Shown: piece after piece, positions 1 to 64,000 of the stretch
Layout: each line of letters opens with the position of its first letter
Position numbering within the stretch: the stretch's first letter is position 1
Virus record (IMG/VR): IMGVR_UViG_3300046453_000063
Coordinates: 1-64,000 of that record
DNA from: a virus
DNA: 64,000 nucleotides
Strand: one strand, 5' to 3'
Position numbers and translations under genes: made by a program
The notes under the pieces: generated by a model
Told to the model about the DNA's origin: nothing
What the model saw: only the letters and a program-made list of their open reading frames with translations
The model's database searches: none

Positions 1-90
1 TTGCTTGCTGATTTGAAGAAATTACAAGAGGGAGAGGTTATTGAGGGAGCAACATTAATTAGCGACAAGAAGCACATTAAAATTTCATAG
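1..90 (+). CDS. 3' end of a gene, possibly Siphovirus gp157-like (partial)
   Basis: Frame 1 reads LLADLKKLQEGEVIEGATLISDKKHIKIS* (TAG 88-90), resembling the K-x-L-K-x-GE-x-I-x-GA-x-L C-terminus of gp157-family proteins. Confidence 0.45.
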   Translation: MLADLKKLQEGEVIEGATLISDKKHIKIS

Positions 91-171
91 ACAAGCTAGA
101 ATTTTTATCAATTATAAACTATAATATCATTACCGAACATGAACATGAGTGACAACGCTCATAGTCAAGAA

Positions 172-208
172 ATAGACCGTCTCCTTTGACCAGGGCGGTC
201 TATTTTTA
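172..208 (+). terminator. Intrinsic terminator
   Basis: tagaccgtc...ggcggtcta hairpin followed by a T-run. Confidence 0.7.
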
Positions 209-228
209 TGCCAAAAGATATGACGTTT

Positions 229-269
229 AATAAATAAATATATACAAAAATAAATAAACGTGATACAAT
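229..269 (+). promoter_or_regulatory. SigA-type promoter with TAAATAAATATA operator-like repeat
   Basis: TATACA(241-246)-17 bp-TG.TACAAT(264-269), with the repeat overlapping the -35. Confidence 0.6.
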
Positions 270-322
270 GACATTAGATAAGTCGTTATATCACGTTTTA
301 ATTATGAGGAGGGAAAATACAT

Positions 323-3300
323 ATGCGTAAGTGTTGTCATTGTAAGGTCAATGGAGTTGATGAATCAAAACAAACATTTGTTTATCGCTGTAATATGGGA
401 AACAAGTGGGATGCTTGTATTAGACCTGTTTGTGATCAGTGTATGGCAGCGGGTGAATATGTAGTTGAAGACGAGACAACGAGATTATATTTATCTGGCA
501 AGACAGCTCATAAAGAGTCTTCGGCAAAGAGTTGGTGGGAATAACAATCATATAAAAGGTCTAATTTATGAAGAAAAATGGAGGATGAGAAATGCTAATA
601 GATATCGACTTTAAACAATCATTAATTGATGAGTGCAACGTCAGGCTTAAAGAACGCTGTACGGATGACGAGTATCAAAAATATTCAGTTAAAGGAGCAG
701 AGTCTTTTTGTTATCGAATTGATACGGGGATTTACTATACCGGACTTAATTTCAATCATGACATTGAATTATTTTCCGAAACAGAAATAAGCGATAGATG
801 GGATAGTTTTTCTATAGTTAGAAAGAAAGGTGATGGAACTATTGATTGGGATTATTTCAATAAGTGTGCGGAAGCAGGAATAGAAAGTAAAGGTAATTAT
901 GGTGTGTGTGATAATTACGAACAAGTATTTAAACATTATCCTGAACTTCATTCAATAGACCGAAAATTTGTTTTGGGTCTCGCTAAAATAGATAAAAATA
1001 CTCAACCAAAAAGAGATGGTTGGAGATGGGAAAAGTGGGGAGAATACATTGGAACACAAAAGTCTCGGGCTGACTATTTGTATGATGAACCTGAAATTGA
1101 TGTTGTATTCGTTTATCATATTTATGAAATCTGATAAATGGCACGTTTTATCAAAATATTAGGAGGGATATTATGCTTACTACATATCGAGAATTAAAGG
1201 AAGATGAGCGCTGCTACGCACAGCAAAAGTATGGTCATTACTGCAATTATGCAAGATCACTTGGATATGAGCCGATTACATGCACCGCTTTTAAAGGAGT
1301 ACGAAAGCACTACAAAGGAATTAAAGAAATGACATACACTATTCACGGAGGGTTTAAAAATGAAAATAATTAATGTTGACAATTTTGACAGGGATTCGGT
1401 AAGTGACAAATTGGTTTGTGAAAATGTAAGTGAGTACTACGGAGAGATTATTGTCGATTTCTTGAATGACCGACTCTCTAGTGAGCATAGTACGGATTTT
1501 TATAAATTGGTTGATGACGACCATAAATTATATGTGTGGGAACCATAAAAAGGAGATAATATATGAACTTAGCTGAAATCCAAAGATTCATGAAAATTGT
1601 ACAAAACCATTCGCCCAATGTATTTATTAATTCGAATTTTGAATTGATTGTTGAGCCTAAGAATAACATTTATTTTCTTCTGGAAGATGTGAAAACAGAT
1701 TTAGACATTAAGCGAAAAGTACTATCCTGGCTTTCCAGGCCTAGTTGTAAGGGCGTAAGTGAGTATTGGCAGAAGCGAATTAGAGCGATTACTAATGAGT
1801 ATCTAGGAACAGAATTTACCGTAGATGATATGCATGAGATTTATACATACTTGGGGAATGACTGCAACAGGGCAAAGTGCTTGAAGTTTATTGAAACAGG
1901 ATATGACATGGGAGTATTGAAGGAGGAGAGAGATGCCCTACATTAAAAAACGAGATCTCGAACAACTTTTAAAAGCTTATTATATGGCTGGTTGCGTAAC
2001 AGGCTATGGGTTTGATCATGAATTAAGTATAAACGAACAAGAAGAGCAAGCTTTTGATGAGTATCATAAAAGTCAACAAAATATAGAATGAAATGCGTGT
2101 TTTATCAAAACTCAAGGGAGATGATAGTTAACATGAAACAGATCGAGATTAAAATTCCTAAATATGAAAATGTAAAAGTTGGTGATATTGTTCAAATTAA
2201 ATGGGAGACGAGTGATGGAAAACAGTTCGACAACAAGTTAGAAGCGGACACTCATGAATTCTATTATTGTAAAGTTAATCAGCGGGGTCATAATCTGCCT
2301 GTCATGAGAGTGGAGATTTTTGATTTTTCATCTATAGAAGATATCGAAAGATATGAATACGATTATGTTGATCGTGATTATGTTAAGAAATACGATAAGA
2401 CAAAAATGATTTTTCCGAATACATATGTTATGTACCATGAATATGATCCTGATTTTGAGTACCATGATCTTGATGAATATGGATACGGCCAACCAGATAC
2501 TCATGTCTACTTTGTTACGCTAGAAGAGTACAAGAAATTGCTACTTGATGCAATTAATGATTTGAAATGAGGTGAGGCAAAAATAATGTATAAATCACAA
2601 AAAAGTTTGCTGCATACAGAAAACAGAATGACTCTAGTCAAATTTATAGAAGGTATACGCTGCCGTGAATGTTCTCATACTGTAGGTGAAAATCCATACG
2701 AATATGATGGGTTTATCTATTGCGAAGATTGTGGAACGTATTTCAATGAAGAAGAGGAGATACAAAGAATGGCGGAGATTGAAAAGTTAGAAAGACGTTT
2801 GGAAGAATTAAAAAGAACAGGAGTGGTTGAATGAGTTTTGAAACAGGTACATATTTGAAGTCACACTATAAAATTCAATATCATAAAAGATCGGCTTTTG
2901 GAGAATACGAGTCTAAATATATGGACTGGAACAATTATGACGAAGTTATTACTAGATTAAAAACTCTTCAAAACAATCCCAAAATAGAGAAAATCGTTAT
3001 CTTAAAAAGAAGTATATACGATGTGACCGAAGAATTTATTAAAGAGGAGAAATAATGTATGGAAATAATTATGAGTATTAAAGAAAACGGAAAATCTCAT
3101 ATACACATTTATAAAGATGGAAACGGAACGCTTAGTCCTTGGGGTGATTCTAAATTTAATTATAAGAAGCGGAATATGTTTATTAGTGAATATGGGGTCA
3201 GTGGTGAATCAAATGAGCGAAAATTTGCAATCTCTATTAGAGTAGACGGTAGAGACAGTAATGAAGGAGAATACAAGCTTACGCAGATGAACTTTAATGA

Positions 3301-4268
3301 AGATGAGCTACGCAACTTAAGAGACAGCATTGACATTTTACTTAAAGGAGAAACCGAATGACGGATATAGAGCAGTATATTAAGGAGTTAGAAGATGCAG
3401 GAATCATTGATCAAAATGGAGCGCCCATAAAATGCCGTGACTGTGGAACATCTGATTTTGATGAATCCAGCTGGGGAGACATTTACTTAGAAGAAACGAA
3501 AGTGACTTGCAAACACTGTAAGAAAATTGTTGGTCATAGATCATATGGCACATGGCAGATTGTTTAGAGTTCATAAGAGTAATTAAGGTTATTGTTACTA
3601 TATGTCTATTACTAGGACTGATTGAATTTTTACTTTGGGAGGATTATTAAAATGGAAAGATGTAAAATTTGTGGAGGAGATGTTCCACTTGCTCGGAATT
3701 TACTTGTTAGAGTAGATGATAAGTGGGTTACAGGGCATGAAGAATGTGTGTCTCTTTTAATTAAAAGTATTGAAATTAAAGAAAATAAAGATAATGACTC
3801 TACAAAGAAAGTCATTGACGTATTGACTAAAGCATTAGAGCCAACAATAGTTCCGTTTGATTATGAAGATATTGATAATTTTATATTAAAAGGAAACAAA
3901 ATTGAAAACACAATGATTGTAACTTCGTTTCCCGAAATGGATAATTGCCACTATGTCATGACTAAATATGGAGCAATTTCTGTTAGTTACTCGATGTATC
4001 TACCAGAAAAAATGATGATCTTAGTTAATAAAGTAAATTGGAAAGGGTAATCTAAATGTGGCCTTTTAAAAATAAACCAAAACCTGTAAAAGATGTTGTT
4101 AACCAAGGATACATATGTGCAAGAATAGATCCTATTAACACGGTCAATGATTTATCGGTTGGAGAATGGAATCAAAGAGAACTACAGAAATCATTTAATT
4201 CTGGATTGATTAGATACTGTATGCAAAGCGAAGTTGATCAAGCAATAGTGAATGGGAGAGTGAAATAG
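323..4268 (+). other. Cluster of about 14 small hypothetical early phage genes, several with CxxC Zn-finger motifs
   Basis: Tightly packed + strand ORFs of 60-180 aa, most with GGAG(G) RBS (323, 592, 1173, 1360, 1563, 2088/2133, 2586, 2831, 3059, 3358, 3622/3652, 4056). Confidence 0.8.
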
Positions 4269-4512
4269 TGAATAGTGAGAAAATTGACCACTTCATATCA
4301 TTGCTGCAAAAGTGGAAAAATGATGATTTAAATTGGGGTGAGTGTTGCGAACTAAGAGAATTTGGATATCAATACAGTGATGCTATAGATGAATACTGGA
4401 AAGCGTGGGTAAGTGAATAAAAACTTAAATGAAAATTAAACTCCCAGTTATAAATCTACTTCTATTCTGAATAAGATAGAATAGATCTTTTAACTAAAGG
4501 AGGACATACATA

Positions 4513-5208
4513 ATGAGCAAAAAGACTATTTGCATAAGTTGCAACGAGGCAAAGAAAATATCTGACGGAAATGTATGTCAAAATTGTAAGAGAATCGAAA
4601 CCATGAAAAGAATAGAGGAATACTCCAAGATTGATTTGGGGCTTGATTATCTAAACAGGAATGAAGAATATATAAAATGTATTAAAAGAAATACAGAATC
4701 GTTTTCTTTGATTACATATGATCGGGCAAAAGAGTTGGTTTTAGAGGGAAATGCTATTGTACATTCATCTGATTCGATTTATATGATGGTTAGACAGAGA
4801 AAAAAATCGAGGGAAGTGGGATACAGGAAAATCAGAGAAGAAGCTCATCACAGATGTCATTATTGCGGAGGCTATGGAGAAACGGTTGATCATAAAATAC
4901 CCAAATCACAAGGAGGTACAGATTCCAAAACCAATGTGGTCTGCGCCTGTAGAAGTTGTAATCATGCAAAAGGAAATATGCCTTATGAAGAATTTGTTCG
5001 TTTAATTAATAGATATGGGATCGAAAGAATTGAGGAAAATCTAAAGGTTCAAGGTAGATGGAATCTAGAAAAGAAGATTGAGATTTTCGATGTAGCAACA
5101 CTTAACCAGAAGTTTGATGAGGGGCTTAATATTAGTAATCAACAGATTGAAACGAAATTAACTCTAGATGAAATGATTGCTACCGTACTCACAAGAAAAA
5201 AGTATTAG
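4513..5208 (+). CDS. HNH endonuclease (McrA-like)
   Basis: CHYCG...TVDHKIPKSQGG...NVVCACRSCNHAKG HNH motif. Confidence 0.85.
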   Translation: MSKKTICISCNEAKKISDGNVCQNCKRIETMKRIEEYSKIDLGLDYLNRNEEYIKCIKRNTESFSLITYDRAKELVLEGNAIVHSSDSIYMMVRQRKKSREVGYRKIREEAHHRCHYCGGYGETVDHKIPKSQGGTDSKTNVVCACRSCNHAKGNMPYEEFVRLINRYGIERIEENLKVQGRWNLEKKIEIFDVATLNQKFDEGLNISNQQIETKLTLDEMIATVLTRKKY

Positions 5209-5250
5209 TCTTGATGAAATGAACATTTTACAAGAAAGGAAGAAAAGAAA

Positions 5251-7050
5251 ATGCGGAAATGCAATGTCAATGATAAAGTGCAAGTCAAATTAACAAAAAG
5301 AGGACTTAAAGTACTCGATGACCTCTACGAGACTTGCGGTTATATAAAATATTCAGAGCATACAAGCGATACATATAAGTTTGAGTTGTGGGAATTAATG
5401 AATGTATTCGGAGAAAGTTTATTCAATGGAAGTGAGCCATGCTTTGAAAGTAATGAGATAGTCTTTATTTAAGTAAATATAAATATATGGAGGAGTTTAT
5501 AATGAAAAAATATAGAGTTGATACACATTCGTGGAGTGGTGAGGAAGTTAATGATTTGAATATTGCTTTAGGACAATATGAATTGACAAAGGATAGAGAA
5601 ATGGGAGATGGCGTGACTGAGGATTCTTATGTTGAATTAGTTTATAGCGAAGATGACTTCGAGGATTACGAGGTATTAAAAAGAGCTGAAGTTGTCATTG
5701 ATGAGGAAAAAATGAATATCTCAACCCCGAGACAAGAAGGTTACGATTGGGATTATTGGGCTAAATGGAATGAGTTTGATCAAATTAATGAATCAATCAC
5801 CCGATGAAATTGGGCTTTTAAGAAGAAAAGAAGGGAGTAAAGTATAGTGGCAAAAGTAATTGAAACAAATATCTCTTTTGATGATAATGATCAAATCTGG
5901 GATTTTCAATCAAGAGTGATTGAAATTGATAACTGGGAATCATACGTGAGTGAAGTCAAAAATACAGAAACAGTGGTCAGAAATTCGGTTATTGGTGAGA
6001 TGATTGGAAATTCTGTTCCGCGACAATCAAAAGTCGAAAACTTTAAACATGATGATTATCATTTGAGCTGCGATATTTACAATTGTTTTAATGATAAAAC
6101 TAAAAAGTTTGCCTATCTTGCAGAGGAGTAAAAATAATGAAGAAGATAAGTCAATCGATGAAACAATCCAAAGACAACGTATATAACTTTCCACCCAAAA
6201 CAGATTTTGAATTCCGTATACATATGAAGACTAATTCCCAAGGTAATAAAATTATCACCTGCTTTGAATTGCCAAACGGTGAGCAACATGTGCGCAATTA
6301 TGGTGATATTCCAAGCCACAATTTATTGATTCCATTTGAAGGCCAAGAGTTTGAGTATTATCTTGATAATGAATACCAGGGAAAATACAAATTACTTACT
6401 GCAACTCGTGACGCATTTACGTATGATAAAACAGAATAGACACATAAACATCACGATCAATTCAGACCGTCTAATTATAGGCGGTTATTTTGAGTAAATA
6501 AATATAAAGTGCTTGCATTTAATTAATAAATATATTAAAATAATAAGTGAGAAGAAGATACGATTGATGGTAAGCAGCAGGAAAATACATATGGTTTGTG
6601 GAATATTATAATGGTGGAGGAGATGCTTTTGAAATCAAAAAAGTATTCCAGTTTTGATGAAGCCATTCAGGATTTAAAGAAGTCAGGTGAACTGAAGTTC
6701 TTTGGTCGTGAAGGAGTAATGGCTGATGGATATGTATATCAATATTGGAGCAATGGTGTAATGCAAGTGATCGTTGTGTATACAGACGGGAAGCTGGTTG
6801 TAGTTGGATGAATGTAGGTAAAACAATAATTTTGTGTGAGGTGCGGCAAGAGATGAGAGTTCGATTTAATGATAAAATATATTTTTGTACTAAGGCAACA
6901 CATAGAGAGGGTAGTAGTTTGATATTATTTACAAATTCCAATGGAGTTTACTCCGTAGACATTGGCGATGGTGTTAAGGCGGATGAATTATATTTTCAAG
7001 CTTTAACATTAGGATATTGCGATGTATCAAACTACGAGTATTGTAATTAG
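5251..7050 (+). other. Small hypothetical genes (5251, 5487, 5847, 6137, 6596, 6745/6808)
   Basis: ORF track plus RBS; no recognisable motifs. Confidence 0.75.
6464..6541 (+). promoter_or_regulatory. Terminator followed by a SigA promoter with TAAATAAATATA repeats
   Basis: accgtcta-atta-taggcggt plus T-run; TTGCAT(6513-6518)-17 bp-TAAAAT(6536-6541). Confidence 0.6.
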
Positions 7051-7098
7051 ACGAAACAATTCTTTCATTTAAAAAATATAGAAAGGTGAATTTAATTA

Positions 7099-7710
7099 AT
7101 GAAAATATGCAAGTTATGTAATGAAGAGAAAGAGTTAACTGAATTTTATTCTCAAAACAATTATTCCAGAAAAAAAGGGAAATACATTTATTATCATCCC
7201 GAATGTAAGAAATGTACAATTGCGAAGTCATCAAAATGGATTAAAGAAAACCCAGATAGACATTTAGTTTCACAGCTTAAAAGTATGAAAAAGCCAGAAA
7301 ATAGAGAGCGAAGAAAGATTGCTGGACAGAAGTATAGAGACGATGGCTATCTTAATGATTGGTATTATAAAAATAATGAGAAAATAAAAATTTACGCAAA
7401 CAATGGTAAAACAAAAATACATACGATAACAGACGAAGAGTTATTTGAATGCAAAGATTTTTTTGACTGGGCCTGTGCTTATTGCGGAATGAGCGAAGAA
7501 GACCATCGAACAAAGCACAAGAAAAAATTACACCGCGAACACTTTATTGATGATGGACCAAACGATATAACGAACTGTGTTCCTGCATGTGTAAGCTGTA
7601 ATAGCAGCAAAGGAGAAAGAGACTTTTATGAGTGGTACACTGAACACCAAGAGATATATAATGAGGATAGAATTATAAGAATCGAGGAGTGGCTTAGTAA
7701 ATTTAAATGA
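7099..7710 (+). CDS. HNH homing endonuclease with N-terminal Zn finger
   Basis: CKLC...CKKC N-terminus; CAYCG...HREH...NCVPACVSCNSSKG. Confidence 0.85.
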   Translation: MKICKLCNEEKELTEFYSQNNYSRKKGKYIYYHPECKKCTIAKSSKWIKENPDRHLVSQLKSMKKPENRERRKIAGQKYRDDGYLNDWYYKNNEKIKIYANNGKTKIHTITDEELFECKDFFDWACAYCGMSEEDHRTKHKKKLHREHFIDDGPNDITNCVPACVSCNSSKGERDFYEWYTEHQEIYNEDRIIRIEEWLSKFK

Positions 7711-7961
7711 AATTAGCCTTTCGTGGGGAGATGATAAGATGTCATTGCGTGATTATAATGGTCGAGTGATTGGTATGGGAGTAACTGCAAAACCAATTAT
7801 GGGTCATTGGGCAAACAAAGAAGGATTAGTTATAGAGATTGATGACAAGGTGGGTAACATTACTCTAGAGTTTGAGGATAAAGAAATTGGTGTGTATTTT
7901 AATGACAGAATCATTGTTTGTTAAAACCAGATAAAAACAATCTTTCATAAGGAAATGGGGT

Positions 7962-8693
7962 GTGATTATGATAACACATTTCGGGGTTAATATACGCAAT
8001 AGAGAGGGCGAATTAAAATTAACCGCCGACAATTATGTGAGAAAAATTGATAAAGATGATGCCATTTTGTCAGAAGAAGTAAAACTCAAGTTGGATAGTG
8101 TCATGGCACGATTCAATCTTAATATGAACGACTTCAAGTCATTGTCCAGAGACAAATTTAATGAAGAACTAGATAAGTTCGTAAGCTCAAATAAATTTTA
8201 TGAAATTAAAGATCTTAATTCTGTGGCTGGTATTTACGGGCACTATGTTATGGTCTTGGATGAGTATTGTCAAGTTTACATAGGAACTTCTAGTCGTAAC
8301 GATGGCATAAGAGCAAGGATACCTCAACACTGGAGAGAGAAAATATCCTTAGTTCGTCTTGATAGGGAGGAGTATGGTTCTCTACATGTAGATAGCTTTA
8401 GAGCTAAGGATACTACAAGGATATTTGTGTGGCGTGATGATGCGTGTACTTTTTTCGAGGATTACACGTTAAACGAGCTTTGGGAAGGTAGACTGGTTGC
8501 CCAATTTCCTATAGATTATTGCCTTAATTCAGTGATGATGGATATACCAAAAGAGTTTTTCCATCAGAGAATGAGAGATCGGGATTTGAGAGACTTAAGA
8601 GTGTACGGAAAAAGCTGGCGAACGGAGAAGTTAGACCAACTCAATCAAATGACTCCCATGATTACACAGAATCGTGTAACTGATGGCAAATAG
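7962..8693 (+). CDS. GIY-YIG nuclease family protein
   Basis: GHYVMVLDEYCQVYIGTS...R motif. Confidence 0.6.
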   Translation: MIMITHFGVNIRNREGELKLTADNYVRKIDKDDAILSEEVKLKLDSVMARFNLNMNDFKSLSRDKFNEELDKFVSSNKFYEIKDLNSVAGIYGHYVMVLDEYCQVYIGTSSRNDGIRARIPQHWREKISLVRLDREEYGSLHVDSFRAKDTTRIFVWRDDACTFFEDYTLNELWEGRLVAQFPIDYCLNSVMMDIPKEFFHQRMRDRDLRDLRVYGKSWRTEKLDQLNQMTPMITQNRVTDGK

Positions 8694-8717
8694 AGTAAGT
8701 ACGTCTTTAAATCAAAA

Positions 8718-9020
8718 ATGGATTTACTGGAGGATGAGATGGAGAACAAGATATCTTTTCTTGGAAGCGAAAGTAACCTTGGAGAGTTGATTTTAGTGAA
8801 GAAAGGTAGATACTTTGCCGGAATTTCAAAAACTTCACCTGGACGCAAGGCTCTATATAGGACTATGTATGAAGCATGCTTCTACAACTCCTCAAACAAA
8901 GTTGTAGCTTGGCTTGGATCTGAAAAGCCTTGTACTACGATTGTGACAACGCCCAATAAGGCAAGCATGACTAAGTTCTTGCTTGATAGTGGATATACTG
9001 AGTTCGAAATAGGGGTTTGA
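8718..9020 (+). CDS. Hypothetical protein
   Basis: ORF track; RBS ggagg before ATG 8739. Confidence 0.6.
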   Translation: MDLLEDEMENKISFLGSESNLGELILVKKGRYFAGISKTSPGRKALYRTMYEACFYNSSNKVVAWLGSEKPCTTIVTTPNKASMTKFLLDSGYTEFEIGV

Positions 9021-9488
9021 GTAAAAAGAAGAGAACATAATAGACAAAAACAAATAGAGGGATACTCAAAGCATTATTATAGAAATAATCCTGAAAAATT
9101 TAAAGAATATCATATTAATAGATATAATAATAAAAATCATGAGATAGATATTGAAGAGTGGAAAGATTGCTTGAATTATTTTAAATGTGCTTGTGCTTAT
9201 TGTGGGACAACATGGGAAGAACATTTTTCAAAACATAAACAAGATTTACACAAAGAACATGTGGTATTGAACGGGAAGAATAATTTATCTAATTGTGTCC
9301 CAAGTTGCCGAGAGTGTAATAGCGCAAAATCAACATTGAGTTTTAATAATTGGTATAATAAAGACAATCAAATTTATTCTAGAATAAGATACATAAGGAT
9401 ATATGAATGGCTAAGATCAGACTATAAAAAATTCATAAAGCAAAATTTAACCACAAGGAGATTAAAACAATGTCAAATAAAAAACTAA
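9021..9488 (+). pseudogene. 5'-truncated HNH endonuclease, paralog of 7099..7710
   Basis: Frame is open from 9021 with no RBS or start. KNHEIDIEEWKDCLNYFKCACAYCG...HKEH...NCVPSCRECNSAK aligns with the 7099 protein but lacks its N-terminal Zn finger. Confidence 0.7.
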
Positions 9489-9619
9489 GAATCATCCACT
9501 ATCCACAAATCGGAGCAAAACCATTTAAAGTAGAAGTAAGTAATCTACAAGAGGCTAGGCTGCTCTATAACACACTTGCAGACTATGACCTGTATTTTGA
9601 ATATTTAATGGAGGTGTGA
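9470..9619 (+). CDS. Short, probably truncated P22 gp17-like (superinfection-exclusion-annotated) protein
   Basis: aaggag RBS; MSNKKLRIIHYPQIGAKPFKVEVSNLQEARLLYNTLADYDLY resembles the KLRVWHIPQVPMKPF.VEV...ADYD family N-terminus. Confidence 0.5.
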   Translation: MSNKKLRIIHYPQIGAKPFKVEVSNLQEARLLYNTLADYDLYFEYLMEV

Positions 9620-9623
9620 GACC

Positions 9624-10067
9624 TTGTATAAGGTAGAACTGGATTTTGATTGGGTCCCTGTAATTAATGGAGAAAATAGATATCGATATCCAGCAAATCT
9701 TAATACCAGTTTGAACACTTCACATAAAGTCGGCGCTGTGTACAGATGGGTGATTTATGATGAGTTAAATAATATTATCTCTCTTTATATAGGTGAGACA
9801 GATAATGTAGTTCGAAGAATAAAAGGATACTTGAAGCCAGGGCCAAGTCAAATGACAAACATAAGAATGAAGTCACAGTTTGAAAATTACATAAAAATAG
9901 GCTATCAAATACACCTAGAGATCATGAAAATAAATGGGTTCAAGTTGAATGGAAGAGAATATTTGCAAGAAAGTCTGTCTGATCCATGTATTCGCAAACT
10001 AATTGAGAACCTTGTTATCATCGAAGAGAAAAACAAAGGATTCGATCTATTGAATGCGAAAGTTTGA
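9624..10067 (+). CDS. GIY-YIG domain protein
   Basis: GAVYRW...LYIGETDNVVRRI. Confidence 0.65.
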   Translation: MYKVELDFDWVPVINGENRYRYPANLNTSLNTSHKVGAVYRWVIYDELNNIISLYIGETDNVVRRIKGYLKPGPSQMTNIRMKSQFENYIKIGYQIHLEIMKINGFKLNGREYLQESLSDPCIRKLIENLVIIEEKNKGFDLLNAKV

Positions 10068-11214
10068 ATTTGCATTCAAACTTAAAAGGAGAGATTGAGA
10101 TGAAACTAACGATTAGACAGGTTTATGCGACTGTTAATGCCAAGGGAGAGTTTCTTAACTCATACTTAAATGAGGGTAAAGCCAGAGATGTTCTAGCATA
10201 TGAAATTGATCCTAGAGCGGTAGATATAGTTGAAGGATTCTGTGTATTTGATGCTGAAACAAATGTTATTCCCGATGAGGCAAATAGTTTTCATTTCACA
10301 ATTGAGGAAGCTTTGGAAGAGATGAGGTTTTTGAATTCTGATTCATTTAATTTTGATGAGGACGATGAATTATGAAAAAAGATAAATTAGTTGAAGTTAT
10401 CAAAGAGGACCTTTATTTCCTTAATGGTAATTTTGAGGAGTATATTCAATTCCTGTCCGATGAGCTACAAGAGCTACTTCCTCATGTTACCAAAGAAGGA
10501 CTACTTAATCTCAAGAAGACTATAGATGAGGTTAAATCGGGATTATGAAAGTGGCATTTCATTAACTGGGTTTGAGTTTACTATACTATTTAGGGGTACG
10601 ATTTTATGAATAAGCATTCAGCGTGGGAAAGACTGTATCTGGCTGTTGAATCACTAGCAAGTGGAGAGGGCGTTATTTTGTCCCGTTTAGAGAATGTCTA
10701 CATGTCTCACATTCTGGCCTTGAATGAAAATGAATTTCAAGATGAAAGGGCAAAGACATTATTCAAGACAATAATTAAGCCCATTGAAGATGAAAAAATG
10801 AGAAAGGGGCAAATCTTCGATCTTTCAAATGAAGAAGCCAGACAAGTCTCAAAGAACATTGTATCTTTATTTGTTTATTTAAGTGAATCTCAAGACTAAT
10901 TAAAGATATTGCAAATATTCCACAAAAAAGGCGATATAAATTTGGAATATGAGGGTAACAAACACAATTCAAAATTGAGAATGGAGATGTTAGAGATGAT
11001 AAAGAATTATAGTAGCTTTGATAAAAGTTTATTAAGACAGATGAGAGAGTGCGGATTTACTGTAGTTGAGACAGATTTAGATGAGCCGAATAAAAGGAAT
11101 GTTATAGTAAACGGGAGATACAAGTTTAACCTAACTACTTCATGGTTTACTGACCTGGAGACTGGAGAAAAAGATCGGAGCCTTAGTAACTTAAAAAGCA
11201 AACTGGACTGTTAA
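10064..11214 (+). other. Small hypothetical genes (10064/10100, 10372, 10606, 10909)
   Basis: ORF track and RBS. Confidence 0.65.
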
Positions 11215-11271
11215 TGTAAACAGAGTCAAGATGAAACATACATTTCATCTGATTATATTGGAGGGGAAAAT

Positions 11272-11856
11272 ATGAGTTTCGTGTCAATTGTAGCAAGGGA
11301 GAATTTTTTAAATGTAATGAGTGATGGGAGGGTTACCGGGTCAGACCATAAGATTATTGATGAAGAATACCAAAAGTATATGTGTGATAATAATTCATTT
11401 ATAGCTTATGCAGGAACACTTGAGGCATGTGAAATGGTTGTTCGTGACATTAATGAGTTAGTGTTCATTGACAAAGACTATTCCGGTGCAATCAATGTTT
11501 TACTTGAAGTTTTCAAACAAGTTAAGTTGGAAGAAAAGGGCATGAAAGTTATGATGGCATTAGGAGGTCTAAATAAAAATGGGGAGATTGGATTTTATAC
11601 AGTAGATTCGATTAAAAAAGAATCACAGGCATATATACCAAAAGATGATGATATTGCTTACTCATTCCTAAATAACACAGATCATGATGATACTGATTTA
11701 AAATCAAAATTCCGTGAAATTTTAAAAGAAACTGGATTTGACACTCCATCAAAGTCAATACAGGCACAAAGGTTAATGAATAATTTTGTGGCAGATAGAG
11801 ATATATCTGTAAACAAGAAAACTTTTAGAGCAGTCATAAAGACAACTTCTTTATAA
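11272..11856 (+). CDS. Hypothetical protein, possible Ntn-hydrolase/proteasome-beta-like fold
   Basis: MS start, MSDGRV and IAYAG motifs at spacing typical of Ntn-fold proteins (pattern recognition only). Confidence 0.4.
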   Translation: MSFVSIVARENFLNVMSDGRVTGSDHKIIDEEYQKYMCDNNSFIAYAGTLEACEMVVRDINELVFIDKDYSGAINVLLEVFKQVKLEEKGMKVMMALGGLNKNGEIGFYTVDSIKKESQAYIPKDDDIAYSFLNNTDHDDTDLKSKFREILKETGFDTPSKSIQAQRLMNNFVADRDISVNKKTFRAVIKTTSL

Positions 11857-11894
11857 ATTCTTTCTTTCATTAATTTCGGGGAGGGTGTTAATTT

Positions 11895-12446
11895 ATGTTT
11901 TTTAAGAAATGGTTTAAGACAAAAGATGCATTTAAAGAAATACATCAATTTCAAGCAAAAACAGACTTAGAGCGAGAAGTGAAAAGTAAGTATAATGGAC
12001 AACAAGGGATGTATATTGCAAGGAAAAAAGATAGTGATGGAGAAGGTATATTAGTTGTTGCCAATCTTAGTGATATTGTGAAAAATAATCATAGCTTACG
12101 TTTGGATATCTACCCCACCATCAATAATAAGACTTCGTTTTCTTCGGTGCATTATCAAGGTCCAATAAAACAGTTATATGTACACAATGTAATGGCACAA
12201 ATTTATAGAAAAGGACACGGAAGAGTTTTGATACGCTCTTTACGAGAGGTAGCTAAAATCTGCAATGAAATTATTCTGACAAGAGAAAAACATATGCAGA
12301 CACAACTAATTGAACAAATAACAGGAAAAATCGAAGAAGAGAAATCAGTATTAACACATGAAGAACTTATAGAATTTTATCGGAGAGTTGGTTGTCAAAT
12401 TATTGGTGAGCCAGGGGAAGAATCTTTCTTGTTAAAAGTAGATTAA
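11895..12446 (+). CDS. GNAT-like acetyltransferase
   Basis: YRKGHGRVLI (motif A) and LIEFYRRVG (motif B). Confidence 0.5.
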   Translation: MFFKKWFKTKDAFKEIHQFQAKTDLEREVKSKYNGQQGMYIARKKDSDGEGILVVANLSDIVKNNHSLRLDIYPTINNKTSFSSVHYQGPIKQLYVHNVMAQIYRKGHGRVLIRSLREVAKICNEIILTREKHMQTQLIEQITGKIEEEKSVLTHEELIEFYRRVGCQIIGEPGEESFLLKVD

Positions 12447-12498
12447 CCAATTTTAATTACTCTCTCCATCCAACAGGAATATTTTACCGCAAGATACT

Positions 12499-15400
12499 TT
12501 GAGTCAAATGAAGTATTATGGTGGTGTAAATTATTCCAATTTGAATGGAGAGATTTCAATCATGAAAGACAACCTAATTCAATTGACTACATACAATCAA
12601 TTTGGTGAGTTTAGTTTCTATGTTGATCCTAAGCAGATTAGAGCCTACCTGGATAGTATTTTGTCTGAAGTTGAGGTAGAACAGTTTCTCGAAGAATGTA
12701 CATTTAAGGATACTAGAATGTTGTTTGATTGGATTAAGAGTGAATCCTTAAAGAAGGTAGAGTAAGGGGAAGGGGGGGGAGACCATGGAATCAAAGGTTC
12801 CAACTATTGAGGAGTACAAGGAAGCCCTTAATTGGATAGTTGATCAATTTGAAAAAGTACTAGCAGGAGAAAAGGCAGGGAATGTAGTCGAGAGCCTGTC
12901 ATATGCCAAGTCATTGTTAAAATCTTGATAAATGTTTACTTTTAAAGACAAAGGAGATATAAAAATGCAGCTTTATCAATTTTGGTGGCGCGAAGCATGG
13001 GAAGAAGAAACAGGAGAGCCTTTGGCTCATGAAAAGGTATTCTCCAGGGAAGAATTAGCAGGATTTATAAAAGAATCGAATTATATGTCAAGCATCGAAA
13101 AACTTGAGAATTTCTTAATTGAAGAAAAAGGTTTTTACAAGCCCAATTGCATCAGAGTGGATGCAGATGATCCACTAAAAGCTTGATAAAAGCTTGATTT
13201 GATCAGAAAGTTGGTGACTGGTTGAAGTGTGAACATAAGCATATTGCAGTTGTTTTTGCAGCAGGCAAAGAATTGGATAGTGGAGGAATTGAAAAGGATC
13301 TTGTGGTTGATTGCTCAGATTGCCATGAAGAGTTGTTTAGAATGTCCGTTTATCATAAGCAAATATTTAATCTTTTGCCAGATTGAATAAATGAAATTTA
13401 AATCCACAAGAAAGGGAAGTGAAAAAATGGCGTTTGTGATAGTGATCCGAGATGTTGGAAACCCACATGCAGATTTTTACGCTGGTGGAACATATCAATG
13501 TGAACGAGAAATCTATCCAGTGACAGCATTAGGTGATACGGACGCTAAAATATACCGTACTCGTAGAATGGCAGAAAGAGCGGCTGACGGACTTGATAAG
13601 AGAACACGTTTTATCTATACGGTAGTTGAGCTGCCTGAATAATGAGGGAGGAGGTTTAGAAAATCCTTATAAACACTGGGTTTTTTGATCACCAAAGTGC
13701 ATGAAAGCCCGATTTCATAAGGGTGAATAATACATTAAAAGGATAATATTTAATGATTAAAACTGATTTTGCATATACTGATTAATTTGAGCAAGAAAGT
13801 CGCACCACAAAAACTTGTACTGAAGCAGTTTTGGAAGAAGGGGTACACTTGATTTTTTAATTGATGAATTCAAATGTTTTTTGTTGGCAGCAGGATTTAT
13901 AAAAAGAACAGGTTGAGAAGATTGGATATATAGAGTAATAAGCACATGAAAGTTCTGTTTTATGAAAAGTAAATATAAGGAGGTATAAATGTGATCAAAG
14001 AAATATACAATTTCAGCCCCGAAGTCTTCCAAGCAAAATTGGGGAATAAAAAGGAGTTGTTATCAAAACTATTTCATGAATACCGCTTCAATAGGTTGTC
14101 TGAAACCAAAGAAGAAATTGAAAATATATTATTCCAAATATGGGATGAAATGGCGACAGAGAATCTACATGAGATTTTCAACAATTTTGCGGACGTAAAA
14201 GATATTAACCTCACTTTATTAAGAAAGGAGAGAATAAATGATACTAAGTAAATACATAGAGAACCAATTGGCAGAACTAATTGAGCCAATGCACAGAGAC
14301 AGCATGTATTGTATGCATCTTGACGGTGGATTTGCTAAAGACGAAGCATATGAACTTGGATTTGGCGTTGTGGAAAATGAATTTTAGAAAGGAGTAAACA
14401 TGAAGAATCAAAGAATCTTAGACAAAGAAGAACTTGATGAATTGTCGGAAATGTGGAAATCGGTATCTGACTTTATGCCACATAGAAATCATACGTGGGC
14501 ATTAGTTTACAGGTTGACAAGTAATGGAGAATATGAGGTGGTTGAGTTTTATATTGATTTTGAAAAAACACTAGAAAATGAAGATCCTGAGTATTTGACA
14601 CCCGAAAGAAAACATGGTGTTTTTGCAACGGAAGAATTTGCTCAATTCTATATCAACTCTGTTTACATGATACAGAGTATCGTTGCTCCAGACACAGTAA
14701 TTGAATAACCGAATGAATCCCTCATTTTACAAAGAAACTTAGGAAGGAGAGCGTATGAAAATAGATGGATATGCAATTTTAGTAGTAAACGAAAATGGAA
14801 CAAAATCGTATGTGGTTGACCATAATAGTCACGATAACAGACTCCAGCATTGCCTTCAATGGGGAGATATGAACCTAGAGGAAGAACTTCTTCCTGATGG
14901 ATTAAATGACTGCTTGGTTATGGTGTTTTTCAATTACACTTCGGTTCGATCAAGTTGTTGGGAATATGATGAGTATGAAGATATTCTAACAATCCAGCAG
15001 CATGTAGTAATGCAAGAGAGCTACAAGGAGTTTTGGAGAGAACAAATATCTTTCACGATTACATATGATGGACACAGAGAGTGCCCAAGAGAGTTTGAAG
15101 ATAAAGACAAAGAAGTGGAAAATTGGGTGGATGAGTTAATAGAAGAATGGGAAGAACTTTATGATGAAGAATTTATACTTCATAAGAAATATGAACATAA
15201 AAATAAGCACGCTCGAACAAATAGTTGGTTATTTGATTCAAAAACCCTTGACTTATAAGGCTTTTTTAGACCACATTTCCTCATGAAAGAGGTATTTTAT
15301 CAAAATATGAAAAGGAGATGTTGTTGTGAGTAAAGTTGTGATCACACAGGAGCAAAAAGAGGTCCTGCTTTATATTTTAAATATTTATAGCAGCGAAGAT

Positions 15401-16462
15401 ATTGTTAGGAAACATGCGTCAGCTAATAATTTTTGGCTTAACCAAAATTGGTCTGAATTAATAAATGTTGAATGTCTGAACCAGTTAAGCGTAGACGAGG
15501 TAATCAAAGCTCTTTATGTGGGATATGAAGTAATTAAGACTCCACAAGAAACGTTGCTCGAATGTCATAATGGTTATTTAGATCACTCTCAAAGGGAATA
15601 TAGTTTTAATGTGGACGAAAAGAGAGGATTTAGAATAGGCATCGCGGTAGCATGTTTTGTGTTGGGTGAAAAGATTGCGGGTATTACTGAATAAATATAA
15701 ATATCATTAGAAAGGTAGTGAATATATGAGCAAAAAGATTGTATTAGTGCTTGATGTTGAAGTTATAGATGATAATTTCGACATCCAAGATATGACTGAT
15801 TCATTCAAACAAGTTCTTGATCACGTAGAAGAAACGTTTATCGAAAACCTCACTCTTTATGAGCAAGAGGATGAAACGTTTGAAGAATTACTAAAAATCA
15901 TCTCACATGAAGAAGGGAAGAGATAAATGGATTATATTCTATTTCATAATTTTGAAGATGGAACGAAAGTGTTTGGATGCTATAGCGACTATGAGGAAGT
16001 AAAAGAAGCCTATGATGATGCCGTAGAACATTACAAGAAACACAAAGTTGCAGTTGAGGTGGGCTTTGCAGAGATTCAGAAAGTACAGACGTTTAATTGG
16101 CCTGAATAATAAAAATAAAAATACATAGAGGTATTAATATGTCTATAGTTTATTTACCTGACAATTCACTTGAGATTATCGCGGATAATAATGATCTTGT
16201 CAAACTCATCAAACAACACATAGGATATGAAATTGCTCAACTTGTAGAGGAATTGTGCAAGTCAGCAGATAGAGAGCAAATTCGAGCAGATAGTGATTTA
16301 TTGAGTTATGAATCTGAGTTAGAAGATAATAAAATAGCTTTTGATGTTTTAGATGATGATATTAATCTTTTACTTCGAGAGTTATCTACTCCAAGAATCA
16401 ACAGGGAGAAAATACGAGACATTGCTAAACAGATGAAGTGTATTGTGCAAGATCAAATGTAG
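12499..16462 (+). other. Cluster of small hypothetical genes delimited by dyad sites
   Basis: ORFs at 12499, 12786, 12932, 13391, 13991, 14400, 14755, 15326, 15726, 15927, 16139. Confidence 0.75.
13753..13938 (+). pseudogene. Decayed small gene between two dyad sites
   Basis: MIKTDFAYTD*FEQESRTTKTCTEAVLEEG/DFLIDEFKCFLLAAGFIK/EQVEKIGYIE*, with one stop and two frameshifts. Confidence 0.5.
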
Positions 16463-16480
16463 AGAAAGGAGTGAATTAAA

Positions 16481-17050
16481 TTGGCACTTGTCAAATGTCC
16501 TATCTGTGAGCAACGCGGACACAAAGAAAATATGATCCAAGAAGATAAAAGATATTATCACGTTGAATACTGCCATGATAAGTGGAAGCGAGACAAAGAA
16601 GCGACAAGGATTGAAAATCAACAATGGGACGATTTATACCAATACATAATCAAGCTGCACGATATTATTGTTCTACCAAAAGGGAACATTACAAGACTAA
16701 AGGATCTGAGAGCAGGATTCGATACTAAGAATGGTAAACGGGAAAGAAAATGGCGTACAGGTGCGGATTTCCTACTGATGCTGGAAGCCTACAAGCTAGC
16801 CGAAGATAGTATCAAATGGTGTATTGTTAATAAGCTAGATGGTAGTAATGATACTAAAGCCATCAATTACGGAATCAGTATTATGATTGATAAACTGAAT
16901 GATGCTTTCGCAAGACGAAAAAAGAGGGAATACCATCAAGAACATCTTGAAAGGACTAAGGTTTCTAATCAGGATATGAGTTTGGATACAGAAAAATTAA
17001 AAAGTAAAAATAATAAGTCAGATGAATTAGATATCAGCGCTTTTCTATAG
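16481..17050 (+). CDS. Zn-finger protein upstream of the helicase (possible loader/initiator accessory)
   Basis: CPIC...H..YC motif; position directly before helicase-primase as in SPbeta-like phages. Confidence 0.45.
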   Translation: MALVKCPICEQRGHKENMIQEDKRYYHVEYCHDKWKRDKEATRIENQQWDDLYQYIIKLHDIIVLPKGNITRLKDLRAGFDTKNGKRERKWRTGADFLLMLEAYKLAEDSIKWCIVNKLDGSNDTKAINYGISIMIDKLNDAFARRKKREYHQEHLERTKVSNQDMSLDTEKLKSKNNKSDELDISAFL

Positions 17051-17062
17051 GGGGAATTATTT

Positions 17063-18562
17063 ATCAACTACATAGACGAATTTGTAACACCATCCAAGAT
17101 ACATGAATCTTTGTTTGTCGGGTATTTGTGGAGTTCTCCAGCCCTTTATGAAAAATATAGAAATCATGAGATTAGCAAGGATACTTTTACTGAACCTATA
17201 TGGTGGTTTTTCTATTATATCGGTAAAGAAATGTACCAAAACGGAATCAGAACGCTGGATGATACTACCGCTTATTCATTTTTAACATCGCGCCCAATCG
17301 AAACAGGGAAGAAGTCTTACTTTGAGTATTATAATCAATATGGCGGTTACAATTCCATCGAAGAAATTAAAGAGGAATGCAGAAGAGATAAAGGAAATGA
17401 TGAGTATCATTTTTCTGAAATTCAGAAGTATGAAAGTTTACGAAAGTTTCAGAGCGAAAGTTTAATTGATGTTACAAATAAGGAGTTAGTCATTAAACTA
17501 ACAAAAATGACTCTGAAGCAAATGCAATCATTCTTCCAATTCAAAACAAGTTCCATCTTCTCACACATCAATTGCGGTGAAGTGGTCGAATACAACCTAA
17601 TTGATGATCTTGGAACTGCTATTGATAAAATGAATGAAGGAGAAGCGATGGGATTGCCTCTTCATGATTCTCCAAGATTGAGTAAAAAGATTAAGGGCTG
17701 GAGAAAGGGAGAGTTAATCTACTTAATCCTCAGTTCGGGCATCGGGAAAAGTTCAATTTTTATGGAAAAATTTATAATGGCATTACTTGAAAACGATGAA
17801 AAAGGCATGATGTATGCGAACGAAGAAAATGTTTGGAAGGCCAGAAACCTCATGCTCGCAACAATTTCATCTAAAATTTTACACAAACCAGTCAATCGAG
17901 AAAAGTTGATCGAGGGGAATTTTGATCAAAAGACAATTGATAAATTGAATGCAGCAAAAGAATGGGTCGAGAAGAAGCCCAAGGATATTATTAAGTTTTA
18001 TGACCTAAAGAAATACCGTGCAGAAGACGTTATAAGCCGCATACAGATGATGAGACCACTCGGGTATGGATATGCCGGATTAGATACATTTAAAGCTTCC
18101 TCATCGGCTGATATGGCTCGATGGGAGGCATTCAGCAATGATGCTCAAGCTATTTTTGACTGTATAAAGGCAGAAGCCAACAATGTAGGTATGCTTGCAA
18201 CTGTGCAATTGAAGATTGGTAAAGAATATCGTTACCTTGATATGAGCGCAATTGGTAAATCACTAGAAATTGTTGAGGTTGCTTCAACGGTTCTAATGGG
18301 TAGATTGATATTCGCGGATGAGTTTCCAGGACGAAAAGAAGCATTGTTTACATATAACTGGAAAATTGATGAGTTTGATGGTAAGTGGAAAAAAGAAGAA
18401 TATAAACTTGATCCTGAAAAAACGTATCTAATCTTATTTATTAATAAAAATCGCTCAGGTGATACATCTGAACAAATTATCTATGAAGTAAACTATGGTA
18501 TAAATTCATTTAAAGAGGTCGCATATAGTCAGATGGGCAAAAAATCGAATTCTCAATTTTAA
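17063..18562 (+). CDS. Replicative DnaB-like helicase
   Basis: Walker A LSSGIGKS, ANEE, TVQ and KNR motifs; frame is open back to ATC 17063 behind a GGGGGA RBS (ORF track start 17111). Confidence 0.85.
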   Translation: MNYIDEFVTPSKIHESLFVGYLWSSPALYEKYRNHEISKDTFTEPIWWFFYYIGKEMYQNGIRTLDDTTAYSFLTSRPIETGKKSYFEYYNQYGGYNSIEEIKEECRRDKGNDEYHFSEIQKYESLRKFQSESLIDVTNKELVIKLTKMTLKQMQSFFQFKTSSIFSHINCGEVVEYNLIDDLGTAIDKMNEGEAMGLPLHDSPRLSKKIKGWRKGELIYLILSSGIGKSSIFMEKFIMALLENDEKGMMYANEENVWKARNLMLATISSKILHKPVNREKLIEGNFDQKTIDKLNAAKEWVEKKPKDIIKFYDLKKYRAEDVISRIQMMRPLGYGYAGLDTFKASSSADMARWEAFSNDAQAIFDCIKAEANNVGMLATVQLKIGKEYRYLDMSAIGKSLEIVEVASTVLMGRLIFADEFPGRKEALFTYNWKIDEFDGKWKKEEYKLDPEKTYLILFINKNRSGDTSEQIIYEVNYGINSFKEVAYSQMGKKSNSQF

Positions 18563-18597
18563 TAAATAGACGCAAATACTCCTATGGGGGAGCCTAA

Positions 18598-19674
18598 ATG
18601 AGCAATAATGATCTAAAATTAATTAAAGATAAGATTCTGGAGGATGGTAAAGTAGGAGAACTTCTTGAACTGATGAGTTGTGAGCATGTTGATAAAAAGA
18701 ATAACCGATATGAAGCGCAATTGCCATCTAAGTTTGAGTCTCCAAATAAACGATCTGTTCAAGTTTATCTTAATGAGTCACTGTCTAGTCGTATCAGAAC
18801 CCTGGGTGAATCAGATATAGACATTTATGGATTAGTATCATACATAGTGTTTGACAAGTATTCGGACGAAGAAAGACGCAATGACCTTCCTAAAGCTAAA
18901 CGATGGATATGTGAAAAATTGGGGTATGCAGAGTTCCTAAATGGATCGCACACCCCATTGCCCACCAATGATCATCTTAAATGGCTTAGAGAGGTCAAAA
19001 AACAGAGAAAAAAGAAACGTAATCTTGAAAATGTAGAGAATCAAATTTATGAAGATGAAGTATTGAATCAATTTATTATGCTGCCGCACAAGTCATATAT
19101 CGATGAGGGTATTGAATATCAAACACAGGTAGAATTCCAGATCGGTTATGATATCAAGAGTCAAAGAATTATCTTCCCGATTCATAATAGTTTCGGGGAG
19201 ATTGTTTCCGTAAAAGGCAGAACAATATTTGAAAATTATGAAGAGCTGGATATTTATAAGTTTCTGTATCTCATCAATTTCAACAAAATGATTGAGCTAT
19301 ACAATTGGCATCGTGCATTATTTTACATCCTTGAATCCAAGGAGGTGATTATATACGAAGCAGAAAAAACATGCTGGCTGAGTAGTCAATATGGTTTTCG
19401 GAATTGTGTAGCTATAAGTGGCGATGACTTGAGCGAGTGGCAAGTAAATATGATTAAGGGACTTGGCAATGAAATAAGTACGGTTATAGCTTTAGATAAA
19501 GATAAATCAATTGATGCAGTGAAAAAGCAAGGTGTCAAATTTGGTAAGACGAGAAACGTATATGCACTGTGGGATAATGTAGGGCTATTTAAGGATAAAG
19601 ATAGTCCGACTGATTTGGGAGAAGAATTTTTTAAGAAGTTTTATTCTGAATGCAAATTTAAGATACATAATTAA
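18598..19674 (+). CDS. DnaG-type DNA primase
   Basis: RIIFPIHN..GEIVSVKGR, YEAEK and toprim ALDKD...DSPTD motifs; follows the helicase. Confidence 0.85.
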   Translation: MSNNDLKLIKDKILEDGKVGELLELMSCEHVDKKNNRYEAQLPSKFESPNKRSVQVYLNESLSSRIRTLGESDIDIYGLVSYIVFDKYSDEERRNDLPKAKRWICEKLGYAEFLNGSHTPLPTNDHLKWLREVKKQRKKKRNLENVENQIYEDEVLNQFIMLPHKSYIDEGIEYQTQVEFQIGYDIKSQRIIFPIHNSFGEIVSVKGRTIFENYEELDIYKFLYLINFNKMIELYNWHRALFYILESKEVIIYEAEKTCWLSSQYGFRNCVAISGDDLSEWQVNMIKGLGNEISTVIALDKDKSIDAVKKQGVKFGKTRNVYALWDNVGLFKDKDSPTDLGEEFFKKFYSECKFKIHN

Positions 19675-19713
19675 GATAAATTACAGGTTTTATTAAAAGA
19701 GAGGACGATTAAA

Positions 19714-20803
19714 TTGTCAAGTAAATTTCCTGTAACATCTGATAAGGAACAATATTTAGTCAAGTTTGATGAGAGTACATTTGATGCAAGATATTTTTCA
19801 TTTCGTTTATATAAAAAGAAGAATTTTTATGGATTTAAAAGAATGAAAAGAGTGGCTAGTATACAGTTGTTTGGAGAAGACTGGAATTATAATTTTGTTG
19901 AAATGGCTAACTATCTTGTACTAGAATATGAATTTCAATTAGAAAAAAGAAACAACACAAAGAAAACAATGCAACAAGAAATTGAATCATTTGAAAAATG
20001 GGATGGGAACATGAATTAAGAAAGAGGTGGGGATAATATTTAATCAGTTTAAAGTTAAAATACAAGATGCAATTGACGAATTGACTACTCAGATTAACTT
20101 TGTAGAGGCTGCAACTAAGTCTCCAGTACTATTATTTACGTCAACCGATAAAGTACTCAAGAATGACAGAGCATCACTATACATTACTCTTGGTTATGAC
20201 AATGGTAAGTTCCGTGAATATATGGCTAATCTAATGAATTCATATTTTTCAAATAACTGTCCGTATAATTTAACCATTAGCCCACGCTCAAAATCACAAA
20301 CATCAATTTTTGCAATTTACAATGAAGATGTTGAGATTGCACAGTTTAATATCTTTGAACAATGGTATGGAATCAGAGACAAGCCGAGTTCAGAAGACGA
20401 CATTATGAAAGAACATCAAAGACTGTCAGATGAGAAAAATAAAGAAATGGCCTTAGTAAATGAACGCATTCAAAAATGGGAGTCAGTATTGGATCACCCA
20501 TACAGATATGTGTACAATTTTTACCTCAAAAATAAAAAACTTAGAGCTAAATCTATTTTTCAATTTATTGATGATTCGATACATCTCTTGTTCAACAAGA
20601 GTTTGATTGATAAAATTAATAACAAAATGGAACAAGAGAAAGATAAGTTGAAGGAAATTAACGCTAGGTATGATAGACACTCATTTGATCCAGAAGAACT
20701 AATTGCATCAAATAAAGAGAAAGAAACATATATAAAATTCTGCGTTGATTTCTTTGAGTTGCATCAATATTCATTACAACAACAGCATCATAGATTATAT
20801 TAA
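19714..20803 (+). other. Two hypothetical genes (19714..20019, 20027..20803)
   Basis: ORF track, RBS. Confidence 0.7.
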
Positions 20804-20824
20804 AAAAGGAGGCATAAGCCTCCC
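20802..20824. terminator. Terminator between convergent genes
   Basis: aaaaaggaggc-ataa-gcctcc hairpin. Confidence 0.6.
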
Positions 20825-20827
20825 ATA

Positions 20828-20989
20828 TCAGTACTCTAAAATTGTGAACTTACCGGAAGCTCTTGCCTCTAAGGCTAAACTTTGAGTATCAAAAGTTTCT
20901 ACCGAAAAGTGAAGATCAGAGCTGCGGCAAATTTTCCATTCATTGTTGCTCTTACTTACATCTTCAACAAAATATTCGTGTGGCATCAT
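20828..20989 (-). CDS. 53-aa hypothetical protein in inverted orientation (not in ORF track)
   Basis: Minus strand gaagggag RBS, ATG at 20989, MMPHEYFVEDVSKSNNEWKICRSSDLHFSVETFDTQSLALEARASGKFTILEY*; TATAAT upstream at 21027-21032. Confidence 0.65.
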   Translation of the reverse strand: MMPHEYFVEDVSKSNNEWKICRSSDLHFSVETFDTQSLALEARASGKFTILEY

Positions 20990-21110
20990 AGTTTCTCACT
21001 CCCTTCGTTTTATGACCTTACTATATATTATAGTTCAAAAAGAAAACAGATATACTAGTCTGAAACCCGCGCCAGTGCTGTGCGAATTTAATTTAAGGAG
21101 GTGAATCGGT

Positions 21111-21790
21111 ATGTCATTTTGCTCACATGGTCATGGTCAAAGTTGTTTCTATTGTGAGAATTGTGAATGTCATTTTGGTATTGAATGTTTAGATGTTCCT
21201 GAATATGTCTACTGTCCTAGATGTGGAAGTGAAGACACCACATCCACAAATGAAAGGTTGGTTGGTAAAGTTTATCGAGAATATGAGTCTGTAGAACAAT
21301 ACGAACAAATGCGCGAAGAGATGCAGGAGTTCAAAAGGATATATAAAGAACTAAATGAAAATGTGTCGCCTTTCAAAACCCTTGATAAATAAGGGTTTTT
21401 TGTACATCGTTTCTTCATAAAATAAAGATTTTACGCAATCTTCAGCCGGGTGTATTTAATAAATAAATATATATCAAGAAACCATTGACATTCATTTAAT
21501 AAATAAATATAATAAGAATATGACATGAGAGAGGGATGATTATCTTGTCTATTACTGAGATCAAAGCATCTGATTTGAAGCTTACCGAAGACGAAAATGC
21601 AGCAAGGTACATTGAAATATGGAGCAATAAATGGGGGAGTAAATTAACAATTGGAGGACTGTATGAGATAAAGAGATCATACGGAAGCCCTCAGATATAT
21701 GGTGACGAAGGGGAAATGTATATTGTAGACGACGAAGGTAAAGATGCATATGGATTTCAAATGTTATGTGATGTTAACTACTATGAATAA
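21111..21790 (+). other. Two small hypothetical genes (21111 Cys-rich, 21536)
   Basis: ORF track, RBS. Confidence 0.7.
21455..21513 (+). promoter_or_regulatory. Consensus SigA promoter with two TTTAATAAATAAATATA repeats
   Basis: TTGACA(21485-21490)-17 bp-TATAAT(21508-21513). Confidence 0.85.
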
Positions 21791-21893
21791 TACATAAATA
21801 TATATAGATAAATTACACCAGTGATCGGACTAGAAAGTGTGGATTCTTATGTTGGTAATAAAGCGGAGTTGCATTGTGATGATGTGACTCCAA

Positions 21894-22595
21894 ATGAAAA
21901 TATATAATACATATGAAGGGAAGCAGGAAATGAAAAAGAACAATAAGGCGTTAACGAACGAATCAGCCTATAGAGGATTCAAGGTAAGAGGTATTGCAAA
22001 CAAGAACGAACTTATAACAGCAATGAGAGCCATGATACCAAATGCACTAAAAGTTAATGATATCGTGTTCGTTTGTATCGGAACGGATAGGTCCACTGGA
22101 GATTCATTGGGGCCATTAGTTGGCAGTTATCTAGAAGGGCTAGGATATAAGAATGTATATGGGACAGTCGATAGTCCAGTACATGCAGTAAACCTAAATG
22201 AAACGATAAATAACCTACCGAATAACAAGGTTGTTATAGCCATTGATGCTTCTCTTGGAAACTCTACAGATGTTGGAAATATATCGTTGATCAAAGGAAG
22301 TCTCAAGCCTGGAGCTGGTGTTGGGAAAGATTTGATTGAAGTAGGAGATTTCTCTCTATGCGGAGTTGTAAATGTAGGTGGTTTTATGGAACATTTTGTT
22401 TTGCAAAATACAAGATTGTCCTTGGTTATGAAATTGGCAAAAGATATCGTTTCGGGCATAACCAACACATTTCCACTCGAAGAAGAAAGCAAACGAAAGA
22501 ATAACGAGAAATTTGTGAGTAGGGCAGATGATATTAGAACGATTACCAAACTAAAGAAAAAAGGATTGAGCGTTGCATATCTTCAAAATACATAA
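21894..22595 (+). CDS. yyaC: Spore protease YyaC (GPR-like, DUF1256)
   Basis: CIGTDRSTGDSLGPLVG, PVHAVNL, IAIDASLG, PGAGVGK, LQNTRLS motifs. Confidence 0.9.
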   Translation: MKIYNTYEGKQEMKKNNKALTNESAYRGFKVRGIANKNELITAMRAMIPNALKVNDIVFVCIGTDRSTGDSLGPLVGSYLEGLGYKNVYGTVDSPVHAVNLNETINNLPNNKVVIAIDASLGNSTDVGNISLIKGSLKPGAGVGKDLIEVGDFSLCGVVNVGGFMEHFVLQNTRLSLVMKLAKDIVSGITNTFPLEEESKRKNNEKFVSRADDIRTITKLKKKGLSVAYLQNT

Positions 22596-22645
22596 TACAT
22601 ATGATTTGATAAAAGTTGGATTTCGTAAAGAAAAGGAGACCATAA

Positions 22646-25600
22646 ATGTCGTTGAAAATTGTAGATGAAACAGTTTATGTGATTTATAAAAACGGTGTCC
22701 CTTATGAGGGCGATGGAAGAAAACTTGTATATACTTCTACGGGTGCTGCAAATGGTGTAATTACAAAAGAAGCAAAACGTGATGCTGAACGTAATTATAC
22801 AACAACAAGAAATTATCTAACGGATATAGACTGGTATGAACTGGGTTGGAATTCAAGGGAATATTTGATTGATAGAGTTAAAGAGGAATTTACTATAGTT
22901 GAATATGGGCCAAAGGAGAGAAATTGATGCACTATCTATCAAAGTTTAATAATCGTGGAGACCTGAGAGCACTTGAAGACATTAGACAATATTCTATTGT
23001 GGTCAAAGATGAACAAGGCTTGCGATATATTGATCCTGGCGATGATATTACAAAAGTAGAAACTTACTTTGTAAATCAAGTATTCCCAATAGGCAATGAT
23101 GAATTAATTATTCAAAAAGGAAGAATGATTAGAACTGTAAGAGTTGATTTAAATTTCAGAGATTTTTAAAGAAACTAACAATTTAAAAACCTGCATAAAC
23201 ATTGACTATTTTGAAACGAATATCATGATAAAATTTGTGTTTTATAAGGAGTTGAGAATATATGAATGAAATAGCAATGCATATTCAAAAAGCTTATGAG
23301 CACATTCAACAAGCGGAAAAATTATTGAACGGTATCGAAGGTGATGGCAAATCCATCTCAGCGCTGAAAATATTCTTCAAGGATCATGTAACAAGTCATG
23401 AGACGTACGTAGATTGGACTAAGAAATATCTTGAAATTTAACGAAATTAGAATTTCATGAGGAGAAGGGAGAGATTTTAGTTTGAGTATTTATTATGGTA
23501 TTGGAACAAAATTAAGAGATAACAGAGTTTTCTTCTTAAGTAGCCAAGAAGATCCTGACTGTTGGGTTGCAGATATTGATGAGGCATTGAACTGGGAGTC
23601 AATCAAAGAACTTCCAGAAATGTACGAAGAAGAATTCATTGTAGAAATCACAGGAAATGGATATGGCGATGTTATATCGTGGAAAATTTTAGAGGGCAAT
23701 ACGATAAATTAAGAGATTTATAGTAAACAGTAGTAAAAATATACAAAATAAGAAGAGGAGATAAAAAATGAAAAAAATAAAAGTATTATTGGCAGTATTA
23801 ATGACGGTGATTGCATTAACTGGTTGCACAACAGAAGCAGACAAGGTTAGCCAAAATCTGTCGTTAGAAGCAGATAATTTTAATGTTGTTCGTCAATTAA
23901 CCGTAATTAACTGCGTACAGGGAGATACGTTATTTCAAATGACAGGAAAAATGTCAATAAAAGCAGATAGCACTGATAATCAACTTGAAATTGTTGTTGA
24001 AGATGAAAATGGGAATTACCAAAAACACTTCATAGGCTTAAGCGACAATGTGTCGTATGTTGTGGAGCAAAAAGAATATAAAAATGTAAGTAAATATAAA
24101 TATACGTTGAATTATAACCCTAAAATGTGGATTCCCATTGATGTCAAAACAATCGAATAATCAAATATCTAATAAACAGTTAGAAAATATAGTGACAAAT
24201 TAACAGGTCATGAAAGAATAGCTAATCAAGAAACGGAGGTTAAATAATGGCGGATACGGTTTACGTTTTGTATTTTAATGAAAGTCAATATGTTGATAGT
24301 CTTGACCTAAGCAATAGAGAATGTAGCGTTATCGATGATCCAAAAAATGCTGAACAATTTAGCAAGTCAGAGGCCAGTTATTATGCTGAAAGATTAGGCT
24401 GTTCATATAAGGCCATTGAAATTGAGGAATAGGGGGATAGGAAATGAAAGTAGACAATGAATTTCTTGTGGCAATGGCCGATAAGTTAAATGAAATTGCA
24501 GAACGAACAAGCGACATTGAAACTGCACACGAGCTGGATGAATTTGTTCAAGTCATTATTTATTCTCTGAGTTAATCAGAAAATAGTTTCATGAAGAAGG
24601 GAGGAAGATTTAAATGTTTGAGACACTATACTGCTCAAAATGCAATGATGATTTTCTTGTGAAACCGGGAGATATAGAGTGGATTAAACACAAATGTTCG
24701 CACTGCTTAGAGGTAGAACAGAATGATTTTTGCGAAGAGTGTGGTAGAGATCTAGATGGTTCAGAGAATTACCGTGAAGTGTGCAATAGATGCGCTAAGT
24801 CGTGCAACATAGATAACTGATAAATACATACTTTTATGAAGAAATGGGGTTAAGACGATGAGTATAAAAGAAACCATGAATTACATAGAGGACAACAAAG
24901 AAAGATACTTAGCAACAAAATTTGAAAATACATTAAAGGAACAATTTACAGGTGAGCATCTTCAAGTTATTGGAAGCATAATGGTTGGCAATAAAAAGTG
25001 CGGATGCGGAATGTGTGGACAGTCAACTAATTTTATTGATGTTTTAAGCGAAGATTACATTTGTAGCGAATATTGCCGCAATAAATTCTATGAGTTACTA
25101 GACTCTTTGATACCGGATGATAAACCGTACTCGGAGAAAGATTGTGAAGACGCAAAACAACAAGGACTAGATTTGGATGACTGGAACGATTACAAAAAGT
25201 ATTTTCACTTAGAAGAATATGCAGATGACGCGAGAGAATTTTATGAGTAAAAATGAGCAAAAAATTATAAAAGCACTTATTGCTAAAAATTATCCTAATG
25301 AATTAATTTCTGTATCGTGGAATCCAATCAATAGGGGTATTGAAATGGGCGGTATGGAAGGTGGATGGATGGTAGAAATCAAAAATTATGATTACGTTTT
25401 TGGCTTCAATATTAATGATGTAATTGAAAATATTGATAGAATGAATAATTTTGATCCTGAATTTTTGTAAATTTCAAAAGAAACGAGGAGTTAAAATGTT
25501 TGCATGGTGTATGGAATATCCACTCTTTACTTTTATCCTTGGAATATTGATGCTTATGATGATCGACAATGTGTTGGCAAACATATCAAAAGTACAAGTT

Positions 25601-26763
25601 GCAAAATATGAATCAAGAAAGGATAAAACCCAATGAGTCAAGTAGAAAGTAATTTCGTCTTTAGAACAAAACTATTCCCAATGGATGTATCACTCCTATT
25701 CTCAATCTTTCACAATCCCAACACAGTATTTACAGATGAACAAATTGAGGATTGGAACAAACAAGCTGGTCAAATTCGTGATATTCTGGATGATTTGATT
25801 GATGAAGCAAATATGATTATGGAGAGTTAATACATATGAAACCACTTTACATGAGTAGACATTTTAAATATTACCACAAGAACAGATTTCATATTGAAGG
25901 CGTATCACGCAAAACTAAAAAGCATCTTCAGAAAGCAATCAAAGAAGGCTACTTGCCAACTGCAACAGAGCAACGCTGGTTTCAATTGCCTGATTGCAGA
26001 TGGTGTAATGGTGGAGGGTATTATCGAGAGCACGAATATGATACTGGCTACACTTGCCCTGATTGTGTTGGCACTGGCAAAGATGGATGGTTTGCGAAAG
26101 ATGGAAAAATGTATGAAAGAGCTACAGGTTTAGAAGTTAAAGAATTCTAAGGGGGCTTAATTATGATTTGGTTTGTGGTTGCTGGAGGACTTTTCAATAT
26201 TATATCTGCACTTGTGATGAATACAAAAGATGTGCCAAGTGCTGTATTTTTTAAAGTAATTCCTTTTATCCTGGGATTGGGTTGTATTCTTTATTCGGTA
26301 TCATATTTCAATTTGGTATAAAACTTATCTTTTATCAAAAATGGGAGGTGTACTATATTGGAAGAAATCGATTACGATAAGCTGCTGAATGATTGGGCAG
26401 ATGGGATATTTAAACTTTTAGATGAGGCCAACAATAAAAAAGATGCCGAAGACTTTGGAACTCCTGAGTATTATCGCAACTTTGGTAGAGTTCAAGCGTT
26501 CTCAGAGTCTCTTTCTCAATTGAGTTTTCTAGAGAAAAGACGTAAGGGTAATTATATTAAAAATCAAGGAGGTGATATTAATGAGACGCATTGAACTTTT
26601 ATTGTCTGACCTGAATATCGAGTATAAGCACCCAGATGGTCAGTGGAAGAGTTTTGGTGAGGTTTGGACTGAACTTGCTGTGGCATGGGGTAAATATGAT
26701 CAGAGTGAACAACGGGAGATTATTTATGCTTTAGAAGATACTCTGAATCAAGACAATAAATAA
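22646..26763 (+). other. Cluster of about 16 small hypothetical genes, some membrane or Zn-finger
   Basis: ORF track plus short ORFs (23262, 24444, 26163) with RBS. Confidence 0.75.
23768..24160 (+). CDS. Phage lipoprotein
   Basis: Signal peptide MKKIKVLLAVLMTVIALTG|C with lipobox LTGC. Confidence 0.75.
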   Translation: MKKIKVLLAVLMTVIALTGCTTEADKVSQNLSLEADNFNVVRQLTVINCVQGDTLFQMTGKMSIKADSTDNQLEIVVEDENGNYQKHFIGLSDNVSYVVEQKEYKNVSKYKYTLNYNPKMWIPIDVKTIE

Positions 26764-26790
26764 AAATATTTGGGGGAATGGTATTTATAA

Positions 26791-28437
26791 ATGAAATGGA
26801 AACAAAAAACACCCGTTATTTCATTTGAGTCATATGACAATACATATTCTAAACTTGCAAAATTGAATGGAATCACAAACATTGATCAATTTCTCAACCC
26901 ACTATCTAATGTAATTTGCGATTCTTATCTGCTTAAGAACATTGACGCACTAGCAAGCCGAATTATTCTTGCTATTCGGAATCGTGAGCCTATTACGATT
27001 ACTGGCGACCCTGATTAGCCAGGCTATGATGGTGTAACTTCGTTGGTGACAATGTATAAATATCTACTTAATTTCACTGACGAAGTGTATTATGTATGTA
27101 ATGAACGATCCGAGGGTCATTCGATAAATGGACTAGTTGAAACAATTCCTGAATCAACCAAGGTTCTAATTGCTGTAGACAGTTCATCAAATGATGTTGA
27201 TACGATGCAATTACTATCATCTAAAGGAATTGACTGTCTAATCATCGATCATCATACAGTTACGGTAGACAATCCCTATGCAATACTAGTTAACCCGCAA
27301 CAAGCCAATGACCCATATCCAAACAAAAATGCTTGCGGTGGTTTACTCGTCTTCAAGGTCTGCCAAGTAATTGATGATTACATGAATACATATTATTCAA
27401 ACAAGCTCGATGATCTTCCTGGATTTTCTCTTATGGCCGATATGATGTCTATGTTGGAATTAGAGAACAGATATTACGCAAAACAGTCATTAAAGAATCT
27501 ACATCATGCAGGACTCAAAGCACTGTTCCAGGCAATGAATTATGATCTAACAAACCTATCTGCAACAGACTTCTTATACGGTGTGAGTCCTGCTGTAACG
27601 GCTGCTACACGGGCAGATAATATCCAGTTAGCAATTGACTTCTTAATGTGCGTAGATGACTCAGACGACATCAAGGGACTTGCCAAAGAGTTGGTTAAGG
27701 CCAATGAGAAGCGCAAAGAAGTTCAGGCCGAAGCTTTGCAACGATTGAAGCCACTCTTTGATGAGTCGAATAAAGTAGTAATTGTTGTAGATCCGTCATT
27801 GGGATCTGGGATGAATGGATTGGTCGCGCAAGAGTTGTCTAGAACATTTAACAGGCCAGCAATTGTACTTGGTTTTAGCGATGAGGGAGACGTGTTGAAA
27901 GGCAGTTTCCGTGGATTAGAGGATTTCTCAATGCTAGAACTGCTGGATAATTGCGAAAACACAATTTATGCTGCTGGACATAATGCTGCTGGTGGCGTTC
28001 AGTTGCCCAAATCAAACCTTGAGCAACTCCAACGAGAGTTAAATGAAAAACTGATCAACTTTGAGGCAGATGACTCTCTGTATTATGATCTAGAATTCAA
28101 CTTGTCTGACGTTAATGAGAATCTAGTCAACTATTTGAATGAGTTTTACCGGATTACAGGCAATAAATTCAAACAGGGCAAATTCCTCATTAAAGGATTA
28201 TTCGTCTCAGATAAGAAACTCATGGGTAAATCCGCAAACACAGTTAAAGTTGATTGCGATAAGATTCAATTAATGAAGTTTAAAACCGATGAGCAATACT
28301 TTAATTCTGTTCCGGTATTTTCTGAGATTGAAGCCATTGGATCACTAAACATCAACGTTTGGAAAGTTTACAAACCTAAGTTTAAAATTACTAAGACACT
28401 GCAATTATTCATTGATGATTACCGAGAAAATATTTAA
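26791..28437 (+). CDS. recJ: RecJ-like ssDNA exonuclease (DHH/DHHA1), interrupted in frame by TAG at 27016
   Basis: GDPD*PGYDG motif I, AVDS, IIDHH, ADMM, GSFR, AGHNAAGG; ORFs 26791..27018 and 27043..28437 are in the same frame. Confidence 0.85.
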
Positions 28438-28476
28438 TAAATAAATATATACAAATTACAAAATATATTATATAAT
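28433..28476 (+). promoter_or_regulatory. SigA promoter with TTTAATAAATAAATATA repeat
   Basis: TATACA(28448-28453)-17 bp-TATAAT(28471-28476). Confidence 0.7.
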
Positions 28477-28496
28477 GAAGAGGAGAACAAATACAT

Positions 28497-31400
28497 ATGA
28501 CATTTTACGGCCTAGCAACAACACAAGGTGGAGCAAGTGTAGTAATTAGAGATTTTACAGCAACAGATCGGATTGGTGTAGAAAATGAAGCAAAAGCTTA
28601 TTGCAAGAAACAAGGGCTGGCATTTGATAAGGTATTGCCAGAAAAGAATACAGTTAAAGGGGGAGCTACACTAACAAAATATGCGAAGGGGCGGCAGCAA
28701 TTGAATAACAAGCGGTAATAAGTAAATATAATTAGGTCTTCTATAATGGGAGACCTATTCCTTTAAGGAGTGCTTGAATTGAAGGATGAGACAATTTATG
28801 TAGCACCAGAGTCAATCACAAATAAAAATGTTGAATACATAAAGTTGCTAAGTGGGAAAATTGATTTGAAGAAGCCAAGTTTTGCATCAAGTGATGAGAT
28901 AATAGATACACTGAAAGAATTCGATTCAGAAAAACCGCGTAAACATTGAATTTTTTGAGAGCAATAATTTGATGAAAGAGAGATTTCATAAGGAGGTGTA
29001 AACGTGTATTCAAAACTTAGATTAAATTATATTGAAACTGCACAAATGCTTTATGATCAATGGTCTAAACTAACACACAAAGAAAAGAACATTGAGTATG
29101 CAGAGTGGGTAGAAGAAGAATTAACGAATGGTCATTACATTGTTGAGTTGGGTCAATATGGAATTGAAAATACGTACCCAATTCCAGACTATCTGTCTTC
29201 AATTGGTTCAGAAGGCTGTTGGGATGCTATTTACAAAGAATGGTGCAAAAGACAGAGCAAATAAAAGGCGTATTTGATTAGAAAGGAAGTGATCAGTTGA
29301 TATTTACTACTGAGCAACTAGAGGAAATCAAAAACAAAAGGCAATTTCTATCAGATACAGACTCATTGTTAATTTGCCAATTGATAGATGAAGTTGATAA
29401 GTTGTGTGACAACCGAAGAAGCCTATCCATTACATATGTTGAATTGTTTATCGATTATTTTGAATTACTTGATGACCATTTTCCTGATTGGAGAGTATAT
29501 TGCAAACCAAATATCAAGAAGCTACTTCAGCGGCTCGAAGGAGATAAGCAATAATGAACTGGTTAGATACATATCCACACGAACTCTATACAAATGTACT
29601 GCTGCTCGACAATAAAATCGAGTGTTGGAAGATTGGTAATACGAAAGCAGAGTCAACGCATTGGCCTTTCAGTTCCCGTTGGAAAGCCGACAGAATGAAG
29701 TTAGTAGATTACGGACAATACGAATCTTTTGATCTAGGCGACTACACCGTTGAGTCTAAGACGTGGATCGTAAACAATGACCATGAACATAATGATGTAT
29801 TTACGACTCATGCTCCAGAATGGTATCGCCAGTGGGAGCATGCAGATGATTATAAATTGGGGAGGGCTTATTGATTGAATCACGCTGAATATAAAAAGTT
29901 AATCAAGATTGGTGAGGAAGTATGGATTTGCGATTATCGATTTAACGATATTGATAATCAACCAATTCGTCATGTTAAACCAACGAAAGTAATAGTTGTA
30001 AGTAACGAAGAGTTGCCAGGCAATAAAACTGTGTATTATTCCGAATTCCATTTTAGACCGTTTGGAAAGAATGGCAAACCATTAGCTCAAGTAATTGCTC
30101 CATATGATAATACAGGATATCGATCAAACACAGGGACATCACTCAATATCTTCTATGATGAGAAGGAATGTGTGAAACATTATAAGAAACAGTGCAGAAC
30201 AATTATTATTGATTTTGAAGCAGCAAAAGAATCCAAATTGAAATATTATGATAAGAAGATTGAACAGGTTCAAACTGAAATGGAGGAGTTTTAACATACT
30301 TTTGTTGGTATTATTATTCATTTTGTTAAAGAAAGAGGAGAATAAATGACTGAATTTTTCAATGAATATGGGATTAACTTTGCAAATGAAATATCAAACG
30401 ATTACCTTGTAACATTTGATCAGGCATACTCATTGTTTATAATTGCTAATTACAACGAAGACAAAGCTTTTGAATTGTGCAGACAACTTGCAGTTACGCA
30501 AGATATGGGGCAAGTACTTAAATCATTACATGTGAATTAAGTTGATAAATGTCAAATTTCATCAAGATTTTAGAAGGGAGTGCTTATGAGCATATTTGAT
30601 AAATATAACCTACATTACGGAGACGAAAGAAAGACTGTTATCGATATAAAAAGTATTAAAAGTGTTTCTGATGAAGAAAGTAGATATGATTATTTTGAAT
30701 TAAACAATATTATTGAACATTCACTTGGATTCGATACCAGAGGCTGCGAAAAGAATCTTGTAAAACTGGGATTTAGTATTCCTAAAAGATACTATAACGA
30801 AGAAGAATTTAAGTATTGTGATTATTGGCATTATCAATTAGAAGCTGCATTCAGGAGAGAGGTACGTAACGATAGCGCTAACTCAATTTATGTTGGAACA
30901 GAAAAAGGTATTGATTATAAGAAACTAAAAAGACAACCGAATGATTGGCAAAGAATGATCTTGGAAAAATGGAATACTTTATTGCATCCATTGGCTGATG
31001 AACAAGGTTGGATAAAAATAGTTATATGGTGGTAGACAAGAGGAAATGCACAATTGATGAAGAAAAGGAGGACAGAACTTGAAAGATGAAAGAGAATTCG
31101 AAAACGAGAATAGAATGTTATTGGGCAATATAGCTAGAATAATTCTTTCAAATGACGCAGATGAGATAGGAAATATGAGAATATGTGCGCATAAACGAAT
31201 TGATGAAATGGCTGATTTTAAAATACAAAAAATTAATGAAAGCAACTCGTAAGAAAGGAGTGAGATATATTGGACTTCAATAAAAAACTAATGTTTGAGT
31301 ATAAGAACTATAAAGGTGAAATAAGCTTAAGACATACTTTTCCTGAGAGTATTCGTTATGGATCAACGGAATGGCATCCAGAAGAACAGTGGCTGCTCAA

Positions 31401-31805
31401 AGCGTGGGATTTTGCCAAAGGTGATTACCGAGAGTTTGCTATGAAGGACATTATTGAGTTTTTGTAGTTGTTTACATACCATATGTAGCGTTAATAATAT
31501 ATAAGATGTCTATATATAGTATGCAAAACCTCATGAAATGTAACTTTTATGAAGAAGAAGGAGGCAATCAAATGAAGATCGAAGAATATATTCTTGAAGC
31601 AATTGAGCAGCATGAACAAAAAGAAGATGAGTTAAATTTGCATCAATTATGTGAAGACGTTAGAAATAAATTTAATACAAAATGTACACATGAGTATGTC
31701 GGAGGGTATGATAGTCCTGGTTATGATATTGATTGCTATGCGATTGCCTTCATTGATGAGAATGGAGAAATAGGAATCTCCTCATATGAGAAGGAAAGTT
31801 GCTAA
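28497..31805 (+). other. Cluster of small hypothetical genes
   Basis: ORFs at 28497, 29004, 29297, 29554, 29875, 30346, 30580, 31079, 31571. Confidence 0.75.
31270..31467 (+). CDS. Stand-alone WYL-domain protein
   Basis: F.Y.NYKGE.S.R...P..I.YG.....EQWLLKAWD......REF....I pattern. Confidence 0.7.
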   Translation: MDFNKKLMFEYKNYKGEISLRHTFPESIRYGSTEWHPEEQWLLKAWDFAKGDYREFAMKDIIEFL

Positions 31806-31847
31806 GCAACCATGCTATAGATGTAAAAATAGAGAGGGTGAGCGATC

Positions 31848-32972
31848 ATAAAAACAAATATATTTTTACCACAAAAGATTAGAGTTGGCTTTCAGAATCG
31901 AGATAATACATATACCAAGAAATTAGCATATGTGATCTATTACGACCATAAAGGTGTTTTGAGGAAAGAAACTTCATGGAATAGTTGGCGAGATGATAAA
32001 ATTGAACCAATTGACTATGAGAATGTACCCACGTCGGGATTTGTACTAAATAAGAAAGTAGGAGACTATACATCTGATTGGAACCATCGACAAGCTTACG
32101 TCCGAGTATACGATGAACGCGGATTTGAATTTGAAATTACTATTGAGAACCTACTTTATATCCTAGAGAATGCAAATTCAATCAAAGGGAAGGGCCTTGA
32201 AGGGCTATTCGTTTATGCCTGGGATGGAAAGGAATTAGTTTTACTACCTGTTGAATCTCCAGATTATCAAGAAATAAGTTCATTCAATAAAATCCTTCAT
32301 GAAAAGAATTTTGTAAAGGCTAAAGATCTGATTGTTGGAGCCACATACAAATCTAAAGATAATCAAGAATGGATTTATATGGGCAGGTTTGATCTAAAGG
32401 ATACTAAGTCTGAACAAATTCTAACTGGCAAATCGAGTGGTTATTGGAGTTCTCCGCAGTATAAATATGTCTACCACAACATCTCAAAAGGGAAACATCA
32501 TTTCTTTGTAAAAGAGTCAGAATATACTTATGGAGAAAAATATAAAACACTCTCAACGATTAAGTCACTTGGAGATAGATTTATCGAAGTAGTTTCAAGC
32601 GAATGCACTGAGGATTTCGCTGAATGGTTTGACTGGGTAGAAAGACAGACGGAATATTCTCATAGAGATAAATCAAAAGATGAATGGATTCATTATTCAT
32701 TAAGTGATTTTGAAGAACATATTCAAAGCGAAGAATTTAAAGATACCCACTGGGGAAGTGTTGTTGATCTATATGTTGAACCAGATAAGACTGAGCGAGT
32801 TCACTATGATATAAATACAAGCCAATTCTACAAAGATGGTAACTATAATGCAGCTAATCGTGAATATGAAAGAATTTACATTGGAGACATCCAAACTGCT
32901 TATGATATTTATTCCCCAATGTATAAGAATGAGTATTTAGAAAATGGAAAACTATATCGGAGGATTGGTTAA
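31848..32972 (+). CDS. Conserved phage hypothetical protein (probable ATA start)
   Basis: Frame is open from ATA 31848 after gagagggtg RBS, reading KTNIFLPQKIRVGFQNRDNTYTKKLAYVIYYD...; ORF track start 31932 lacks an RBS. Confidence 0.7.
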   Translation: MKTNIFLPQKIRVGFQNRDNTYTKKLAYVIYYDHKGVLRKETSWNSWRDDKIEPIDYENVPTSGFVLNKKVGDYTSDWNHRQAYVRVYDERGFEFEITIENLLYILENANSIKGKGLEGLFVYAWDGKELVLLPVESPDYQEISSFNKILHEKNFVKAKDLIVGATYKSKDNQEWIYMGRFDLKDTKSEQILTGKSSGYWSSPQYKYVYHNISKGKHHFFVKESEYTYGEKYKTLSTIKSLGDRFIEVVSSECTEDFAEWFDWVERQTEYSHRDKSKDEWIHYSLSDFEEHIQSEEFKDTHWGSVVDLYVEPDKTERVHYDINTSQFYKDGNYNAANREYERIYIGDIQTAYDIYSPMYKNEYLENGKLYRRIG

Positions 32973-34854
32973 AATGGCAAATAACAATGACCAAAAAATT
33001 CTTGAACTGAAGAAGCAAATTGAAGATAAGAAAAAACAGGTTGGTAAATTGCAGAAATTCACTCCAGTTACCAATTGCTCTATTGAAATTGATGGCATCA
33101 GACACAATATCAATGTTCTCAGTAAGGAACAGATTCTATTGTTAATGGTTAAACTAAACTCTTATGCCATTTCTGCAAATGAACTTGGTGTACTAGAAGA
33201 ATACAATCTTAGTGGGTACAATGTTGTCGATTGGGTTACTGACCTTAAATCAAAACTTGGCATTCTAGGTAAAAAGGAAGAAGAAGCTAAATTGAAGGCA
33301 ATGGAATCTAAGTTGGATCAACTATTATCTGATGATAAGAAAGTTGAACTTGAACTTGATGAAATTGCTAACTTTTTAAAATGAGTAAAACAATGAGAAC
33401 AATCCAAAAGCTAGTTAATGGTGAGTGGCAACCAATCAAATTTTATCAGATTAAATATGGAGATTACTTCAGAATGTTTGACAATATCGCTCCCGTATCG
33501 GATAATAGTAAATACATATTCTACGCAACGAGTTATCTGTATTGCAATAACGATCAGGGAACTCAGACGATTGATTACGAAACATGTTGACAAATATTTA
33601 ATAAATAAATATAATAATAATAATATGGAGGTTGATGATTATGAAGGCCATCCTAAGACATAAAGAAGACGGAACTATTGGTACTCTGGAATATTCAATG
33701 TTTGGTGGTTCAGTACACTTCATTACTGAAAACGGAGCGCTTGGAAAAACAATGGGTGATCGAATAGACGTTATTTTATCTCAATGGGACATTATTGAAC
33801 TTCCAGATGGATATGAGGTCGGAGAATATGGAGGTGTTAAAAAGAAGAGTTGAATAAAACATACATAAGTTTGGGAGATGCATTATATGATTGTTTCAAA
33901 GAAGACGTTGGAACGGATAATGAATCTCAATTACATGAAGATGTTTATGTGAAGAAGAAGCTTAGAGATCATATAGGAGCAAAAGAATTTAAAAAGATGG
34001 ATGCTTTAGATGAAAAAGTTTGGCATGAATCCTGGAGAGAGTTTGATATGAGAACCTATTATGATCGAATGGGAAAATAGGAGGTGTAATGTGGAAACCG
34101 GAATACTGTTCACAGTAGAGCTTGCTACATATAAAGATAGTGGAGTACTGGATAGTAAATATGATTTCAATGTGTTTGTCGATGCAAGTGACTGTCTGGA
34201 GATTTCCTCGGATGATGAGGAAATTGATATTAGACAGATGGAAGAGATGGCTGTTAAATATGCGATAGATAAATTCTTTGATCAGGGAAATGTGTTGAGA
34301 GTGGGAGAGATTATTGAGGTTGTGAGTGTTAGTTATTAGCGATAAAGAATAAAAATATAAATAAAAGGAGATTAAAAACAAAATGATCAATATGGAATTA
34401 GTGAGTGGTAGAGCATATATAAACAATGCATACCAAGCATTTGAATGGGTTGCTTATGGAATTTATAAAAACATTAAAAATAGAGGCGGAAATACCGGAA
34501 GGTATTTTACAAATGAGCAAGTAGTCAATGAATTAAATAGTTCAAAATACACTGTAATTGTTGATAATAAAATGAATCTTATTGAAGCTAATTTTGAACT
34601 CAAATAATTAATAAAAATAATATTTTATCAAGAAAGGATGTGTATGCTTGAATAAATTTATTGTTAAAGGAACCATAATTGAACAAAATGAACGATGGTA
34701 TATTAAAGATGAGAACAACAACCTAGAGAACTCTTCAGATTTATTGGAAGGAATTGATAATGCAATGTATCACCGAAACGATAAATATCAATTACAAGAT
34801 GGAGACTATATTGAAATCGTTGTTAATTATAAAAAGAAAGCAGAATTACAATGA
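32944..34854 (+). other. Small hypothetical genes (32944/32974 coiled-coil, 33381, 33632, 33850, 34061, 34383, 34648)
   Basis: ORF track, RBS. Confidence 0.75.
33587..33615 (+). promoter_or_regulatory. Consensus SigA promoter with repeat in the spacer
   Basis: TTGACA-aatatttaataaataaa-TATAAT. Confidence 0.85.
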
Positions 34855-34879
34855 AACAGATAGATTAAAATACTAGGAG

Positions 34880-37069
34880 ATGACGCATACGCAAGTTACA
34901 AAGAGAGATGGAACAGTAGTTGAATTTGATAAGCAGAAGATTGTAAATGCCATTTTGAAGGCTATGGGAAGAACTGAAAAGGGTATTGATGAAGAAGTTG
35001 CTGAGAATGTAGCAGAAAAGACCATACATAAATTATTGGGGAAAAAGAATCTCGATATTGAATGCATTCAAGACAATGTAATTGATTCTTTATTACTCAG
35101 TAAACGAAAAGACGTAGCTAAGGAATATATTGCTTACAGAGAAGTCAGAAGTCTAAAACGAAGAGAAAGAAGTAGCCTCGACAAGAAAGTTCAGGGGCTT
35201 CTTGATTTAACTAATACAGAAGTAATGAGCGAGAATTCCAACAAGGACAGTCAAACAATCCCTACTCAAAGAGATTTATTGGCTGGAATTATGGCTAAAG
35301 ACTTTGCACAAGCGTATATGATTCCTAAGCAAGTAGTAGAAGCTCATAATAATGGTGACATCCATCAACACGATCAAGATTATACACCTTATTTCCCCTC
35401 ATTTAATTGTATGTTGATTGATTTAAGAGAAATGCTTGAGAATGGTTTTAAATTGGGTAATGCTCAAATTGAAACACCAAAATCAATTACAACTGCTGCG
35501 GCTGTAACGGCACAGATTATTGCTCAAGTATCAAGTCATATCTATGGTGGTAATACAATCAACGAGATTGACAAAATTCTTGCACCTTATGTGACATGTT
35601 CGTTCATCAAGCATTTTAAAACTGGCATGGAGTGGCTGTGTAAAGCAGATAATTCCCATATTAACACTTTAGATATTTATATCGGGAACAAGGAGTTATC
35701 AAACCAGTTTCCAAGATGTTATGACTATGCAATCAAACTAACGCAAAAAGAGACTTTGGACGCTTTTCAATCATTAGAATATGAGATAAATACGTTGGTT
35801 TCAGCAAATGGACAAACGCCTTTTTCTACCTTTGGCTTCGGCAGAGGAACAACGTGGGAAGAACGTCAAATTCAAATAGCAATTCTAAATAATCGCATCA
35901 GAGGATTAGGGAAAGAAGGGAAAAGTCCTGTATTCCCAAAACTTATTTTCGCCCTTGAAGAAGGAGTAAATGTCAACCCAGAAGATCCGAACTATGATAT
36001 TAAAAAATTAGCAATAAAATGCAGTACGTTACGTATGTATCCCGATATAATCTCTGTACCAAAAGTTAAAGAGGTTACTGGTTCTTTTAAATTCCCAATG
36101 AGTTGCAGAAGTTTTGTGAGTAAATATATTGAAGATGAAAAAGAATTACACGATGGAAGGTTTAATATGGGAGTAACAACAATCAATCTTCCTCGATTAG
36201 CCATTAAAGCAAAGGGATCAGAAGAGAAATTCTATGTGTTATTGGATGAAATGCTAGAAGTATGCAAAGAAGCACTTATGTATAGAATTGAGCGCTTAAA
36301 AGGAGTAAAAGCTAAAGTTGCTCCTATCTTGTATATGGAAGGTGCAACAGGTCACAGACTCCAAGCAGAAGATACAGTTGATCATTTATTGACTAATGGA
36401 AGATCAAGTATTTCTTTGGGATACATAGGAATTCATGAAACAATACTATCATTATTTGGGAGTCACATTTTTGATGATACTGTTTTAAGACAAAAGGGAT
36501 TGAATATTGTTAAATATCTAAATCAAAAAACAGAGGAGTGGAAAACTGAAACTGGATATGGATTTAGTACATATTCCAGCCCCGCCGAGAGCCTTTGCTA
36601 TCGCTTTTGTAAATTAGACGAAGGACAATTTGGCTTAATACAAGGAATTACAGATAAAGGCTATTACACAAATTCATTTCACTTAGATGTTAATAAAAAA
36701 GCTACACCATTTGAAAAAATAGAATTTGAAAAGGACTACCCGCAATATGCTAACGGGGGATTTATTACATATTGTGAATTTGATTCTTTGGTAAAAAACC
36801 CCGATGCACTAGAAGCAGTATGGGATTTTGCATATAAAAATGTCCCTTACTTCGGAACAAACACCCCGATTGACAAGTGTTTATCTTGCGGGTTCGAAGG
36901 AGAATTCGAAGCAACTGTTTCTGGATTTAAGTGTCCTAATTGTGGGAATGGAGATCCAAAAACAACATCAGTAATCAGACGGTGCTGCGGATATTTGTCT
37001 GAGCCTTCACAGAGACCATTTAACAAAGGTAAACAGCATGAGGTCATCTCAAGAATTAAACATAGTTAG
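34880..37069 (+). CDS. nrdD: Anaerobic (class III) ribonucleoside-triphosphate reductase
   Basis: N-terminal ATP cone (VTKRDG), PMSCRS, GYYTNSFH, C-terminal Zn ribbon and glycyl-radical RRCCGYL. Confidence 0.95.
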   Translation: MTHTQVTKRDGTVVEFDKQKIVNAILKAMGRTEKGIDEEVAENVAEKTIHKLLGKKNLDIECIQDNVIDSLLLSKRKDVAKEYIAYREVRSLKRRERSSLDKKVQGLLDLTNTEVMSENSNKDSQTIPTQRDLLAGIMAKDFAQAYMIPKQVVEAHNNGDIHQHDQDYTPYFPSFNCMLIDLREMLENGFKLGNAQIETPKSITTAAAVTAQIIAQVSSHIYGGNTINEIDKILAPYVTCSFIKHFKTGMEWLCKADNSHINTLDIYIGNKELSNQFPRCYDYAIKLTQKETLDAFQSLEYEINTLVSANGQTPFSTFGFGRGTTWEERQIQIAILNNRIRGLGKEGKSPVFPKLIFALEEGVNVNPEDPNYDIKKLAIKCSTLRMYPDIISVPKVKEVTGSFKFPMSCRSFVSKYIEDEKELHDGRFNMGVTTINLPRLAIKAKGSEEKFYVLLDEMLEVCKEALMYRIERLKGVKAKVAPILYMEGATGHRLQAEDTVDHLLTNGRSSISLGYIGIHETILSLFGSHIFDDTVLRQKGLNIVKYLNQKTEEWKTETGYGFSTYSSPAESLCYRFCKLDEGQFGLIQGITDKGYYTNSFHLDVNKKATPFEKIEFEKDYPQYANGGFITYCEFDSLVKNPDALEAVWDFAYKNVPYFGTNTPIDKCLSCGFEGEFEATVSGFKCPNCGNGDPKTTSVIRRCCGYLSEPSQRPFNKGKQHEVISRIKHS

Positions 37070-37081
37070 GACTACACAATA

Positions 37082-37591
37082 ATGAATATTGCAGATTATA
37101 AACGTTTTGATGTAATCAATGGCCCTGGGATGAGACATTCCATCTTCGTTTCGGGGTGTTCACATCATTCCTGTGAAGGATGCTTTAACGCTGTTTCGTG
37201 GAATTTCAACTATGGGGAAATATATGATCAAGATTTTGAAGACTCCGTAATCAAAGATTTAAATATAGATTATGTAAAACTTTCCGGTGTCTCGATTCTT
37301 GGAGGTGAGCCTTTTGATAATGCAGAAGGATTGCTACCTTTGGTTCATCGCATAAAAAACGAATGCATTCATAATAATATATGGATTTGGTCTGGGTATA
37401 TATTTGAAGAGATATGTGAAGATGACATGATGAAAAAATTGTTAACATACTGTGATGTGCTAGTTGATGGAAGATTCATCATAGAGCAACGGGATTTGAA
37501 GCTCAAGTGGAAAGGATCACGAAACCAGAGGATTTTAAATGTGCAAGAAAGCTTAAGATGTGGGAAGGCAATTCTTCTGCCTTTAACATAA
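37082..37591 (+). CDS. nrdG: NrdD activating radical-SAM protein
   Basis: [38 protein letters not shown]. Confidence 0.95.
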
Positions 37592-37620
37592 ATAAATATA
37601 CATACAAAGGAGATGTTGGC

Positions 37621-40083
37621 TTGACACAAGTATTTATAACAGAGGATTTTGCAAAGGAAATTGAACAGAAATATCCGCAACCACTAACAGAGCTTGGGGA
37701 GTTTGTGTATTATCGCACATATTCTCGTTGGTTATCTGATAATGACAGACGAGAGAAATGGATTGAGACATGTCGAAGAACAGTAAATTACAATATGGGA
37801 TTGGCTGTAGATCACTATAAAAACATTGGACTCAAACCAAATCTTAAAGAAATGAAAAAAGAAGCTAAGAAATTCTTTGAAAATATGTACCTTACTAAGC
37901 AATTTCCTTCCGGGAGAACAATGTGGGTTGGTGGAGCAAATCAGGCATTAAATGAAAAATTTGTTCTTGGGAACTTTAATTGTTCATTCTTGAATATTAG
38001 TAAATGGGATGATCTTGGTGACTTATTCTACCTGCTTATGGTTGGTACTGGAGTTGGATTTAAATGCACTAAGAAAATGGCGAAAAGTTTGGCTCCGATT
38101 CGGATTAACACAACTCTTTTGCATTCCGAATATAAGCCAGTTCCCGTTTTACAACGACTAGAAAAAACAAAAGTTACATTCTTTGATAATGGGTTTGCTA
38201 AGATTTATGTTGGTGACTCCAAAGAAGGATGGGTAGATGCTCTTAGACAATATTTTAACATTCTTACGAGTACAGAATACGAAGAAATTCACACAGTAAA
38301 AGTTAGTTATAACTCAGTTAGACCAAAAGGAGAACGACTTAAAACTTTTGGCGGTACAGCATCCGGTTATGAACCTCTCAAGGAAATGTTTGATGGAATT
38401 AATAACACGCTGAAAAACACCATTGATAAAAATCTTGCTCCAATTGAGATTATCAAAGAAGGATACTATAGTAAAAATAATAATAACAAAAAACATGCAC
38501 CGATTTATGGTCAAGTTCGTCCGATTCATATTCTCGACATTGGTAACCTTATTGGCGCAAATGTGGTAATCGGAGGAGTTAGAAGAACCGCTGAAATATT
38601 CCTGTTTGATCATGATGATTATGAATCCATGTTTGCAAAATTTGGAATGAATGGTATTTGGGGAGACGAGGGATTTGCTAAACTTGAAAAAGTCAAAAAC
38701 AAGCTGATCGAAAACAATATCCCCATTCCATCATTTTTCGAAGAGCTTTCTATTAAACATTATTATGTGTATGATTCTGAAAACAAAGTGAAGATTGGAG
38801 ACTTCACTTCTGCGGATGAAGCAAGTGGTTTTGCTAAAGAAATTGGTCACGAGAACTACTTCCCTTTCCCTTGCAATGAAACTAGGGCATTACACCATAG
38901 ACGAATGAGCAACAATTCAATTGGATTTACGTCTAAACCAACACGCCCATTCCTTAACTTTGTATATGAGATGATGCAAATGGAAGGCGAACCTGGATTT
39001 GTAAATCTTGAAGAAGCAGCTCGTCGCGTACTAAAACAATTGCGCGTATTAAATCCAACCAGAGAACACTTAGAGTATATTATGGCTTTAATTGGACTAA
39101 ATCCTTGTGTCGAAATCATACTTTTTACTTACAATGTCTGCAATCTCACTACGGTCAATGTAAGAGCTTTTGTATCGGAAGTCGGTGGTAAGTATGTACT
39201 TGATACTGAAGGGCTGTTGGAAGCGCAACGACTGTCTGCTCGCGTTGGTCTTCGTATGACTCTTGCAAAACTAGAGCTTGAGCATTGGGACGCAACGCAA
39301 AAGCGTGACAGATTGCTTGGCACATCCTTGACGGCCTGGAAGGACGCAACTGCGCTACTTGATTACACGTCAGAACAGGAAGAAGAGCTTATGGAGTTGT
39401 TGGGCAACGCTTCAAGAGACGAAGCAGACTTATATGCCAAAGAAATGCGTGTAAATGCACCGCTACTTGTTACTGCTGTTAAGCCAGAAGGAACATTGTC
39501 TCAAGTGGCAGGAGGAGTTTCTAGTGGTTTACATTGGTCTCATTCTCCTTATTATATTAGACGAATTCGCATTAACTCGGCAGATCCATTGGCTCAAGTA
39601 GCCTTGAAATTGGGATGGAATATCAATCCTGAAGTTGGTACTGCTGGAGATACATATGAAGAGAAAATGAAGAATGCACGAACATGGGTTATTGATTTCC
39701 CGATTGAGTCTGGAGCAAAAGAAACAAAAGAGGACGTATCTGCCAAGAGACAACTTGAGACATATTTTAGCTTTCAGAATAAATATACTGAACATAACTC
39801 AAGCAATACAATTACGGTCAGACCAGAAGAATGGGCGGAAGTAGAAGAAATTATCTTTAACAATTGGGATAATTTCGTAGGGGTATCCTTCCTTCAATTA
39901 AACGGAGGAACATACCAGCTCGCCCCTTATGAAGCAATCACAAAGGAACAATTTGTAGAAATGAAATCAAAAATGAAGCCATTTGATGTAAATGTTCTTT
40001 ACGATGTTGAAAAGACAGAAACCGAAGCAGATGAGGAAAATCTAGGCAACTGTGAAGTTGGTGGCGCATGTCCAATTAGATAA
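37621..40083 (+). CDS. nrdJ: Class II (B12-dependent) ribonucleotide reductase
   Basis: YYRTYSR, PSGR, NCSF, GGVRR, NPCVE, VKPEGT, C-terminal [10 protein letters not shown]; TTG 37621 follows aaggag. Confidence 0.9.
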
Positions 40084-40103
40084 ATATAATAAGAAATTGC
40101 GGT

Positions 40104-40787
40104 ATGAATAACATGAAGTCACACCGCAATTGTGCTACAAAACAGAGAGGAGAAAACGAAATAGAACTAGATATTAATGAGACAGAGAGGCTTTGTACAC
40201 ATTGTAATAAAATACGTACCGTAGATAACTTCCTTAAGTGTAATAGAAGTAGAGGAGGAAGAAAAAGTTATTGCAAATTTTGTGCAAAAGAAATGAAACG
40301 AAAGTATAAAGAGTCTCATCCGGTGGAACACAAGATAAGACAAATGGCTGAGAACATACATAAAAGGCTTGTGTCAAATATAGATAAGCCAGCGAATAAA
40401 TCATACAAAGAAAAAGGAATCGAGTCAAAGATAGGAAACAACAGTGCGGAAATATATAAATATCTATTCAATAATTTTTATGAAGATGTAAAATCTATAC
40501 TCAAAGATGGGAAAGTTCCTTCTATTGACAGAATAGACAGCAACAAACACTATGAGGACGGAAATCTCAGGATGATAACATTTGAAGAGAACTCCAGGAT
40601 GGGCAGAGAAAAGTCAAAAGAAGTATGTTCAAAGCCTATTGAAATTGTATGGGATAGTGGAAAAATTGTTAAGTACGGAAGTGTTGTTGAAGCAAGCAAT
40701 ATAACAGGAATTTCAAGACAAATAATAAGCAACATGCTCACAAGACCACCTAAGAAGACAAGAGAATTTAAGGTGAAATACATATGA
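40104..40787 (+). CDS. Free-standing HNH-type homing endonuclease with C-terminal NUMOD1-like HTH
   Basis: CxxC pairs, SIDRIDSNKHYEDGN...EN, YGSVVEASNITGIS. Confidence 0.7.
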   Translation: MNNMKSHRNCATKQRGENEIELDINETERLCTHCNKIRTVDNFLKCNRSRGGRKSYCKFCAKEMKRKYKESHPVEHKIRQMAENIHKRLVSNIDKPANKSYKEKGIESKIGNNSAEIYKYLFNNFYEDVKSILKDGKVPSIDRIDSNKHYEDGNLRMITFEENSRMGREKSKEVCSKPIEIVWDSGKIVKYGSVVEASNITGISRQIISNMLTRPPKKTREFKVKYI

Positions 40788-41005
40788 GACAAGACATGAA
40801 ATACTTTTTAGAGTCAATACCTAGCAAGAATGTAGTAGAATTTATAATCTCAAACATGAAAAAAGATGGATTAGATGAATTGTTTACGCTTTTAGACTTT
40901 TGCAATGAAGGCACTCAAGACTATTGGCATGATATATATTTTAATCTGATGCAAAAATCATTTAATAACTAAAAATAACCATAATAAGGGAGAAATTGAC
41001 CAAAA

Positions 41006-41473
41006 ATGACAGACATGATAAAACAAGCATTTCATGAAGAAATTAAGGTAAAAAAACTCAATGAACTAGCGGTTATTCCAGCATATCAAAGCGATGAGGC
41101 GGCAGGATTTGACTTCCATGTTGTAATTGAGGGCGAATCCATTGTTCTTGAACCAGGGAAGCGAGTGTTGCTTGGAACTGGATTGGCATTTCAAATTCCA
41201 AAAGGAAAAGAAATGCAATTACGTCCTCGTAGTGGCCTAGCATACAAGCATGGGATCACCGTTTTGAATAGTCCCGCAACAATTGATAGTGATTTTCGAG
41301 GGGAAGTTAAAGTGCTTCTCATCAACCACGGGCAAGAATCATTTACTATTAAACATGGTGAACGTATTGCTCAAGGGGTCATTGCTAATGTTCCACCAGT
41401 TAAACTTGTTGAAGTTGACGAGCTAGATGAAACAGAACGGGGATCTGGCGGGTTTGGTCATACGGGCAAGTAG
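41006..41473 (+). CDS. dut: dUTPase (trimeric)
   Basis: AAGFD, PRSG, IDSDFRGE, RIAQ, RGSGGFGHTG. Confidence 0.95.
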   Translation: MTDMIKQAFHEEIKVKKLNELAVIPAYQSDEAAGFDFHVVIEGESIVLEPGKRVLLGTGLAFQIPKGKEMQLRPRSGLAYKHGITVLNSPATIDSDFRGEVKVLLINHGQESFTIKHGERIAQGVIANVPPVKLVEVDELDETERGSGGFGHTGK

Positions 41474-41540
41474 CCTATAGATATATCTGGCGGTGGTTAA
41501 TCCATCGCCTTTTAACTTACAAATTAAGGGAGGAAATAAA

Positions 41541-42404
41541 TTGAATAAACTAGATGAACAATACATTCAGCTTTGCAAAGACATTCTTGAAAATGGAGTA
41601 AGAAAAGAGGATAGAACTGGGACGGGAACACTTTCAGTGTTTGGACGAGAAATCAGAATTAATCTTCAGGAAGGATTCCCTTTGCTTACAACCAAGAAAA
41701 TTCATCTGAAATCAGTGATTCATGAACTGCTATGGTTTTTAAAGGGAGAAACCAATATAAAATACCTTAAAGATAATGGGGTTACAATATGGGATGCTTG
41801 GGCGGATAGACATGGAAACCTGGGTCCAGTGTATGGATCTCAGTGGGTTAATTGGGAATCAAAATATGAAGATACTGATTGGGGATATGATGGAGAGGAT
41901 GAATATTCGTACTCCATAGTATCATCAGAATATACAAATCAGATTCAGGATGTTGTCAATTCAATCAAAAACAATCCAGATTCCCGTAGACACCTTGTTT
42001 CGGCTTGGAATGTTGGAGAAATTAAAAATATGAAATTACCGCCGTGTCACTATGCCTTTCAATTTTATGTAGCAAATAATAAACTATCTTGCAAATTTAA
42101 TATGCGCAGCACAGATGTATTCTTGGGATTACCATTCAATATTGCAAGTTACGCGCTATTAACTATGATGATTGCTCAAGTATGTGATTTAGAGCTTGGG
42201 GATTTAATTTATTCAGGTGGAGATGTACACATTTACACTAATCACCTCGATCAAGTCAACCTTCAATTAACAAGAGAACCAAAAGAACTGCCTAAGATGT
42301 TTATTAATTCAAATATTAAAGATATATTTTCATTTAGGTATGAAGATTTTATCATTGATGGCTATGATCCACATCCACCAATCAAGGGAACCGTTGCTGT
42401 ATGA
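41541..42404 (+). CDS. thyA: Thymidylate synthase
   Basis: [30 protein letters not shown]; TTG 41541 after gggagg. Confidence 0.95.
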
Positions 42405-42907
42405 CCTACCCATTAACAATCATTGTAGCTATGGATCGTAATGGACTTATCGGTTCAAATAGTCAACTCCCTTGGTATATTCCAGCAGACTTAAATTTCT
42501 TTAAGTCAACTACCATGTACAATAATGTAGTAATGGGTCGATCAACTTTTGAATCAATTGACAAACCACTTCCCAAACGAACAAATATCATCCTAACTTC
42601 GCAAAAAGATTACCCTGTTCCACCTGATGGATATGTTTATGACCACTTAGATGATGTATTGGTTCATTCATTTGTTGATGAACTCAGATCGACCTACATT
42701 ATTGGCGGATCGTCAATTTACTCACAATTCCTTCCTCATGCTGAGAATATGATCATAACTCACATTGATGCAGAGTTTGAAGGAGACGTTTATTTCCCCA
42801 ACTACGATAAGTCAGAATGGGAATGCATCCATGAAAGAGCCATTCCTGAAGGTTTAGACACTGATTACAACTTAACAATAAAACGTTACAAAAGATTTAA
42901 TAAATAA
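42401..42907 (+). CDS. folA: Dihydrofolate reductase
   Basis: IG...LPW..P.D, MGRST, PLPKR, IIGG. Confidence 0.95.
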
Positions 42908-42939
42908 ATATATACAAATTAATTAAACTATGTTATGAT
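42896..42939 (+). promoter_or_regulatory. SigA promoter with TTTAATAAATAAATATA repeat
   Basis: TATACA(42911-42916)-17 bp-TG.TATGAT(42934-42939). Confidence 0.7.
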
Positions 42940-42996
42940 GAGTACAGGTTAAGAAACACGCCTGTACTTTATTTTATTTCTAGGGAGACGATACAT

Positions 42997-43269
42997 ATTA
43001 AAAAAGAATCTAAAGAAAAACAGAAAATCAACTCAGATGTTCAAGCAATCCTCTCACTTTGTTGGGGAGAAAATGATGAACGCAGATGCACAAGTTTTAT
43101 TGTTGATGGTAAGCATGAGTACACAACAAGAGATGGTTTAACGTACAAACCAACAAACAATACATATGAAGAACTCGTTAAGTATCAAGAAGATGAAAAC
43201 AGCAGACCAATCAAGCTTTATCGTAACGGAGATTATGTAAATATCACTGGAGGAGTGATTATTAAATGA
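42997..43269 (+). CDS. 90-aa hypothetical protein with ATT start (not in ORF track)
   Basis: First position after a promoter, agggag RBS, open frame KKESKEKQKINSDVQAILSLCWGEND...GGVIIK* with no usable ATG/GTG/TTG. Confidence 0.6.
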   Translation: MKKESKEKQKINSDVQAILSLCWGENDERRCTSFIVDGKHEYTTRDGLTYKPTNNTYEELVKYQEDENSRPIKLYRNGDYVNITGGVIIK

Positions 43270-45884
43270 TTAAATATTTTCGGAGACTGAAGACCAAAGT
43301 TATTATTCGTATCTTTTGGATGAACATTTTTGATTCTGTAAGAAATAATCATCGTGATATGGTTTATGAAATTGCATACGAAATGGGCAGAGCTAAACAG
43401 CGTAATGATGTTGAACCTTTGGAGGGAACTTATGAAGATTAGTCAAAATGTAAGGTATAAATATATGGAGATTTGTCCTAATAGTACAATGAAATGCGAT
43501 ACATATGAAGAAATTGATTACAAAATTAAACGAGCTGTTGATTTGGGCAGAGTTGTTTATACATATCCTTGCAGAGTTATTCAGTATTATAATTTGAGGT
43601 TAACAGTTGAAATCGGTGATAAAGAAAACACCGTTATTGATATGGAAAAGAATGACGACTTTTATCGAGTAGATGAAGATCGGAAATTTGCACACGAATG
43701 CAAGCATTATAATATGGCTATTTGTGATTTTGATTATCAAGATAATAAAGCGTCAAAAGAAGAGATTATGAATATTCTAGGGAAAAAATTCTTTTAATAA
43801 AAAGGAGATAAAAATGACACCAGAACGGGTTAAACATTTCAAAAGACTTCATATCCAAAAGCATCAAGATTGTGATGCATACCTTACCGTTGGGGATTTC
43901 AATTCTTTATTAGCTGATCTAGAAGAGGCGCAACAACAAATTAAAGATCAGGACGAACTACAGGAAACCACGCTAGGACTCCTTATGGAAGCACAGGAAG
44001 ATTATGAAGAGACGAGAAAACAATTGGCAGAGGCACAACAACGGGCAGAGATTGCTTATCTGGCATACGAAGGATTACAGAATGATTGTGTAAGTCGTGG
44101 GGAGTACGAGTCAATGCTTAACAAAAATACGGTGCTGGCTAAGGCGATTCGAGAGGCAAAACAGACAATATCAAACCAACAAAGCAAGATTGACGCAGCA
44201 TTGTCCTGGACGTGGAACTGTGGTGAGGCAAATATGCTTGAGGTTATCGCAGCGTTGAATGGCAAAGAACAAACCGTACTCACATTCCCAAACTGTCCTG
44301 TATGCAATAGTAATAACACGCTGTCTCACCCAACTAAAACAGGAACGTGGTTGTGCGTTCCATGCAACAAAGTCTTTGAGGAAGGAGAGACCACGTGACA
44401 TTTGAAAACGTAAAGCACAACATCCCAGAGATAATGCGCAGACACCCATTCCAAAAACAACAAAGCGAACATTTTGATTTAGAGGATATTCTGGATGATT
44501 ATGAACTATGTAAGAAAATTTGCTATTTGTACGACATTGGAATAACAATTAAAATGATAAAATCTGTCTACTCTGATATTGAAAACGAGAGAAGCGAAGA
44601 TAATCGAACAGATAATGACTCGATTGAAAACCGAGATTACTATTAATTTAATTCTGGGGTTTAAAAAAATGGCTAAAAATCAACGTTATTTTAAGCTAAA
44701 AACTTCATGAAAGGCGAGTTTTATCAAAACATGGAAATGGGAGTGAAAATATGGCTATTGTTGCAGTATTATTGATTCAAATCTCTTTGTTGATTATTAG
44801 TATTATTGGTTACTTGGGTAAACTCAAAAAATATAAATATGAAAGAATTATTCCATTTATGATAATTTTATTAAGTCTTGTTTTGACATTTATAATGTTC
44901 AAATGGCTTTAATTAATTGACAATTAAATATGAAAGGAGACTTACTAAATGCTACTCAGCATAATTTTCGGATGGTTAGCTCCATGTTATCTATACATAG
45001 GAATGTTCACGCTGCTAATTGGAATGATCATCGATGGTATTTCAGAATTTGGGTGGAAGCAAACAGCACAATTTATTCTTGCTTGGCCTGTGATTTGGTT
45101 CGTGGTTGTATTGCTTAAACATGATATGTATAAAAATAAGATGGGAAGCAAGAAATGACAACTAAAGTATGCAAAAGACACCAACTTGAACCAGCATTTA
45201 TTTATGGTCAATGCATTGGATGTGAAATTGAGTATTACCAGAAAAAATTAAATGAGAAGGATGAAGAGCTTGAGATGTTAAATAAAGAAATGAAGGAGAT
45301 AAGAGAGAAATATGAAACCGTTGAAAGAAAATGATCTTCCGATTGAGGATATCGACCTTCATGAGATCAGAATGAATGAGGTTATTTTGAAAAGAAGTAA
45401 CGATGATTTGATAAGTATGCTGTCATATATGAGTGGATATGCCGGGAATAGTGAATTTTTTGATGAGGCTTTTCAGTCGGCATTAGTTTATATAGGAGAT
45501 GAGAATTAAATGACAAAAGAAAAAATCCTAAAGATGAACGACTCTGAACTCGATTATTCAATTGCAACAGAATTCTTGAAATGGTATATAACAAAAGGTG
45601 AGTTTAGCGGTAATGAATACTGGAACGATGAGGATGATTATTCTCCATACTCTGTAAATAATTTCTCTCCTTCTAAAAATATTGAGACTGCGTGGACGAC
45701 TGTTGTAGATAAACTAAGTAAGCAAGGAATGAGAATTGTTCTAGAGGACTATATGAATGGAGAGTGGCTGTGCTCTTTGAAGAATATATACGGAGGATAT
45801 ATCATTGGTGTACATAAATTTGATTCGGCAACAAGAGCAATATGCAAAATTGCTTTAATGACATTAATTGATGAATTCTCATGA
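43266..45884 (+). other. Cluster of small hypothetical genes
   Basis: ORFs at 43266, 43354/43432, 43814, 44395, 44752, 44949, 45312, 45510. Confidence 0.7.
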
Positions 45885-45948
45885 AAACTATGTTTTACTT
45901 AGAAAAATTATTCAAAATTGATTTAATAAATAAATATATACATAATTA

Positions 45949-46623
45949 ATGAAACGTGATAAAATATCCTCAAAGGAGAAATCACTACAAATGAACATTG
46001 AAAACATCAGATATGATTCTTCCCTAAATAATGAGCAACTAATTAAACTTGGGAAGGAGACGAATTCTAAGGAAATCCGTGACAAAGTTTGCGAGAATAA
46101 TATTCCGTTAGTCATTAAGCTGGCAAATAAATGGTGTGCTCATAAGAATAAGAAAGATCTAGACGATCTCAGATCGATTGGTCTCTATGGTTTAGTCAAA
46201 GCTTACGATACATATGATGTTAACAATGGAGCTAAGTTCTCAACATATGCAGCAAGAGTAGTTTGGGGTGAATTTTGTAGTCAATATAAATACGAGAGAA
46301 TGAAATGTAGAAGTGGATATGATGTAATTAGCATTGATGAGGGAACTTATCGACTAAACGAGTCAACAAAAGAGCTAACTATTGCAGATATCATTCCAGA
46401 TGAATACTCACTAAATGATTTCGAAGAAGTTGAAAGTAAGATGTATATTGAAAACTTCCTTGACTCATCATTCACAGAAAATGAAAAATACATTGCACGC
46501 AGACACTTTATTGATGGATTCACCATTGCTGAAATCGGCAGAGAAGGAAAGGTTTCTCGTCAAGCAGTTCATCAAACTCATAAACGTAATCTTAAAAAGT
46601 TATCCTTGGCAATTGGCTGTTAG
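45949..46623 (+). CDS. Sigma-70 family sigma factor, sporulation (SigF/G/E/K)-like
   Basis: NIPLVIKLA, DDLRSIGLYGLVKAYDTYD, KFSTYA region 2; T.AEIG....VSRQAV.Q region 4; likely start ATG 45991 after aaggag. Confidence 0.85.
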   Translation: MKRDKISSKEKSLQMNIENIRYDSSLNNEQLIKLGKETNSKEIRDKVCENNIPLVIKLANKWCAHKNKKDLDDLRSIGLYGLVKAYDTYDVNNGAKFSTYAARVVWGEFCSQYKYERMKCRSGYDVISIDEGTYRLNESTKELTIADIIPDEYSLNDFEEVESKMYIENFLDSSFTENEKYIARRHFIDGFTIAEIGREGKVSRQAVHQTHKRNLKKLSLAIGC

Positions 46624-46834
46624 GGGGAATATTCATAAACAAATTCACAATCACAGCAGCAATAACGCTTTGGTTAATCATCATATACATATGCTCAATT
46701 TTAAATGATTCGCCCAAAAGTAAAGGATTGCTATGCATAACATTGGCGTTCATATTTATGACTATAGACTCATACATAAAGTTACACAAGAAATGACAGC
46801 ATGAGAAGTAATTAACTCTTAGGAGGAATTACGC

Positions 46835-49800
46835 TTGATAATAAAAATAATAAATGCAAAAGATGGTCATTGGTACAAAGATGCAGTAGGATTTAATTTT
46901 GATGCTGAACTAAAAGTTAATCCTAAATTCCAAACAAGATACTATCAACTGCTAAACACAGAAAGGAATCAATCTTACTTTGTAGATGATGAGTTTGAAT
47001 TATTGTTTTTATTGTCTGGATGTAAGGGTGTCGAATATTGGGATGCTATGAGAACATGGGAGGAGGAATAAAGATGGAGCAAGAATGTACTAATGGATGT
47101 GGAAAATTGGAAAGTGTGCGTGGTCATATTGAGACAAATGACGGACGTACATATTTTAAAGTGGATATTTTATATTGTCCAGATTGCCTATGTATAGAAT
47201 ATGTTGATGCAAATTTATAGGACGATCAAAGGCTGCTTTTATCAAAAATTATGAGGAGAGATAAAATGATTGGATATCTAAATAGTAAATCGGAGAAGCA
47301 AATTGAGACGATGCTGAACAATTTTGAGAAACTAAATAAACACTATCTTCAAGAAGTTACCATTGTTAACGAATTTGCAGGTCATTGCTTTGACATTGGA
47401 CAAAAGGTACTACTCGTAGACATTATTGATGCTGAAATTCCACTATATAAGGCAGTTGATTTAGAACATAAGCAAAAATGTGTAATCCAAGAAGATGAGT
47501 TTGAAGTTGGATTTAACACAACTTTTAAGGAGGTTGAACCATGGAACTAACCAATAGTCAAAAAACAACGGTGTTTCAAACTATCGAAGACAAACTTTTT
47601 ACACTGCAATATAAAATTTGGGACTATGAAAAACTTGAACAAACTAAAGAAATGGTTTTTCATATCAATAATCTTAAGAAAGACCAAACAGAGCTTCGTG
47701 AAGTAAGAGATATGCTACAAAGAGAGATTGAACTTAGCACAAAATAAATATTAGGAGGGAATTATAAATATATGACAATGATCTATAAAGTTGAACAAAT
47801 TGATTATATGGGTTATCCAGCCTACGAAAAATATTTTAGTGGCAAGAATAATGCCGAACAGGACTTTGAAGATCGACTACTACATATTAAGAAAACAGAA
47901 AACATTGTTGACCCAGAAGAACATTATAAAGAGAACGAAATTTTACTAGGAGAAAACAATAAAATTAAGACTGAAACTGTTTGGTATTGGGAAAGAACGA
48001 GTTATGAATATGAAGAATATGATAGGTATCCCATTGAACTAAACATTAGAGAGATTGAATTGAATTAAATAAAGGGAGTTGAGTAAATGACAATATATAA
48101 AGGCGATTACTATTGTGAAAAGTGCCGACCAGAGCATTATGTTACTTTGTCCTATGAAACACCTACGTGTCCCTGCTGTGGATCGAAAATGACTGAATTT
48201 TTCACGGACGATTAAAAATGATCATCTAAAAAACCGCTAAAACATTGGGTTTTTTAGATGACAAAACTTTATAAAATGAGACTTTCATTAAAATAAAAGG
48301 AGATAAGATATGGATAATGATAAATTAACAACAGAACATGAATTGTTTATTTCGATTGGATTAAAAGTTCCTATTAAACCTTCTGTATTTAGTAAAGAGA
48401 TTGACTCAATGATATTTGAAAATATTGGATACGTACAAAGCTGGGGAGTACACACTAAACACGAATACATAGAGTTGTGTAGTTCATTACAAGATAGACT
48501 GAATAAAGTAACAGACGCTCTAACTTGGATTAGAAAGAATTATGAAGAAGATTGGACATATGAAGAGGGCATAGGTGAGGCCGTATCTGGTATCATTCTA
48601 TCACTGGAAAATGCCTTAGATATTACCTAATGAAAACTGAAATTTATCAAGAAAAAAGGGAGGTAGTCTCAATGGAAGTTGGTTATACATTAAAGGGAAA
48701 ATGGTTGGGAGAAGACTGGCGAAGCAATATCTTCACCGATGCAGAGGATTGTAGTTCTCTTTATTGGAAACTTATTAATGACCGAGATTATGAATCTCTC
48801 AAAGAACATATTGTGTATATGCATTTTTAAGAAATTAAGTATGACTAAATTCAGATAAAACTTTACTTTTATGAATAAATATACGAGGGAGAATAAATAT
48901 GAAAAATTATGAAGAATATGAAAAATACTTTAAAAATGGAGAGCTAGACATTCTAAGTAAATACACCTCGATTTACAAAAAGACTAAAAATAGGAGAATT
49001 AAAAAGAAAAATTTCAAGAAACTTAAAAAAGACCTCTTCTTACTTATGGATAAAATTTTAACAATAAAAATTCAGGAACAGTTTGATTATTTCGTCAAGG
49101 TTGAAGATTCAATTAAATTTAACAAATAAGGAGATGATTTAGAATGAAAATATTCTTATTAATTGAACTCGATATTCTTTGCGAATCAACTAGGGTACAT
49201 AGCGCATATTTTAATATCAAAGACGCAGAAACAAAGAAGATAGGACTAGAAGAACTATGCGAAGCAAAAGAAGCTACGTACATTGATTATATGCATTCAG
49301 ACGATGAAGAAGATTCTCCAGATTCAGACTTTGATTATGTTTACTTAATTCAAGAAATTGAAGTTCATTAGTGGTGGTTTAAAATAAACTCAATTTTATG
49401 AAGAAGAGGTGAATTGTATTGGAACGATTCTTTTTAAAAACAAATGAAATTACAAAAGAAACATATTTATTAGAAGTAGATGGAGATTTTTATGGTCATG
49501 ACATGCAGAACATGGTAATTGCTAAATTTTATAATCAAGATTATGCAAAAAGAGTATGCTTTTTATTAAATGAGGATTTGTGAGTTGTTAATAAAATATA
49601 GTGAGAGGTGATTTTATGATTGAATTGAACAAGTCTCAAATCCTAGAAATTGTCATGGATCAATTAACGATTCTACACAATCAAACACCATCAAGCATTA
49701 AGGTGAATATTGATTGGCTAAAATTTCGATATGATAAATATAATTCTGAATGGCACTTTATTGTAAAAGATATTGATGAAGGCATTCTAAAATATGCCGT

Positions 49801-50986
49801 GCGTGATTACTATGGTTATCCATCGGTACGATATGTCACATATCAAAAACTTGGTGACTGTATTGCTAGAACGTTTCCTGAAATGGTTAGAGTTGAGTTT
49901 GATTTTAAAGTTAAGGATGATATTACATTGAAAACCACAATGGGCAATGCAGAAGTTATGGAGTTAATTGATATTGTGGCTAGAGTGTATCATGATGACA
50001 AGGCAGAAATTAAGCAGGATGAACTACGTGATCTGATTGATTTGTCATTAGTGATGGGTGATAAAGTATGGTTCGAGGAATTGACAGATACATATAAAAA
50101 CATTAATAAATAAATATACGTAATTAAACGATACAATGAAAATCATAAATTTTATTAAGAAAATGGTGACTATATGAAAGTATTTTATTCTGACGACCAT
50201 GATGGACATTATCCTGTGGGTGTGTGCTCAATCATTATTGCAGAGAACGAAGTAGTTGCAAGAAATAAACTTAAGAATAAACTTATTGAACACGGTTTAA
50301 GTGCAGAAATAAGCTTTAATTTACATGAAATAAACACAGAAAAATCAGAAGCATACATAATTTTAGATGGTGATTATTAAGTAAATTACAATCAATCGAA
50401 ATCCAGATTTTATTAATAAAATAAAAAGGAATGATACTAATGTTTCAGTTAGAAGATATTAAAATTTATCACATAATGCACAATCAGTTTCAGGATGCTG
50501 TTGATCAAATTATTCAATTCTATAATGAAATTAATGATAGAGATGATGAGATCGAGAATATTAGGTCAGCCCATGACGGATTTTCAGTTGAAGTTTATCA
50601 ATGGGTGGGCGGAGGATATCAGGATAGTAACACGATAAATATCAGTTTTGATTTGCTCACGAACGAAGAATTATTTAACCATCTTGCACAACAAGCAGAT
50701 GACGCTAGAACAAAAAGAGAAAGGCTCAAAGAGGAAAGAGAGTATGAAAAGAAAAACAAACAAATCGAAGAAGCGATGAAGTTTCTTAAGGATAACGGAA
50801 AACTATGATAAATCGTTAGTTTTATCATGAAAAGGAGTGTTGATAAATGTGTCATTGTAAATATTGTGATGAATCAGAAGAAGAGAACGGATTTTGGGGA
50901 GATGTTTATTTCTATGTGGAAGAGAATAAATGCGATAAAGAAACAGCTATGAAAGCCATAGAAACGATATACGAGGAATTTTGTAA
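46835..50986 (+). other. Cluster of small hypothetical genes delimited by dyad sites
   Basis: ORF track plus RBS. Confidence 0.75.
49601..50113 (+). CDS. IDEAL-domain protein
   Basis: C-terminal LIDLSLVMGDKVWFEELT. Confidence 0.6.
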   Translation: MRGDFMIELNKSQILEIVMDQLTILHNQTPSSIKVNIDWLKFRYDKYNSEWHFIVKDIDEGILKYAVRDYYGYPSVRYVTYQKLGDCIARTFPEMVRVEFDFKVKDDITLKTTMGNAEVMELIDIVARVYHDDKAEIKQDELRDLIDLSLVMGDKVWFEELTDTYKNINK

Positions 50987-51011
50987 AAGAACCATTTCAT
51001 GAGGAATAATA

Positions 51012-51055
51012 TTTAATGAATAAATATATACATATTGCAATATACATGATATAAT
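51012..51055 (+). promoter_or_regulatory. SigA promoter of the par operon with repeat variant TTTAATGAATAAATATA
   Basis: TATACA(51027-51032)-17 bp-TG.TATAAT(51050-51055). Confidence 0.7.
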
Positions 51056-51128
51056 CAACTTATAAGGTTTGTATGACAAGTACATCAAAATGATTTACTT
51101 TGCATTAAGCATATGAGGAGGTTATATC

Positions 51129-52088
51129 ATGTCTTCAATTGTAACACCTGAACTTAGTGTAGTCGATTTGGGATTTAGCTACACCAAGGCCAAGAAAGGT
51201 AGGACGATCTATCTTCAGCCCTCAATAACTGGTGAACCACAACCCATGTTTGAACAGAATATTAAATCCAATTATTTCTCATACAACGATGAACTGTTTA
51301 TTGGAGAATTGGCACAGCAGTTTAGCGATATCAAATACTTTTCACTTAAAGATAATAAGAGTGAAGCAATGACATCAGATGTTCTACTGAAAACTGCACT
51401 AGGGTATCTCAACAAAAGCAAACCCTTCAACATGATTACTGGATTGCCAGTCTTGTTCTACTTTAAACAAATGGCCGATATGGAGAAGTTATTGGACTCA
51501 CTATCAGAACAAAGTACATATAACATTAAAAAAGGGAACAGAGAAATCAATGATATTAAACTTAATATGAATAAATATAAGATATATCCGCAAGGATATG
51601 GAATTGCAATGAGTTTTCTTTTAGATAAACAGGGTAAGCTCATCAACACGTATGTGGCAAGAAAGAAGATACTCGTTATTGATCTGGGCTTTTACACTCT
51701 AAATTTATTGGGACTTGATAAATTAGACATTATGAAGGAATCGACTAGTTTACTGCTGGGGGTTGAAAAGGCATATAAATTGCTTAGAAAATACCTGATT
51801 GAACATGTAGGTAAATCACCATCAATTTATGAACTTGATCAGCACGTAAGATCAGGCTCATATGAAGGATATAATATCAAACCTTTAATCAGAAAAGCAT
51901 TCCAGGCATTAGCCATTCAAATTCAGAATGAAGTCGAAGGATTAAACATCAACTTTGATCATTACTTTATAGGCGGTGGTGCTGCTCATCATATCTATGA
52001 TCTACTTACTCTAAACAATAAGATGCTTTTTGGTCAATTGGCTCAGGTTGAAGGCTATGAGAATGTTGGGGTGAGATTGTGGGGGTAA
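51129..52088 (+). CDS. ParM/StbA-like actin ATPase
   Basis: VDLGFSYTK, TGLP, PQG, IDLGFYT, IGGGA actin-fold motifs. Confidence 0.85.
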   Translation: MSSIVTPELSVVDLGFSYTKAKKGRTIYLQPSITGEPQPMFEQNIKSNYFSYNDELFIGELAQQFSDIKYFSLKDNKSEAMTSDVLLKTALGYLNKSKPFNMITGLPVLFYFKQMADMEKLLDSLSEQSTYNIKKGNREINDIKLNMNKYKIYPQGYGIAMSFLLDKQGKLINTYVARKKILVIDLGFYTLNLLGLDKLDIMKESTSLLLGVEKAYKLLRKYLIEHVGKSPSIYELDQHVRSGSYEGYNIKPLIRKAFQALAIQIQNEVEGLNINFDHYFIGGGAAHHIYDLLTLNNKMLFGQLAQVEGYENVGVRLWG

Positions 52089-52375
52089 AAGTTGTAATGG
52101 CTAGGCTAAGACCAAAAAAAGATGAGGATATCAAGAAGGCTCTTAGTAATTTACCTCCATATTATGATGAGAGCGATATTCTCAGAGAAGCATTAAGACA
52201 ATTTCTGTTTGGACACAAAGGAAGGATTCCACAATTACTTGGAAGTCAGGTATTTGTTGAAGAGAAAAACAGCAATGTTGCAGTAACAATTGATCAAAAA
52301 GTCCAACTAGAGCAGATAGAGACTGACGATGAAGATGAGTTAGAAGCAGCGCTAAATAAGTTTATTACCGAGTAG
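52079..52375 (+). CDS. ParR-like ribbon-helix-helix adaptor
   Basis: Overlaps parM; ARL....DEDI...L.......ESDILREALR with an acidic tail. Confidence 0.65.
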   Translation: MGVKVVMARLRPKKDEDIKKALSNLPPYYDESDILREALRQFLFGHKGRIPQLLGSQVFVEEKNSNVAVTIDQKVQLEQIETDDEDELEAALNKFITE

Positions 52376-52389
52376 GCTATGCCTACTTG
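52372..52389 (+). terminator. Hairpin after the par operon
   Basis: agtaggc-tat-gcctact. Confidence 0.5.
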
Positions 52390-52673
52390 ATACATATAAA
52401 AAAGAAAATGTAAAGGAGATGATTGTTATTACAGAAGTCAAACCAATTAGACCAACCGTTATAGAATTTGACACACAAGAAGAATATAATGCTTTCGTTG
52501 AGTACGCAACAAGTACAGAACCCGACAATTCAGAAGGAATGCAGCAACTAAGAGAGATGATGAAAAATCATAAACGAGCAAAGGAAAGAAAATAAATATA
52601 TACATATGAAAGAGGTGTTTTATGATAAATATGGGTTTAAAAAATAAACATAGCGATATTTGGTGGTGGGATT

Positions 52674-53372
52674 ATTAAGGAAAAAGATACAAAAAAATGC
52701 TCGATTTGCGGTAGTGAAAACAGAGTGTTTTTCAACAAAAGAATTGAAAAACTATTGTGCGATAAGCACAGCAAGCAACTAAGCAGATATGGGGAAATAC
52801 AAGAGAGGAATAGTCGTGACCCAAACGAAATTGTTGACTGTGGAGAATATTTGGAAATCATTATGTATGATAGAAAATTTAACGAAACCAGTAGAGCGAA
52901 AATAGATAAAGAAGATGAATGTAAAATAAATAAATATAAGTGGCACCTTGATTCAGATGGATATGCACATAATGGCAATGGAAAAAGAGGTCACATTTTA
53001 ATGCAAAATTTAATAATGAGTCCCAGTGAAGGGGAAATTGTTGATCATAAAGAATGGGACAGATTAGACAACAGAAAAGAAAACCTAAGAATCACTGACT
53101 ATTCAGGAAATAGCGCAAACACAAGAATACATAGGAATAATAAAACTGGAGTCACTGGTGTAATGGTTCGCTCAGAGTATGGAACTTGGAGAGCATGTAT
53201 CACACACAAAGGAAGGGCGATAGAATTGGGATCTTATAAAACCAAAAAAGATGCCGTGAGAGCACGATTGACAGCAGAAATAAAATACTACCCAGACTTA
53301 CCTCCCCAAAGACATTTATTTGAAGAATATGGAATTAGTGTAGAAGAGGGAGGTGCTAGTGTAGATGTGTAA
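52674..53372 (+). CDS. HNH-AP2 homing endonuclease
   Basis: VDHKEWDRLDNRKENLR (HNH_3), GVTGV...WRACI...LGSY (AP2); frame extends to ATT 52674 and adds a CSIC motif. Confidence 0.85.
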   Translation: MKEKDTKKCSICGSENRVFFNKRIEKLLCDKHSKQLSRYGEIQERNSRDPNEIVDCGEYLEIIMYDRKFNETSRAKIDKEDECKINKYKWHLDSDGYAHNGNGKRGHILMQNLIMSPSEGEIVDHKEWDRLDNRKENLRITDYSGNSANTRIHRNNKTGVTGVMVRSEYGTWRACITHKGRAIELGSYKTKKDAVRARLTAEIKYYPDLPPQRHLFEEYGISVEEGGASVDV

Positions 53373-54792
53373 TCAATGTAATTCAATACTACTACACAAT
53401 CACACTGACAGAGGCTCTAATCTCAAACTTCGAGATACCACAAACACCATAGAGGGATTGATTCAAACAGCACATGATATGGGGCATAAGGGATTAGCCA
53501 TAACCGACCACGAGTCTGTAAGTTCACATGTAAAAGCAATACAAATCACCGAACAACTAAAAAGGGATGGAAAAATAGCTCAAGACTTTAAACTAATCTT
53601 GGGCAATGAAATTTATCTAGTGGAGAACACAGAAGAGATTCGTACCAACTATAAATCTGGTGTAACGAAGTTTCCACATTTCCTGTTACTTGCCAAGGAT
53701 GCAGTCGGTCATGAGCAAATTCGCTATATGAGTTCTAAAGCTTGGGCAGATTCTTTTTACACTGGACCCATGCTAAGAACTCCAACTGAAAGAGGATTGC
53801 TTGAATCAATAATTAAAAGAGATCCTGGACACTTGATTGCTTCTAGTGCATGTCTGGGGTCTCCACATTGTATCTATCTACTTGAAATGAAAGCACACCA
53901 CGAAAATAATGACTTAGAGAAAGCAAAAGAAAGTTATAAAAAAGTTTGCGATTTCACTGAATGGTGTATTGATGTGTTTGGGAAAGATGATTTTTATCTC
54001 GAACTCCAGCCAGCTTATAGTGAGGAACAAATATATTGTAATAAACAATTACTTAAACTCTCTAATAAATATGGTCTTAAATACATAATCACTACTGATA
54101 GCCACTTTCTGCGTCCAGAAGATCGAATTGTACATAAGGCATTCTTGAATGCCAAAGAAGGAGAACGTGAGGTAGATGCTTTTTATGAAGCTACTTTTGT
54201 TCAAACGATTGATGAGATGTCAGAGCGACTAAATTATCTGGAACATGAAGTAATCAAAACAGCCTTAGACAATACAATAGAAATTGGGAATAAAATTAAA
54301 GACTACACAATTCTTAAACCGACTGTCATTCCCAAGATTGATTTACCTGACTTTAATCTTCGTGGAACTTTCAGATCTGTATATGGAAAATATGAATTTA
54401 TAAATAAAATGGCACACTCAGAAAACCCACAGGACAGATATATAGTTAAATTGATCGAAGATGGTTTTTATGAATACTTGCCCTACAATACATATTCAAC
54501 TGAGAAATTGCATTCTGTGGCTGGACGGATCAATGTTGAACTAGGTGAACTCTGGAAGATTTCAGAAACTCTTAATCAGTCAATGGCGAGTTATTATATT
54601 ACTGTCAGAGAAATTGTAAACGTAATTTGGGATGATGATTGCGGAAATAGTCTTGTGGGTGTTTCTCGTGGGTCTGCTGCTGGATATCTAATTTGCTTTC
54701 TTTTGGGTATCACACAAGTTAATCCACTTGAGTATGGAATTGAAATGCCACATTGGAGACATCTTACAGCCGAAAGACCTGAATTCCCGGAT
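53365..54792 (+). CDS. dnaE: DNA polymerase III alpha, exon 1 (PHP domain and start of palm)
   Basis: LHNHT, AITDHE, TDSH, SRGSAAG; ends ERPEFPD. Confidence 0.92.
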
Positions 54793-55918
54793 GGTTTAAC
54801 GTCCCTTCATACAGTAATGTATGTCGATCACCCTGTGAACGTCTAACAAACGGTGTGACTTTAAAAGTTGCTAACGGAGAAACCCTACTTCAATGGAAGG
54901 GGCAATTCCGTGCCAAGTTTCAATCTTTTATGCCAATTTGTAATATAGTCTCATCCAAGAAATGAGGCTAAAGCATTTTAAATGATAAATATTATGGATT
55001 TGTATATATAACTACAAATCACATTAACAACAAAAAATATATAGGAATACATACAAAATTTGATGATAACTATCTTGGTAGTGGGTTGCTTATTACTAGA
55101 GCCATCCAAAAATATGGAGCTGAGAATTTTTCAAGAGAAATTCTGTGCTATGCAGACTCATACGAAGAACTGGGGCAATTAGAAAGAGCATACATAAAGA
55201 AGTATAACGCAGCCATCAGCGATAACTTCTACAATATCCACGAAGGAGGCTACGGAGGAAATACTCAACTTGGATGGGATCGCACCAAGAAGGTAAAATT
55301 CTCTGAGAAAATGAGAGAAATAACACTTGGCAGTAAAAACGGACATTTTGGGAAAACTCATTCTGAAACCACAATAAACAAACTCAGAAATATCAGAATA
55401 GAATATTGGGAAAACATCGATCCAGTAACCAAAGAACATTTTAGAGAAAAAATGAAAGAAGTGGTAAGTGGAGAGAAAAATCCAAACTACGGAAATAAAT
55501 GGTCCGATGAACAAAAACTTAAATTAAGCAATCTGAAAATAACTTCTGAAATGCATGTGGGAATAAAAAATGGAATGTATGGTAAAAAGGGAACCGAGGC
55601 TTTAAACGGAAAAGCAATCTACATGTATAATACAAATTATGAATTTGTGCAGTGTTTCACTACTAGACAACTTGCTCTTGAGTTTCTTGGACTGAAAGGG
55701 CATGTTAAATTAGTTGAAGCTATAAAAACAGGAAGACTATATCACAATCATTATTGGCATAATGAAAAGATTGAAAAAGGTGTAGAGGCCATCGAAAACA
55801 CTAGCTTAAGCTAGGAAGTGAGTAGAGTAGGATAGGAGAATGGTTACTATCCGAAGTGCAGGGCATCCCCTACAGGATGATGATATGGTGCGCCCCATTT
55901 GTAAGAATGGAACAGGCG
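54793..55918 (+). mobile_element. Group I intron (IA-like) in dnaE
   Basis: Exon ends in U (GGAT pairs with GTCC, U.G wobble, P1) and the intron ends in G. Removal restores FPD|IDIDTE. P3 ccctgtg/tgcaggg, P4-like gctaacgg...ccgtgccaag and J8/7 gatat are visible. Confidence 0.92.
54975..55814 (+). CDS. Intron-encoded GIY-YIG homing endonuclease with NUMOD3 repeats
   Basis: YGFVYITTNHINNKKYIGIH lies in frame upstream of the ORF-track start; FGKTHSETT, NPNYG, NGMYGK repeats; probable ATT start at 54975. Confidence 0.88.
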   Translation: MLNDKYYGFVYITTNHINNKKYIGIHTKFDDNYLGSGLLITRAIQKYGAENFSREILCYADSYEELGQLERAYIKKYNAAISDNFYNIHEGGYGGNTQLGWDRTKKVKFSEKMREITLGSKNGHFGKTHSETTINKLRNIRIEYWENIDPVTKEHFREKMKEVVSGEKNPNYGNKWSDEQKLKLSNLKITSEMHVGIKNGMYGKKGTEALNGKAIYMYNTNYEFVQCFTTRQLALEFLGLKGHVKLVEAIKTGRLYHNHYWHNEKIEKGVEAIENTSLS

Positions 55919-58444
55919 ATTGATATTGACACAGAGGCCGCAAAAAGAGATCAGATATTCAGACAATTGAAACAATATTTTGGTGAAGAGCGAGTATTGC
56001 AAGTATGTACTTTTGGAACTGAAGCATCTAAATCTGCTGTTCAAAGCGCAGCTCGTGGTCTTGGAATTGATAATGATGTAGCAATGTATGTTTCAGGACT
56101 AGTTCCATTTGAACGAGGAAGCAACTGGACGCTTTCAGATTGTGTAAATGGAAATGAAGAGAAAGAAAGAAAGCCAGTACAAGAGTTTATCACTGAGATT
56201 AATAAACACGAACATTGGCTAAACGTTGCAATGAAAATCGAAGGACTTGTAAACAAACGCAGTATCCATGCCAGTGGTGTTATTGTCTTTAATGAAGAAT
56301 TCTATAAAACCAATGCAATGATGACTGCACCGAATGGAACACATGTAACGCAATTTAGTCTTGAGGATTGCGAAGCAGTATCAAATATGAAATTTGACCT
56401 TTTGACGATTGAAGGACTTGATAAAATTCGAGTCACATTAGATACATTACTTGCAGAAAACCTCATGGAGTGGCAAGGTACGATACGCAAAACCTACAAT
56501 AAGTATTTGCACCCTAACAAAATTGATATGGTTAGTCCCAAAGTATACGACTTAATTGGTTCGGATAGTATTACTGATTTATTTCAATTTTCTACAGAAA
56601 TAGGAATTCAAACAGTAAAAAGAACTAAGCCAGCAAACTTAATTGAACTTGCGTCTGCCAACTCACTTATGAGACTAATGGGAAGTGGACATGGAACTGA
56701 AACACCTATTGATAGTTTCATTCGTTTCAAAAACAATATTAGTGAATGGTACGGAGAACTTCAAAAACATCAACTTAATGAAGATGAAATTAAGATACTT
56801 GAAAAACATCTTTTAACATTAAACGGTGTTGCCGATACACAAGAATCTATCATGTTGTTGTCGATGGATGAAAAAGTTGCTGGATTTTCAATACAGGATG
56901 CCAATAAATTAAGAAAAATCATTGCCAAGAAAAAGGCAACTGAAATTGAAAAAATTAAGAAGACGTTTTACAAAAAAGGCTTAGAACTAGGCAATAGAAC
57001 TGAAATGCTTGATTACGTATGGAATGTGCAGATCGTAAGACAGCTAGGATATTCATTCTCAATCCTTCACACACTTGCATATTCAATTATTGCTCTACAA
57101 GAAGCAAGTCTGAACATAAACTATAATCCCATCTATTGGAGAACAGCATGTCTAACGGTCAATTCAGCATCCATAGATAATGAATCAGACGATGATGAAG
57201 AAGACACTAAATCAAAGTCGCAATCCACTAACTATGGTAAAATTGCTTCTGCAATTGGGAACATGCAGAGTCGTGGAGTAAAAGTTGGTTTGCCAAATAT
57301 CAATAAAGCTTACTTTGGATTCAAACCCGATATTATCGAAGATCAAATCATATTTGGATTAAAAGGTATTAATGGTATTGGTGATGATGTAGTGCAAAGT
57401 GTTATTCAGAATCGACCATATGCTTCATTTGATGATTTCCTGGTACGAATGTATGACACCTCAATCATCAAGAAAGCACAATTAATTCAACTAATTAAAG
57501 CAGGATGTTTCGAGACATTTGGTAATCGTATTTCTATAATGAAGACTTTCGTAAACAAACTCTACATACCAAAAGAAAAACTAAATCTTCAGAATCTAAA
57601 TGCTGTAATTGAATGTGGTCTAATCCCTCAAGAGATGCAACAGTATTCCAAACTCTTCAATTTCAGAAAGTATGTAATGAAGAAAATACATAGAAAAGTT
57701 GAGAAAGATAAGTATTATGCACTAGATAAGATTTCTACTCCATTTTATTATGAGAATTTCTCTGATCAAGGAATCAAAGAATACAGTGGCAATTTCCCTG
57801 TAATCAGCGAGAACGTATTTAAAAAAGAATACGATAAGAAGATGGATGGAATTAGAGAATGGTTGTCACTCCCTGAAACCTTAGAGCAATTTAATGCTAA
57901 ACAATATGAATTGGAATGGGAATCAGTTGCTGAAGGTACAGTTAGTAAATGGGAAATGGATTCACTCTCTTTCTATTATACTGAACATGAACTTGAACAT
58001 ATTGACTATACACGTTACGGAATCAGTAAATTTGGCGATCTGCCCGAAGAACCAATAGTAGCTTCAATGATGACGTTTAGAAATGGTAATAGTAGACCTA
58101 AGTTTAAACTTGATTTTATCATGGGAACCGTTTTAGACAAGGACAAGAACAAAAAGACCGTTGCCCTTCTAACAACTGATGGAGTGGTGACACTTAAATT
58201 TTCCGATGGAGAATTTGCACACTACAATAAACAAGTGTCTAAGCCTAAGCCTGATGGAGGAAAACAGATTGTAGAAAAGACTTGGTTTGCCAGAGGAAAT
58301 AAACTGGTGCTGTGTGGATATCGTAGGGGAGCGCAGTTTAAGCCGCATCGTTACAAAGATACCAATGTTAAACATACAACGATGCTCATAACTGCAATTG
58401 GCAAGGATGGCTCGATAAAAGTGGAAACAGAAAGAAAAAAATAA
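55919..58444 (+). CDS. dnaE: DNA polymerase III alpha, exon 2
   Basis: IDID, SIHASG, KFDLL, LFQF, YSFS..H..AY, FGLKGINGIG. Confidence 0.92.
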   Translation: MDIDTEAAKRDQIFRQLKQYFGEERVLQVCTFGTEASKSAVQSAARGLGIDNDVAMYVSGLVPFERGSNWTLSDCVNGNEEKERKPVQEFITEINKHEHWLNVAMKIEGLVNKRSIHASGVIVFNEEFYKTNAMMTAPNGTHVTQFSLEDCEAVSNMKFDLLTIEGLDKIRVTLDTLLAENLMEWQGTIRKTYNKYLHPNKIDMVSPKVYDLIGSDSITDLFQFSTEIGIQTVKRTKPANLIELASANSLMRLMGSGHGTETPIDSFIRFKNNISEWYGELQKHQLNEDEIKILEKHLLTLNGVADTQESIMLLSMDEKVAGFSIQDANKLRKIIAKKKATEIEKIKKTFYKKGLELGNRTEMLDYVWNVQIVRQLGYSFSILHTLAYSIIALQEASLNINYNPIYWRTACLTVNSASIDNESDDDEEDTKSKSQSTNYGKIASAIGNMQSRGVKVGLPNINKAYFGFKPDIIEDQIIFGLKGINGIGDDVVQSVIQNRPYASFDDFLVRMYDTSIIKKAQLIQLIKAGCFETFGNRISIMKTFVNKLYIPKEKLNLQNLNAVIECGLIPQEMQQYSKLFNFRKYVMKKIHRKVEKDKYYALDKISTPFYYENFSDQGIKEYSGNFPVISENVFKKEYDKKMDGIREWLSLPETLEQFNAKQYELEWESVAEGTVSKWEMDSLSFYYTEHELEHIDYTRYGISKFGDLPEEPIVASMMTFRNGNSRPKFKLDFIMGTVLDKDKNKKTVALLTTDGVVTLKFSDGEFAHYNKQVSKPKPDGGKQIVEKTWFARGNKLVLCGYRRGAQFKPHRYKDTNVKHTTMLITAIGKDGSIKVETERKK

Positions 58445-58593
58445 ATATAAGAAGGAGAATTGAATTATGGAAGACAATCTCACCAAACTATCCAAATCAT
58501 CAATCGAAAAACTTCTAAATCGCCCAATCTCAAACGATTACTATGAACTACTACTCAGGGAGTCATTAATTAATCTCTTAGAAACGAAGGAAA

Positions 58594-58863
58594 ATGAAGA
58601 ATATGAATAAATATAATAACAACAATGAATTTGATTATCACATTTCATCTTATGCTAATAAATTCTTCCCTGATCCACAGGATAAGGAGGTGACTAATTA
58701 TTCTACATGTGCGGGATGTGGCGAAGAAGTAAATTTAAGTGATGTTGCTGAAGGAGAAATTCTAAATATTTATGGCATGTGTGTACATGATGATCGACAG
58801 TGTATCAAGGATGCTGTTGAGGCGAGAGTTGTTACTTTGGATGAGATTGTTAATGAAGAATAA
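58594..58863 (+). CDS. Small Zn-finger hypothetical protein
   Basis: CAGCG...CVH..C. Confidence 0.6.
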   Translation: MKNMNKYNNNNEFDYHISSYANKFFPDPQDKEVTNYSTCAGCGEEVNLSDVAEGEILNIYGMCVHDDRQCIKDAVEARVVTLDEIVNEE

Positions 58864-59065
58864 TTAATGAATAAATATAGGAGAGTGATTATTTGAATCT
58901 AGTAGGACATAATATTGCATTGGTTGAACAACTAAAAATACATATGATTAACAAATTGAATGAATATCATAAAGATGGATTTATTGTGGAAGGTAGATTT
59001 GAAGAATTACTGGAAAAGGAAGTTAAAGCGTTAGATGAACGGATTAAAACTATGCGTGGTTTACT

Positions 59066-59638
59066 ATGAGAGTAAAACTAATATTGCCATTACCGATTTC
59101 AATTAATGATCTATATATTAATCAATATGTTTGGGATGTTAAAGCAAGGAAGATGGTTCCTAGCGGCAAACGAATCTTAAGTAAAGACGGAGAACGCGTA
59201 AAGCAAGAAATAATCAACTCCGCAACAGAACAAATGCGTAAGTTTGAGTGGGACTACGAATACACCAAAACACATTATCTGTACATGGACTCATACATAT
59301 TTTTCAATCGTAAAGGTCGAGATGACAACAATATATATAAGTTAAATAATGATGCTCTTGAAAAGATCGTCTATGACAATGACAGCAGAGTTTTAACAAG
59401 AACTCAACGAATCTTATACGATAAAAGGAACCCAAGAGTTGAGTTGGAATTCTATCCTGTTGAATTCGTTGGTATCTTCGACAACGAGAATGAGTCTGAG
59501 AAATTCATAAGCAAATGTATGTCATGTAAAAGATATAAGCGAAACTGCTCAATATTAAATGCTGCATTAGATGGATTTATTCAAGACGATATTAATGAAG
59601 ATAAAATTTGCAATACATATAGTCCAATTAAAAAGTAG
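59066..59638 (+). CDS. rusA: RusA-like Holliday junction resolvase
   Basis: PISIN..Y, RDDNNIYKLNNDAL...YDNDS, NPRVE. Confidence 0.75.
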   Translation: MRVKLILPLPISINDLYINQYVWDVKARKMVPSGKRILSKDGERVKQEIINSATEQMRKFEWDYEYTKTHYLYMDSYIFFNRKGRDDNNIYKLNNDALEKIVYDNDSRVLTRTQRILYDKRNPRVELEFYPVEFVGIFDNENESEKFISKCMSCKRYKRNCSILNAALDGFIQDDINEDKICNTYSPIKK

Positions 59639-59651
59639 AGGAATAATACAT

Positions 59652-59864
59652 ATGGAAACAGTGTTTTGCGAAAACAATGAATATGAAGTTATTGGCTATG
59701 GAGAAGACGGTAGAATCAATGCCTTACAACGAATTAATCCCAAAACAAAAATGAAAGTTAAACTTAGTTTTAGTAATGATGTCGATATTAATGAAGTAGA
59801 TAGTTATAATGCACAGTTGCTTGAAAATCAAAAACACTATTTACTAAAACAAAAAAGACCCTAA
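59652..59864 (+). CDS. Hypothetical protein
   Basis: gagga RBS, ATG 59652, inside ORF-track 59571..59864. Confidence 0.6.
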   Translation: METVFCENNEYEVIGYGEDGRINALQRINPKTKMKVKLSFSNDVDINEVDSYNAQLLENQKHYLLKQKRP

Positions 59865-59880
59865 ATTGGGTCTTTTCTTT
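59853..59880. terminator. Bidirectional terminator between the early operon and the tRNAs
   Basis: aaaagaccc-taaatt-gggtctttt. Confidence 0.75.
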
Positions 59881-59892
59881 ATTCTTCTGTGA

Positions 59893-59965
59893 TGGACTCT
59901 CAGGGGCTCGAACCCTGGACAAATAGATTAAGAGTCTACTGCTCTACCAACTGAGCTAAGAGTCC
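59893..59965 (-). tRNA. tRNA-Lys(CTT), CCA not encoded
   Basis: GGACTCTTAGCTCAGTTGGTAGAGCAGTAGACTCTTAATCTATTTGTCCAGGGTTCGAGCCCCTGAGAGTCCA folds as a cloverleaf. Confidence 0.92.
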
Positions 59966-59987
59966 GTAGTGATGTGTGAAATTTATA

Positions 59988-60059
59988 TGGAGCGTAAGGG
60001 GGTCGAACCCTTGACCTCTTCGCTGCCAGCGAAGCGTTCTCCCACTGAACTAACGCCCC
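59988..60059 (-). tRNA. tRNA-Ala(GGC), CCA not encoded
   Basis: GGGGCGTTAGTTCAGTGGGAGAACGCTTCGCTGGCAGCGAAGAGGTCAAGGGTTCGACCCCCTTACGCTCCA; G3.U70 identity pair. Confidence 0.92.
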
Positions 60060-60081
60060 ATGCGTTTTTCTCACAAGAAAT

Positions 60082-60144
60082 AATATATCATAAAGAAAAA
60101 AATTAGTCAACATTATTTACAAAATCAATAATTACGTTTAAAAT
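60082..60144. promoter_or_regulatory. Divergent SigA promoters for the tRNAs (-) and the integrase (+)
   Basis: Minus: TTGACT(60110-60105)-17-TATATT; plus: TTTACA(60116-60121)-17-TAAAAT(60139-60144). Confidence 0.65.
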
Positions 60145-60180
60145 ATGGTAGTACATAAGAATAAGTGGAGGGGTAAAAAC

Positions 60181-61905
60181 ATGGCAGGTAAAAAACGGGT
60201 TGCAGCATTCTACAGAGTATCAACGAAAGGTCAACTTGATGGAAATGACATTCCTATGCAACGCAGAGCGTGTCAGGATTTTATCGATAGTAATGGATGG
60301 GTATTGGTGAAGGAATATACCGAGAAGGGTGTCTCTGGATATAAGAAATCAAACGATGACAGAGATGAAATACAACGAGCTAAATATGATGCAGAAAACG
60401 GACATTTTGATATATTGTTGTGCTTCATGTTTGACCGATTAGGCAGAAAAACTTATGAAACACCATTGCTGCTTAAATGGTTTAGCACAAAAGGAATTGA
60501 AGTGTGGTCTGTAAAAGAGGGGCAACAAGAGTTTACAAATGAGGGACACGACATTACAAACTTCTTAAGATTCTGGCAGTCAAATAATGAATCCAGAAAA
60601 ACATCCATGCGTGTTAATGAAAAACATACACAGATGGCTGAAGATGGAGCCTTCAGGGGAGGCACAGCACCGTTTGGATATCATCTCGTGAAGTCTGGTT
60701 TGAAAAATAAAAAAGGTAAAGAGTTGATGAAGTTAGAAATCGATGAAGATCAGTCAGTGGTAGTGAAATTAATGTTTAACATGGTTGTTGAAGAGGGATT
60801 TGGTAGTAATCGAATTGCTAAGTTCCTAAACGAAAATAAAATTAAATCCTCCACTGGGGGGAACTGGAATACTGCTGCCGTGAATTTCATTTTAAGAAAT
60901 CCGGTATACAAGGGCTATCCCGCATATGGAAAACGAAAGTCAATAGAAGGTGTTTTCGAAACGAAAGGTCGAGATGAATGGACAATGCCAGACCAACAAC
61001 AACTTCACTTGGTGATTATAGATGAAGAAGTTTTTGATAATATTCAGGCGCTAAGAAGTTTGAAATCTAAAGAAAAAATCAAAGATAACAATCGTGAACG
61101 AGTCAATACTTCTGTTGGTCCACTTCTGTTGGTAGGTTTTATTAAGTGTGGCTATTGTGGATCTCCATTAACTACAACATATAATCAGAAAAAATATGCG
61201 CTCGCTGACGGTTCAATTCAGATGTGGAAAAGAGCTGTATATAGATGTTCAGGCAAGGCGCTAAAGAAAATTGATTGCAAGGGACAGACCGTGTATGCAC
61301 AAAATAAAATAGAGGACACTGTTGCTGATGAAGTTAATAATTATCTTGCTTATATGAAAAAAATAGATTATAAAGAGTTTGCAAAAGACTATGATCAAGA
61401 AGAATATCAATACATTAAAAAATCGCTCGATGCAAAAAATAAAGAAATAGCGAACGAATATGATGAATTGAATACACTCAAAAAAGAAGTCACAAAAAGC
61501 ATATTGGGTAAAAGTGCTTTCAAGCCAGAACTGTTAAATGAAATGATCGGAGATAAAGAAAAGGAGTTGCAAAAACTTGACCAAGAAATTAGATCATTGG
61601 AAGAGAGCCTTCAAACCAAAAAATTAGAGTTAAGCGAGATAAAAGAATTGGCTGAAAATATTGGCATTTGGATTACCAAATACAAGGAGGCAAGTCATGA
61701 CAAGAAGAAGGTTATGTTGAGGGGATTAATCGAGGGAATAACTGTGTTTAAGGATCAAATAGATATTAAGTTCAGATTAGACATTACACAGTTCTTATCT
61801 AGCGCTGGTAATGGTAGTATATCTGACCTACGTGGGAGTACACGTAAGGCGATTGTACTACCATCAAAATGCATATCCAAGCGATACAAACTACGTTACG
61901 CTTAA
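60181..61905 (+). CDS. Large serine recombinase (phage integrase)
   Basis: YRVST catalytic Ser, GVSG, DRLGR, PFGY, ILRNPVYKG, Zn ribbon CGYCG...YRC, coiled coil; ATG 60181 after ggagggg. Confidence 0.93.
   Translation: MAGKKRVAAFYRVSTKGQLDGNDIPMQRRACQDFIDSNGWVLVKEYTEKGVSGYKKSNDDRDEIQRAKYDAENGHFDILLCFMFDRLGRKTYETPLLLKWFSTKGIEVWSVKEGQQEFTNEGHDITNFLRFWQSNNESRKTSMRVNEKHTQMAEDGAFRGGTAPFGYHLVKSGLKNKKGKELMKLEIDEDQSVVVKLMFNMVVEEGFGSNRIAKFLNENKIKSSTGGNWNTAAVNFILRNPVYKGYPAYGKRKSIEGVFETKGRDEWTMPDQQQLHLVIIDEEVFDNIQALRSLKSKEKIKDNNRERVNTSVGPLLLVGFIKCGYCGSPLTTTYNQKKYALADGSIQMWKRAVYRCSGKALKKIDCKGQTVYAQNKIEDTVADEVNNYLAYMKKIDYKEFAKDYDQEEYQYIKKSLDAKNKEIANEYDELNTLKKEVTKSILGKSAFKPELLNEMIGDKEKELQKLDQEIRSLEESLQTKKLELSEIKELAENIGIWITKYKEASHDKKKVMLRGLIEGITVFKDQIDIKFRLDITQFLSSAGNGSISDLRGSTRKAIVLPSKCISKRYKLRYA
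61811..61864. other. Candidate attP (54-bp imperfect dyad within the integrase 3' end)
   Basis: ATGGTAGTA...TACGTG-ggAGta-CACGTA...TACTACCAT; outer 9-bp and inner 6-bp arms share one centre (61837/61838). Confidence 0.6.
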
Positions 61906-61993
61906 TATATAAATGATTATTTATGAAATTGGTTTAATTTTTAATGTTTATGGACAACCTAATATTACATCTTCAGACCACACAGAAAAAAAT

Positions 61994-62035
61994 AACCCCC
62001 AAATGGATTAATCTCCAGATGGGGGTTTGTTGTTT
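61994..62035. terminator. Hairpin between convergent integrase and AEP genes
   Basis: aaccccc...gggggtt flanked by A- and T-rich runs. Confidence 0.5.
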
Positions 62036-62155
62036 TGATTTTGTTTGTTCATAGTTGTACGATATGGGGGTTAATAGATTATATATATTTATATTGTCGT
62101 GATTGAGAAGCATGTAAGAAGTACGCTTATATGTATAGTAAATCAATGTATAAGA

Positions 62156-63625
62156 TTAATCAATCATAATACTTTCATATTGTCTTCGAGGAAGAAGTTT
62201 CTTCAGCTCAGCATCTGTAAAATAAAATTTCATGCATAATCCTAGATTATTTGACTTACTGGTTACAAATGTTTCATCTGATTCAATAAATAAACTTAGA
62301 CTTAGTTTCTTAGGCTTATAATTAAGCCTGTATAGATTTGGGAGTTTTTTCATTAATCCTCCACCTTTAGGCTTACGGTTACGTTCAATTACTTCAATAA
62401 CTCCACAGTCGATCAGTTTATTTACTTGTCTAGGAACAGTATTTTCTCCTAATCCTGTTGTAGTTTCAATATCTTTAAAAGGCATATAAAAAACTCCTTT
62501 TAAATTGGCATGGCGTTTTGAATGTATGAGCATTGCGTATGTAATCAGTTTTTGATTCTTTTCAGGACAACTATTAATTATCCATTGAATCTCCTCAAAT
62601 GTCACAGTCATGTCTTTATCGTTTGAACGTAAATTATAGTTTTTCTCATAAATATCTTTGGTAATCTGAACTATATCTTTGTAACAATGGAGTAGGGGTG
62701 TTGTATACGTCTCACTTTTCTGCCATGACATCCATGCGCTTAACTCATCTTTACATTGTTCTTGATCCATGCCACAATACTTAAAATACATGCCCAACAA
62801 CAAAGTGGATTTGTGTCTGCTTCCTTGATATTTCAATCCATTATTAAATAACTCTATCGCCAAATCAATGCTGTAATCTTCTGATTGTTCATAATTTTTT
62901 AGTGGTGTGTGGGGGCTGATGGCATCTTCAGCTTTAGTAAGCAAAACTCTGTCGAAAATGTCTACATCTTCAATACCAATTATATCGAGTACTCTTTGAT
63001 GACTAATCTTCTTTATGGTAAAAAAGAATGCCTCACTGTTTGCCTTATCCATTACCGTTAAACCGTCATCAAGTACACAAAATCCACAATAGTTCCCTGT
63101 TTTCTGATGTATCCCTAATGGCAACTTTATTCCCAACTTATCCGTAACACGGAATTCTACTTTACTACCTTCTAAGAAATATTGAGTAGTGTCTGACTTT
63201 AGTATCACATAGTTGAAGAATTTTTCTGCATCTGATATTTGAATTAGATCACTGAAAAATATATCAATGTGATAACCCTTGTTCCCACTGAAACTTATGT
63301 AATGTTCGTTAATTCCTAAATCGTAAAGCGTTTTGGTAAGTTTGTAGACGATCCATTGTGCCATCTTTAGATCATGAAAATCTATATCAAAGGTCATAAA
63401 CTTAGACATCAGTTTGCCGCCAAACGTACCAATAGTTAAGTCTCCATCAAGATGACTTTGAAACTGCCAATCCATAATTGATTTTATTCTCTTACCACTC
63501 TTATTGATCTGTCCTGTTGTAAACTGACTATATCCGTCTTTGTATTGGATTAGGTAATGACCTCTTTGAATAAAGTAAAGATCATTCATTTCTTTGATTA
63601 TACTTCTATGATTATTATTCTCCAT
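62156..63625 (-). CDS. AEP-superfamily primase/replication protein with C-terminal HTH
   Basis: FDID, SFSGNKGYH, KLPLG motifs; GSRH (PriCT-like); HTH DIETTTGL....V...V..L...GVI. Confidence 0.7.
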   Translation of the reverse strand: MENNNHRSIIKEMNDLYFIQRGHYLIQYKDGYSQFTTGQINKSGKRIKSIMDWQFQSHLDGDLTIGTFGGKLMSKFMTFDIDFHDLKMAQWIVYKLTKTLYDLGINEHYISFSGNKGYHIDIFFSDLIQISDAEKFFNYVILKSDTTQYFLEGSKVEFRVTDKLGIKLPLGIHQKTGNYCGFCVLDDGLTVMDKANSEAFFFTIKKISHQRVLDIIGIEDVDIFDRVLLTKAEDAISPHTPLKNYEQSEDYSIDLAIELFNNGLKYQGSRHKSTLLLGMYFKYCGMDQEQCKDELSAWMSWQKSETYTTPLLHCYKDIVQITKDIYEKNYNLRSNDKDMTVTFEEIQWIINSCPEKNQKLITYAMLIHSKRHANLKGVFYMPFKDIETTTGLGENTVPRQVNKLIDCGVIEVIERNRKPKGGGLMKKLPNLYRLNYKPKKLSLSLFIESDETFVTSKSNNLGLCMKFYFTDAELKKLLPRRQYESIMID

Positions 63626-63626
63626 A

Positions 63627-63830
63627 TTATTGACTAACTGCCTTAAACTCTTCTAGAGCATGCTGGAGATTGTCATTAACAACAAACAAGTAGAAAATGT
63701 TGTTGGTTTCTAAATGCCTAGCCTTGGTTAAAAATGTGGTTCCGTCTTTGCACTTTAAAAATCTAGCAAGTTTTGGATTATAGCAATAAAATAAATCGTG
63801 ATTATTCTTCATAAAGCGGTTAGCCTCCAT
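63627..63830 (-). CDS. Small phage protein (DUF5659-like) upstream of the AEP gene
   Basis: FYCYNPKLARFL...H..T...FYLF.....L..AL..F pattern. Confidence 0.5.
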   Translation of the reverse strand: MEANRFMKNNHDLFYCYNPKLARFLKCKDGTTFLTKARHLETNNIFYLFVVNDNLQHALEEFKAVSQ

Positions 63831-64000
63831 TGAAATATTTATTCTTTGTTAAATTTTTAAAACACAAAAAAGAGGCGCATTTCTGCACCTCTCCATAACA
63901 TTCCATATAACTTTCTCTAGCCCAAAAAACCTAAATCAAATTCTTCTCAACAATACTCGCAATGTATCTATGACCTTTATCTCCTGGATGTGCAGTATTT

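Follow-up and report, generated by a model that had tools for sequence, protein, structure and literature searches.

Junction dyads with ordered, genome-unique centres as candidate cassette-exchange sites in SPbeta-like phages

In integrons, promoterless single-gene cassettes are expressed from upstream promoters, and after each comes an inverted-repeat site, often overlapping the stop codon; these attC sites, imperfect palindromes of 57-141 bp, fold as single strands to recombine with attI beside intI, and the cassettes move and reorder. The loxP, FRT and dif sites have inverted arms around an asymmetric spacer of 6-8 bp; in heterospecific cassette exchange the partners share a spacer, differing spacers prevent cross-reaction, and in the engineered recombinase-mediated form two sites flank an exchangeable cassette. 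To our knowledge, which includes literature searches, no natural heterospecific-spacer cassette-exchange system of this kind is known. The modular theory (Susskind and Botstein; lambdoid phages) envisages short conserved linkers between interchangeable modules that guide in-register exchange, and such boundary sequences reportedly were a postulate or amounted to a few stretches of loose conservation. Promoter-early stem-loop (PeSL) cassettes of T4-type phages are short repeated intergenic motifs in hyperplastic early regions rich in small ORFans, where gene gain, loss and replacement between related phages breaks at the motifs (Arbiol et al. 2010, PMC2839356; PMC4122927). In SPbeta itself, the repeated intergenic element SPBRE is the operator of MrpR, a protein of the tyrosine-recombinase fold (Kohm et al. 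2023, PMC10516654).

Here, a window of 64,000 nucleotides, the whole stretch of DNA analysed, from the 164-kb genome (G000) of an SPbeta-like phage of Bacillus type is described that carries a family of ATRAAW-N6-TTTYAT dyads with likenesses to each of these systems. The setting and the breakage between relatives are those of PeSLs, but PeSLs are composites of a sigma-70 promoter and a terminator, whereas the dyads have no promoter and no stable hairpin; PeSL units are also mutually similar, and because they all resemble one another they recombine within a genome to give mini-circles, while dyad centres are junction-specific and conserved in map order. Inverted arms around a 6-bp asymmetric spacer recall loxP, FRT and dif, although the dyad arm core is 6 bp (about 10 bp with weak outer positions) rather than 11-13 bp, and these are about 70 natural, putative sites per genome with a candidate enzyme. 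An integron-like system, proposed in a sequence-only reading of the window, fits in its promoterless cassettes and stop-overlapping sites but not in its machinery: the dyads are simple, 18-26 bp long and fixed in position, no site is attC-like, there is no attI/intI platform, and no cassette was seen moving to a new position, contrary to the proposed shuffling of genes. Compared with the linkers of modular theory, the dyads are dense and palindromic; they share a protein-type arm, and the centre is particular to each position. The 15-bp SPBRE, here read as TAGACAAA...AATATGTATATAAT, is embedded in about 10 SPbeta promoters, and it matches a separate TTTAATAAATAAATATA promoter family of the phage under study, not the dyads.

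The dyads are real. In the window, 25 ATRAAW-N6-TTTYAT sites give 42 strand matches, whereas dinucleotide shuffles average 1.16 and reach 5 at most; genome-wide the matches number 33 forward and 31 reverse, compared with 5 and 4 when the pattern is read backwards. A core position weight matrix (PWM) at a threshold of at least 11 bits finds 68 sites in the genome versus 8.9 in local shuffles, an enrichment that the sequence-only reading had left to be checked. The window holds 42 of the 68, about 37 of them intergenic; three of the positions listed in the sequence-only reading (12928, 24575 and 50396) score below 11 bits. The matches at 19784, 41018, 44839 and 50635 lie within coding sequence, as 23704 probably does, and may be chance copies. 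That the entire family is an artefact of AT-rich intergenic DNA with stop codons (TRA) and Met-Lys starts has next to no probability: TGA or TAA does occur in the left arm, the right arm reads as the common start ATGAAA on the opposite strand, chance alone predicts about 8 PWM matches per genome and a few copies are inside genes, but the 36-fold excess over dinucleotide shuffles, the 7-fold excess over the backwards pattern and the collinearity of spacers between genomes (below) refute it.

Nearly all copies fall in early and accessory regions, after one stop codon and ahead of the next RBS, and they are rare in late operons. A start codon mostly follows within 14-30 nt of the dyad end, and 18 copies in the genome have a left arm that contributes or directly adjoins the stop of the preceding gene (gap -4 or -1); both the junction placement and the stop overlap had been recognised from the window. 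Where a promoter occupies the gap, the dyad adjoins the stop and not the RBS. Most dyads fall within transcription units, clear of the sigma-A-type promoters, themselves a separate repeat family, and the early-region copies are all on the transcribed strand. The brackets around single genes given in the sequence-only reading are upheld, among them 552-1134 (ORF 592-1134), 7051-7707 (ORF 7099-7710) and 23228-23441 (ORF 23262-23441). The symmetry, at first put at 18 bp, also extends weakly outward to roughly 26 bp (approximately YTTN-ATRAAA-N6-TTTYAT-NAAR), with 6 bp of each arm as the strongly conserved core and weaker conservation outside it. Within the genome no two spacers are alike, as previously noted, none is repeated in any genome examined, and palindromic spacers number 0 in 290 sites (4.5 expected). 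The window dyads, unstranded and named by their spacers, are listed with PWM scores and their state in the SPbeta-like relatives G001, G002 and G007; the strong copy at 52606 overturns the earlier statement that none lies beyond 51 kb.

552-569, dyad GGTCTA, 13.5 bits; spacer collinear in G002, flanks unrelated
1134-1151, dyad GGCACG, 13.8 bits; spacer in G001 and G002, unrelated flanks
2088-2105, dyad TGCGTG, 16.9 bits; 18-mer identical in G001, spacer also in G002, flanking ORFs without blastp match to their counterparts in either; slot boundary in G007 too
5214-5231, dyad TGAACA, 13.6 bits; intergenic, start codon 20 nt on
5804-5821, dyad TTGGGC, 12.4 bits; spacer in G001, unrelated flanks; slot boundary in G007
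7051-7068, dyad CAATTC, 14.6 bits; spacer in G002, unrelated flanks
7707-7724, dyad TTAGCC, 14.5 bits; spacer in G002, unrelated flanks
7931-7948, dyad ACAATC, 17.0 bits; G001 homology block begins at 7932
10545-10562, dyad GTGGCA, 17.6 bits; spacer in G001, unrelated flanks; left-arm G to A versus G001, uncompensated
11231-11248, dyad CATACA, 17.6 bits; intergenic
11853-11870, dyad TCTTTC, 14.6 bits; spacer in G001 and G002, unrelated flanks
13186-13203, dyad GCTTGA, 13.5 bits; adjoins upstream stop codon
13701-13718, dyad GCCCGA, 17.6 bits; spacer in G001; an A-tract/TAAACA/T-tract element lies upstream
13946-13963, dyad GTTCTG, 16.9 bits; 18-mer identical in G001, unrelated flanks
14713-14730, dyad CCCTCA, 11.2 bits; spacer in G001
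15283-15300, dyad GAGGTA, 16.9 bits; 18-mer identical in G001, flanking ORFs unrelated
19676-19693, dyad TACAGG 3' of the primase gene, 13.8 bits; 5 of 6 spacer positions kept in G001 despite primases only 29% identical
21417-21434, dyad TAAAGA, then promoters, 13.0 bits; within G001-homologous block
22609-22626, dyad GTTGGA, 13.9 bits; spacer in G002, unrelated flanks
23228-23245, dyad TTTGTG, 16.3 bits; 18-mer identical in G001, unrelated flanks
23441-23458, dyad TTAGAA, 14.6 bits; adjoins stop codon
24820-24837, dyad ACATAC, 13.8 bits; spacer in G001 and G002, unrelated flanks
26318-26335, dyad CTTATC, 16.3 bits; within G001-homologous block
28972-28989, dyad GAGAGA, 17.6 bits; G001 homology block ends at 28989, spacer differs there
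29261-29278, dyad GGCGTA, 13.5 bits; spacer in G002, unrelated flanks
30545-30562, dyad GTCAAA, 14.6 bits; spacer in G001 and G002, arms toggle, unrelated flanks
31533-31550, dyad TGTAAC, 16.9 bits; spacer in G001
34611-34628, dyad ATAATA, 16.3 bits; 18-mer identical in G001, unrelated flanks
44707-44724, dyad GGCGAG, 16.9 bits; 18-mer identical in G001
45881-45898, dyad ACTATG, then promoter, 13.6 bits; spacer in G001
47225-47242, dyad GGCTGC, 14.0 bits; upstream gene 91% identical in G001, downstream unrelated
48271-48288, dyad TGAGAC, 17.0 bits; spacer in G001, unrelated flanks
48630-48647, dyad ACTGAA, 14.1 bits; spacer in G001, unrelated flanks
48855-48872, dyad CTTTAC, 16.3 bits; spacer in G001 and G002, unrelated flanks
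50808-50825, dyad CGTTAG, 13.8 bits; adjoins stop codon
50983-51000, dyad GAACCA, then promoter, 13.6 bits; identical in G001
52606-52623, dyad GAGGTG within a promoter spacer, 16.9 bits; 18-mer identical in G001, unrelated flanks

The three relatives carry 71-80 dyads per genome. Exact spacer matches number 37 for G000-G001, 12 for G000-G002, 15-16 for G001-G002 (15 once G002 is oriented) and 21-22 for G002-G007 (21 in the collinearity test), with about 1.3 expected per pair, and they are strictly collinear (37/37, 12/12, 15/15 and 21/21, respectively), whereas control hexamers taken at other offsets form collinear chains of about half of their matches. At all 12 junctions whose spacer is shared by G000 and G002 the flanking ORFs have no blastp match on either side, at about 22 G000-G001 junctions neither of the flanking ORFs is significantly matched (E at least 0.005), and nucleotide identity between G000 and G001 drops to random at dyad edges. 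Among 61 slots with the same pair of spacers at their ends, 38 have less than 10% tblastx cover, and several hold three different unrelated inserts; both flanks are homologous in 2 of 48 dyad gaps versus 50 of 157 other gaps. With unique centres in conserved order and unrelated genes between them, the dyads therefore look like fixed docking points for cassette exchange. Homology transitions between G000 and G001 are about equally common at dyad (14/48) and non-dyad (56/157) junctions, so the dyads are not the sole breakpoints.

SPbeta and phi3T(s) show the same pattern as G000 and its relatives, near-identical blocks starting and ending at dyads. SPbeta and phi3Ts have 18 spacers in common (0.3 expected), 7 at a sharp homology boundary and 5 as isolated islands, and their 99.97% identical block at 83687-86899 has dyads at both ends; 6 of 44 block ends fall within dyads (0.45 expected) and 38 away from them. 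Among the published junctions of SPbeta x phi3Ts laboratory recombinants (bioRxiv 10.1101/2020.05.06.055103, Suppl. Table 1), the two with the shortest homology both map to dyads. Junction 7 (30 bp) is the island around dyad ATAAAA-TGCATA-TTTTAA, and N1, the only non-homologous junction, falls at SPbeta 116414-116421, within dyad ATAAAATATTCCTTTTAT, its reported phi3Ts position being 14 nt before the dyad; these junctions derive from short-read contigs, with a coordinate calibration uncertainty of about 7 nt. Unique laboratory junctions on islands of at most 30 bp are 2 of 16, and other junctions in the table lie in homologies of 1.4-6.9 kb.

Arm combinations in 272 distinct sites are G-C in 49, G-T in 57, A-C in 45 and A-T in 89, inner T-T and A-A pairs also occur, and R/Y toggles in the arms of orthologous dyads are uncompensated while the spacer is kept. 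Because the arms lack RNA-type covariation, the dyads appear to behave as a double-stranded DNA site, as the sequence-only reading had favoured, and symmetry and fixed spacing likewise suggest that a dimeric protein reads the arms. RNA hairpins 5' of the RBS in polycistronic early mRNA, where they would mark processing sites, stabilise 5' ends or act as translational operators, would suit the short, fixed distance to the downstream RBS or start codon and the uniform strand of the early-region copies. They are nonetheless very improbable, given that A-C is as frequent as G-C, that the 24-nt dyad segment has a mean MFE of only -1.6 kcal/mol (z-score about -1) and that one-arm changes are uncompensated; such hairpins would also leave unexplained why the dyad keeps to the upstream stop when a promoter lies in the gap, and why loops are conserved amid unrelated flanks.

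The explanation proposed here, to which we give somewhat better than even odds, is that the dyads are a scaffold of address-specific crossover sites for gene-cassette exchange. The double-stranded arms, common to all junctions, would be recognised by a dimeric protein, and the asymmetric, genome-unique 6-bp centre would be the address of one map position, with SPbeta-like relatives keeping identical centres in identical order. If two such phages shared a cell, crossover would occur at same-centre sites, probably requiring a matching centre, and two crossovers at neighbouring addresses would replace the promoterless gene or genes between them by unrelated ones, much as in engineered cassette exchange with heterospecific lox sites; deletions between sites within a genome would be avoided because the centres in one genome all differ. 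The recombination-site interpretation of the sequence-only reading is partly supported, the dyads being candidate recombination sites, but its appeal to Tn916-type tolerance of spacer heterology does not fit partner sites that share a spacer, each spacer marking one map position. Counting against exchange are the equally frequent transitions without a dyad, the SPbeta/phi3Ts block ends that mostly lie elsewhere and the short conserved arm core; in addition, spacer conservation could be the outcome of repeated exchange rather than of selection.

As the sequence-only reading had foreseen, tyrosine-recombinase-fold genes are encoded elsewhere in the phage. The leading candidate for an enzyme acting at dyads, a tentative one, is an intact YopP-like tyrosine recombinase (G000:114515-115654), in which R, K, HxxR, H and Y are present in 4/4 dyad-rich genomes; recombination at short (18-30 bp) identity islands has about the same likelihood. 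In SPbeta YopP, and in every YomM homologue, HxxR is replaced by HxxK, yet the mosaic pattern is the same in SPbeta/phi3T, and a canonical tyrosine recombinase may therefore be dispensable. The phage under study also encodes an MrpR homologue, and two YonO-bearing phages without dyad enrichment have no homologues of YopP, YomM or MrpR.

A rather less probable alternative is that the dyads are operators of a phage-encoded global early/accessory regulator, which might be a repressor acting as a dimer or, like MrpR, a DNA binder of recombinase fold, and that exchange arises incidentally through recombination at short islands that depends on RecA or on an annealase (Sak4-like YorG), as with the PeSL motifs of T4-like phages. 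Palindromic arms without RNA covariation, confinement to early and accessory regions, the copy in the promoter spacer at 52606 and the many mosaic breakpoints away from dyads all suit an operator, as does the missing second catalytic Arg in the SPbeta and phi3T recombinase homologues; SPbeta provides the precedent of a recombinase-fold repressor on a repeated element (PMC10516654), and PeSLs that of recombination at regulatory motifs (PMC2839356). However, a regulator reading only the arms leaves unexplained why each junction has its own spacer, why no spacer is palindromic and why the spacer order is kept between genomes whose flanking genes all differ. Most dyads also sit within transcription units away from sigma-A-type promoters, the SPBRE motif bound by MrpR is a different one, and the division of the laboratory junctions between short islands and kilobase homologies tells against it as well.

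The new result is comparative: spacers unique within each genome are shared between genomes in the same order, while the genes flanking them are usually unrelated. The dyads delimit slots in which unrelated genes replace one another between related phages.

The dyad ATRAAW-N6-TTTYAT proved to be a genuine feature of gene junctions, as the sequence-only reading had held. The window contains 25 sites, equal to 42 strand hits of the pattern where 1.16 would be expected, and the whole phage record (G000) has 33 and 31 hits, whereas reading the pattern backwards yields 5 and 4. With a core PWM thresholded at 11 bits or more, 68 sites are found in G000 and about 9 in locally shuffled sequence. Most sites are placed after a stop codon and ahead of the following RBS, with the start codon typically 14-30 nt past the end of the dyad in G000; in 18 copies across the genome the left arm abuts or contains the stop codon, and where a promoter occupies the same gap the dyad stays beside the upstream stop. 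In an extended PWM of 289 sites, drawn from four genomes, the symmetry continues weakly outwards, approximately YTTN-ATRAAA-N6-TTTYAT-NAAR, to a span of about 26 bp, while the four central bases are unconstrained. The spacer is 6 bp long at all sites, is palindromic at 0 of 290 (4.5 expected) and is better conserved than the degenerate positions of the arms.

The host genome of this array is 163,994 bp long with terminal repeats, and the window is its first 64 kb. By its predicted proteins G000 is an SPbeta-like phage, because it encodes a YorL-like polymerase (a split DnaE-type enzyme approximately 50% identical to SPbeta YorL), a YonO-type RNA polymerase 55% identical to that of SPbeta, an MrpR/YopR homologue carrying both MrpR Pfam domains, and two tyrosine-recombinase-fold proteins, one YopP-like and one YomM-like. 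No GenBank phage matched 8 kb of the window in a megablast search. The polymerase is interrupted in G000, and the relative G001 aligns through the gap without the insert (G000 54793-55922 against G001 5195-5198); this points to an insertion of about 1.1 kb in G000, an intron or a homing-endonuclease element.

Features of G000 (positions of the record)
1-62 kb and 114.5-164 kb, + strand: small early/accessory, replication and nucleotide metabolism genes
62-114 kb, - strand: late genes
34880-40083: adjacent ribonucleotide reductases, anaerobic NrdD (729 aa) and B12-dependent class II-like (858 aa), in place of which SPbeta has class Ib NrdEF
53365-54846: first piece of the YorL homologue (PHP and NTPase domain positions 1-103)
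55086-55814: 242-aa ORF between the two pieces
55856-58444: remainder of the YorL homologue
60145-61905: large serine recombinase with Resolvase, Recombinase and Zn-ribbon domains
62156-63625, - strand: 489-aa protein with a TOTE-type archaeo-eukaryotic primase domain, heading the minus-strand block
86433-87515: YomM-like protein in the tail gene block; homologues in G001, G002, G005, G007 and SPbeta, 60-85% conserved
114515-115654: YopP-like protein
13660-13700, 15240-15282, 23187-23227, 28931-28971, 48230-48270: elements of about 35 nt (A-tract, CC, TAAACATTG, T-tract), each at a fixed distance before a dyad
233, 6497, 6525, 21462, 21502, 28440, 33604, 42903, 45929, 50109, 51019, 52591: window copies of the TTTAATAAATAAATATA promoter family

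The composition of the arms indicates that the dyads are a double-stranded DNA site rather than an RNA hairpin, in agreement with the earlier proposal. There is no covariation between the arms (R/Y pairs among 272 distinct sites are G-C 49, G-T 57, A-C 45 and A-T 89), the 24-nt segment folds with a mean of only -1.6 kcal/mol, and orthologous sites in relatives change R or Y in one arm with no compensation in the other. The arm-pair counts and the weak fold speak against an intrinsic terminator or other RNA hairpin. No conserved -35/-10 hexamers occur at or near the dyads, and comparison by eye with consensus sequences gave no match to a sigma-A promoter, an extended -10 or an ECF-type -35, nor to CodY, Fur, Rex or ComK boxes. 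SPBRE, the MrpR operator of SPbeta (PMC10516654), taken here as a 15-bp motif derived from the yorE, yorZ and yosX promoters, is a promoter-embedded -35/-10 motif and is unlike the dyad. It does resemble a second repeat family of G000 that is distinct from the dyads and consists of TTTAATAAATAAATATA followed by a TTGACA- or TATACA-like -35 and then TGnTATAAT. G000 has approximately 40 further copies of this family on both strands, following the direction of the genes; its members are predicted sigma-A-type promoters and probably drive the cassette arrays. The TAAACATTG element found before five dyads contains no clear promoter and no stable terminator.

The principal result lies in the spacers, which are junction-specific and ordered. 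Relatives were recovered via RecJ (G001, 174.5 kb, 91% amino acid identity; G002, a 138 kb provirus, 66%) and, for the 158 kb G007, through one spacer; a scan for the spacer TGCGTG gave 50 loci, most of them apparently unrelated by dyad density and flanking context, and only YonO-bearing contigs were used. These three genomes have 71-80 dyads each (5-9 in shuffles), and no spacer is repeated within any one genome. Between genomes, exact spacer matches far exceed the chance expectation of approximately 1.3 per pair and fall in the same order: all 37 between G000 and G001, all 12 between G000 and G002, all 15 between G001 and G002 once G002 is oriented (15-16 matches), 21 of 21 between G002 and G007 (21-22 matches) and 12 of 13 between G001 and G007 are collinear. 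Control hexamers read at other distances from the dyads gave chance-like numbers of matches, with longest collinear chains of about half of the matches. Spacer sharing between the SPbeta clade and the G000 clade is not above chance.

Meanwhile, the genes around these conserved centres are mostly unrelated. At approximately 22 junctions common to G000 and G001 the 18-mer is identical or nearly so, nucleotide identity drops to random at the edges of the dyad and neither flanking ORF pair has a significant blastp match (E >= 0.005). At all 12 junctions common to G000 and G002, both flanking ORFs are unrelated and the arms are toggled, but the spacer is identical. Where two genomes share both spacers that bound a stretch (a slot), tblastx cover is below 10% in 38 of 61 cases; between AGATTA and GGATTC, three genomes carry inserts of 201, 698 and 441 nt that are unrelated to one another. 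Primases that are only 27-29% identical are followed by a junction that keeps 4-5 of 6 spacer bases. In the comparison of G000 with G001, both flanking genes are homologous at only 2 of 48 dyad gaps, compared with 50 of 157 other gaps. In a count by eye, the arm that differed was the one beside the replaced flank in about 7 cases and the one beside the kept flank in about 3, at most a hint of a preference. The suggestion that breakpoints between relatives would fall at dyads holds for some of them; homology transitions between G000 and G001 show no preference for dyad gaps (14 of 48 vs 56 of 157 dyad-free gaps).

The same sites, in the variant ATAAAA-N6-TTTTAW, occupy stop/RBS junctions in SPbeta, with 36 PWM hits in the 130.8 kb examined.

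Examples of SPbeta dyads (NC_001884.1)
83687, 86073, 86885, 95562, 113663, 115043, 126702, 128076: junction dyads
116414 (116414-116431): junction dyad; the record's annotation places it in a stem-loop

SPbeta and phi3Ts have 18 spacers in common where 0.3 would be expected; at 7 of the 18 one flank is approximately 100% identical and the other unrelated, and 5 of the 18 are isolated islands. A 3.2-kb block of 99.97% identity (SPbeta 83687-86899) runs from the first base of a dyad to a point inside another, and the block 113654-115079 is likewise framed by dyads. Overall, 6 of 44 SPbeta/phi3Ts block ends lie within a dyad, to within 6 nt, compared with 0.45 expected. The dyads are nevertheless not the sole breakpoints, because the other 38 of these ends lie elsewhere and transitions are equally common at dyad-free junctions. 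Laboratory-evolved SPbeta x phi3Ts recombinants have 16 unique junctions (Dragos et al., bioRxiv 10.1101/2020.05.06.055103), which derive from short-read contigs. Junction 7, of 30 bp, is the island AAATAAAATGCATATTTTAAA, which contains a dyad with unrelated flanks. N1, the only non-homologous junction, was reported at chromosome position 2170033 (bioRxiv 10.1101/2020.05.06.055103); with coordinates calibrated on junctions 5 and 8 of that paper (offsets 2,286,447-2,286,454, an uncertainty of about 7 nt) it maps to SPbeta 116414-116421, inside the dyad ATAAAATATTCCTTTTAT, and on the phi3Ts side the reported end precedes that dyad by 14 nt, beside a left-arm-like ATAAAA. Both junctions with at most 30 bp of homology are therefore at dyads, while other junctions in that table are in homologies of 1.4-6.9 kb. 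The idea of cassettes exchanged at these sites is supported by the comparative data and by these two published recombinant junctions.

The integron analogy that was originally suggested is not supported. An integron attC is an imperfect palindrome of 57-141 bp with R''-L''/L'-R' boxes and extrahelical bases, whereas the dyads have 6-bp core arms and a 6-bp spacer; an integron array is headed by intI, attI and Pc, whereas the PF00589 genes of this phage, at 114515 and 86433, are not at the head of the array. They do bear out the expectation that a tyrosine recombinase, missing from the window, would be encoded elsewhere in the phage. Furthermore, integron cassettes move and reorder, whereas the order of the dyad spacers is strictly collinear between genomes, which speaks against shuffling of cassettes to new positions; one gene (2830-3036) is translocated, and its boundary in G000 carries no dyad, the closest ones lying at 2088 and 5214. 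Tolerance of differing spacers, as in Tn916-type integrases, is likewise at odds with the data, as exchanged junctions keep identical spacers between genomes. In their inverted arms, symmetric in the 289-site PWM, and their asymmetric 6-bp centre (the known range is 6-8 bp) the dyads resemble a core-type tyrosine recombinase site, and the comparative evidence that dyads with exchanged flanks share a spacer is what such recombining partners would show. They behave, comparatively, like the heterospecific lox/FRT sites of cassette exchange. The closest described phenomenon is the shuffling of PeSL cassettes in T4-type phages (PMC2839356), although PeSLs are promoter-terminator units that resemble one another, whereas each dyad has a position-specific centre and lacks both the sigma-70/sigma-A promoter and the terminator stem-loop. 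No mention of the dyads was found in the SPbeta papers searched.

The data are consistent with crossover at sites that share a centre, with two crossovers exchanging the genes in between; directional and mutually orthogonal recombination sites would require centres that are unique within a genome, non-palindromic and conserved, as these are. Tentatively, a YopP-family recombinase might bind the arms of approximately 70 heterospecific sites and exchange only those with the same centre, a natural genome-wide cassette exchange, although this is the less probable side of the question. YopP belongs to the core gene set of SPbeta-like phages and is transcribed in lysogens, and the YopP-like protein has the full R-K-HxxR-H-Y set in G000, G001, G002 and G007. 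Two YonO-bearing phages without dyad enrichment lack YopP, YomM and MrpR homologues. HxxR is replaced by HxxK in SPbeta YopP and in every YomM homologue, yet SPbeta and phi3T have the same pattern, and so short-homology recombination by RecA or a Sak4-like annealase, perhaps stimulated by a protein that binds or cuts the arms, is about as likely as the YopP-family recombinase. The large serine recombinase of the window was rejected as the dyad enzyme, being present only in G000: tblastn against the eight genomes compared found no close homologue outside G000, the only match being one of 22% identity in G003. The enzyme may be the integrase of the phage or belong to a separate insertion.

It has long been asked how the joints between genes come to be placed in the mosaic genomes of phages. 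In this case an ordered code is visible at the joints, in which a common palindrome would mark the exchange point and a private 6-base centre the slot. If exchange were restricted to sites of the same centre, co-resident phages could trade individual accessory genes one slot at a time while their genomes kept their order. The slots hold small accessory genes, and in SPbeta-like phages such genes include anti-defence genes, so the sites may explain how these are traded quickly. If an enzyme is involved, the dyads would be dozens of naturally occurring recombination sites, orthogonal to one another, and since the same sites are found in SPbeta and phi3T, genetically tractable phages of B. subtilis, the idea is directly testable.

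What the first reader, a model, noticed from the sequence alone, without database searches (positions are those of the whole stretch)
13660..48288. Seven dyads carry a second element at a fixed 41-42 bp upstream (extended att-like sites)
Seen: an AAAA-(cc)-...-TTTT element begins 41-42 bp before the core at 13660/13701 (aaaatccttataaacactgggtttttt), 15241/15283 (aaaacccttgacttataaggctttttt), 21375/21417 (aaaacccttgataaataagggtttttt), 23186/23228, 28930/28972, 44665/44707 and 48230/48271. Spacing is kept even where self-pairing is poor (23186, 28930, 44665), so a terminator role alone does not explain it. Unrelated upstream proteins end in sequence encoded by this element (...SKTLDL* at 15258, ...FKTLDK* at 21392). 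Inference: this is an accessory or arm-type binding site. It defines two site classes, full and core-only, analogous to attI/attC or attP/attB, which could give the cassette system directionality.
Basis: partly seen in the sequence, partly recalled or inferred. Interest (0 to 1): 0.75.

Follow-up and report, generated by a model that had tools for sequence, protein, structure and literature searches.

The report
Hairpin-plus-dyad junction module in phage
Seven gene junctions of this large SPbeta-related phage carry a real two-part DNA signal, a weak terminator-like hairpin held 14-15 bases from the phage's common junction palindrome; it looks like transcription punctuation at mosaic gene boundaries, not a recombination (att-like) site.

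Summary
Each has an A-run, a 16-19-nt inner segment, a T-run, a 14-15-nt spacer and the dyad ATRAAA-N6-TTTYAT. The pairing is far beyond chance: 0 of 2000 local-jitter controls reached it. It recurs, with a 13-17-nt spacer (15 in 22 of 32 units), in metagenomic relatives and in two Paenibacillus genomes, probably prophages.

The att-like reading is not supported:
- The second element is a palindrome, and its inner part lies in either orientation.
- The unit occurs in both orders relative to genes.
- A dyad with the same N6 has the hairpin in one phage and lacks it in another.
- Homology between relatives breaks at three different edges of the unit.

The dyad half-sites vary independently, so the dyad is a double-stranded DNA site, not an RNA hairpin.

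Best reading (moderate confidence, inferred): the hairpin is a weak bidirectional terminator. Its U-tract sits about one RNA-polymerase stall distance (about 14 nt) from a protein-bound dyad, giving roadblock-assisted termination. Some copies are decaying relics. The binding protein is unknown and no RNA data exist.

The scan found the same module earlier in a related Paenibacillus phage (e1-5686114) and drew a similar conclusion.

The parts
13660..13686 (+). Second element, copy 1: A4, a 17-nt inner segment (TCC...GGG), T6. Begins 18 nt after the stop of ORF 13391-13642.
   Evidence: RNA fold -6.5 kcal/mol, z -2.0. The 75-bp unit is conserved in G001, G002 and L083 between unrelated flanking genes.
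13701..13718 (.). Core dyad, copy 1 (N6 = GCCCGA), 14 nt after the T-run.
   Evidence: The same N6 is found in G001, G002 and L083.
15240..15267 (+). Second element, copy 2: A5, 17-nt inner segment, T6. The stop codon of ORF 14755-15258 lies in its loop.
   Evidence: RNA fold -3.9 kcal/mol. In a groundwater relative (X2) homology stops at 15268, the right edge of the element.
15283..15300 (.). Core dyad, copy 2 (N6 = GAGGTA), 15 nt after the T-run, then RBS and GTG at 15326.
   Evidence: The same dyad in G001 (137009) has no hairpin upstream. In L083 it has one.
21375..21401 (+). Second element, copy 3, the best-formed hairpin (CCCTT/AAGGG stem, 7-nt loop, T6). The stop of ORF 21111-21392 lies in the loop.
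   Evidence: RNA fold -9.7 kcal/mol, z -2.8. Homology with G001 starts at 21372 and with X2 at 21375, the left edge of the element.
21417..21434 (.). Core dyad, copy 3 (ends TTTTAC), 15 nt after the T-run. It is followed after 21 nt by the promoter-associated motif TTAATAAATAAATATA.
23185..23212 (+). Second element, copy 4, decayed: A5, 19-nt inner segment without pairing, T-run cut to T4.
   Evidence: RNA fold 0 kcal/mol. The dyad with the same N6 in G001 (144373) has no such element.
23228..23245 (.). Core dyad, copy 4 (N6 = TTTGTG), 15 nt after the T-run, directly followed by the RBS.
28930..28956 (+). Second element, copy 5: A5, 16-nt inner segment without pairing, T6. The stop of ORF 28770-28949 lies inside it.
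   Evidence: RNA fold 0 kcal/mol. The same non-pairing form is conserved in G001 149374.
28972..28989 (.). Core dyad, copy 5, 15 nt after the T-run, directly followed by AAGGAGG and GTG at 29004.
   Evidence: Homology with G001 and with X2 ends exactly at 28989, and a different cassette follows.
44663..44692 (+). Second element, copy 6, divergent or decayed: A7, 19-nt inner segment, T4.
   Evidence: RNA fold -2.4 kcal/mol. The unit alone (84 bp) is conserved in G001.
44707..44724 (.). Core dyad, copy 6 (N6 = GGCGAG), 14 nt after the T-run.
48228..48255 (+). Second element, copy 7: A6, 16-nt inner segment (CC...GGG), T6.
   Evidence: RNA fold -6.5 kcal/mol, z -2.8.
48271..48288 (.). Core dyad, copy 7, 15 nt after the T-run, then RBS and ATG at 48310.

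Best explanation
The 'second element' is the terminator-type half of a conserved two-part junction module of about 75 bp. The module reads: A-run, CC(C), loop, (G)GG, T-run, then 14-15 bp, then a protein-binding dyad.

Shown:
- The module is a repeat family of this SPbeta-related phage lineage, whose host is probably Paenibacillus.
- Its internal lengths are constrained.
- It sits at or over the end of the upstream ORF.
- The dyad behaves as a symmetric double-stranded DNA site.
- The unit marks points where related phages differ in gene content.

Inferred mechanism: the hairpin with its T-run is a weak, bidirectional intrinsic terminator, or at least a U-rich release element. The fixed gap puts the edge of a dyad-bound protein about 14 bp ahead of the last U. 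That is the distance at which a tightly bound protein stalls bacterial RNA polymerase. When the protein is bound, polymerase is held on the U-tract and released (roadblock-assisted termination, in the manner of a stoperator). When it is absent, the weak hairpin is read through into the next gene.

Copies with no pairing and a broken T-run (23186, 44665) are probably decaying relics that keep the spacing by descent.
For: Anatomy: 32 units from at least seven genomes align almost without gaps. The inner segment is 16-19 nt, the spacer is 15 nt in 22, 14 in 6, 13 in 2, and 16 and 17 in one each, and the span from A-run start to dyad is 42-43 nt in 27 of 32.

Association beyond co-location in intergenic space: 0 of 2000 jitter controls reached the observed count. 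Strict A-run/stem/T-run hairpins are rare (4 in G000), and 3 of the 4 have a dyad 14-15 nt away. The phage's stronger canonical terminators have none nearby.

The element follows or contains the stop codon of the upstream ORF. Four of the seven elements have at most 4 of 200 shuffles folding as well; two more (13660, 44665) have 11 of 200.

The dyad is a DNA site. At the R/Y position of the half-sites, G..T (30) and A..C (37) are equally common on the coding strand, and Watson-Crick combinations are not enriched.

The gap equals the stall distance. EcoRI-Q111 stops E. coli polymerase at 'a defined stop 14 nt upstream' of its site (PMC5499547).

In three of the four units with the shortest T-run (T4) the inner segment also fails to pair; the fourth (44707) still pairs weakly.

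In SPbeta, an unrelated strong terminator (yosA, - strand) has its first T6 run ending 14 nt from a dyad.

A precedent for many intergenic elongation-blocking sites in a temperate phage is the L5-type stoperator (PMC9283540).
Against: - There are no expression data, and the dyad-binding protein is unknown.
- The hairpins are weak (-9.7 to 0 kcal/mol). Two of seven do not fold, and I saw no compensatory changes among copies.
- The left arm (A-run plus CC) is better conserved than the right arm, and the model does not explain why the distal A-run is kept.
- Three units (86.1, 140.5, 142.4 kb) lie dyad-then-hairpin after a gene end. There the geometry would act only on antisense transcripts.
- Dyads in general have no T-run at -14 to -20.
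- The spacers of different copies share sequence (for example a TTCCTC-like end), so part of the fixed spacing is simply common descent.
Confidence: 0.4

Rival explanations
1. The unit is an inherited linker module with no functional coupling between its halves. It is a repeated intergenic 'linker' (like PeSL) spread and reshuffled by recombination between copies. Hairpin and dyad each have their own role or none, and the fixed spacing only reflects common descent.
For: Spacers and inner segments of non-orthologous copies are recognisably related. The unit is an island of identity between unrelated genes in four phages. Breakpoints lie at its edges. Decayed copies keep the spacing. The inner segment flips between copies, as expected for palindromes.
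Against: Copies differ at about half of the inner and spacer positions, yet lengths vary by only +-1-2 nt. The A-runs and T-runs are hardly ever broken while the inner sequence diverges. This A/T-run hairpin type is almost always next to a dyad, whereas other terminators never are.
Confidence: 0.25
2. The element is a DNA-level accessory or bending site for the protein complex on the dyad. This includes the first reader's att-like version. The phased A-tract and T-tract bend the DNA or bind the phage HU-like protein next to a dyad bound by a tyrosine-recombinase-fold protein. The complex would serve regulation or site-specific exchange of cassettes.
For: The A-run, T-run and lengths are conserved even where pairing is lost. 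The dyad has 6-bp core arms (about 9 bp counting weakly conserved flanking bases) around a variable 6-bp centre, like simple tyrosine-recombinase core sites and like operators. DNA-binding proteins conserved in G000-G003 and SPbeta include an HU-like protein, a YopP-like tyrosine recombinase with R, HxxR, H and Y motifs, and an MrpR-family protein. MrpR shows that this fold is used as a repressor in SPbeta (PMC10516654). Dyads with identical N6 persist between unrelated flanks.
Against: The element is a palindrome with a flippable inner part, so it cannot encode direction. It occurs on either side of the dyad relative to genes. Full or core-only status changes between close relatives at the same dyad. 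Breakpoints lie at three different edges. Pfam detects no arm-binding domain. No excision or circle junctions were seen in the only DNA runs, which are contigs, so this is weak evidence.
Confidence: 0.13
3. The unit is an RNA-level two-hairpin element in polycistronic mRNA, acting as a processing site, a 3' stabiliser for the upstream cistron or a translational operator for the downstream one.
For: It lies between cistrons, just upstream of the RBS at the seven window sites. T7 and SP82 have conserved intercistronic RNase III sites (own knowledge).
Against: The dyad stem shows A.C as often as G.U on the coding strand, and its loop is variable while its arms are fixed. That is the opposite of an RNA hairpin signature. 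The first hairpin is weak or absent in several copies. Units occur in both orders and on non-coding strands. There is no Rfam match.
Confidence: 0.07
4. The unit is a promoter, with the TTGACT-like hexamer in the inner segment or T-run as -35 and the left dyad arm as -10, for host sigma-A or the phage sigma factor.
For: Several inner segments end in TTGACT, TTGAAT or TTGGGT, and some left arms read TATAAA. The phage encodes a sigma-70-family protein.
Against: The hexamers are 19-21 bp apart and ATGAAA arms make a poor -10. The consensus scan found no more promoter-like sites than in shuffles. The phage's recognisable promoters carry a different motif, TTAATAAATAAATATA. SPbeta has the dyads but, as far as I know (not checked here), no such sigma factor.
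Confidence: 0.05

Closest known systems
PeSL (promoter-early stem-loop) cassettes of T4-type phages (PMC2839356, PMC4122927)
   Same: Short composite regulatory repeats with a stem-loop, found between small accessory genes. They are conserved while the flanking genes differ, and they sit at insertion, deletion and replacement breakpoints.
   Different: PeSLs join an early promoter to a terminator stem-loop. Here there is no promoter in the unit. The partner of the hairpin is an 18-bp dyad at a fixed 14-15 bp, and the lineage is SPbeta-like rather than T4-like.
SAS / ESAS (start-associated and extended start-associated sequences) of Cluster K mycobacteriophages (PMC3203893)
   Same: A short conserved motif lies just upstream of many gene starts. 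A subset (about half there, about a third here) carries a second, inverted-repeat element immediately upstream. The function is unknown.
   Different: The SAS is an asymmetric 13-mer tied to the start codon (my recollection of that paper; one search did not show its length or distance to the start codon), and ESAS sites go with particular gene families. Here the core is a symmetric dyad 14-30 nt from the start, and the second element is an A-run/T-run hairpin whose presence is not tied to a junction or gene.
Stoperators of L5-type (Cluster A) mycobacteriophages (PMC9283540)
   Same: Dozens of repressor sites in short intergenic spaces of a temperate phage, which stop elongating polymerase. The site density is comparable.
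   Different: Stoperators are asymmetric 13-mers, orientation-dependent, bound by a monomer, and have no associated hairpin or T-run. Binding and elongation block are shown there and only inferred here.
SPBRE, the operator of the master repressor MrpR/YopR of SPbeta (PMC10516654)
   Same: A repeated dyad-like site in a related phage, in promoters or just before the RBS, bound by a tyrosine-recombinase-fold protein. This phage has an MrpR-family gene.
   Different: The SPBRE has a different sequence (an ATACA...TGTAT core) and only ten sites. SPbeta also carries 14 ATAAAA-N6-TTTTAT dyads. Upstream of the ten ChAP-seq target genes I found the SPBRE, not this dyad, although two of the 14 dyads lie near or within peak-assigned genes (yorE, yorM). 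SPBRE has no fixed hairpin partner.
Lambda-type attP (core plus arm-type and IHF sites) and integron attC sites
   Same: The dyad has inverted arms around a 6-bp centre. A second element lies about 37 bp (centre to centre) from it. The sites are at cassette-like gene boundaries.
   Different: Arm-type sites are asymmetric, oriented repeats bound by a dedicated N-terminal domain. attC sites have one orientation and fold as single strands. Here the second element is a flippable palindrome found on either side, the dyad shows no single-strand pairing signal, and breakpoints are not confined to the core.
Roadblock-plus-T-rich-release termination (yeast Pol I Reb1, own knowledge; roadblock termination reviewed in PMC10310618)
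   Same: A DNA-bound protein a short fixed distance downstream of a T-rich release element.
   Different: That system is eukaryotic. In bacteria, roadblocks are known but no dedicated hairpin/U-tract-plus-operator module has been described to my knowledge.

Membership tests
Intrinsic (Rho-independent) terminator | A run of T directly after the stem. | tested here: met
   T6 at five sites and T4 at two of the seven. T5-6 in 26 of 32 units (T7 in one, T4 in five).
Intrinsic (Rho-independent) terminator | A stable G+C-rich stem with a short loop. | tested here: inconclusive
   RNA folds are -9.7, -6.5, -6.5, -3.9, -2.4, 0 and 0 kcal/mol. Loops are 7-12 nt. Only 21375 looks like a usual terminator. 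The consensus scan flagged none.
Intrinsic (Rho-independent) terminator | RNA 3' ends map to the T-run. | not testable with these tools
   No RNA run holds this phage.
Lambda-type att site with arm-type accessory sites | Accessory sites are asymmetric and have a fixed orientation relative to the core. | tested here: not met
   The element is a palindrome. Its inner segment is inverted at 68.9 kb versus 86.1 kb and in G003. The element lies on either side of the dyad relative to genes.
Lambda-type att site with arm-type accessory sites | A cognate integrase with an arm-binding N-terminal domain. | tested here: inconclusive
   Two tyrosine recombinases show only SAM-like core-binding and catalytic domains in Pfam. 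About 50 N-terminal residues of one are unassigned.
Lambda-type att site with arm-type accessory sites | Exchange points are confined to the core overlap region. | tested here: not met
   Homology breaks at the hairpin's left edge (21372/21375), at the hairpin's right edge (15268) and at the dyad's right edge (28989).
Integron attC | A single-strand-folding imperfect palindrome at the 3' end of each cassette, in one orientation, with an IntI-type integrase and attI nearby. | tested here: not met
   There is no pairing signal in the dyad. Both orders occur. Only about a third of the window's junction dyads carry the element. I did not test specifically for an IntI-type integrase.
PeSL (T4-type promoter-terminator cassette) | An early sigma-70 promoter joined to a stem-loop. 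| tested here: not met
   No acceptable -35/-10 pair lies within the unit. The phage's promoters carry another motif.
PeSL (T4-type promoter-terminator cassette) | Sits at breakpoints of gene gain, loss or replacement between close relatives. | tested here: met
SPBRE / MrpR operator | A sequence matching the 15-bp SPBRE motif bound by MrpR. | tested here: not met
   The SPBRE recovered from the ten SPbeta targets differs from both the dyad and the hairpin element.
Stoperator-type elongation block | A repressor binds the intergenic sites and stops elongation. | not testable with these tools
   Only the position, the copy number (37 in G000; 21-55 in relatives) and the double-stranded-DNA character fit.

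The most novel reading that the evidence does not exclude
The dyads are heterospecific core sites of one of the phage's conserved tyrosine recombinases. The 6-bp centre acts as a positional address, so that co-infecting relatives exchange gene cassettes only at equivalent junctions. The A-tract/T-tract element, perhaps with the HU-like protein, is an accessory bend that biases which partner sites react. This would amount to a programmed mosaicism system.
Probability: 0.06. Interest if true: 0.85.

Novelty: new variant of a known kind. Interest (0 to 1): 0.45.

Why it matters
Repeated intergenic signals are known in a few phage groups (PeSL, SAS/ESAS, stoperators), and most still lack a mechanism. 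This module has a simple, measurable geometry: a weak hairpin with a U-tract at polymerase-stall distance from a symmetric protein site. That geometry yields a directly testable idea, protein-switchable terminators that insulate single genes in a large temperate phage.

The module also marks where members of this little-studied SPbeta-related lineage swap genes. It is present in the genome of at least one cultured strain (Paenibacillus medicaginis JCM 18446), so experiments are feasible. If it is only an inherited linker, it is a modest addition to the list of phage boundary repeats.

Tried and rejected
- RNA evidence: no RNA holder is listed for this phage. The single read-laying run could use only DNA contigs.
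- Rfam: only two tRNAs in the window, nothing at the units.
- Named phages: no megablast or blastn match of the region or of a 71-bp unit.
- Loose composite patterns scanned over viral and genome collections gave mostly chance hits in AT-rich DNA. Only contigs with full units were kept.
- The consensus terminator scan did not flag the elements, probably because it extends the stem into the A/T runs.
- The promoter reading was rejected on spacing.
- An RNA hairpin reading of the dyad was rejected on half-site independence.
- A general T-run upstream of all dyads was not found.
- A YonO promoter role is unlikely. In SPbeta, YonO transcribes the late genes from a single start upstream of yonK (PMC5467207), and the window units lie among replication and nucleotide-metabolism genes on the + strand, outside the - strand late block.
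- A PDB sequence search with the YopP-like recombinase gave nothing.
- An IHF-type consensus in the element was checked by eye and does not fit.

Full report
CONTEXT
The window is the first 64 kb of a 163,994-bp phage contig with terminal repeats, taken from a rhizosphere metagenome. G+C is 34%. Genes run on the + strand to 62 kb, on the - strand to 114 kb, then on the + strand again.

The phage is a distant relative of Bacillus phage SPbeta:
- Its replicative helicase is 59% identical to those of SPbeta-like phages Goe11/12/14.
- It encodes a YonO-type RNA polymerase, 55% identical to SPbeta YonO.
- It encodes an MrpR-family protein.
- It encodes an HU-like protein and two tyrosine recombinases.

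Full composite units also occur in Paenibacillus medicaginis and Paenibacillus sp. XY044 genomes, so the host is probably Paenibacillus.

THE OBSERVATION
All seven pairs are present as described. Each reads: A-run (4-7), an inner segment of 16-19 nt that usually begins CC(C) and often ends (G)GG, a T-run (T6 at five sites, T4 at two), a 14-15-nt spacer, then the dyad ATRAAA-N6-TTTYAT.

The dyad family is real. There are 35 matches on the + strand of the genome against about 0.9 expected. Four related phage records have 12-50 matches per strand against 0-1 for a reversed control pattern.

The pairing with the second element is not a by-product of both features being intergenic. Of 22 generic A-run...T-run elements in the genome, seven scored as lying 13-16 nt from a dyad. 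No run of 2000 in which the dyads were jittered by +-60 nt reached that number (mean 0.35).

Four more units lie outside the window, at about 68.9, 86.1, 140.5 and 142.4 kb.

WHAT THE SECOND ELEMENT IS
It is a palindrome of the bidirectional-terminator type. The best copy (21375) has a CCCTT/AAGGG stem extended by A.U pairs, a 7-nt loop and T6, and folds at -9.7 kcal/mol. The others are weak: -6.5, -6.5, -3.9, -2.4, 0 and 0 kcal/mol.

It stands right after the upstream ORF or contains that ORF's stop codon. Three unrelated ORFs end in it.

Across 32 units from G000-G003, two further viral contigs and the two Paenibacillus genomes, the alignment is almost gap-free:
- The A-run, the following CC, the T-run and the lengths are kept.
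- The inner sequence, and especially the right stem arm, vary without compensatory changes.
- The inner segment occurs in both orientations relative to the T-run, spacer and dyad. The 68.9-kb copy is close to the reverse complement of the 86.1-kb copy, and two G003 copies are inverted relative to the common form.
- In three of the four units with the shortest T-run (T4) the inner segment also fails to pair, which looks like decay.

The phage's stronger, canonical terminators have no dyad nearby. The rare strict A-run/stem/T-run hairpins almost always do, 3 of 4 in G000. The element is therefore a specific repeat family whose unit includes the dyad.

WHAT THE DYAD IS
At the degenerate positions of the two half-sites, G..T (which would be G.U in RNA) occurs 30 times and A..C (a mismatch) 37 times on the coding strand. 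Watson-Crick combinations are not enriched. The arms are fixed and the 6-nt centre is free.

This is the signature of a symmetric double-stranded DNA site for a dimeric protein, not of an RNA or single-strand hairpin. It is not the SPBRE operator of MrpR, which I recovered from the ten published SPbeta targets and which has a different sequence. SPbeta itself carries 14 ATAAAA-N6-TTTTAT dyads, also mostly before ribosome-binding sites.

TESTS OF THE ATT-LIKE READING
1. Orientation. In the window the order is gene end, hairpin, dyad, RBS. At 86.1, 140.5 and 142.4 kb it is gene end, dyad, hairpin. Together with the flippable inner segment, the element cannot encode direction.

2. Class stability. 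G000 and its close relative G001 share the same series of dyads, recognisable by their N6, in the same order. The hairpin, however, is present at a given dyad in one phage and absent in the other:
   - GAGGTA: present in G000 and L083, absent in G001.
   - TTTGTG: present in G000, absent in G001.
   - GTGGCA and CTTTAC: absent in G000, present in G001.

3. Breakpoints. Homology between G000 and G001, or a groundwater relative (run X2), starts or stops at the left edge of the hairpin (21372/21375), at its right edge (15268) or at the right edge of the dyad (28989, in both relatives). In X2 the 15241-type hairpin is joined, at a 16-nt gap by my count, to the degenerate dyad that lies at 19676-19693 in this phage. 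The 13660 unit is a 75-bp island of identity between non-homologous genes in four phages.

4. Pfam sees no arm-binding domain in the recombinases.

These results fit recombination at, or selection on, a conserved linker. They do not fit crossover at one defined point guided by oriented arm sites. They do not exclude that a recombinase-fold protein binds the dyad. Such proteins are conserved across all dyad-bearing phages compared, one has the full R/HxxR/H/Y set, and MrpR shows the fold serving as a repressor in this lineage.

HOW IT MOST LIKELY WORKS (INFERENCE)
The one feature that a plain 'terminator next to an operator' does not need is the constant gap. A tightly bound protein stalls bacterial polymerase with the RNA 3' end about 14 nt before the site (EcoRI-Q111; PMC5499547). 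The gap from the last T to the dyad is 14-15 nt.

I therefore propose that a dyad-bound protein holds polymerase on the U-tract just after a weak hairpin, so that transcripts are released there. Without the protein the weak hairpin is read through. This would give gene-by-gene insulation, comparable in purpose to the stoperators of L5-type mycobacteriophages.

A single independent case fits the geometry. In SPbeta the unrelated, strong terminator of yosA has its first T6 run 14 nt from a dyad.

Weak points of the model:
- There are no RNA data, and the binder is unknown.
- Conservation of the distal A-run is unexplained.
- There is no compensatory stem evolution.
- In the three dyad-first units the geometry would act only on antisense transcripts.
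- Part of the constant spacing is surely common descent, because the spacers of different copies are related.

I put the mechanism at about 0.4. I put the broader statement, that this is a terminator-type half of a conserved junction module and not an arm-type recombination site, at about 0.7.

COMPARISON AND NOVELTY
The closest described things are:
- PeSL cassettes of T4-type phages (PMC2839356, PMC4122927);
- the SAS/ESAS pairs of Cluster K mycobacteriophages (PMC3203893), where about half of the start-associated motifs carry a second inverted-repeat element;
- stoperators (PMC9283540);
- SPBRE (PMC10516654).

The module here belongs to none of them (see the membership table). It is a new variant of the general kind 'repeated composite intergenic signal at mosaic phage gene boundaries'. 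No named phage record matches it, and Rfam has nothing there.

The scan had already met the same hairpin-plus-dyad module in a related Paenibacillus phage (e1-5686114). It had also described the dyads of this genome as junction markers (e1-5728615). My results agree, and add the half-site independence test, the jitter control, the class-instability and three-edge breakpoint results, and the stall-distance hypothesis.

Noticed in passing
window 227, 21456, 21496, 28434, 33598, 42897, 45923, 50103 and about 40 more genome-wide: A 16-nt motif, TTAATAAATAAATATA (about 50 copies), sits immediately upstream of, or overlapping, the -35 of sigma-A-like promoters, often with an extended -10. Three dyads (21417, 45881, 68942) lie 21-22 nt upstream of it. 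It could be an UP element or an operator.
   Followed up: partly
window 59893-59965 and 59988-60059, - strand: Two tRNA genes, on the strand opposite to the surrounding + strand genes (Rfam).
   Followed up: no
window 19676-19693: A degenerate dyad (ATAAAT...TTTTAT) before gene 19714. In a groundwater metagenome relative (X2) it is preceded by a 15241-type hairpin at a 16-nt gap, and about 4.4 kb including the helicase and primase genes is absent between the two.
   Followed up: partly
window 28989-29860: In the X2 relative, and in G001, the DNA right after the dyad at 28972-28989 is replaced by a different segment (926 nt in X2). This is a clean cassette replacement bounded by the dyad's edge.
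   Followed up: partly
window 2088, 10545, 52606 versus G001 122154, 131127, 2839: The 18-bp dyad, including its 6-nt centre, is an island of identity whose flanks on both sides differ from the first base outward. The order of the N6 'addresses' is collinear between the two phages.
   Followed up: partly
G000 68901-68928 versus 86078-86106 (outside the window); G003 42145, 68849: The inner segment of the hairpin element is inverted between copies while the A-run, T-run, spacer and dyad keep their orientation. This is as expected from loop inversion in palindromes.
   Followed up: partly
G000 114515-115654 (+) and 86433-87515 (-), outside the window: Two tyrosine recombinases. The first is conserved in all relatives and in SPbeta and has the R, HxxR, H and Y motifs. 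In the second the HxxR arginine reads K. The second lies two genes from the composite unit at 86.1 kb.
   Followed up: partly
window 45949-46623: A phage sigma-70-family protein (regions 2 and 4) whose gene is preceded by a dyad and a TTAATAAATAAATATA-type promoter.
   Followed up: no
window 13719-13945: About 230 nt without a convincing + strand gene lie between two dyads (13701 and 13946). At the corresponding dyad, G001 has an 858-nt gene directly after it, which suggests a lost or replaced cassette.
   Followed up: partly

Follow-up and report, generated by a model that had tools for sequence, protein, structure and literature searches.

The stretch of DNA considered here (the window, 64,000 nucleotides) comprises positions 1 to 64,000 of an IMG/VR virus record that is 163,994 bp long and bounded by direct terminal repeats. 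The record belongs to a Paenibacillus-type phage of 164 kb, and none of the deposited phages matched the window at the DNA level. The plus strand of the window carries a gene of the RecJ/YorK type in which a TAG codon sits between the second and the third aspartate codon of motif I (DxDxDG), with nine bases that are extra relative to the motif (positions 27004-27033, plus strand: GGC GAC CCT GAT TAG CCA GGC TAT GAT GGT). The features of the locus, some of which are candidates named according to the interpretation developed below, are the following:

26772 to 26793, plus strand: Shine-Dalgarno-like GGGGGA and ATG start codon; intact orthologues have ATA, ATC or ATT there
26791 to 28437, plus strand: RecJ/YorK-type gene, coding gap included; both halves share one frame
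26791 to 27018, plus strand: open reading frame with its stop codon, 75 aa, in the same frame as the open stretch running to 28437
26791 to 27015, plus strand: recJ-like part 1, 75 codons from the ATG to the candidate take-off codon (…ITGDPD); dN/dS 0.02-0.09 versus relatives
27010 to 27023, plus strand: possible mini-hairpin CCTG / loop ATTAGC / CAGG; minimum free energy (MFE) -4.3 kcal/mol, take-off codon partly in the 5' arm
27013 to 27015, plus strand: candidate take-off codon GAT, Asp, the second aspartate (D2) of DxDxDG; GAY precedes TAG in all alleles of the clade
27016 to 27024, plus strand: putative coding gap of 9 nt, TAGCCAGGC; identical in the related contig L144, absent from intact orthologues
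27016 to 27018, plus strand: stop codon TAG, the first triplet of the gap, which would occupy the A site
27016 to 27026, plus strand: palindrome TAGCC-A-GGCTA, present in the window allele
27022 to 27024, plus strand: GGC, candidate near-cognate landing triplet; GAT or GAC at the equivalent position in all other alleles
27025 to 28437, plus strand: recJ-like part 2, from YDGVTS… to the stop codon, with the rest of the DHH domain, DHHA1 and RecJ_OB; synonymous variation starts right after the gap
27028 to 27030, plus strand: GAT, alternative and fully cognate landing codon; the product would miss YD, hence the invariant first Asp would be out of register

The product obtained by reading through the stop codon contains the Pfam domains DHH (2e-12), RecJ_OB (7e-8) and DHHA1 (3.5e-5). 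Its identity to RecJ/YorK-type exonucleases from large phages of Bacillus, Alicyclobacillus and Brevibacillus amounts to 33-39%, and its best phage matches are annotated as RecJ/YorK-like. Judged by these sequence similarities, the gene is a RecJ/DHH-family single-stranded DNA exonuclease of the SPbeta YorK type. A preliminary description, made from the DNA alone, had noted that motif I is interrupted by a TAG-containing insert of 9 nt with both halves in one frame, and the sequence and its open reading frames agree with it. Motif I is intact only when the gap is skipped: deletion of the 9 nt yields, as had been pointed out, GDPDYDG, the very motif encoded by L012, the closest orthologue that lacks an interruption (SGDPDYDGVTSL).

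The gap is not an assembly artefact, since the same 9 nt are present in L144, an independent contig from a different sequencing run, which shares 84.8% nucleotide identity with the window over 1.7 kb. This contig was obtained by a protein search with the N-terminal fragment; a scan of IMG/VR with the fixed 9-nt pattern revealed no additional 9-nt allele there. Neither is the interruption unique to this genome, as at least 17 further lineages share it. In the comparison of the window with L144, pS is 0.44-0.54 and dN/dS is 0.05 for the N-terminal and 0.08 for the C-terminal part; for five other relatives, with synonymous sites close to saturation, both parts have dN/dS values of 0.02-0.09. Synonymous differences directly abut both edges of the gap (GGC GAC CCT versus GGA GAT CCT on the 5' side and TAT GAT GGT, TAC GAT GGA or TAT GAC GGC on the 3' side), which shows that the flanking codons are translated in their respective frames.

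These data bear on the view that the gene has recently been inactivated and is now a pseudogene, or that it encodes two polypeptides, i.e., a 75-aa protein and a re-initiated C-terminal part. Gene callers indeed split the gene in two, and the landing codon of the window allele is degenerate. Against decay and division stand the dN/dS values of 0.02-0.09 for both parts, including the comparison of the window with L144 and their shared allele, which do not fit neutral evolution of the halves, and the retention of the gap in at least 17 lineages. Re-initiation would moreover lack a start codon ahead of the conserved YDGVTS: neither in the window nor in the alleles of its relatives does an ATG, GTG or TTG separate the gap from the YDGVTS codons, the first such in-frame codon past the stop being TTG 27043, which lies 3' of them. 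Division into two proteins would also sever the metal-binding motif. We therefore consider a pseudogene or a pair of separate proteins very unlikely.

Reassignment of TAG to a sense codon can be ruled out, because tRNA-Lys and tRNA-Ala are the only tRNAs that the genome encodes, with no suppressor tRNA among them, and because TAG serves as terminator of 38 of the 204 long open reading frames. A genome-wide scan for candidate stop-hop layouts elsewhere gave 34 raw candidates. Those with a distant downstream start (window positions 8691, 9018 and 11212) showed no Pfam sign of a split gene and were taken as ordinary adjacent genes. At window positions 9021-9485, an HNH-domain open reading frame follows right after two in-frame open reading frames parted by single stop codons (TAG 8691 and TGA 9018); no evidence was found that these two are one gene.

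Relatives were sought by protein and pattern searches of IMG/VR, GTDB genomes, JGI/ENA metagenomes and a 5.8-billion-protein collection; the protein database contained 17 other N-terminal fragments of 75 aa. The hosts of the gap-bearing genes are Paenibacillus species (P. polymyxa, P. odorifer, P. spiritus and others), in which the loci lie in prophage-like regions of low GC content (0.34-0.36). Eight gap alleles were found at one site:

8 nt, TAGCAGAT: L149
9 nt, TAGCCAGGC: window and L144
9 nt, TAGTTAGAC: L061 (take-off GAT, landing GAC)
9 nt, TAGTTTGAC: L142 (take-off GAC, landing GAC)
10 nt, TAGTTAGGAT: L002, L003/L143 and L007/L150
10 nt, TAGTTAAGAT: L004
10 nt, TAGTTGGGAT: L140, L141, L146, L147 and L151
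10 nt, TAGTTCAGAT: L148

The preliminary description had proposed to look among recJ homologs for a stop codon and a short insert with low dN/dS on both sides, and relatives with gaps of 8, 9 and 10 nt under strong purifying selection are what was found. The three lengths place the downstream part in the +2, 0 or +1 frame. In all eight alleles, TAG immediately follows an Asp codon (GAY), and in seven of the eight (all but that of the window, with GGC) the last triplet of the gap is again an Asp codon, followed by T(A/T)Y GAY GG; the interior of the gap varies freely, and the gap of the window has diverged from that of L002, the closest relative, at roughly the rate expected of neutral sequence. 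Intact orthologues of the same well-supported clade encode GDPDYDG (L012) or GDPDFDG (L013, L014 and L019), and for every allele a skip from the Asp codon to the last gap triplet restores DPD(Y/F)DG. No single frameshift or readthrough event accounts for all three frames, and it is from the restoration of the motif across these frame relations that we infer a hop from the Asp codon to the last triplet of the gap. To some extent, the match between the triplets on either side could be a by-product of the origin of the insert.

The most probable explanation, to which we assign a probability of about 0.7, is that one full-length RecJ/YorK-type single-stranded DNA exonuclease (~545 aa) would be made by short-range programmed translational bypassing, or "stop-hop". 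Peptidyl-tRNA(Asp) would reside on GAU 27013-15 in the P site while the slowly decoded UAG is in the A site; the anticodon would unpair, the mRNA would slide by 9 nt, and the tRNA would re-pair at the last triplet of the gap, so that decoding would restart at UAU and give …ITGDPD-YDGVTSL…. In the relatives the landing triplet would be GAU or GAC, in the window GGC, with a central G.U wobble to the anticodon GUC. Since this pairing needs a G.U, the hop is probably inefficient in the window allele, and a fraction of the ribosomes may land on GAU 27028 instead. Programmed ribosomal bypassing had been the proposal of the preliminary description, and the allele series with its Asp take-off and landing codons, together with purifying selection on both halves, lends it support.

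In-frame readthrough would require that a near-cognate tRNA occasionally reads UAG; in the product, GDPD-X-P-G-YDG, motif I would be longer by three residues. As this demands, the window, L061, L142 and L144 have in-frame gaps, and the CCAGGC common to the window and L144 is compatible with a coding constraint. However, the 8- and 10-nt alleles of close relatives could not be read in this manner, none of about 100 homologues has an insertion between D2 and D3, and there is no suppressor tRNA, all of which makes readthrough quite unlikely. A +1 programmed frameshift of the kind occurring at the shifty stop of prfB was rejected as well, because the window gap is in frame and because in the 10-nt alleles the +1 frame meets its own TAG immediately 5' of the last triplet, i.e., before the landing codon; sites of the shifty-stop type occur solely in L038 and L083.

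Removal or alteration of the 9 nt at the RNA level before translation, by a micro-intron or by editing, would likewise restore the motif for all gap lengths, and it has no direct support. We know of no bacterial or phage mechanism that excises 8-10 nt, which counts against a micro-intron. A stop codon after the take-off site and a cognate last triplet would be expected of ribosomal re-pairing but not of splicing, and the absence of a match to any Rfam family and of a conserved structure likewise disfavours processing of the RNA, which we regard as highly improbable. Self-splicing and bulge-helix-bulge (BHB) introns were rejected on account of the gap length of 8-10 nt, the lack of an Rfam match at E<=1 and the lack of a significant fold.

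The bypass proposed for the window allele has a peculiarity of its own, since this allele, shared with L144, is the only one with a non-Asp last triplet. A canonical product requires mismatched (G.U) re-pairing at GGC, and a cognate GAT starts 3 nt past it. A landing on this codon (GAT 27028, GAC in L144) would follow if TAGCC-A-GGCTA folded; the product would read ITGDPD-GVTSL, two residues fewer than the ITGDPDYDGVTSL junction. It is the first fully cognate codon past the take-off site, DPDG would retain a DxDG core, and the palindrome is exclusive to the window allele. The hairpin is weak, however (-1.7 kcal/mol), every other allele has its landing codon directly 5' of T(A/T)Y, and the first Asp (D1) of the motif, invariant in about 100 homologues, would be lost, so that we consider a predominant landing at GAT 27028 unlikely. 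The sequence comparisons thus tentatively favour landing on GGC over landing on GAT 27028, which drops the invariant Asp, and over readthrough, which adds three residues between D2 and D3. Most simply, the window allele would be derived from a 9-nt allele ending in …GAC by an A-to-G change, and among the three possible changes at that base G alone would leave the triplet able to pair with GUC, the Asp anticodon, by way of a G.U in the middle position. The identity of the allele in two lineages that differ at about half of their synonymous sites argues that it is functional rather than decaying.

In all intact members of the Paenibacillus-phage clade, an ATA codon (in some ATC or ATT) is present two codons before a conserved Trp (L012:2276, L013:2276 and L014:2276; also L017, L019-L022, L024-L027 and L036). 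A strong Shine-Dalgarno sequence (AAGGAG) precedes it by 9-10 nt, and several of the genes have an in-frame stop codon just before the start; from these features and the conserved N-terminal residues it follows that the intact genes start on a non-canonical codon. All gap-bearing genes have ATG or TTG at the equivalent codon. This would be consistent with a low-output gene in which a stronger start offsets an inefficient hop, with the proviso that, for the correlations of both the start codon and the endonuclease described below with the gap, the clade members are not phylogenetically independent.

With respect to RNA structure, the preliminary description had named two hairpins, both of which are present in the window; the T4-like UAGC/GCUA element turned out to be weak (-1.7 kcal/mol), confined to the window allele and not conserved. 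The element of predicted MFE in the window is CCUG/CAGG (-4.3 kcal/mol), whose loop contains the stop codon and whose 5' arm includes a portion of the take-off codon. Mini-hairpins of the type CCUG(A)/(U)CAGG are predicted in five of the eight alleles (-3.6 to -5.9 kcal/mol) and broken in L003, L004, L061 and L142. Folds of 56 nt around the gap were not better than those of shuffled sequences (z-scores -0.6 to +0.4), which gives no sign of a conserved stimulatory structure, and an Rfam search found no family. The 3' half of the gap tends to complement CCUGA at the take-off site (reverse complement UCAGG), as observed in the window (27010-27023), L002, L140, L148 and L149. This complementarity could reflect a small take-off hairpin or be a trace of the origin of the insert, e.g., by snap-back repair; a take-off stem-loop in the recJ gap family is at present an unproven hint from folding predictions.

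In several relatives (L007/L150, L061, L149 and L151), an open reading frame of ~303 aa for a LAGLIDADG-type homing endonuclease is located immediately upstream of recJ and overlaps its start. These endonucleases are mutually only 38-58% identical, which indicates that the association with recJ is old. In a tree of the C-terminal part, L015 (= L007, with gap and endonuclease) is the sister of the intact L012 (support 96/88) within an otherwise intact subclade, and blastn showed the endonuclease gene to be a clean insertion of ~906 bp between the upstream gene and recJ relative to L012. Within about -125 to +25 nt around the gap, the identity of L007 to its intact sisters falls to 67-77%; this dip is suggestive of a co-conversion tract in L007, based on too few sites for more. 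L016 has kept the gap with an empty endonuclease site, and the endonuclease gene is absent beside recJ in the window and six other gap-bearers as well as from all of about 25 intact clade members. A tblastn search for endonuclease remnants next to the recJ gene of the window found none, and the endonuclease may either have been lost from this genome or never have been there. Endonucleases of the same family are also encoded upstream of very distant recJ-like genes, one with an 11-nt gap of its own (L080) and three without a gap (L082, L095 and L127). Most likely, by analogy to T4 mobA/gene 60, the gap would have arisen, or would persist, as a change that shields the DNA of a highly conserved motif from the endonuclease.

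A survey of about 110 recJ-like loci revealed further interruptions within the same five codons. L080 contains GAT CCT TAAGTACG CCT GAT GGT, an 11-nt gap with matched CCT/CCT codons over TAA. In L126 (positions 420-440), a distant recJ-like gene on a 1.4-kb contig, GAT TA GAT GGT constitutes a 5-nt gap with matched GAT/GAT codons over TAG after the third Asp of motif I, corresponding to a +5 hop. In L083 and in L038 (Paenibacillus sp. Marseille-Q4541), both at positions 2480-2510, one extra T creates CCC TGA C in motif I, which by its sequence is a classic shifty-stop site for +1 frameshifting; at one and the same codon, the closely related L080 and L083 show solutions of 11 nt and 1 nt, respectively. 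The slow-to-decode codon at the A site would be TAG in all alleles of the clade and TAA, TAG or TGA in the independent cases. Two other kinds of irregularity were seen in the survey. L112 (positions 125-150) has an in-frame TGA where homologues have Cys (GDYDVDG-C), which might be explained by a nonsense mutation, by an error or perhaps by selenocysteine. In L070-L072 (e.g., L072:2440-2510), the recJ-like C-terminal part starts with RIDADG two codons past a TAG and has no recognisable in-frame N-terminal part; such genes may be split in some other way or have lost their N-terminal end.

To our knowledge, natural bypassing is known from very few systems, namely T4 gene 60 and its relatives, the mitochondria of Magnusiomyces and probably the Hau3 terminase. 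The 50-nt bypass of T4 gene 60 with its MobA cassette reportedly goes back to work of Huang in 1988 and Bonocora in 2011, the Hau3 terminase bypass is said to have been described by Smith in 2013, and synthetic stop-hops reportedly date back to Weiss in 1987.

In T4, the 50-nt gap and MobA belong to a single mobile cassette in which the gap blocks nicking by MobA, and some phages that have lost mobA keep the gap; bypassing there depends critically on a take-off stem-loop whose 5' arm contains the take-off codon (10.1101/2022.08.31.505936). The recJ gap family resembles this system in the UAG directly after the take-off site, in the matched take-off and landing codons for one tRNA (in seven of the eight alleles; GAU/GAC pairs also occur in T4-like elements), in the interruption of the metal-binding region of an enzyme of DNA metabolism, and in the homing endonuclease gene just upstream in relatives, with some genomes having the gap without the endonuclease. 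It differs in its gap of 8-10 nt instead of 50 nt, in lacking a conserved UUCG-tipped take-off stem-loop, a mini-Shine-Dalgarno sequence in the gap and a known nascent-peptide signal, in an endonuclease of the LAGLIDADG rather than the HNH type of MobA, in a host gene that is not split into two genes, in its Bacillota hosts and, in the window, in a non-cognate landing triplet.

For the large terminase of the Streptomyces phage Hau3, a bypass of 10 nt (7 nt in a prophage) has been described, with the junction determined by mass spectrometry in E. coli (PMC10732093). As in recJ, a short non-coding block (7-10 nt) lies in an essential and conserved phage gene whose flanks are contiguous in insert-free relatives; in Hau3, however, a hungry UUA sense codon is the trigger, with proposed regulation by the bldA tRNA, and no link to a homing endonuclease has been reported, whereas the recJ gap has a stop codon and, in relatives, the LAGLIDADG gene. 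The byp elements of Magnusiomyces capitatus mitochondria are 27-55 nt long and have an unassigned sense codon in the A site (PMC10732093, PMC5009743). Like the recJ gaps, they are short inserts in conserved genes bypassed between matched codons; unlike the recJ gaps of 8-10 nt with a stop codon in the A site, they are mitochondrial, longer and have a sense codon there. In E. coli, engineered and inefficient stop-hops of +5, +6 and 9 nt between matched codons around a stop codon have been obtained (PMC5009743), and the +5 allele of L126 and the 9-nt recJ alleles share their layout. A review of 2016 knew of no in-frame stop-hop in nature and described shorter equivalents of gene 60 as long anticipated (PMC5009743).

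Our literature search found no paper describing the recJ gap, which would represent a new short-gap, stop-triggered and LAGLIDADG-linked form of translational bypassing, the core bypass being supported by the allele comparisons. A broader possibility, which we put forward tentatively as one more likely to be wrong than right in its full extent, is that recJ motif I is a hot spot for endonuclease-driven mini coding gaps of 1, 5, 8, 9, 10 and 11 nt which ribosomes of Bacillota hop without elaborate signals, including the GGC landing via G.U, tuning of the start codon (AUA to AUG/UUG) and stop-hopping that immunises the DNA of the motif. If this were true, landing could persist on a non-cognate GGC via a central G.U, the switch from AUA to AUG/UUG would show that initiation is tuned to offset a low-efficiency hop, and natural stop-hopping would be a general, evolvable route by which selfish endonucleases make the invariant DNA of catalytic motifs immune. 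Current annotation presents genes of this kind as two hypothetical open reading frames or as pseudogenes. With many natural alleles in three frame relations, carried by prophages whose hosts can be cultured (Paenibacillus polymyxa, P. odorifer and P. spiritus), the minimal requirements of hopping (gap length, identity of the landing codon and tolerance of G.U) become directly testable, and the idea derived from T4, that a bypass shields conserved DNA from a homing endonuclease, would by analogy be widened to another endonuclease family and another bacterial phylum.
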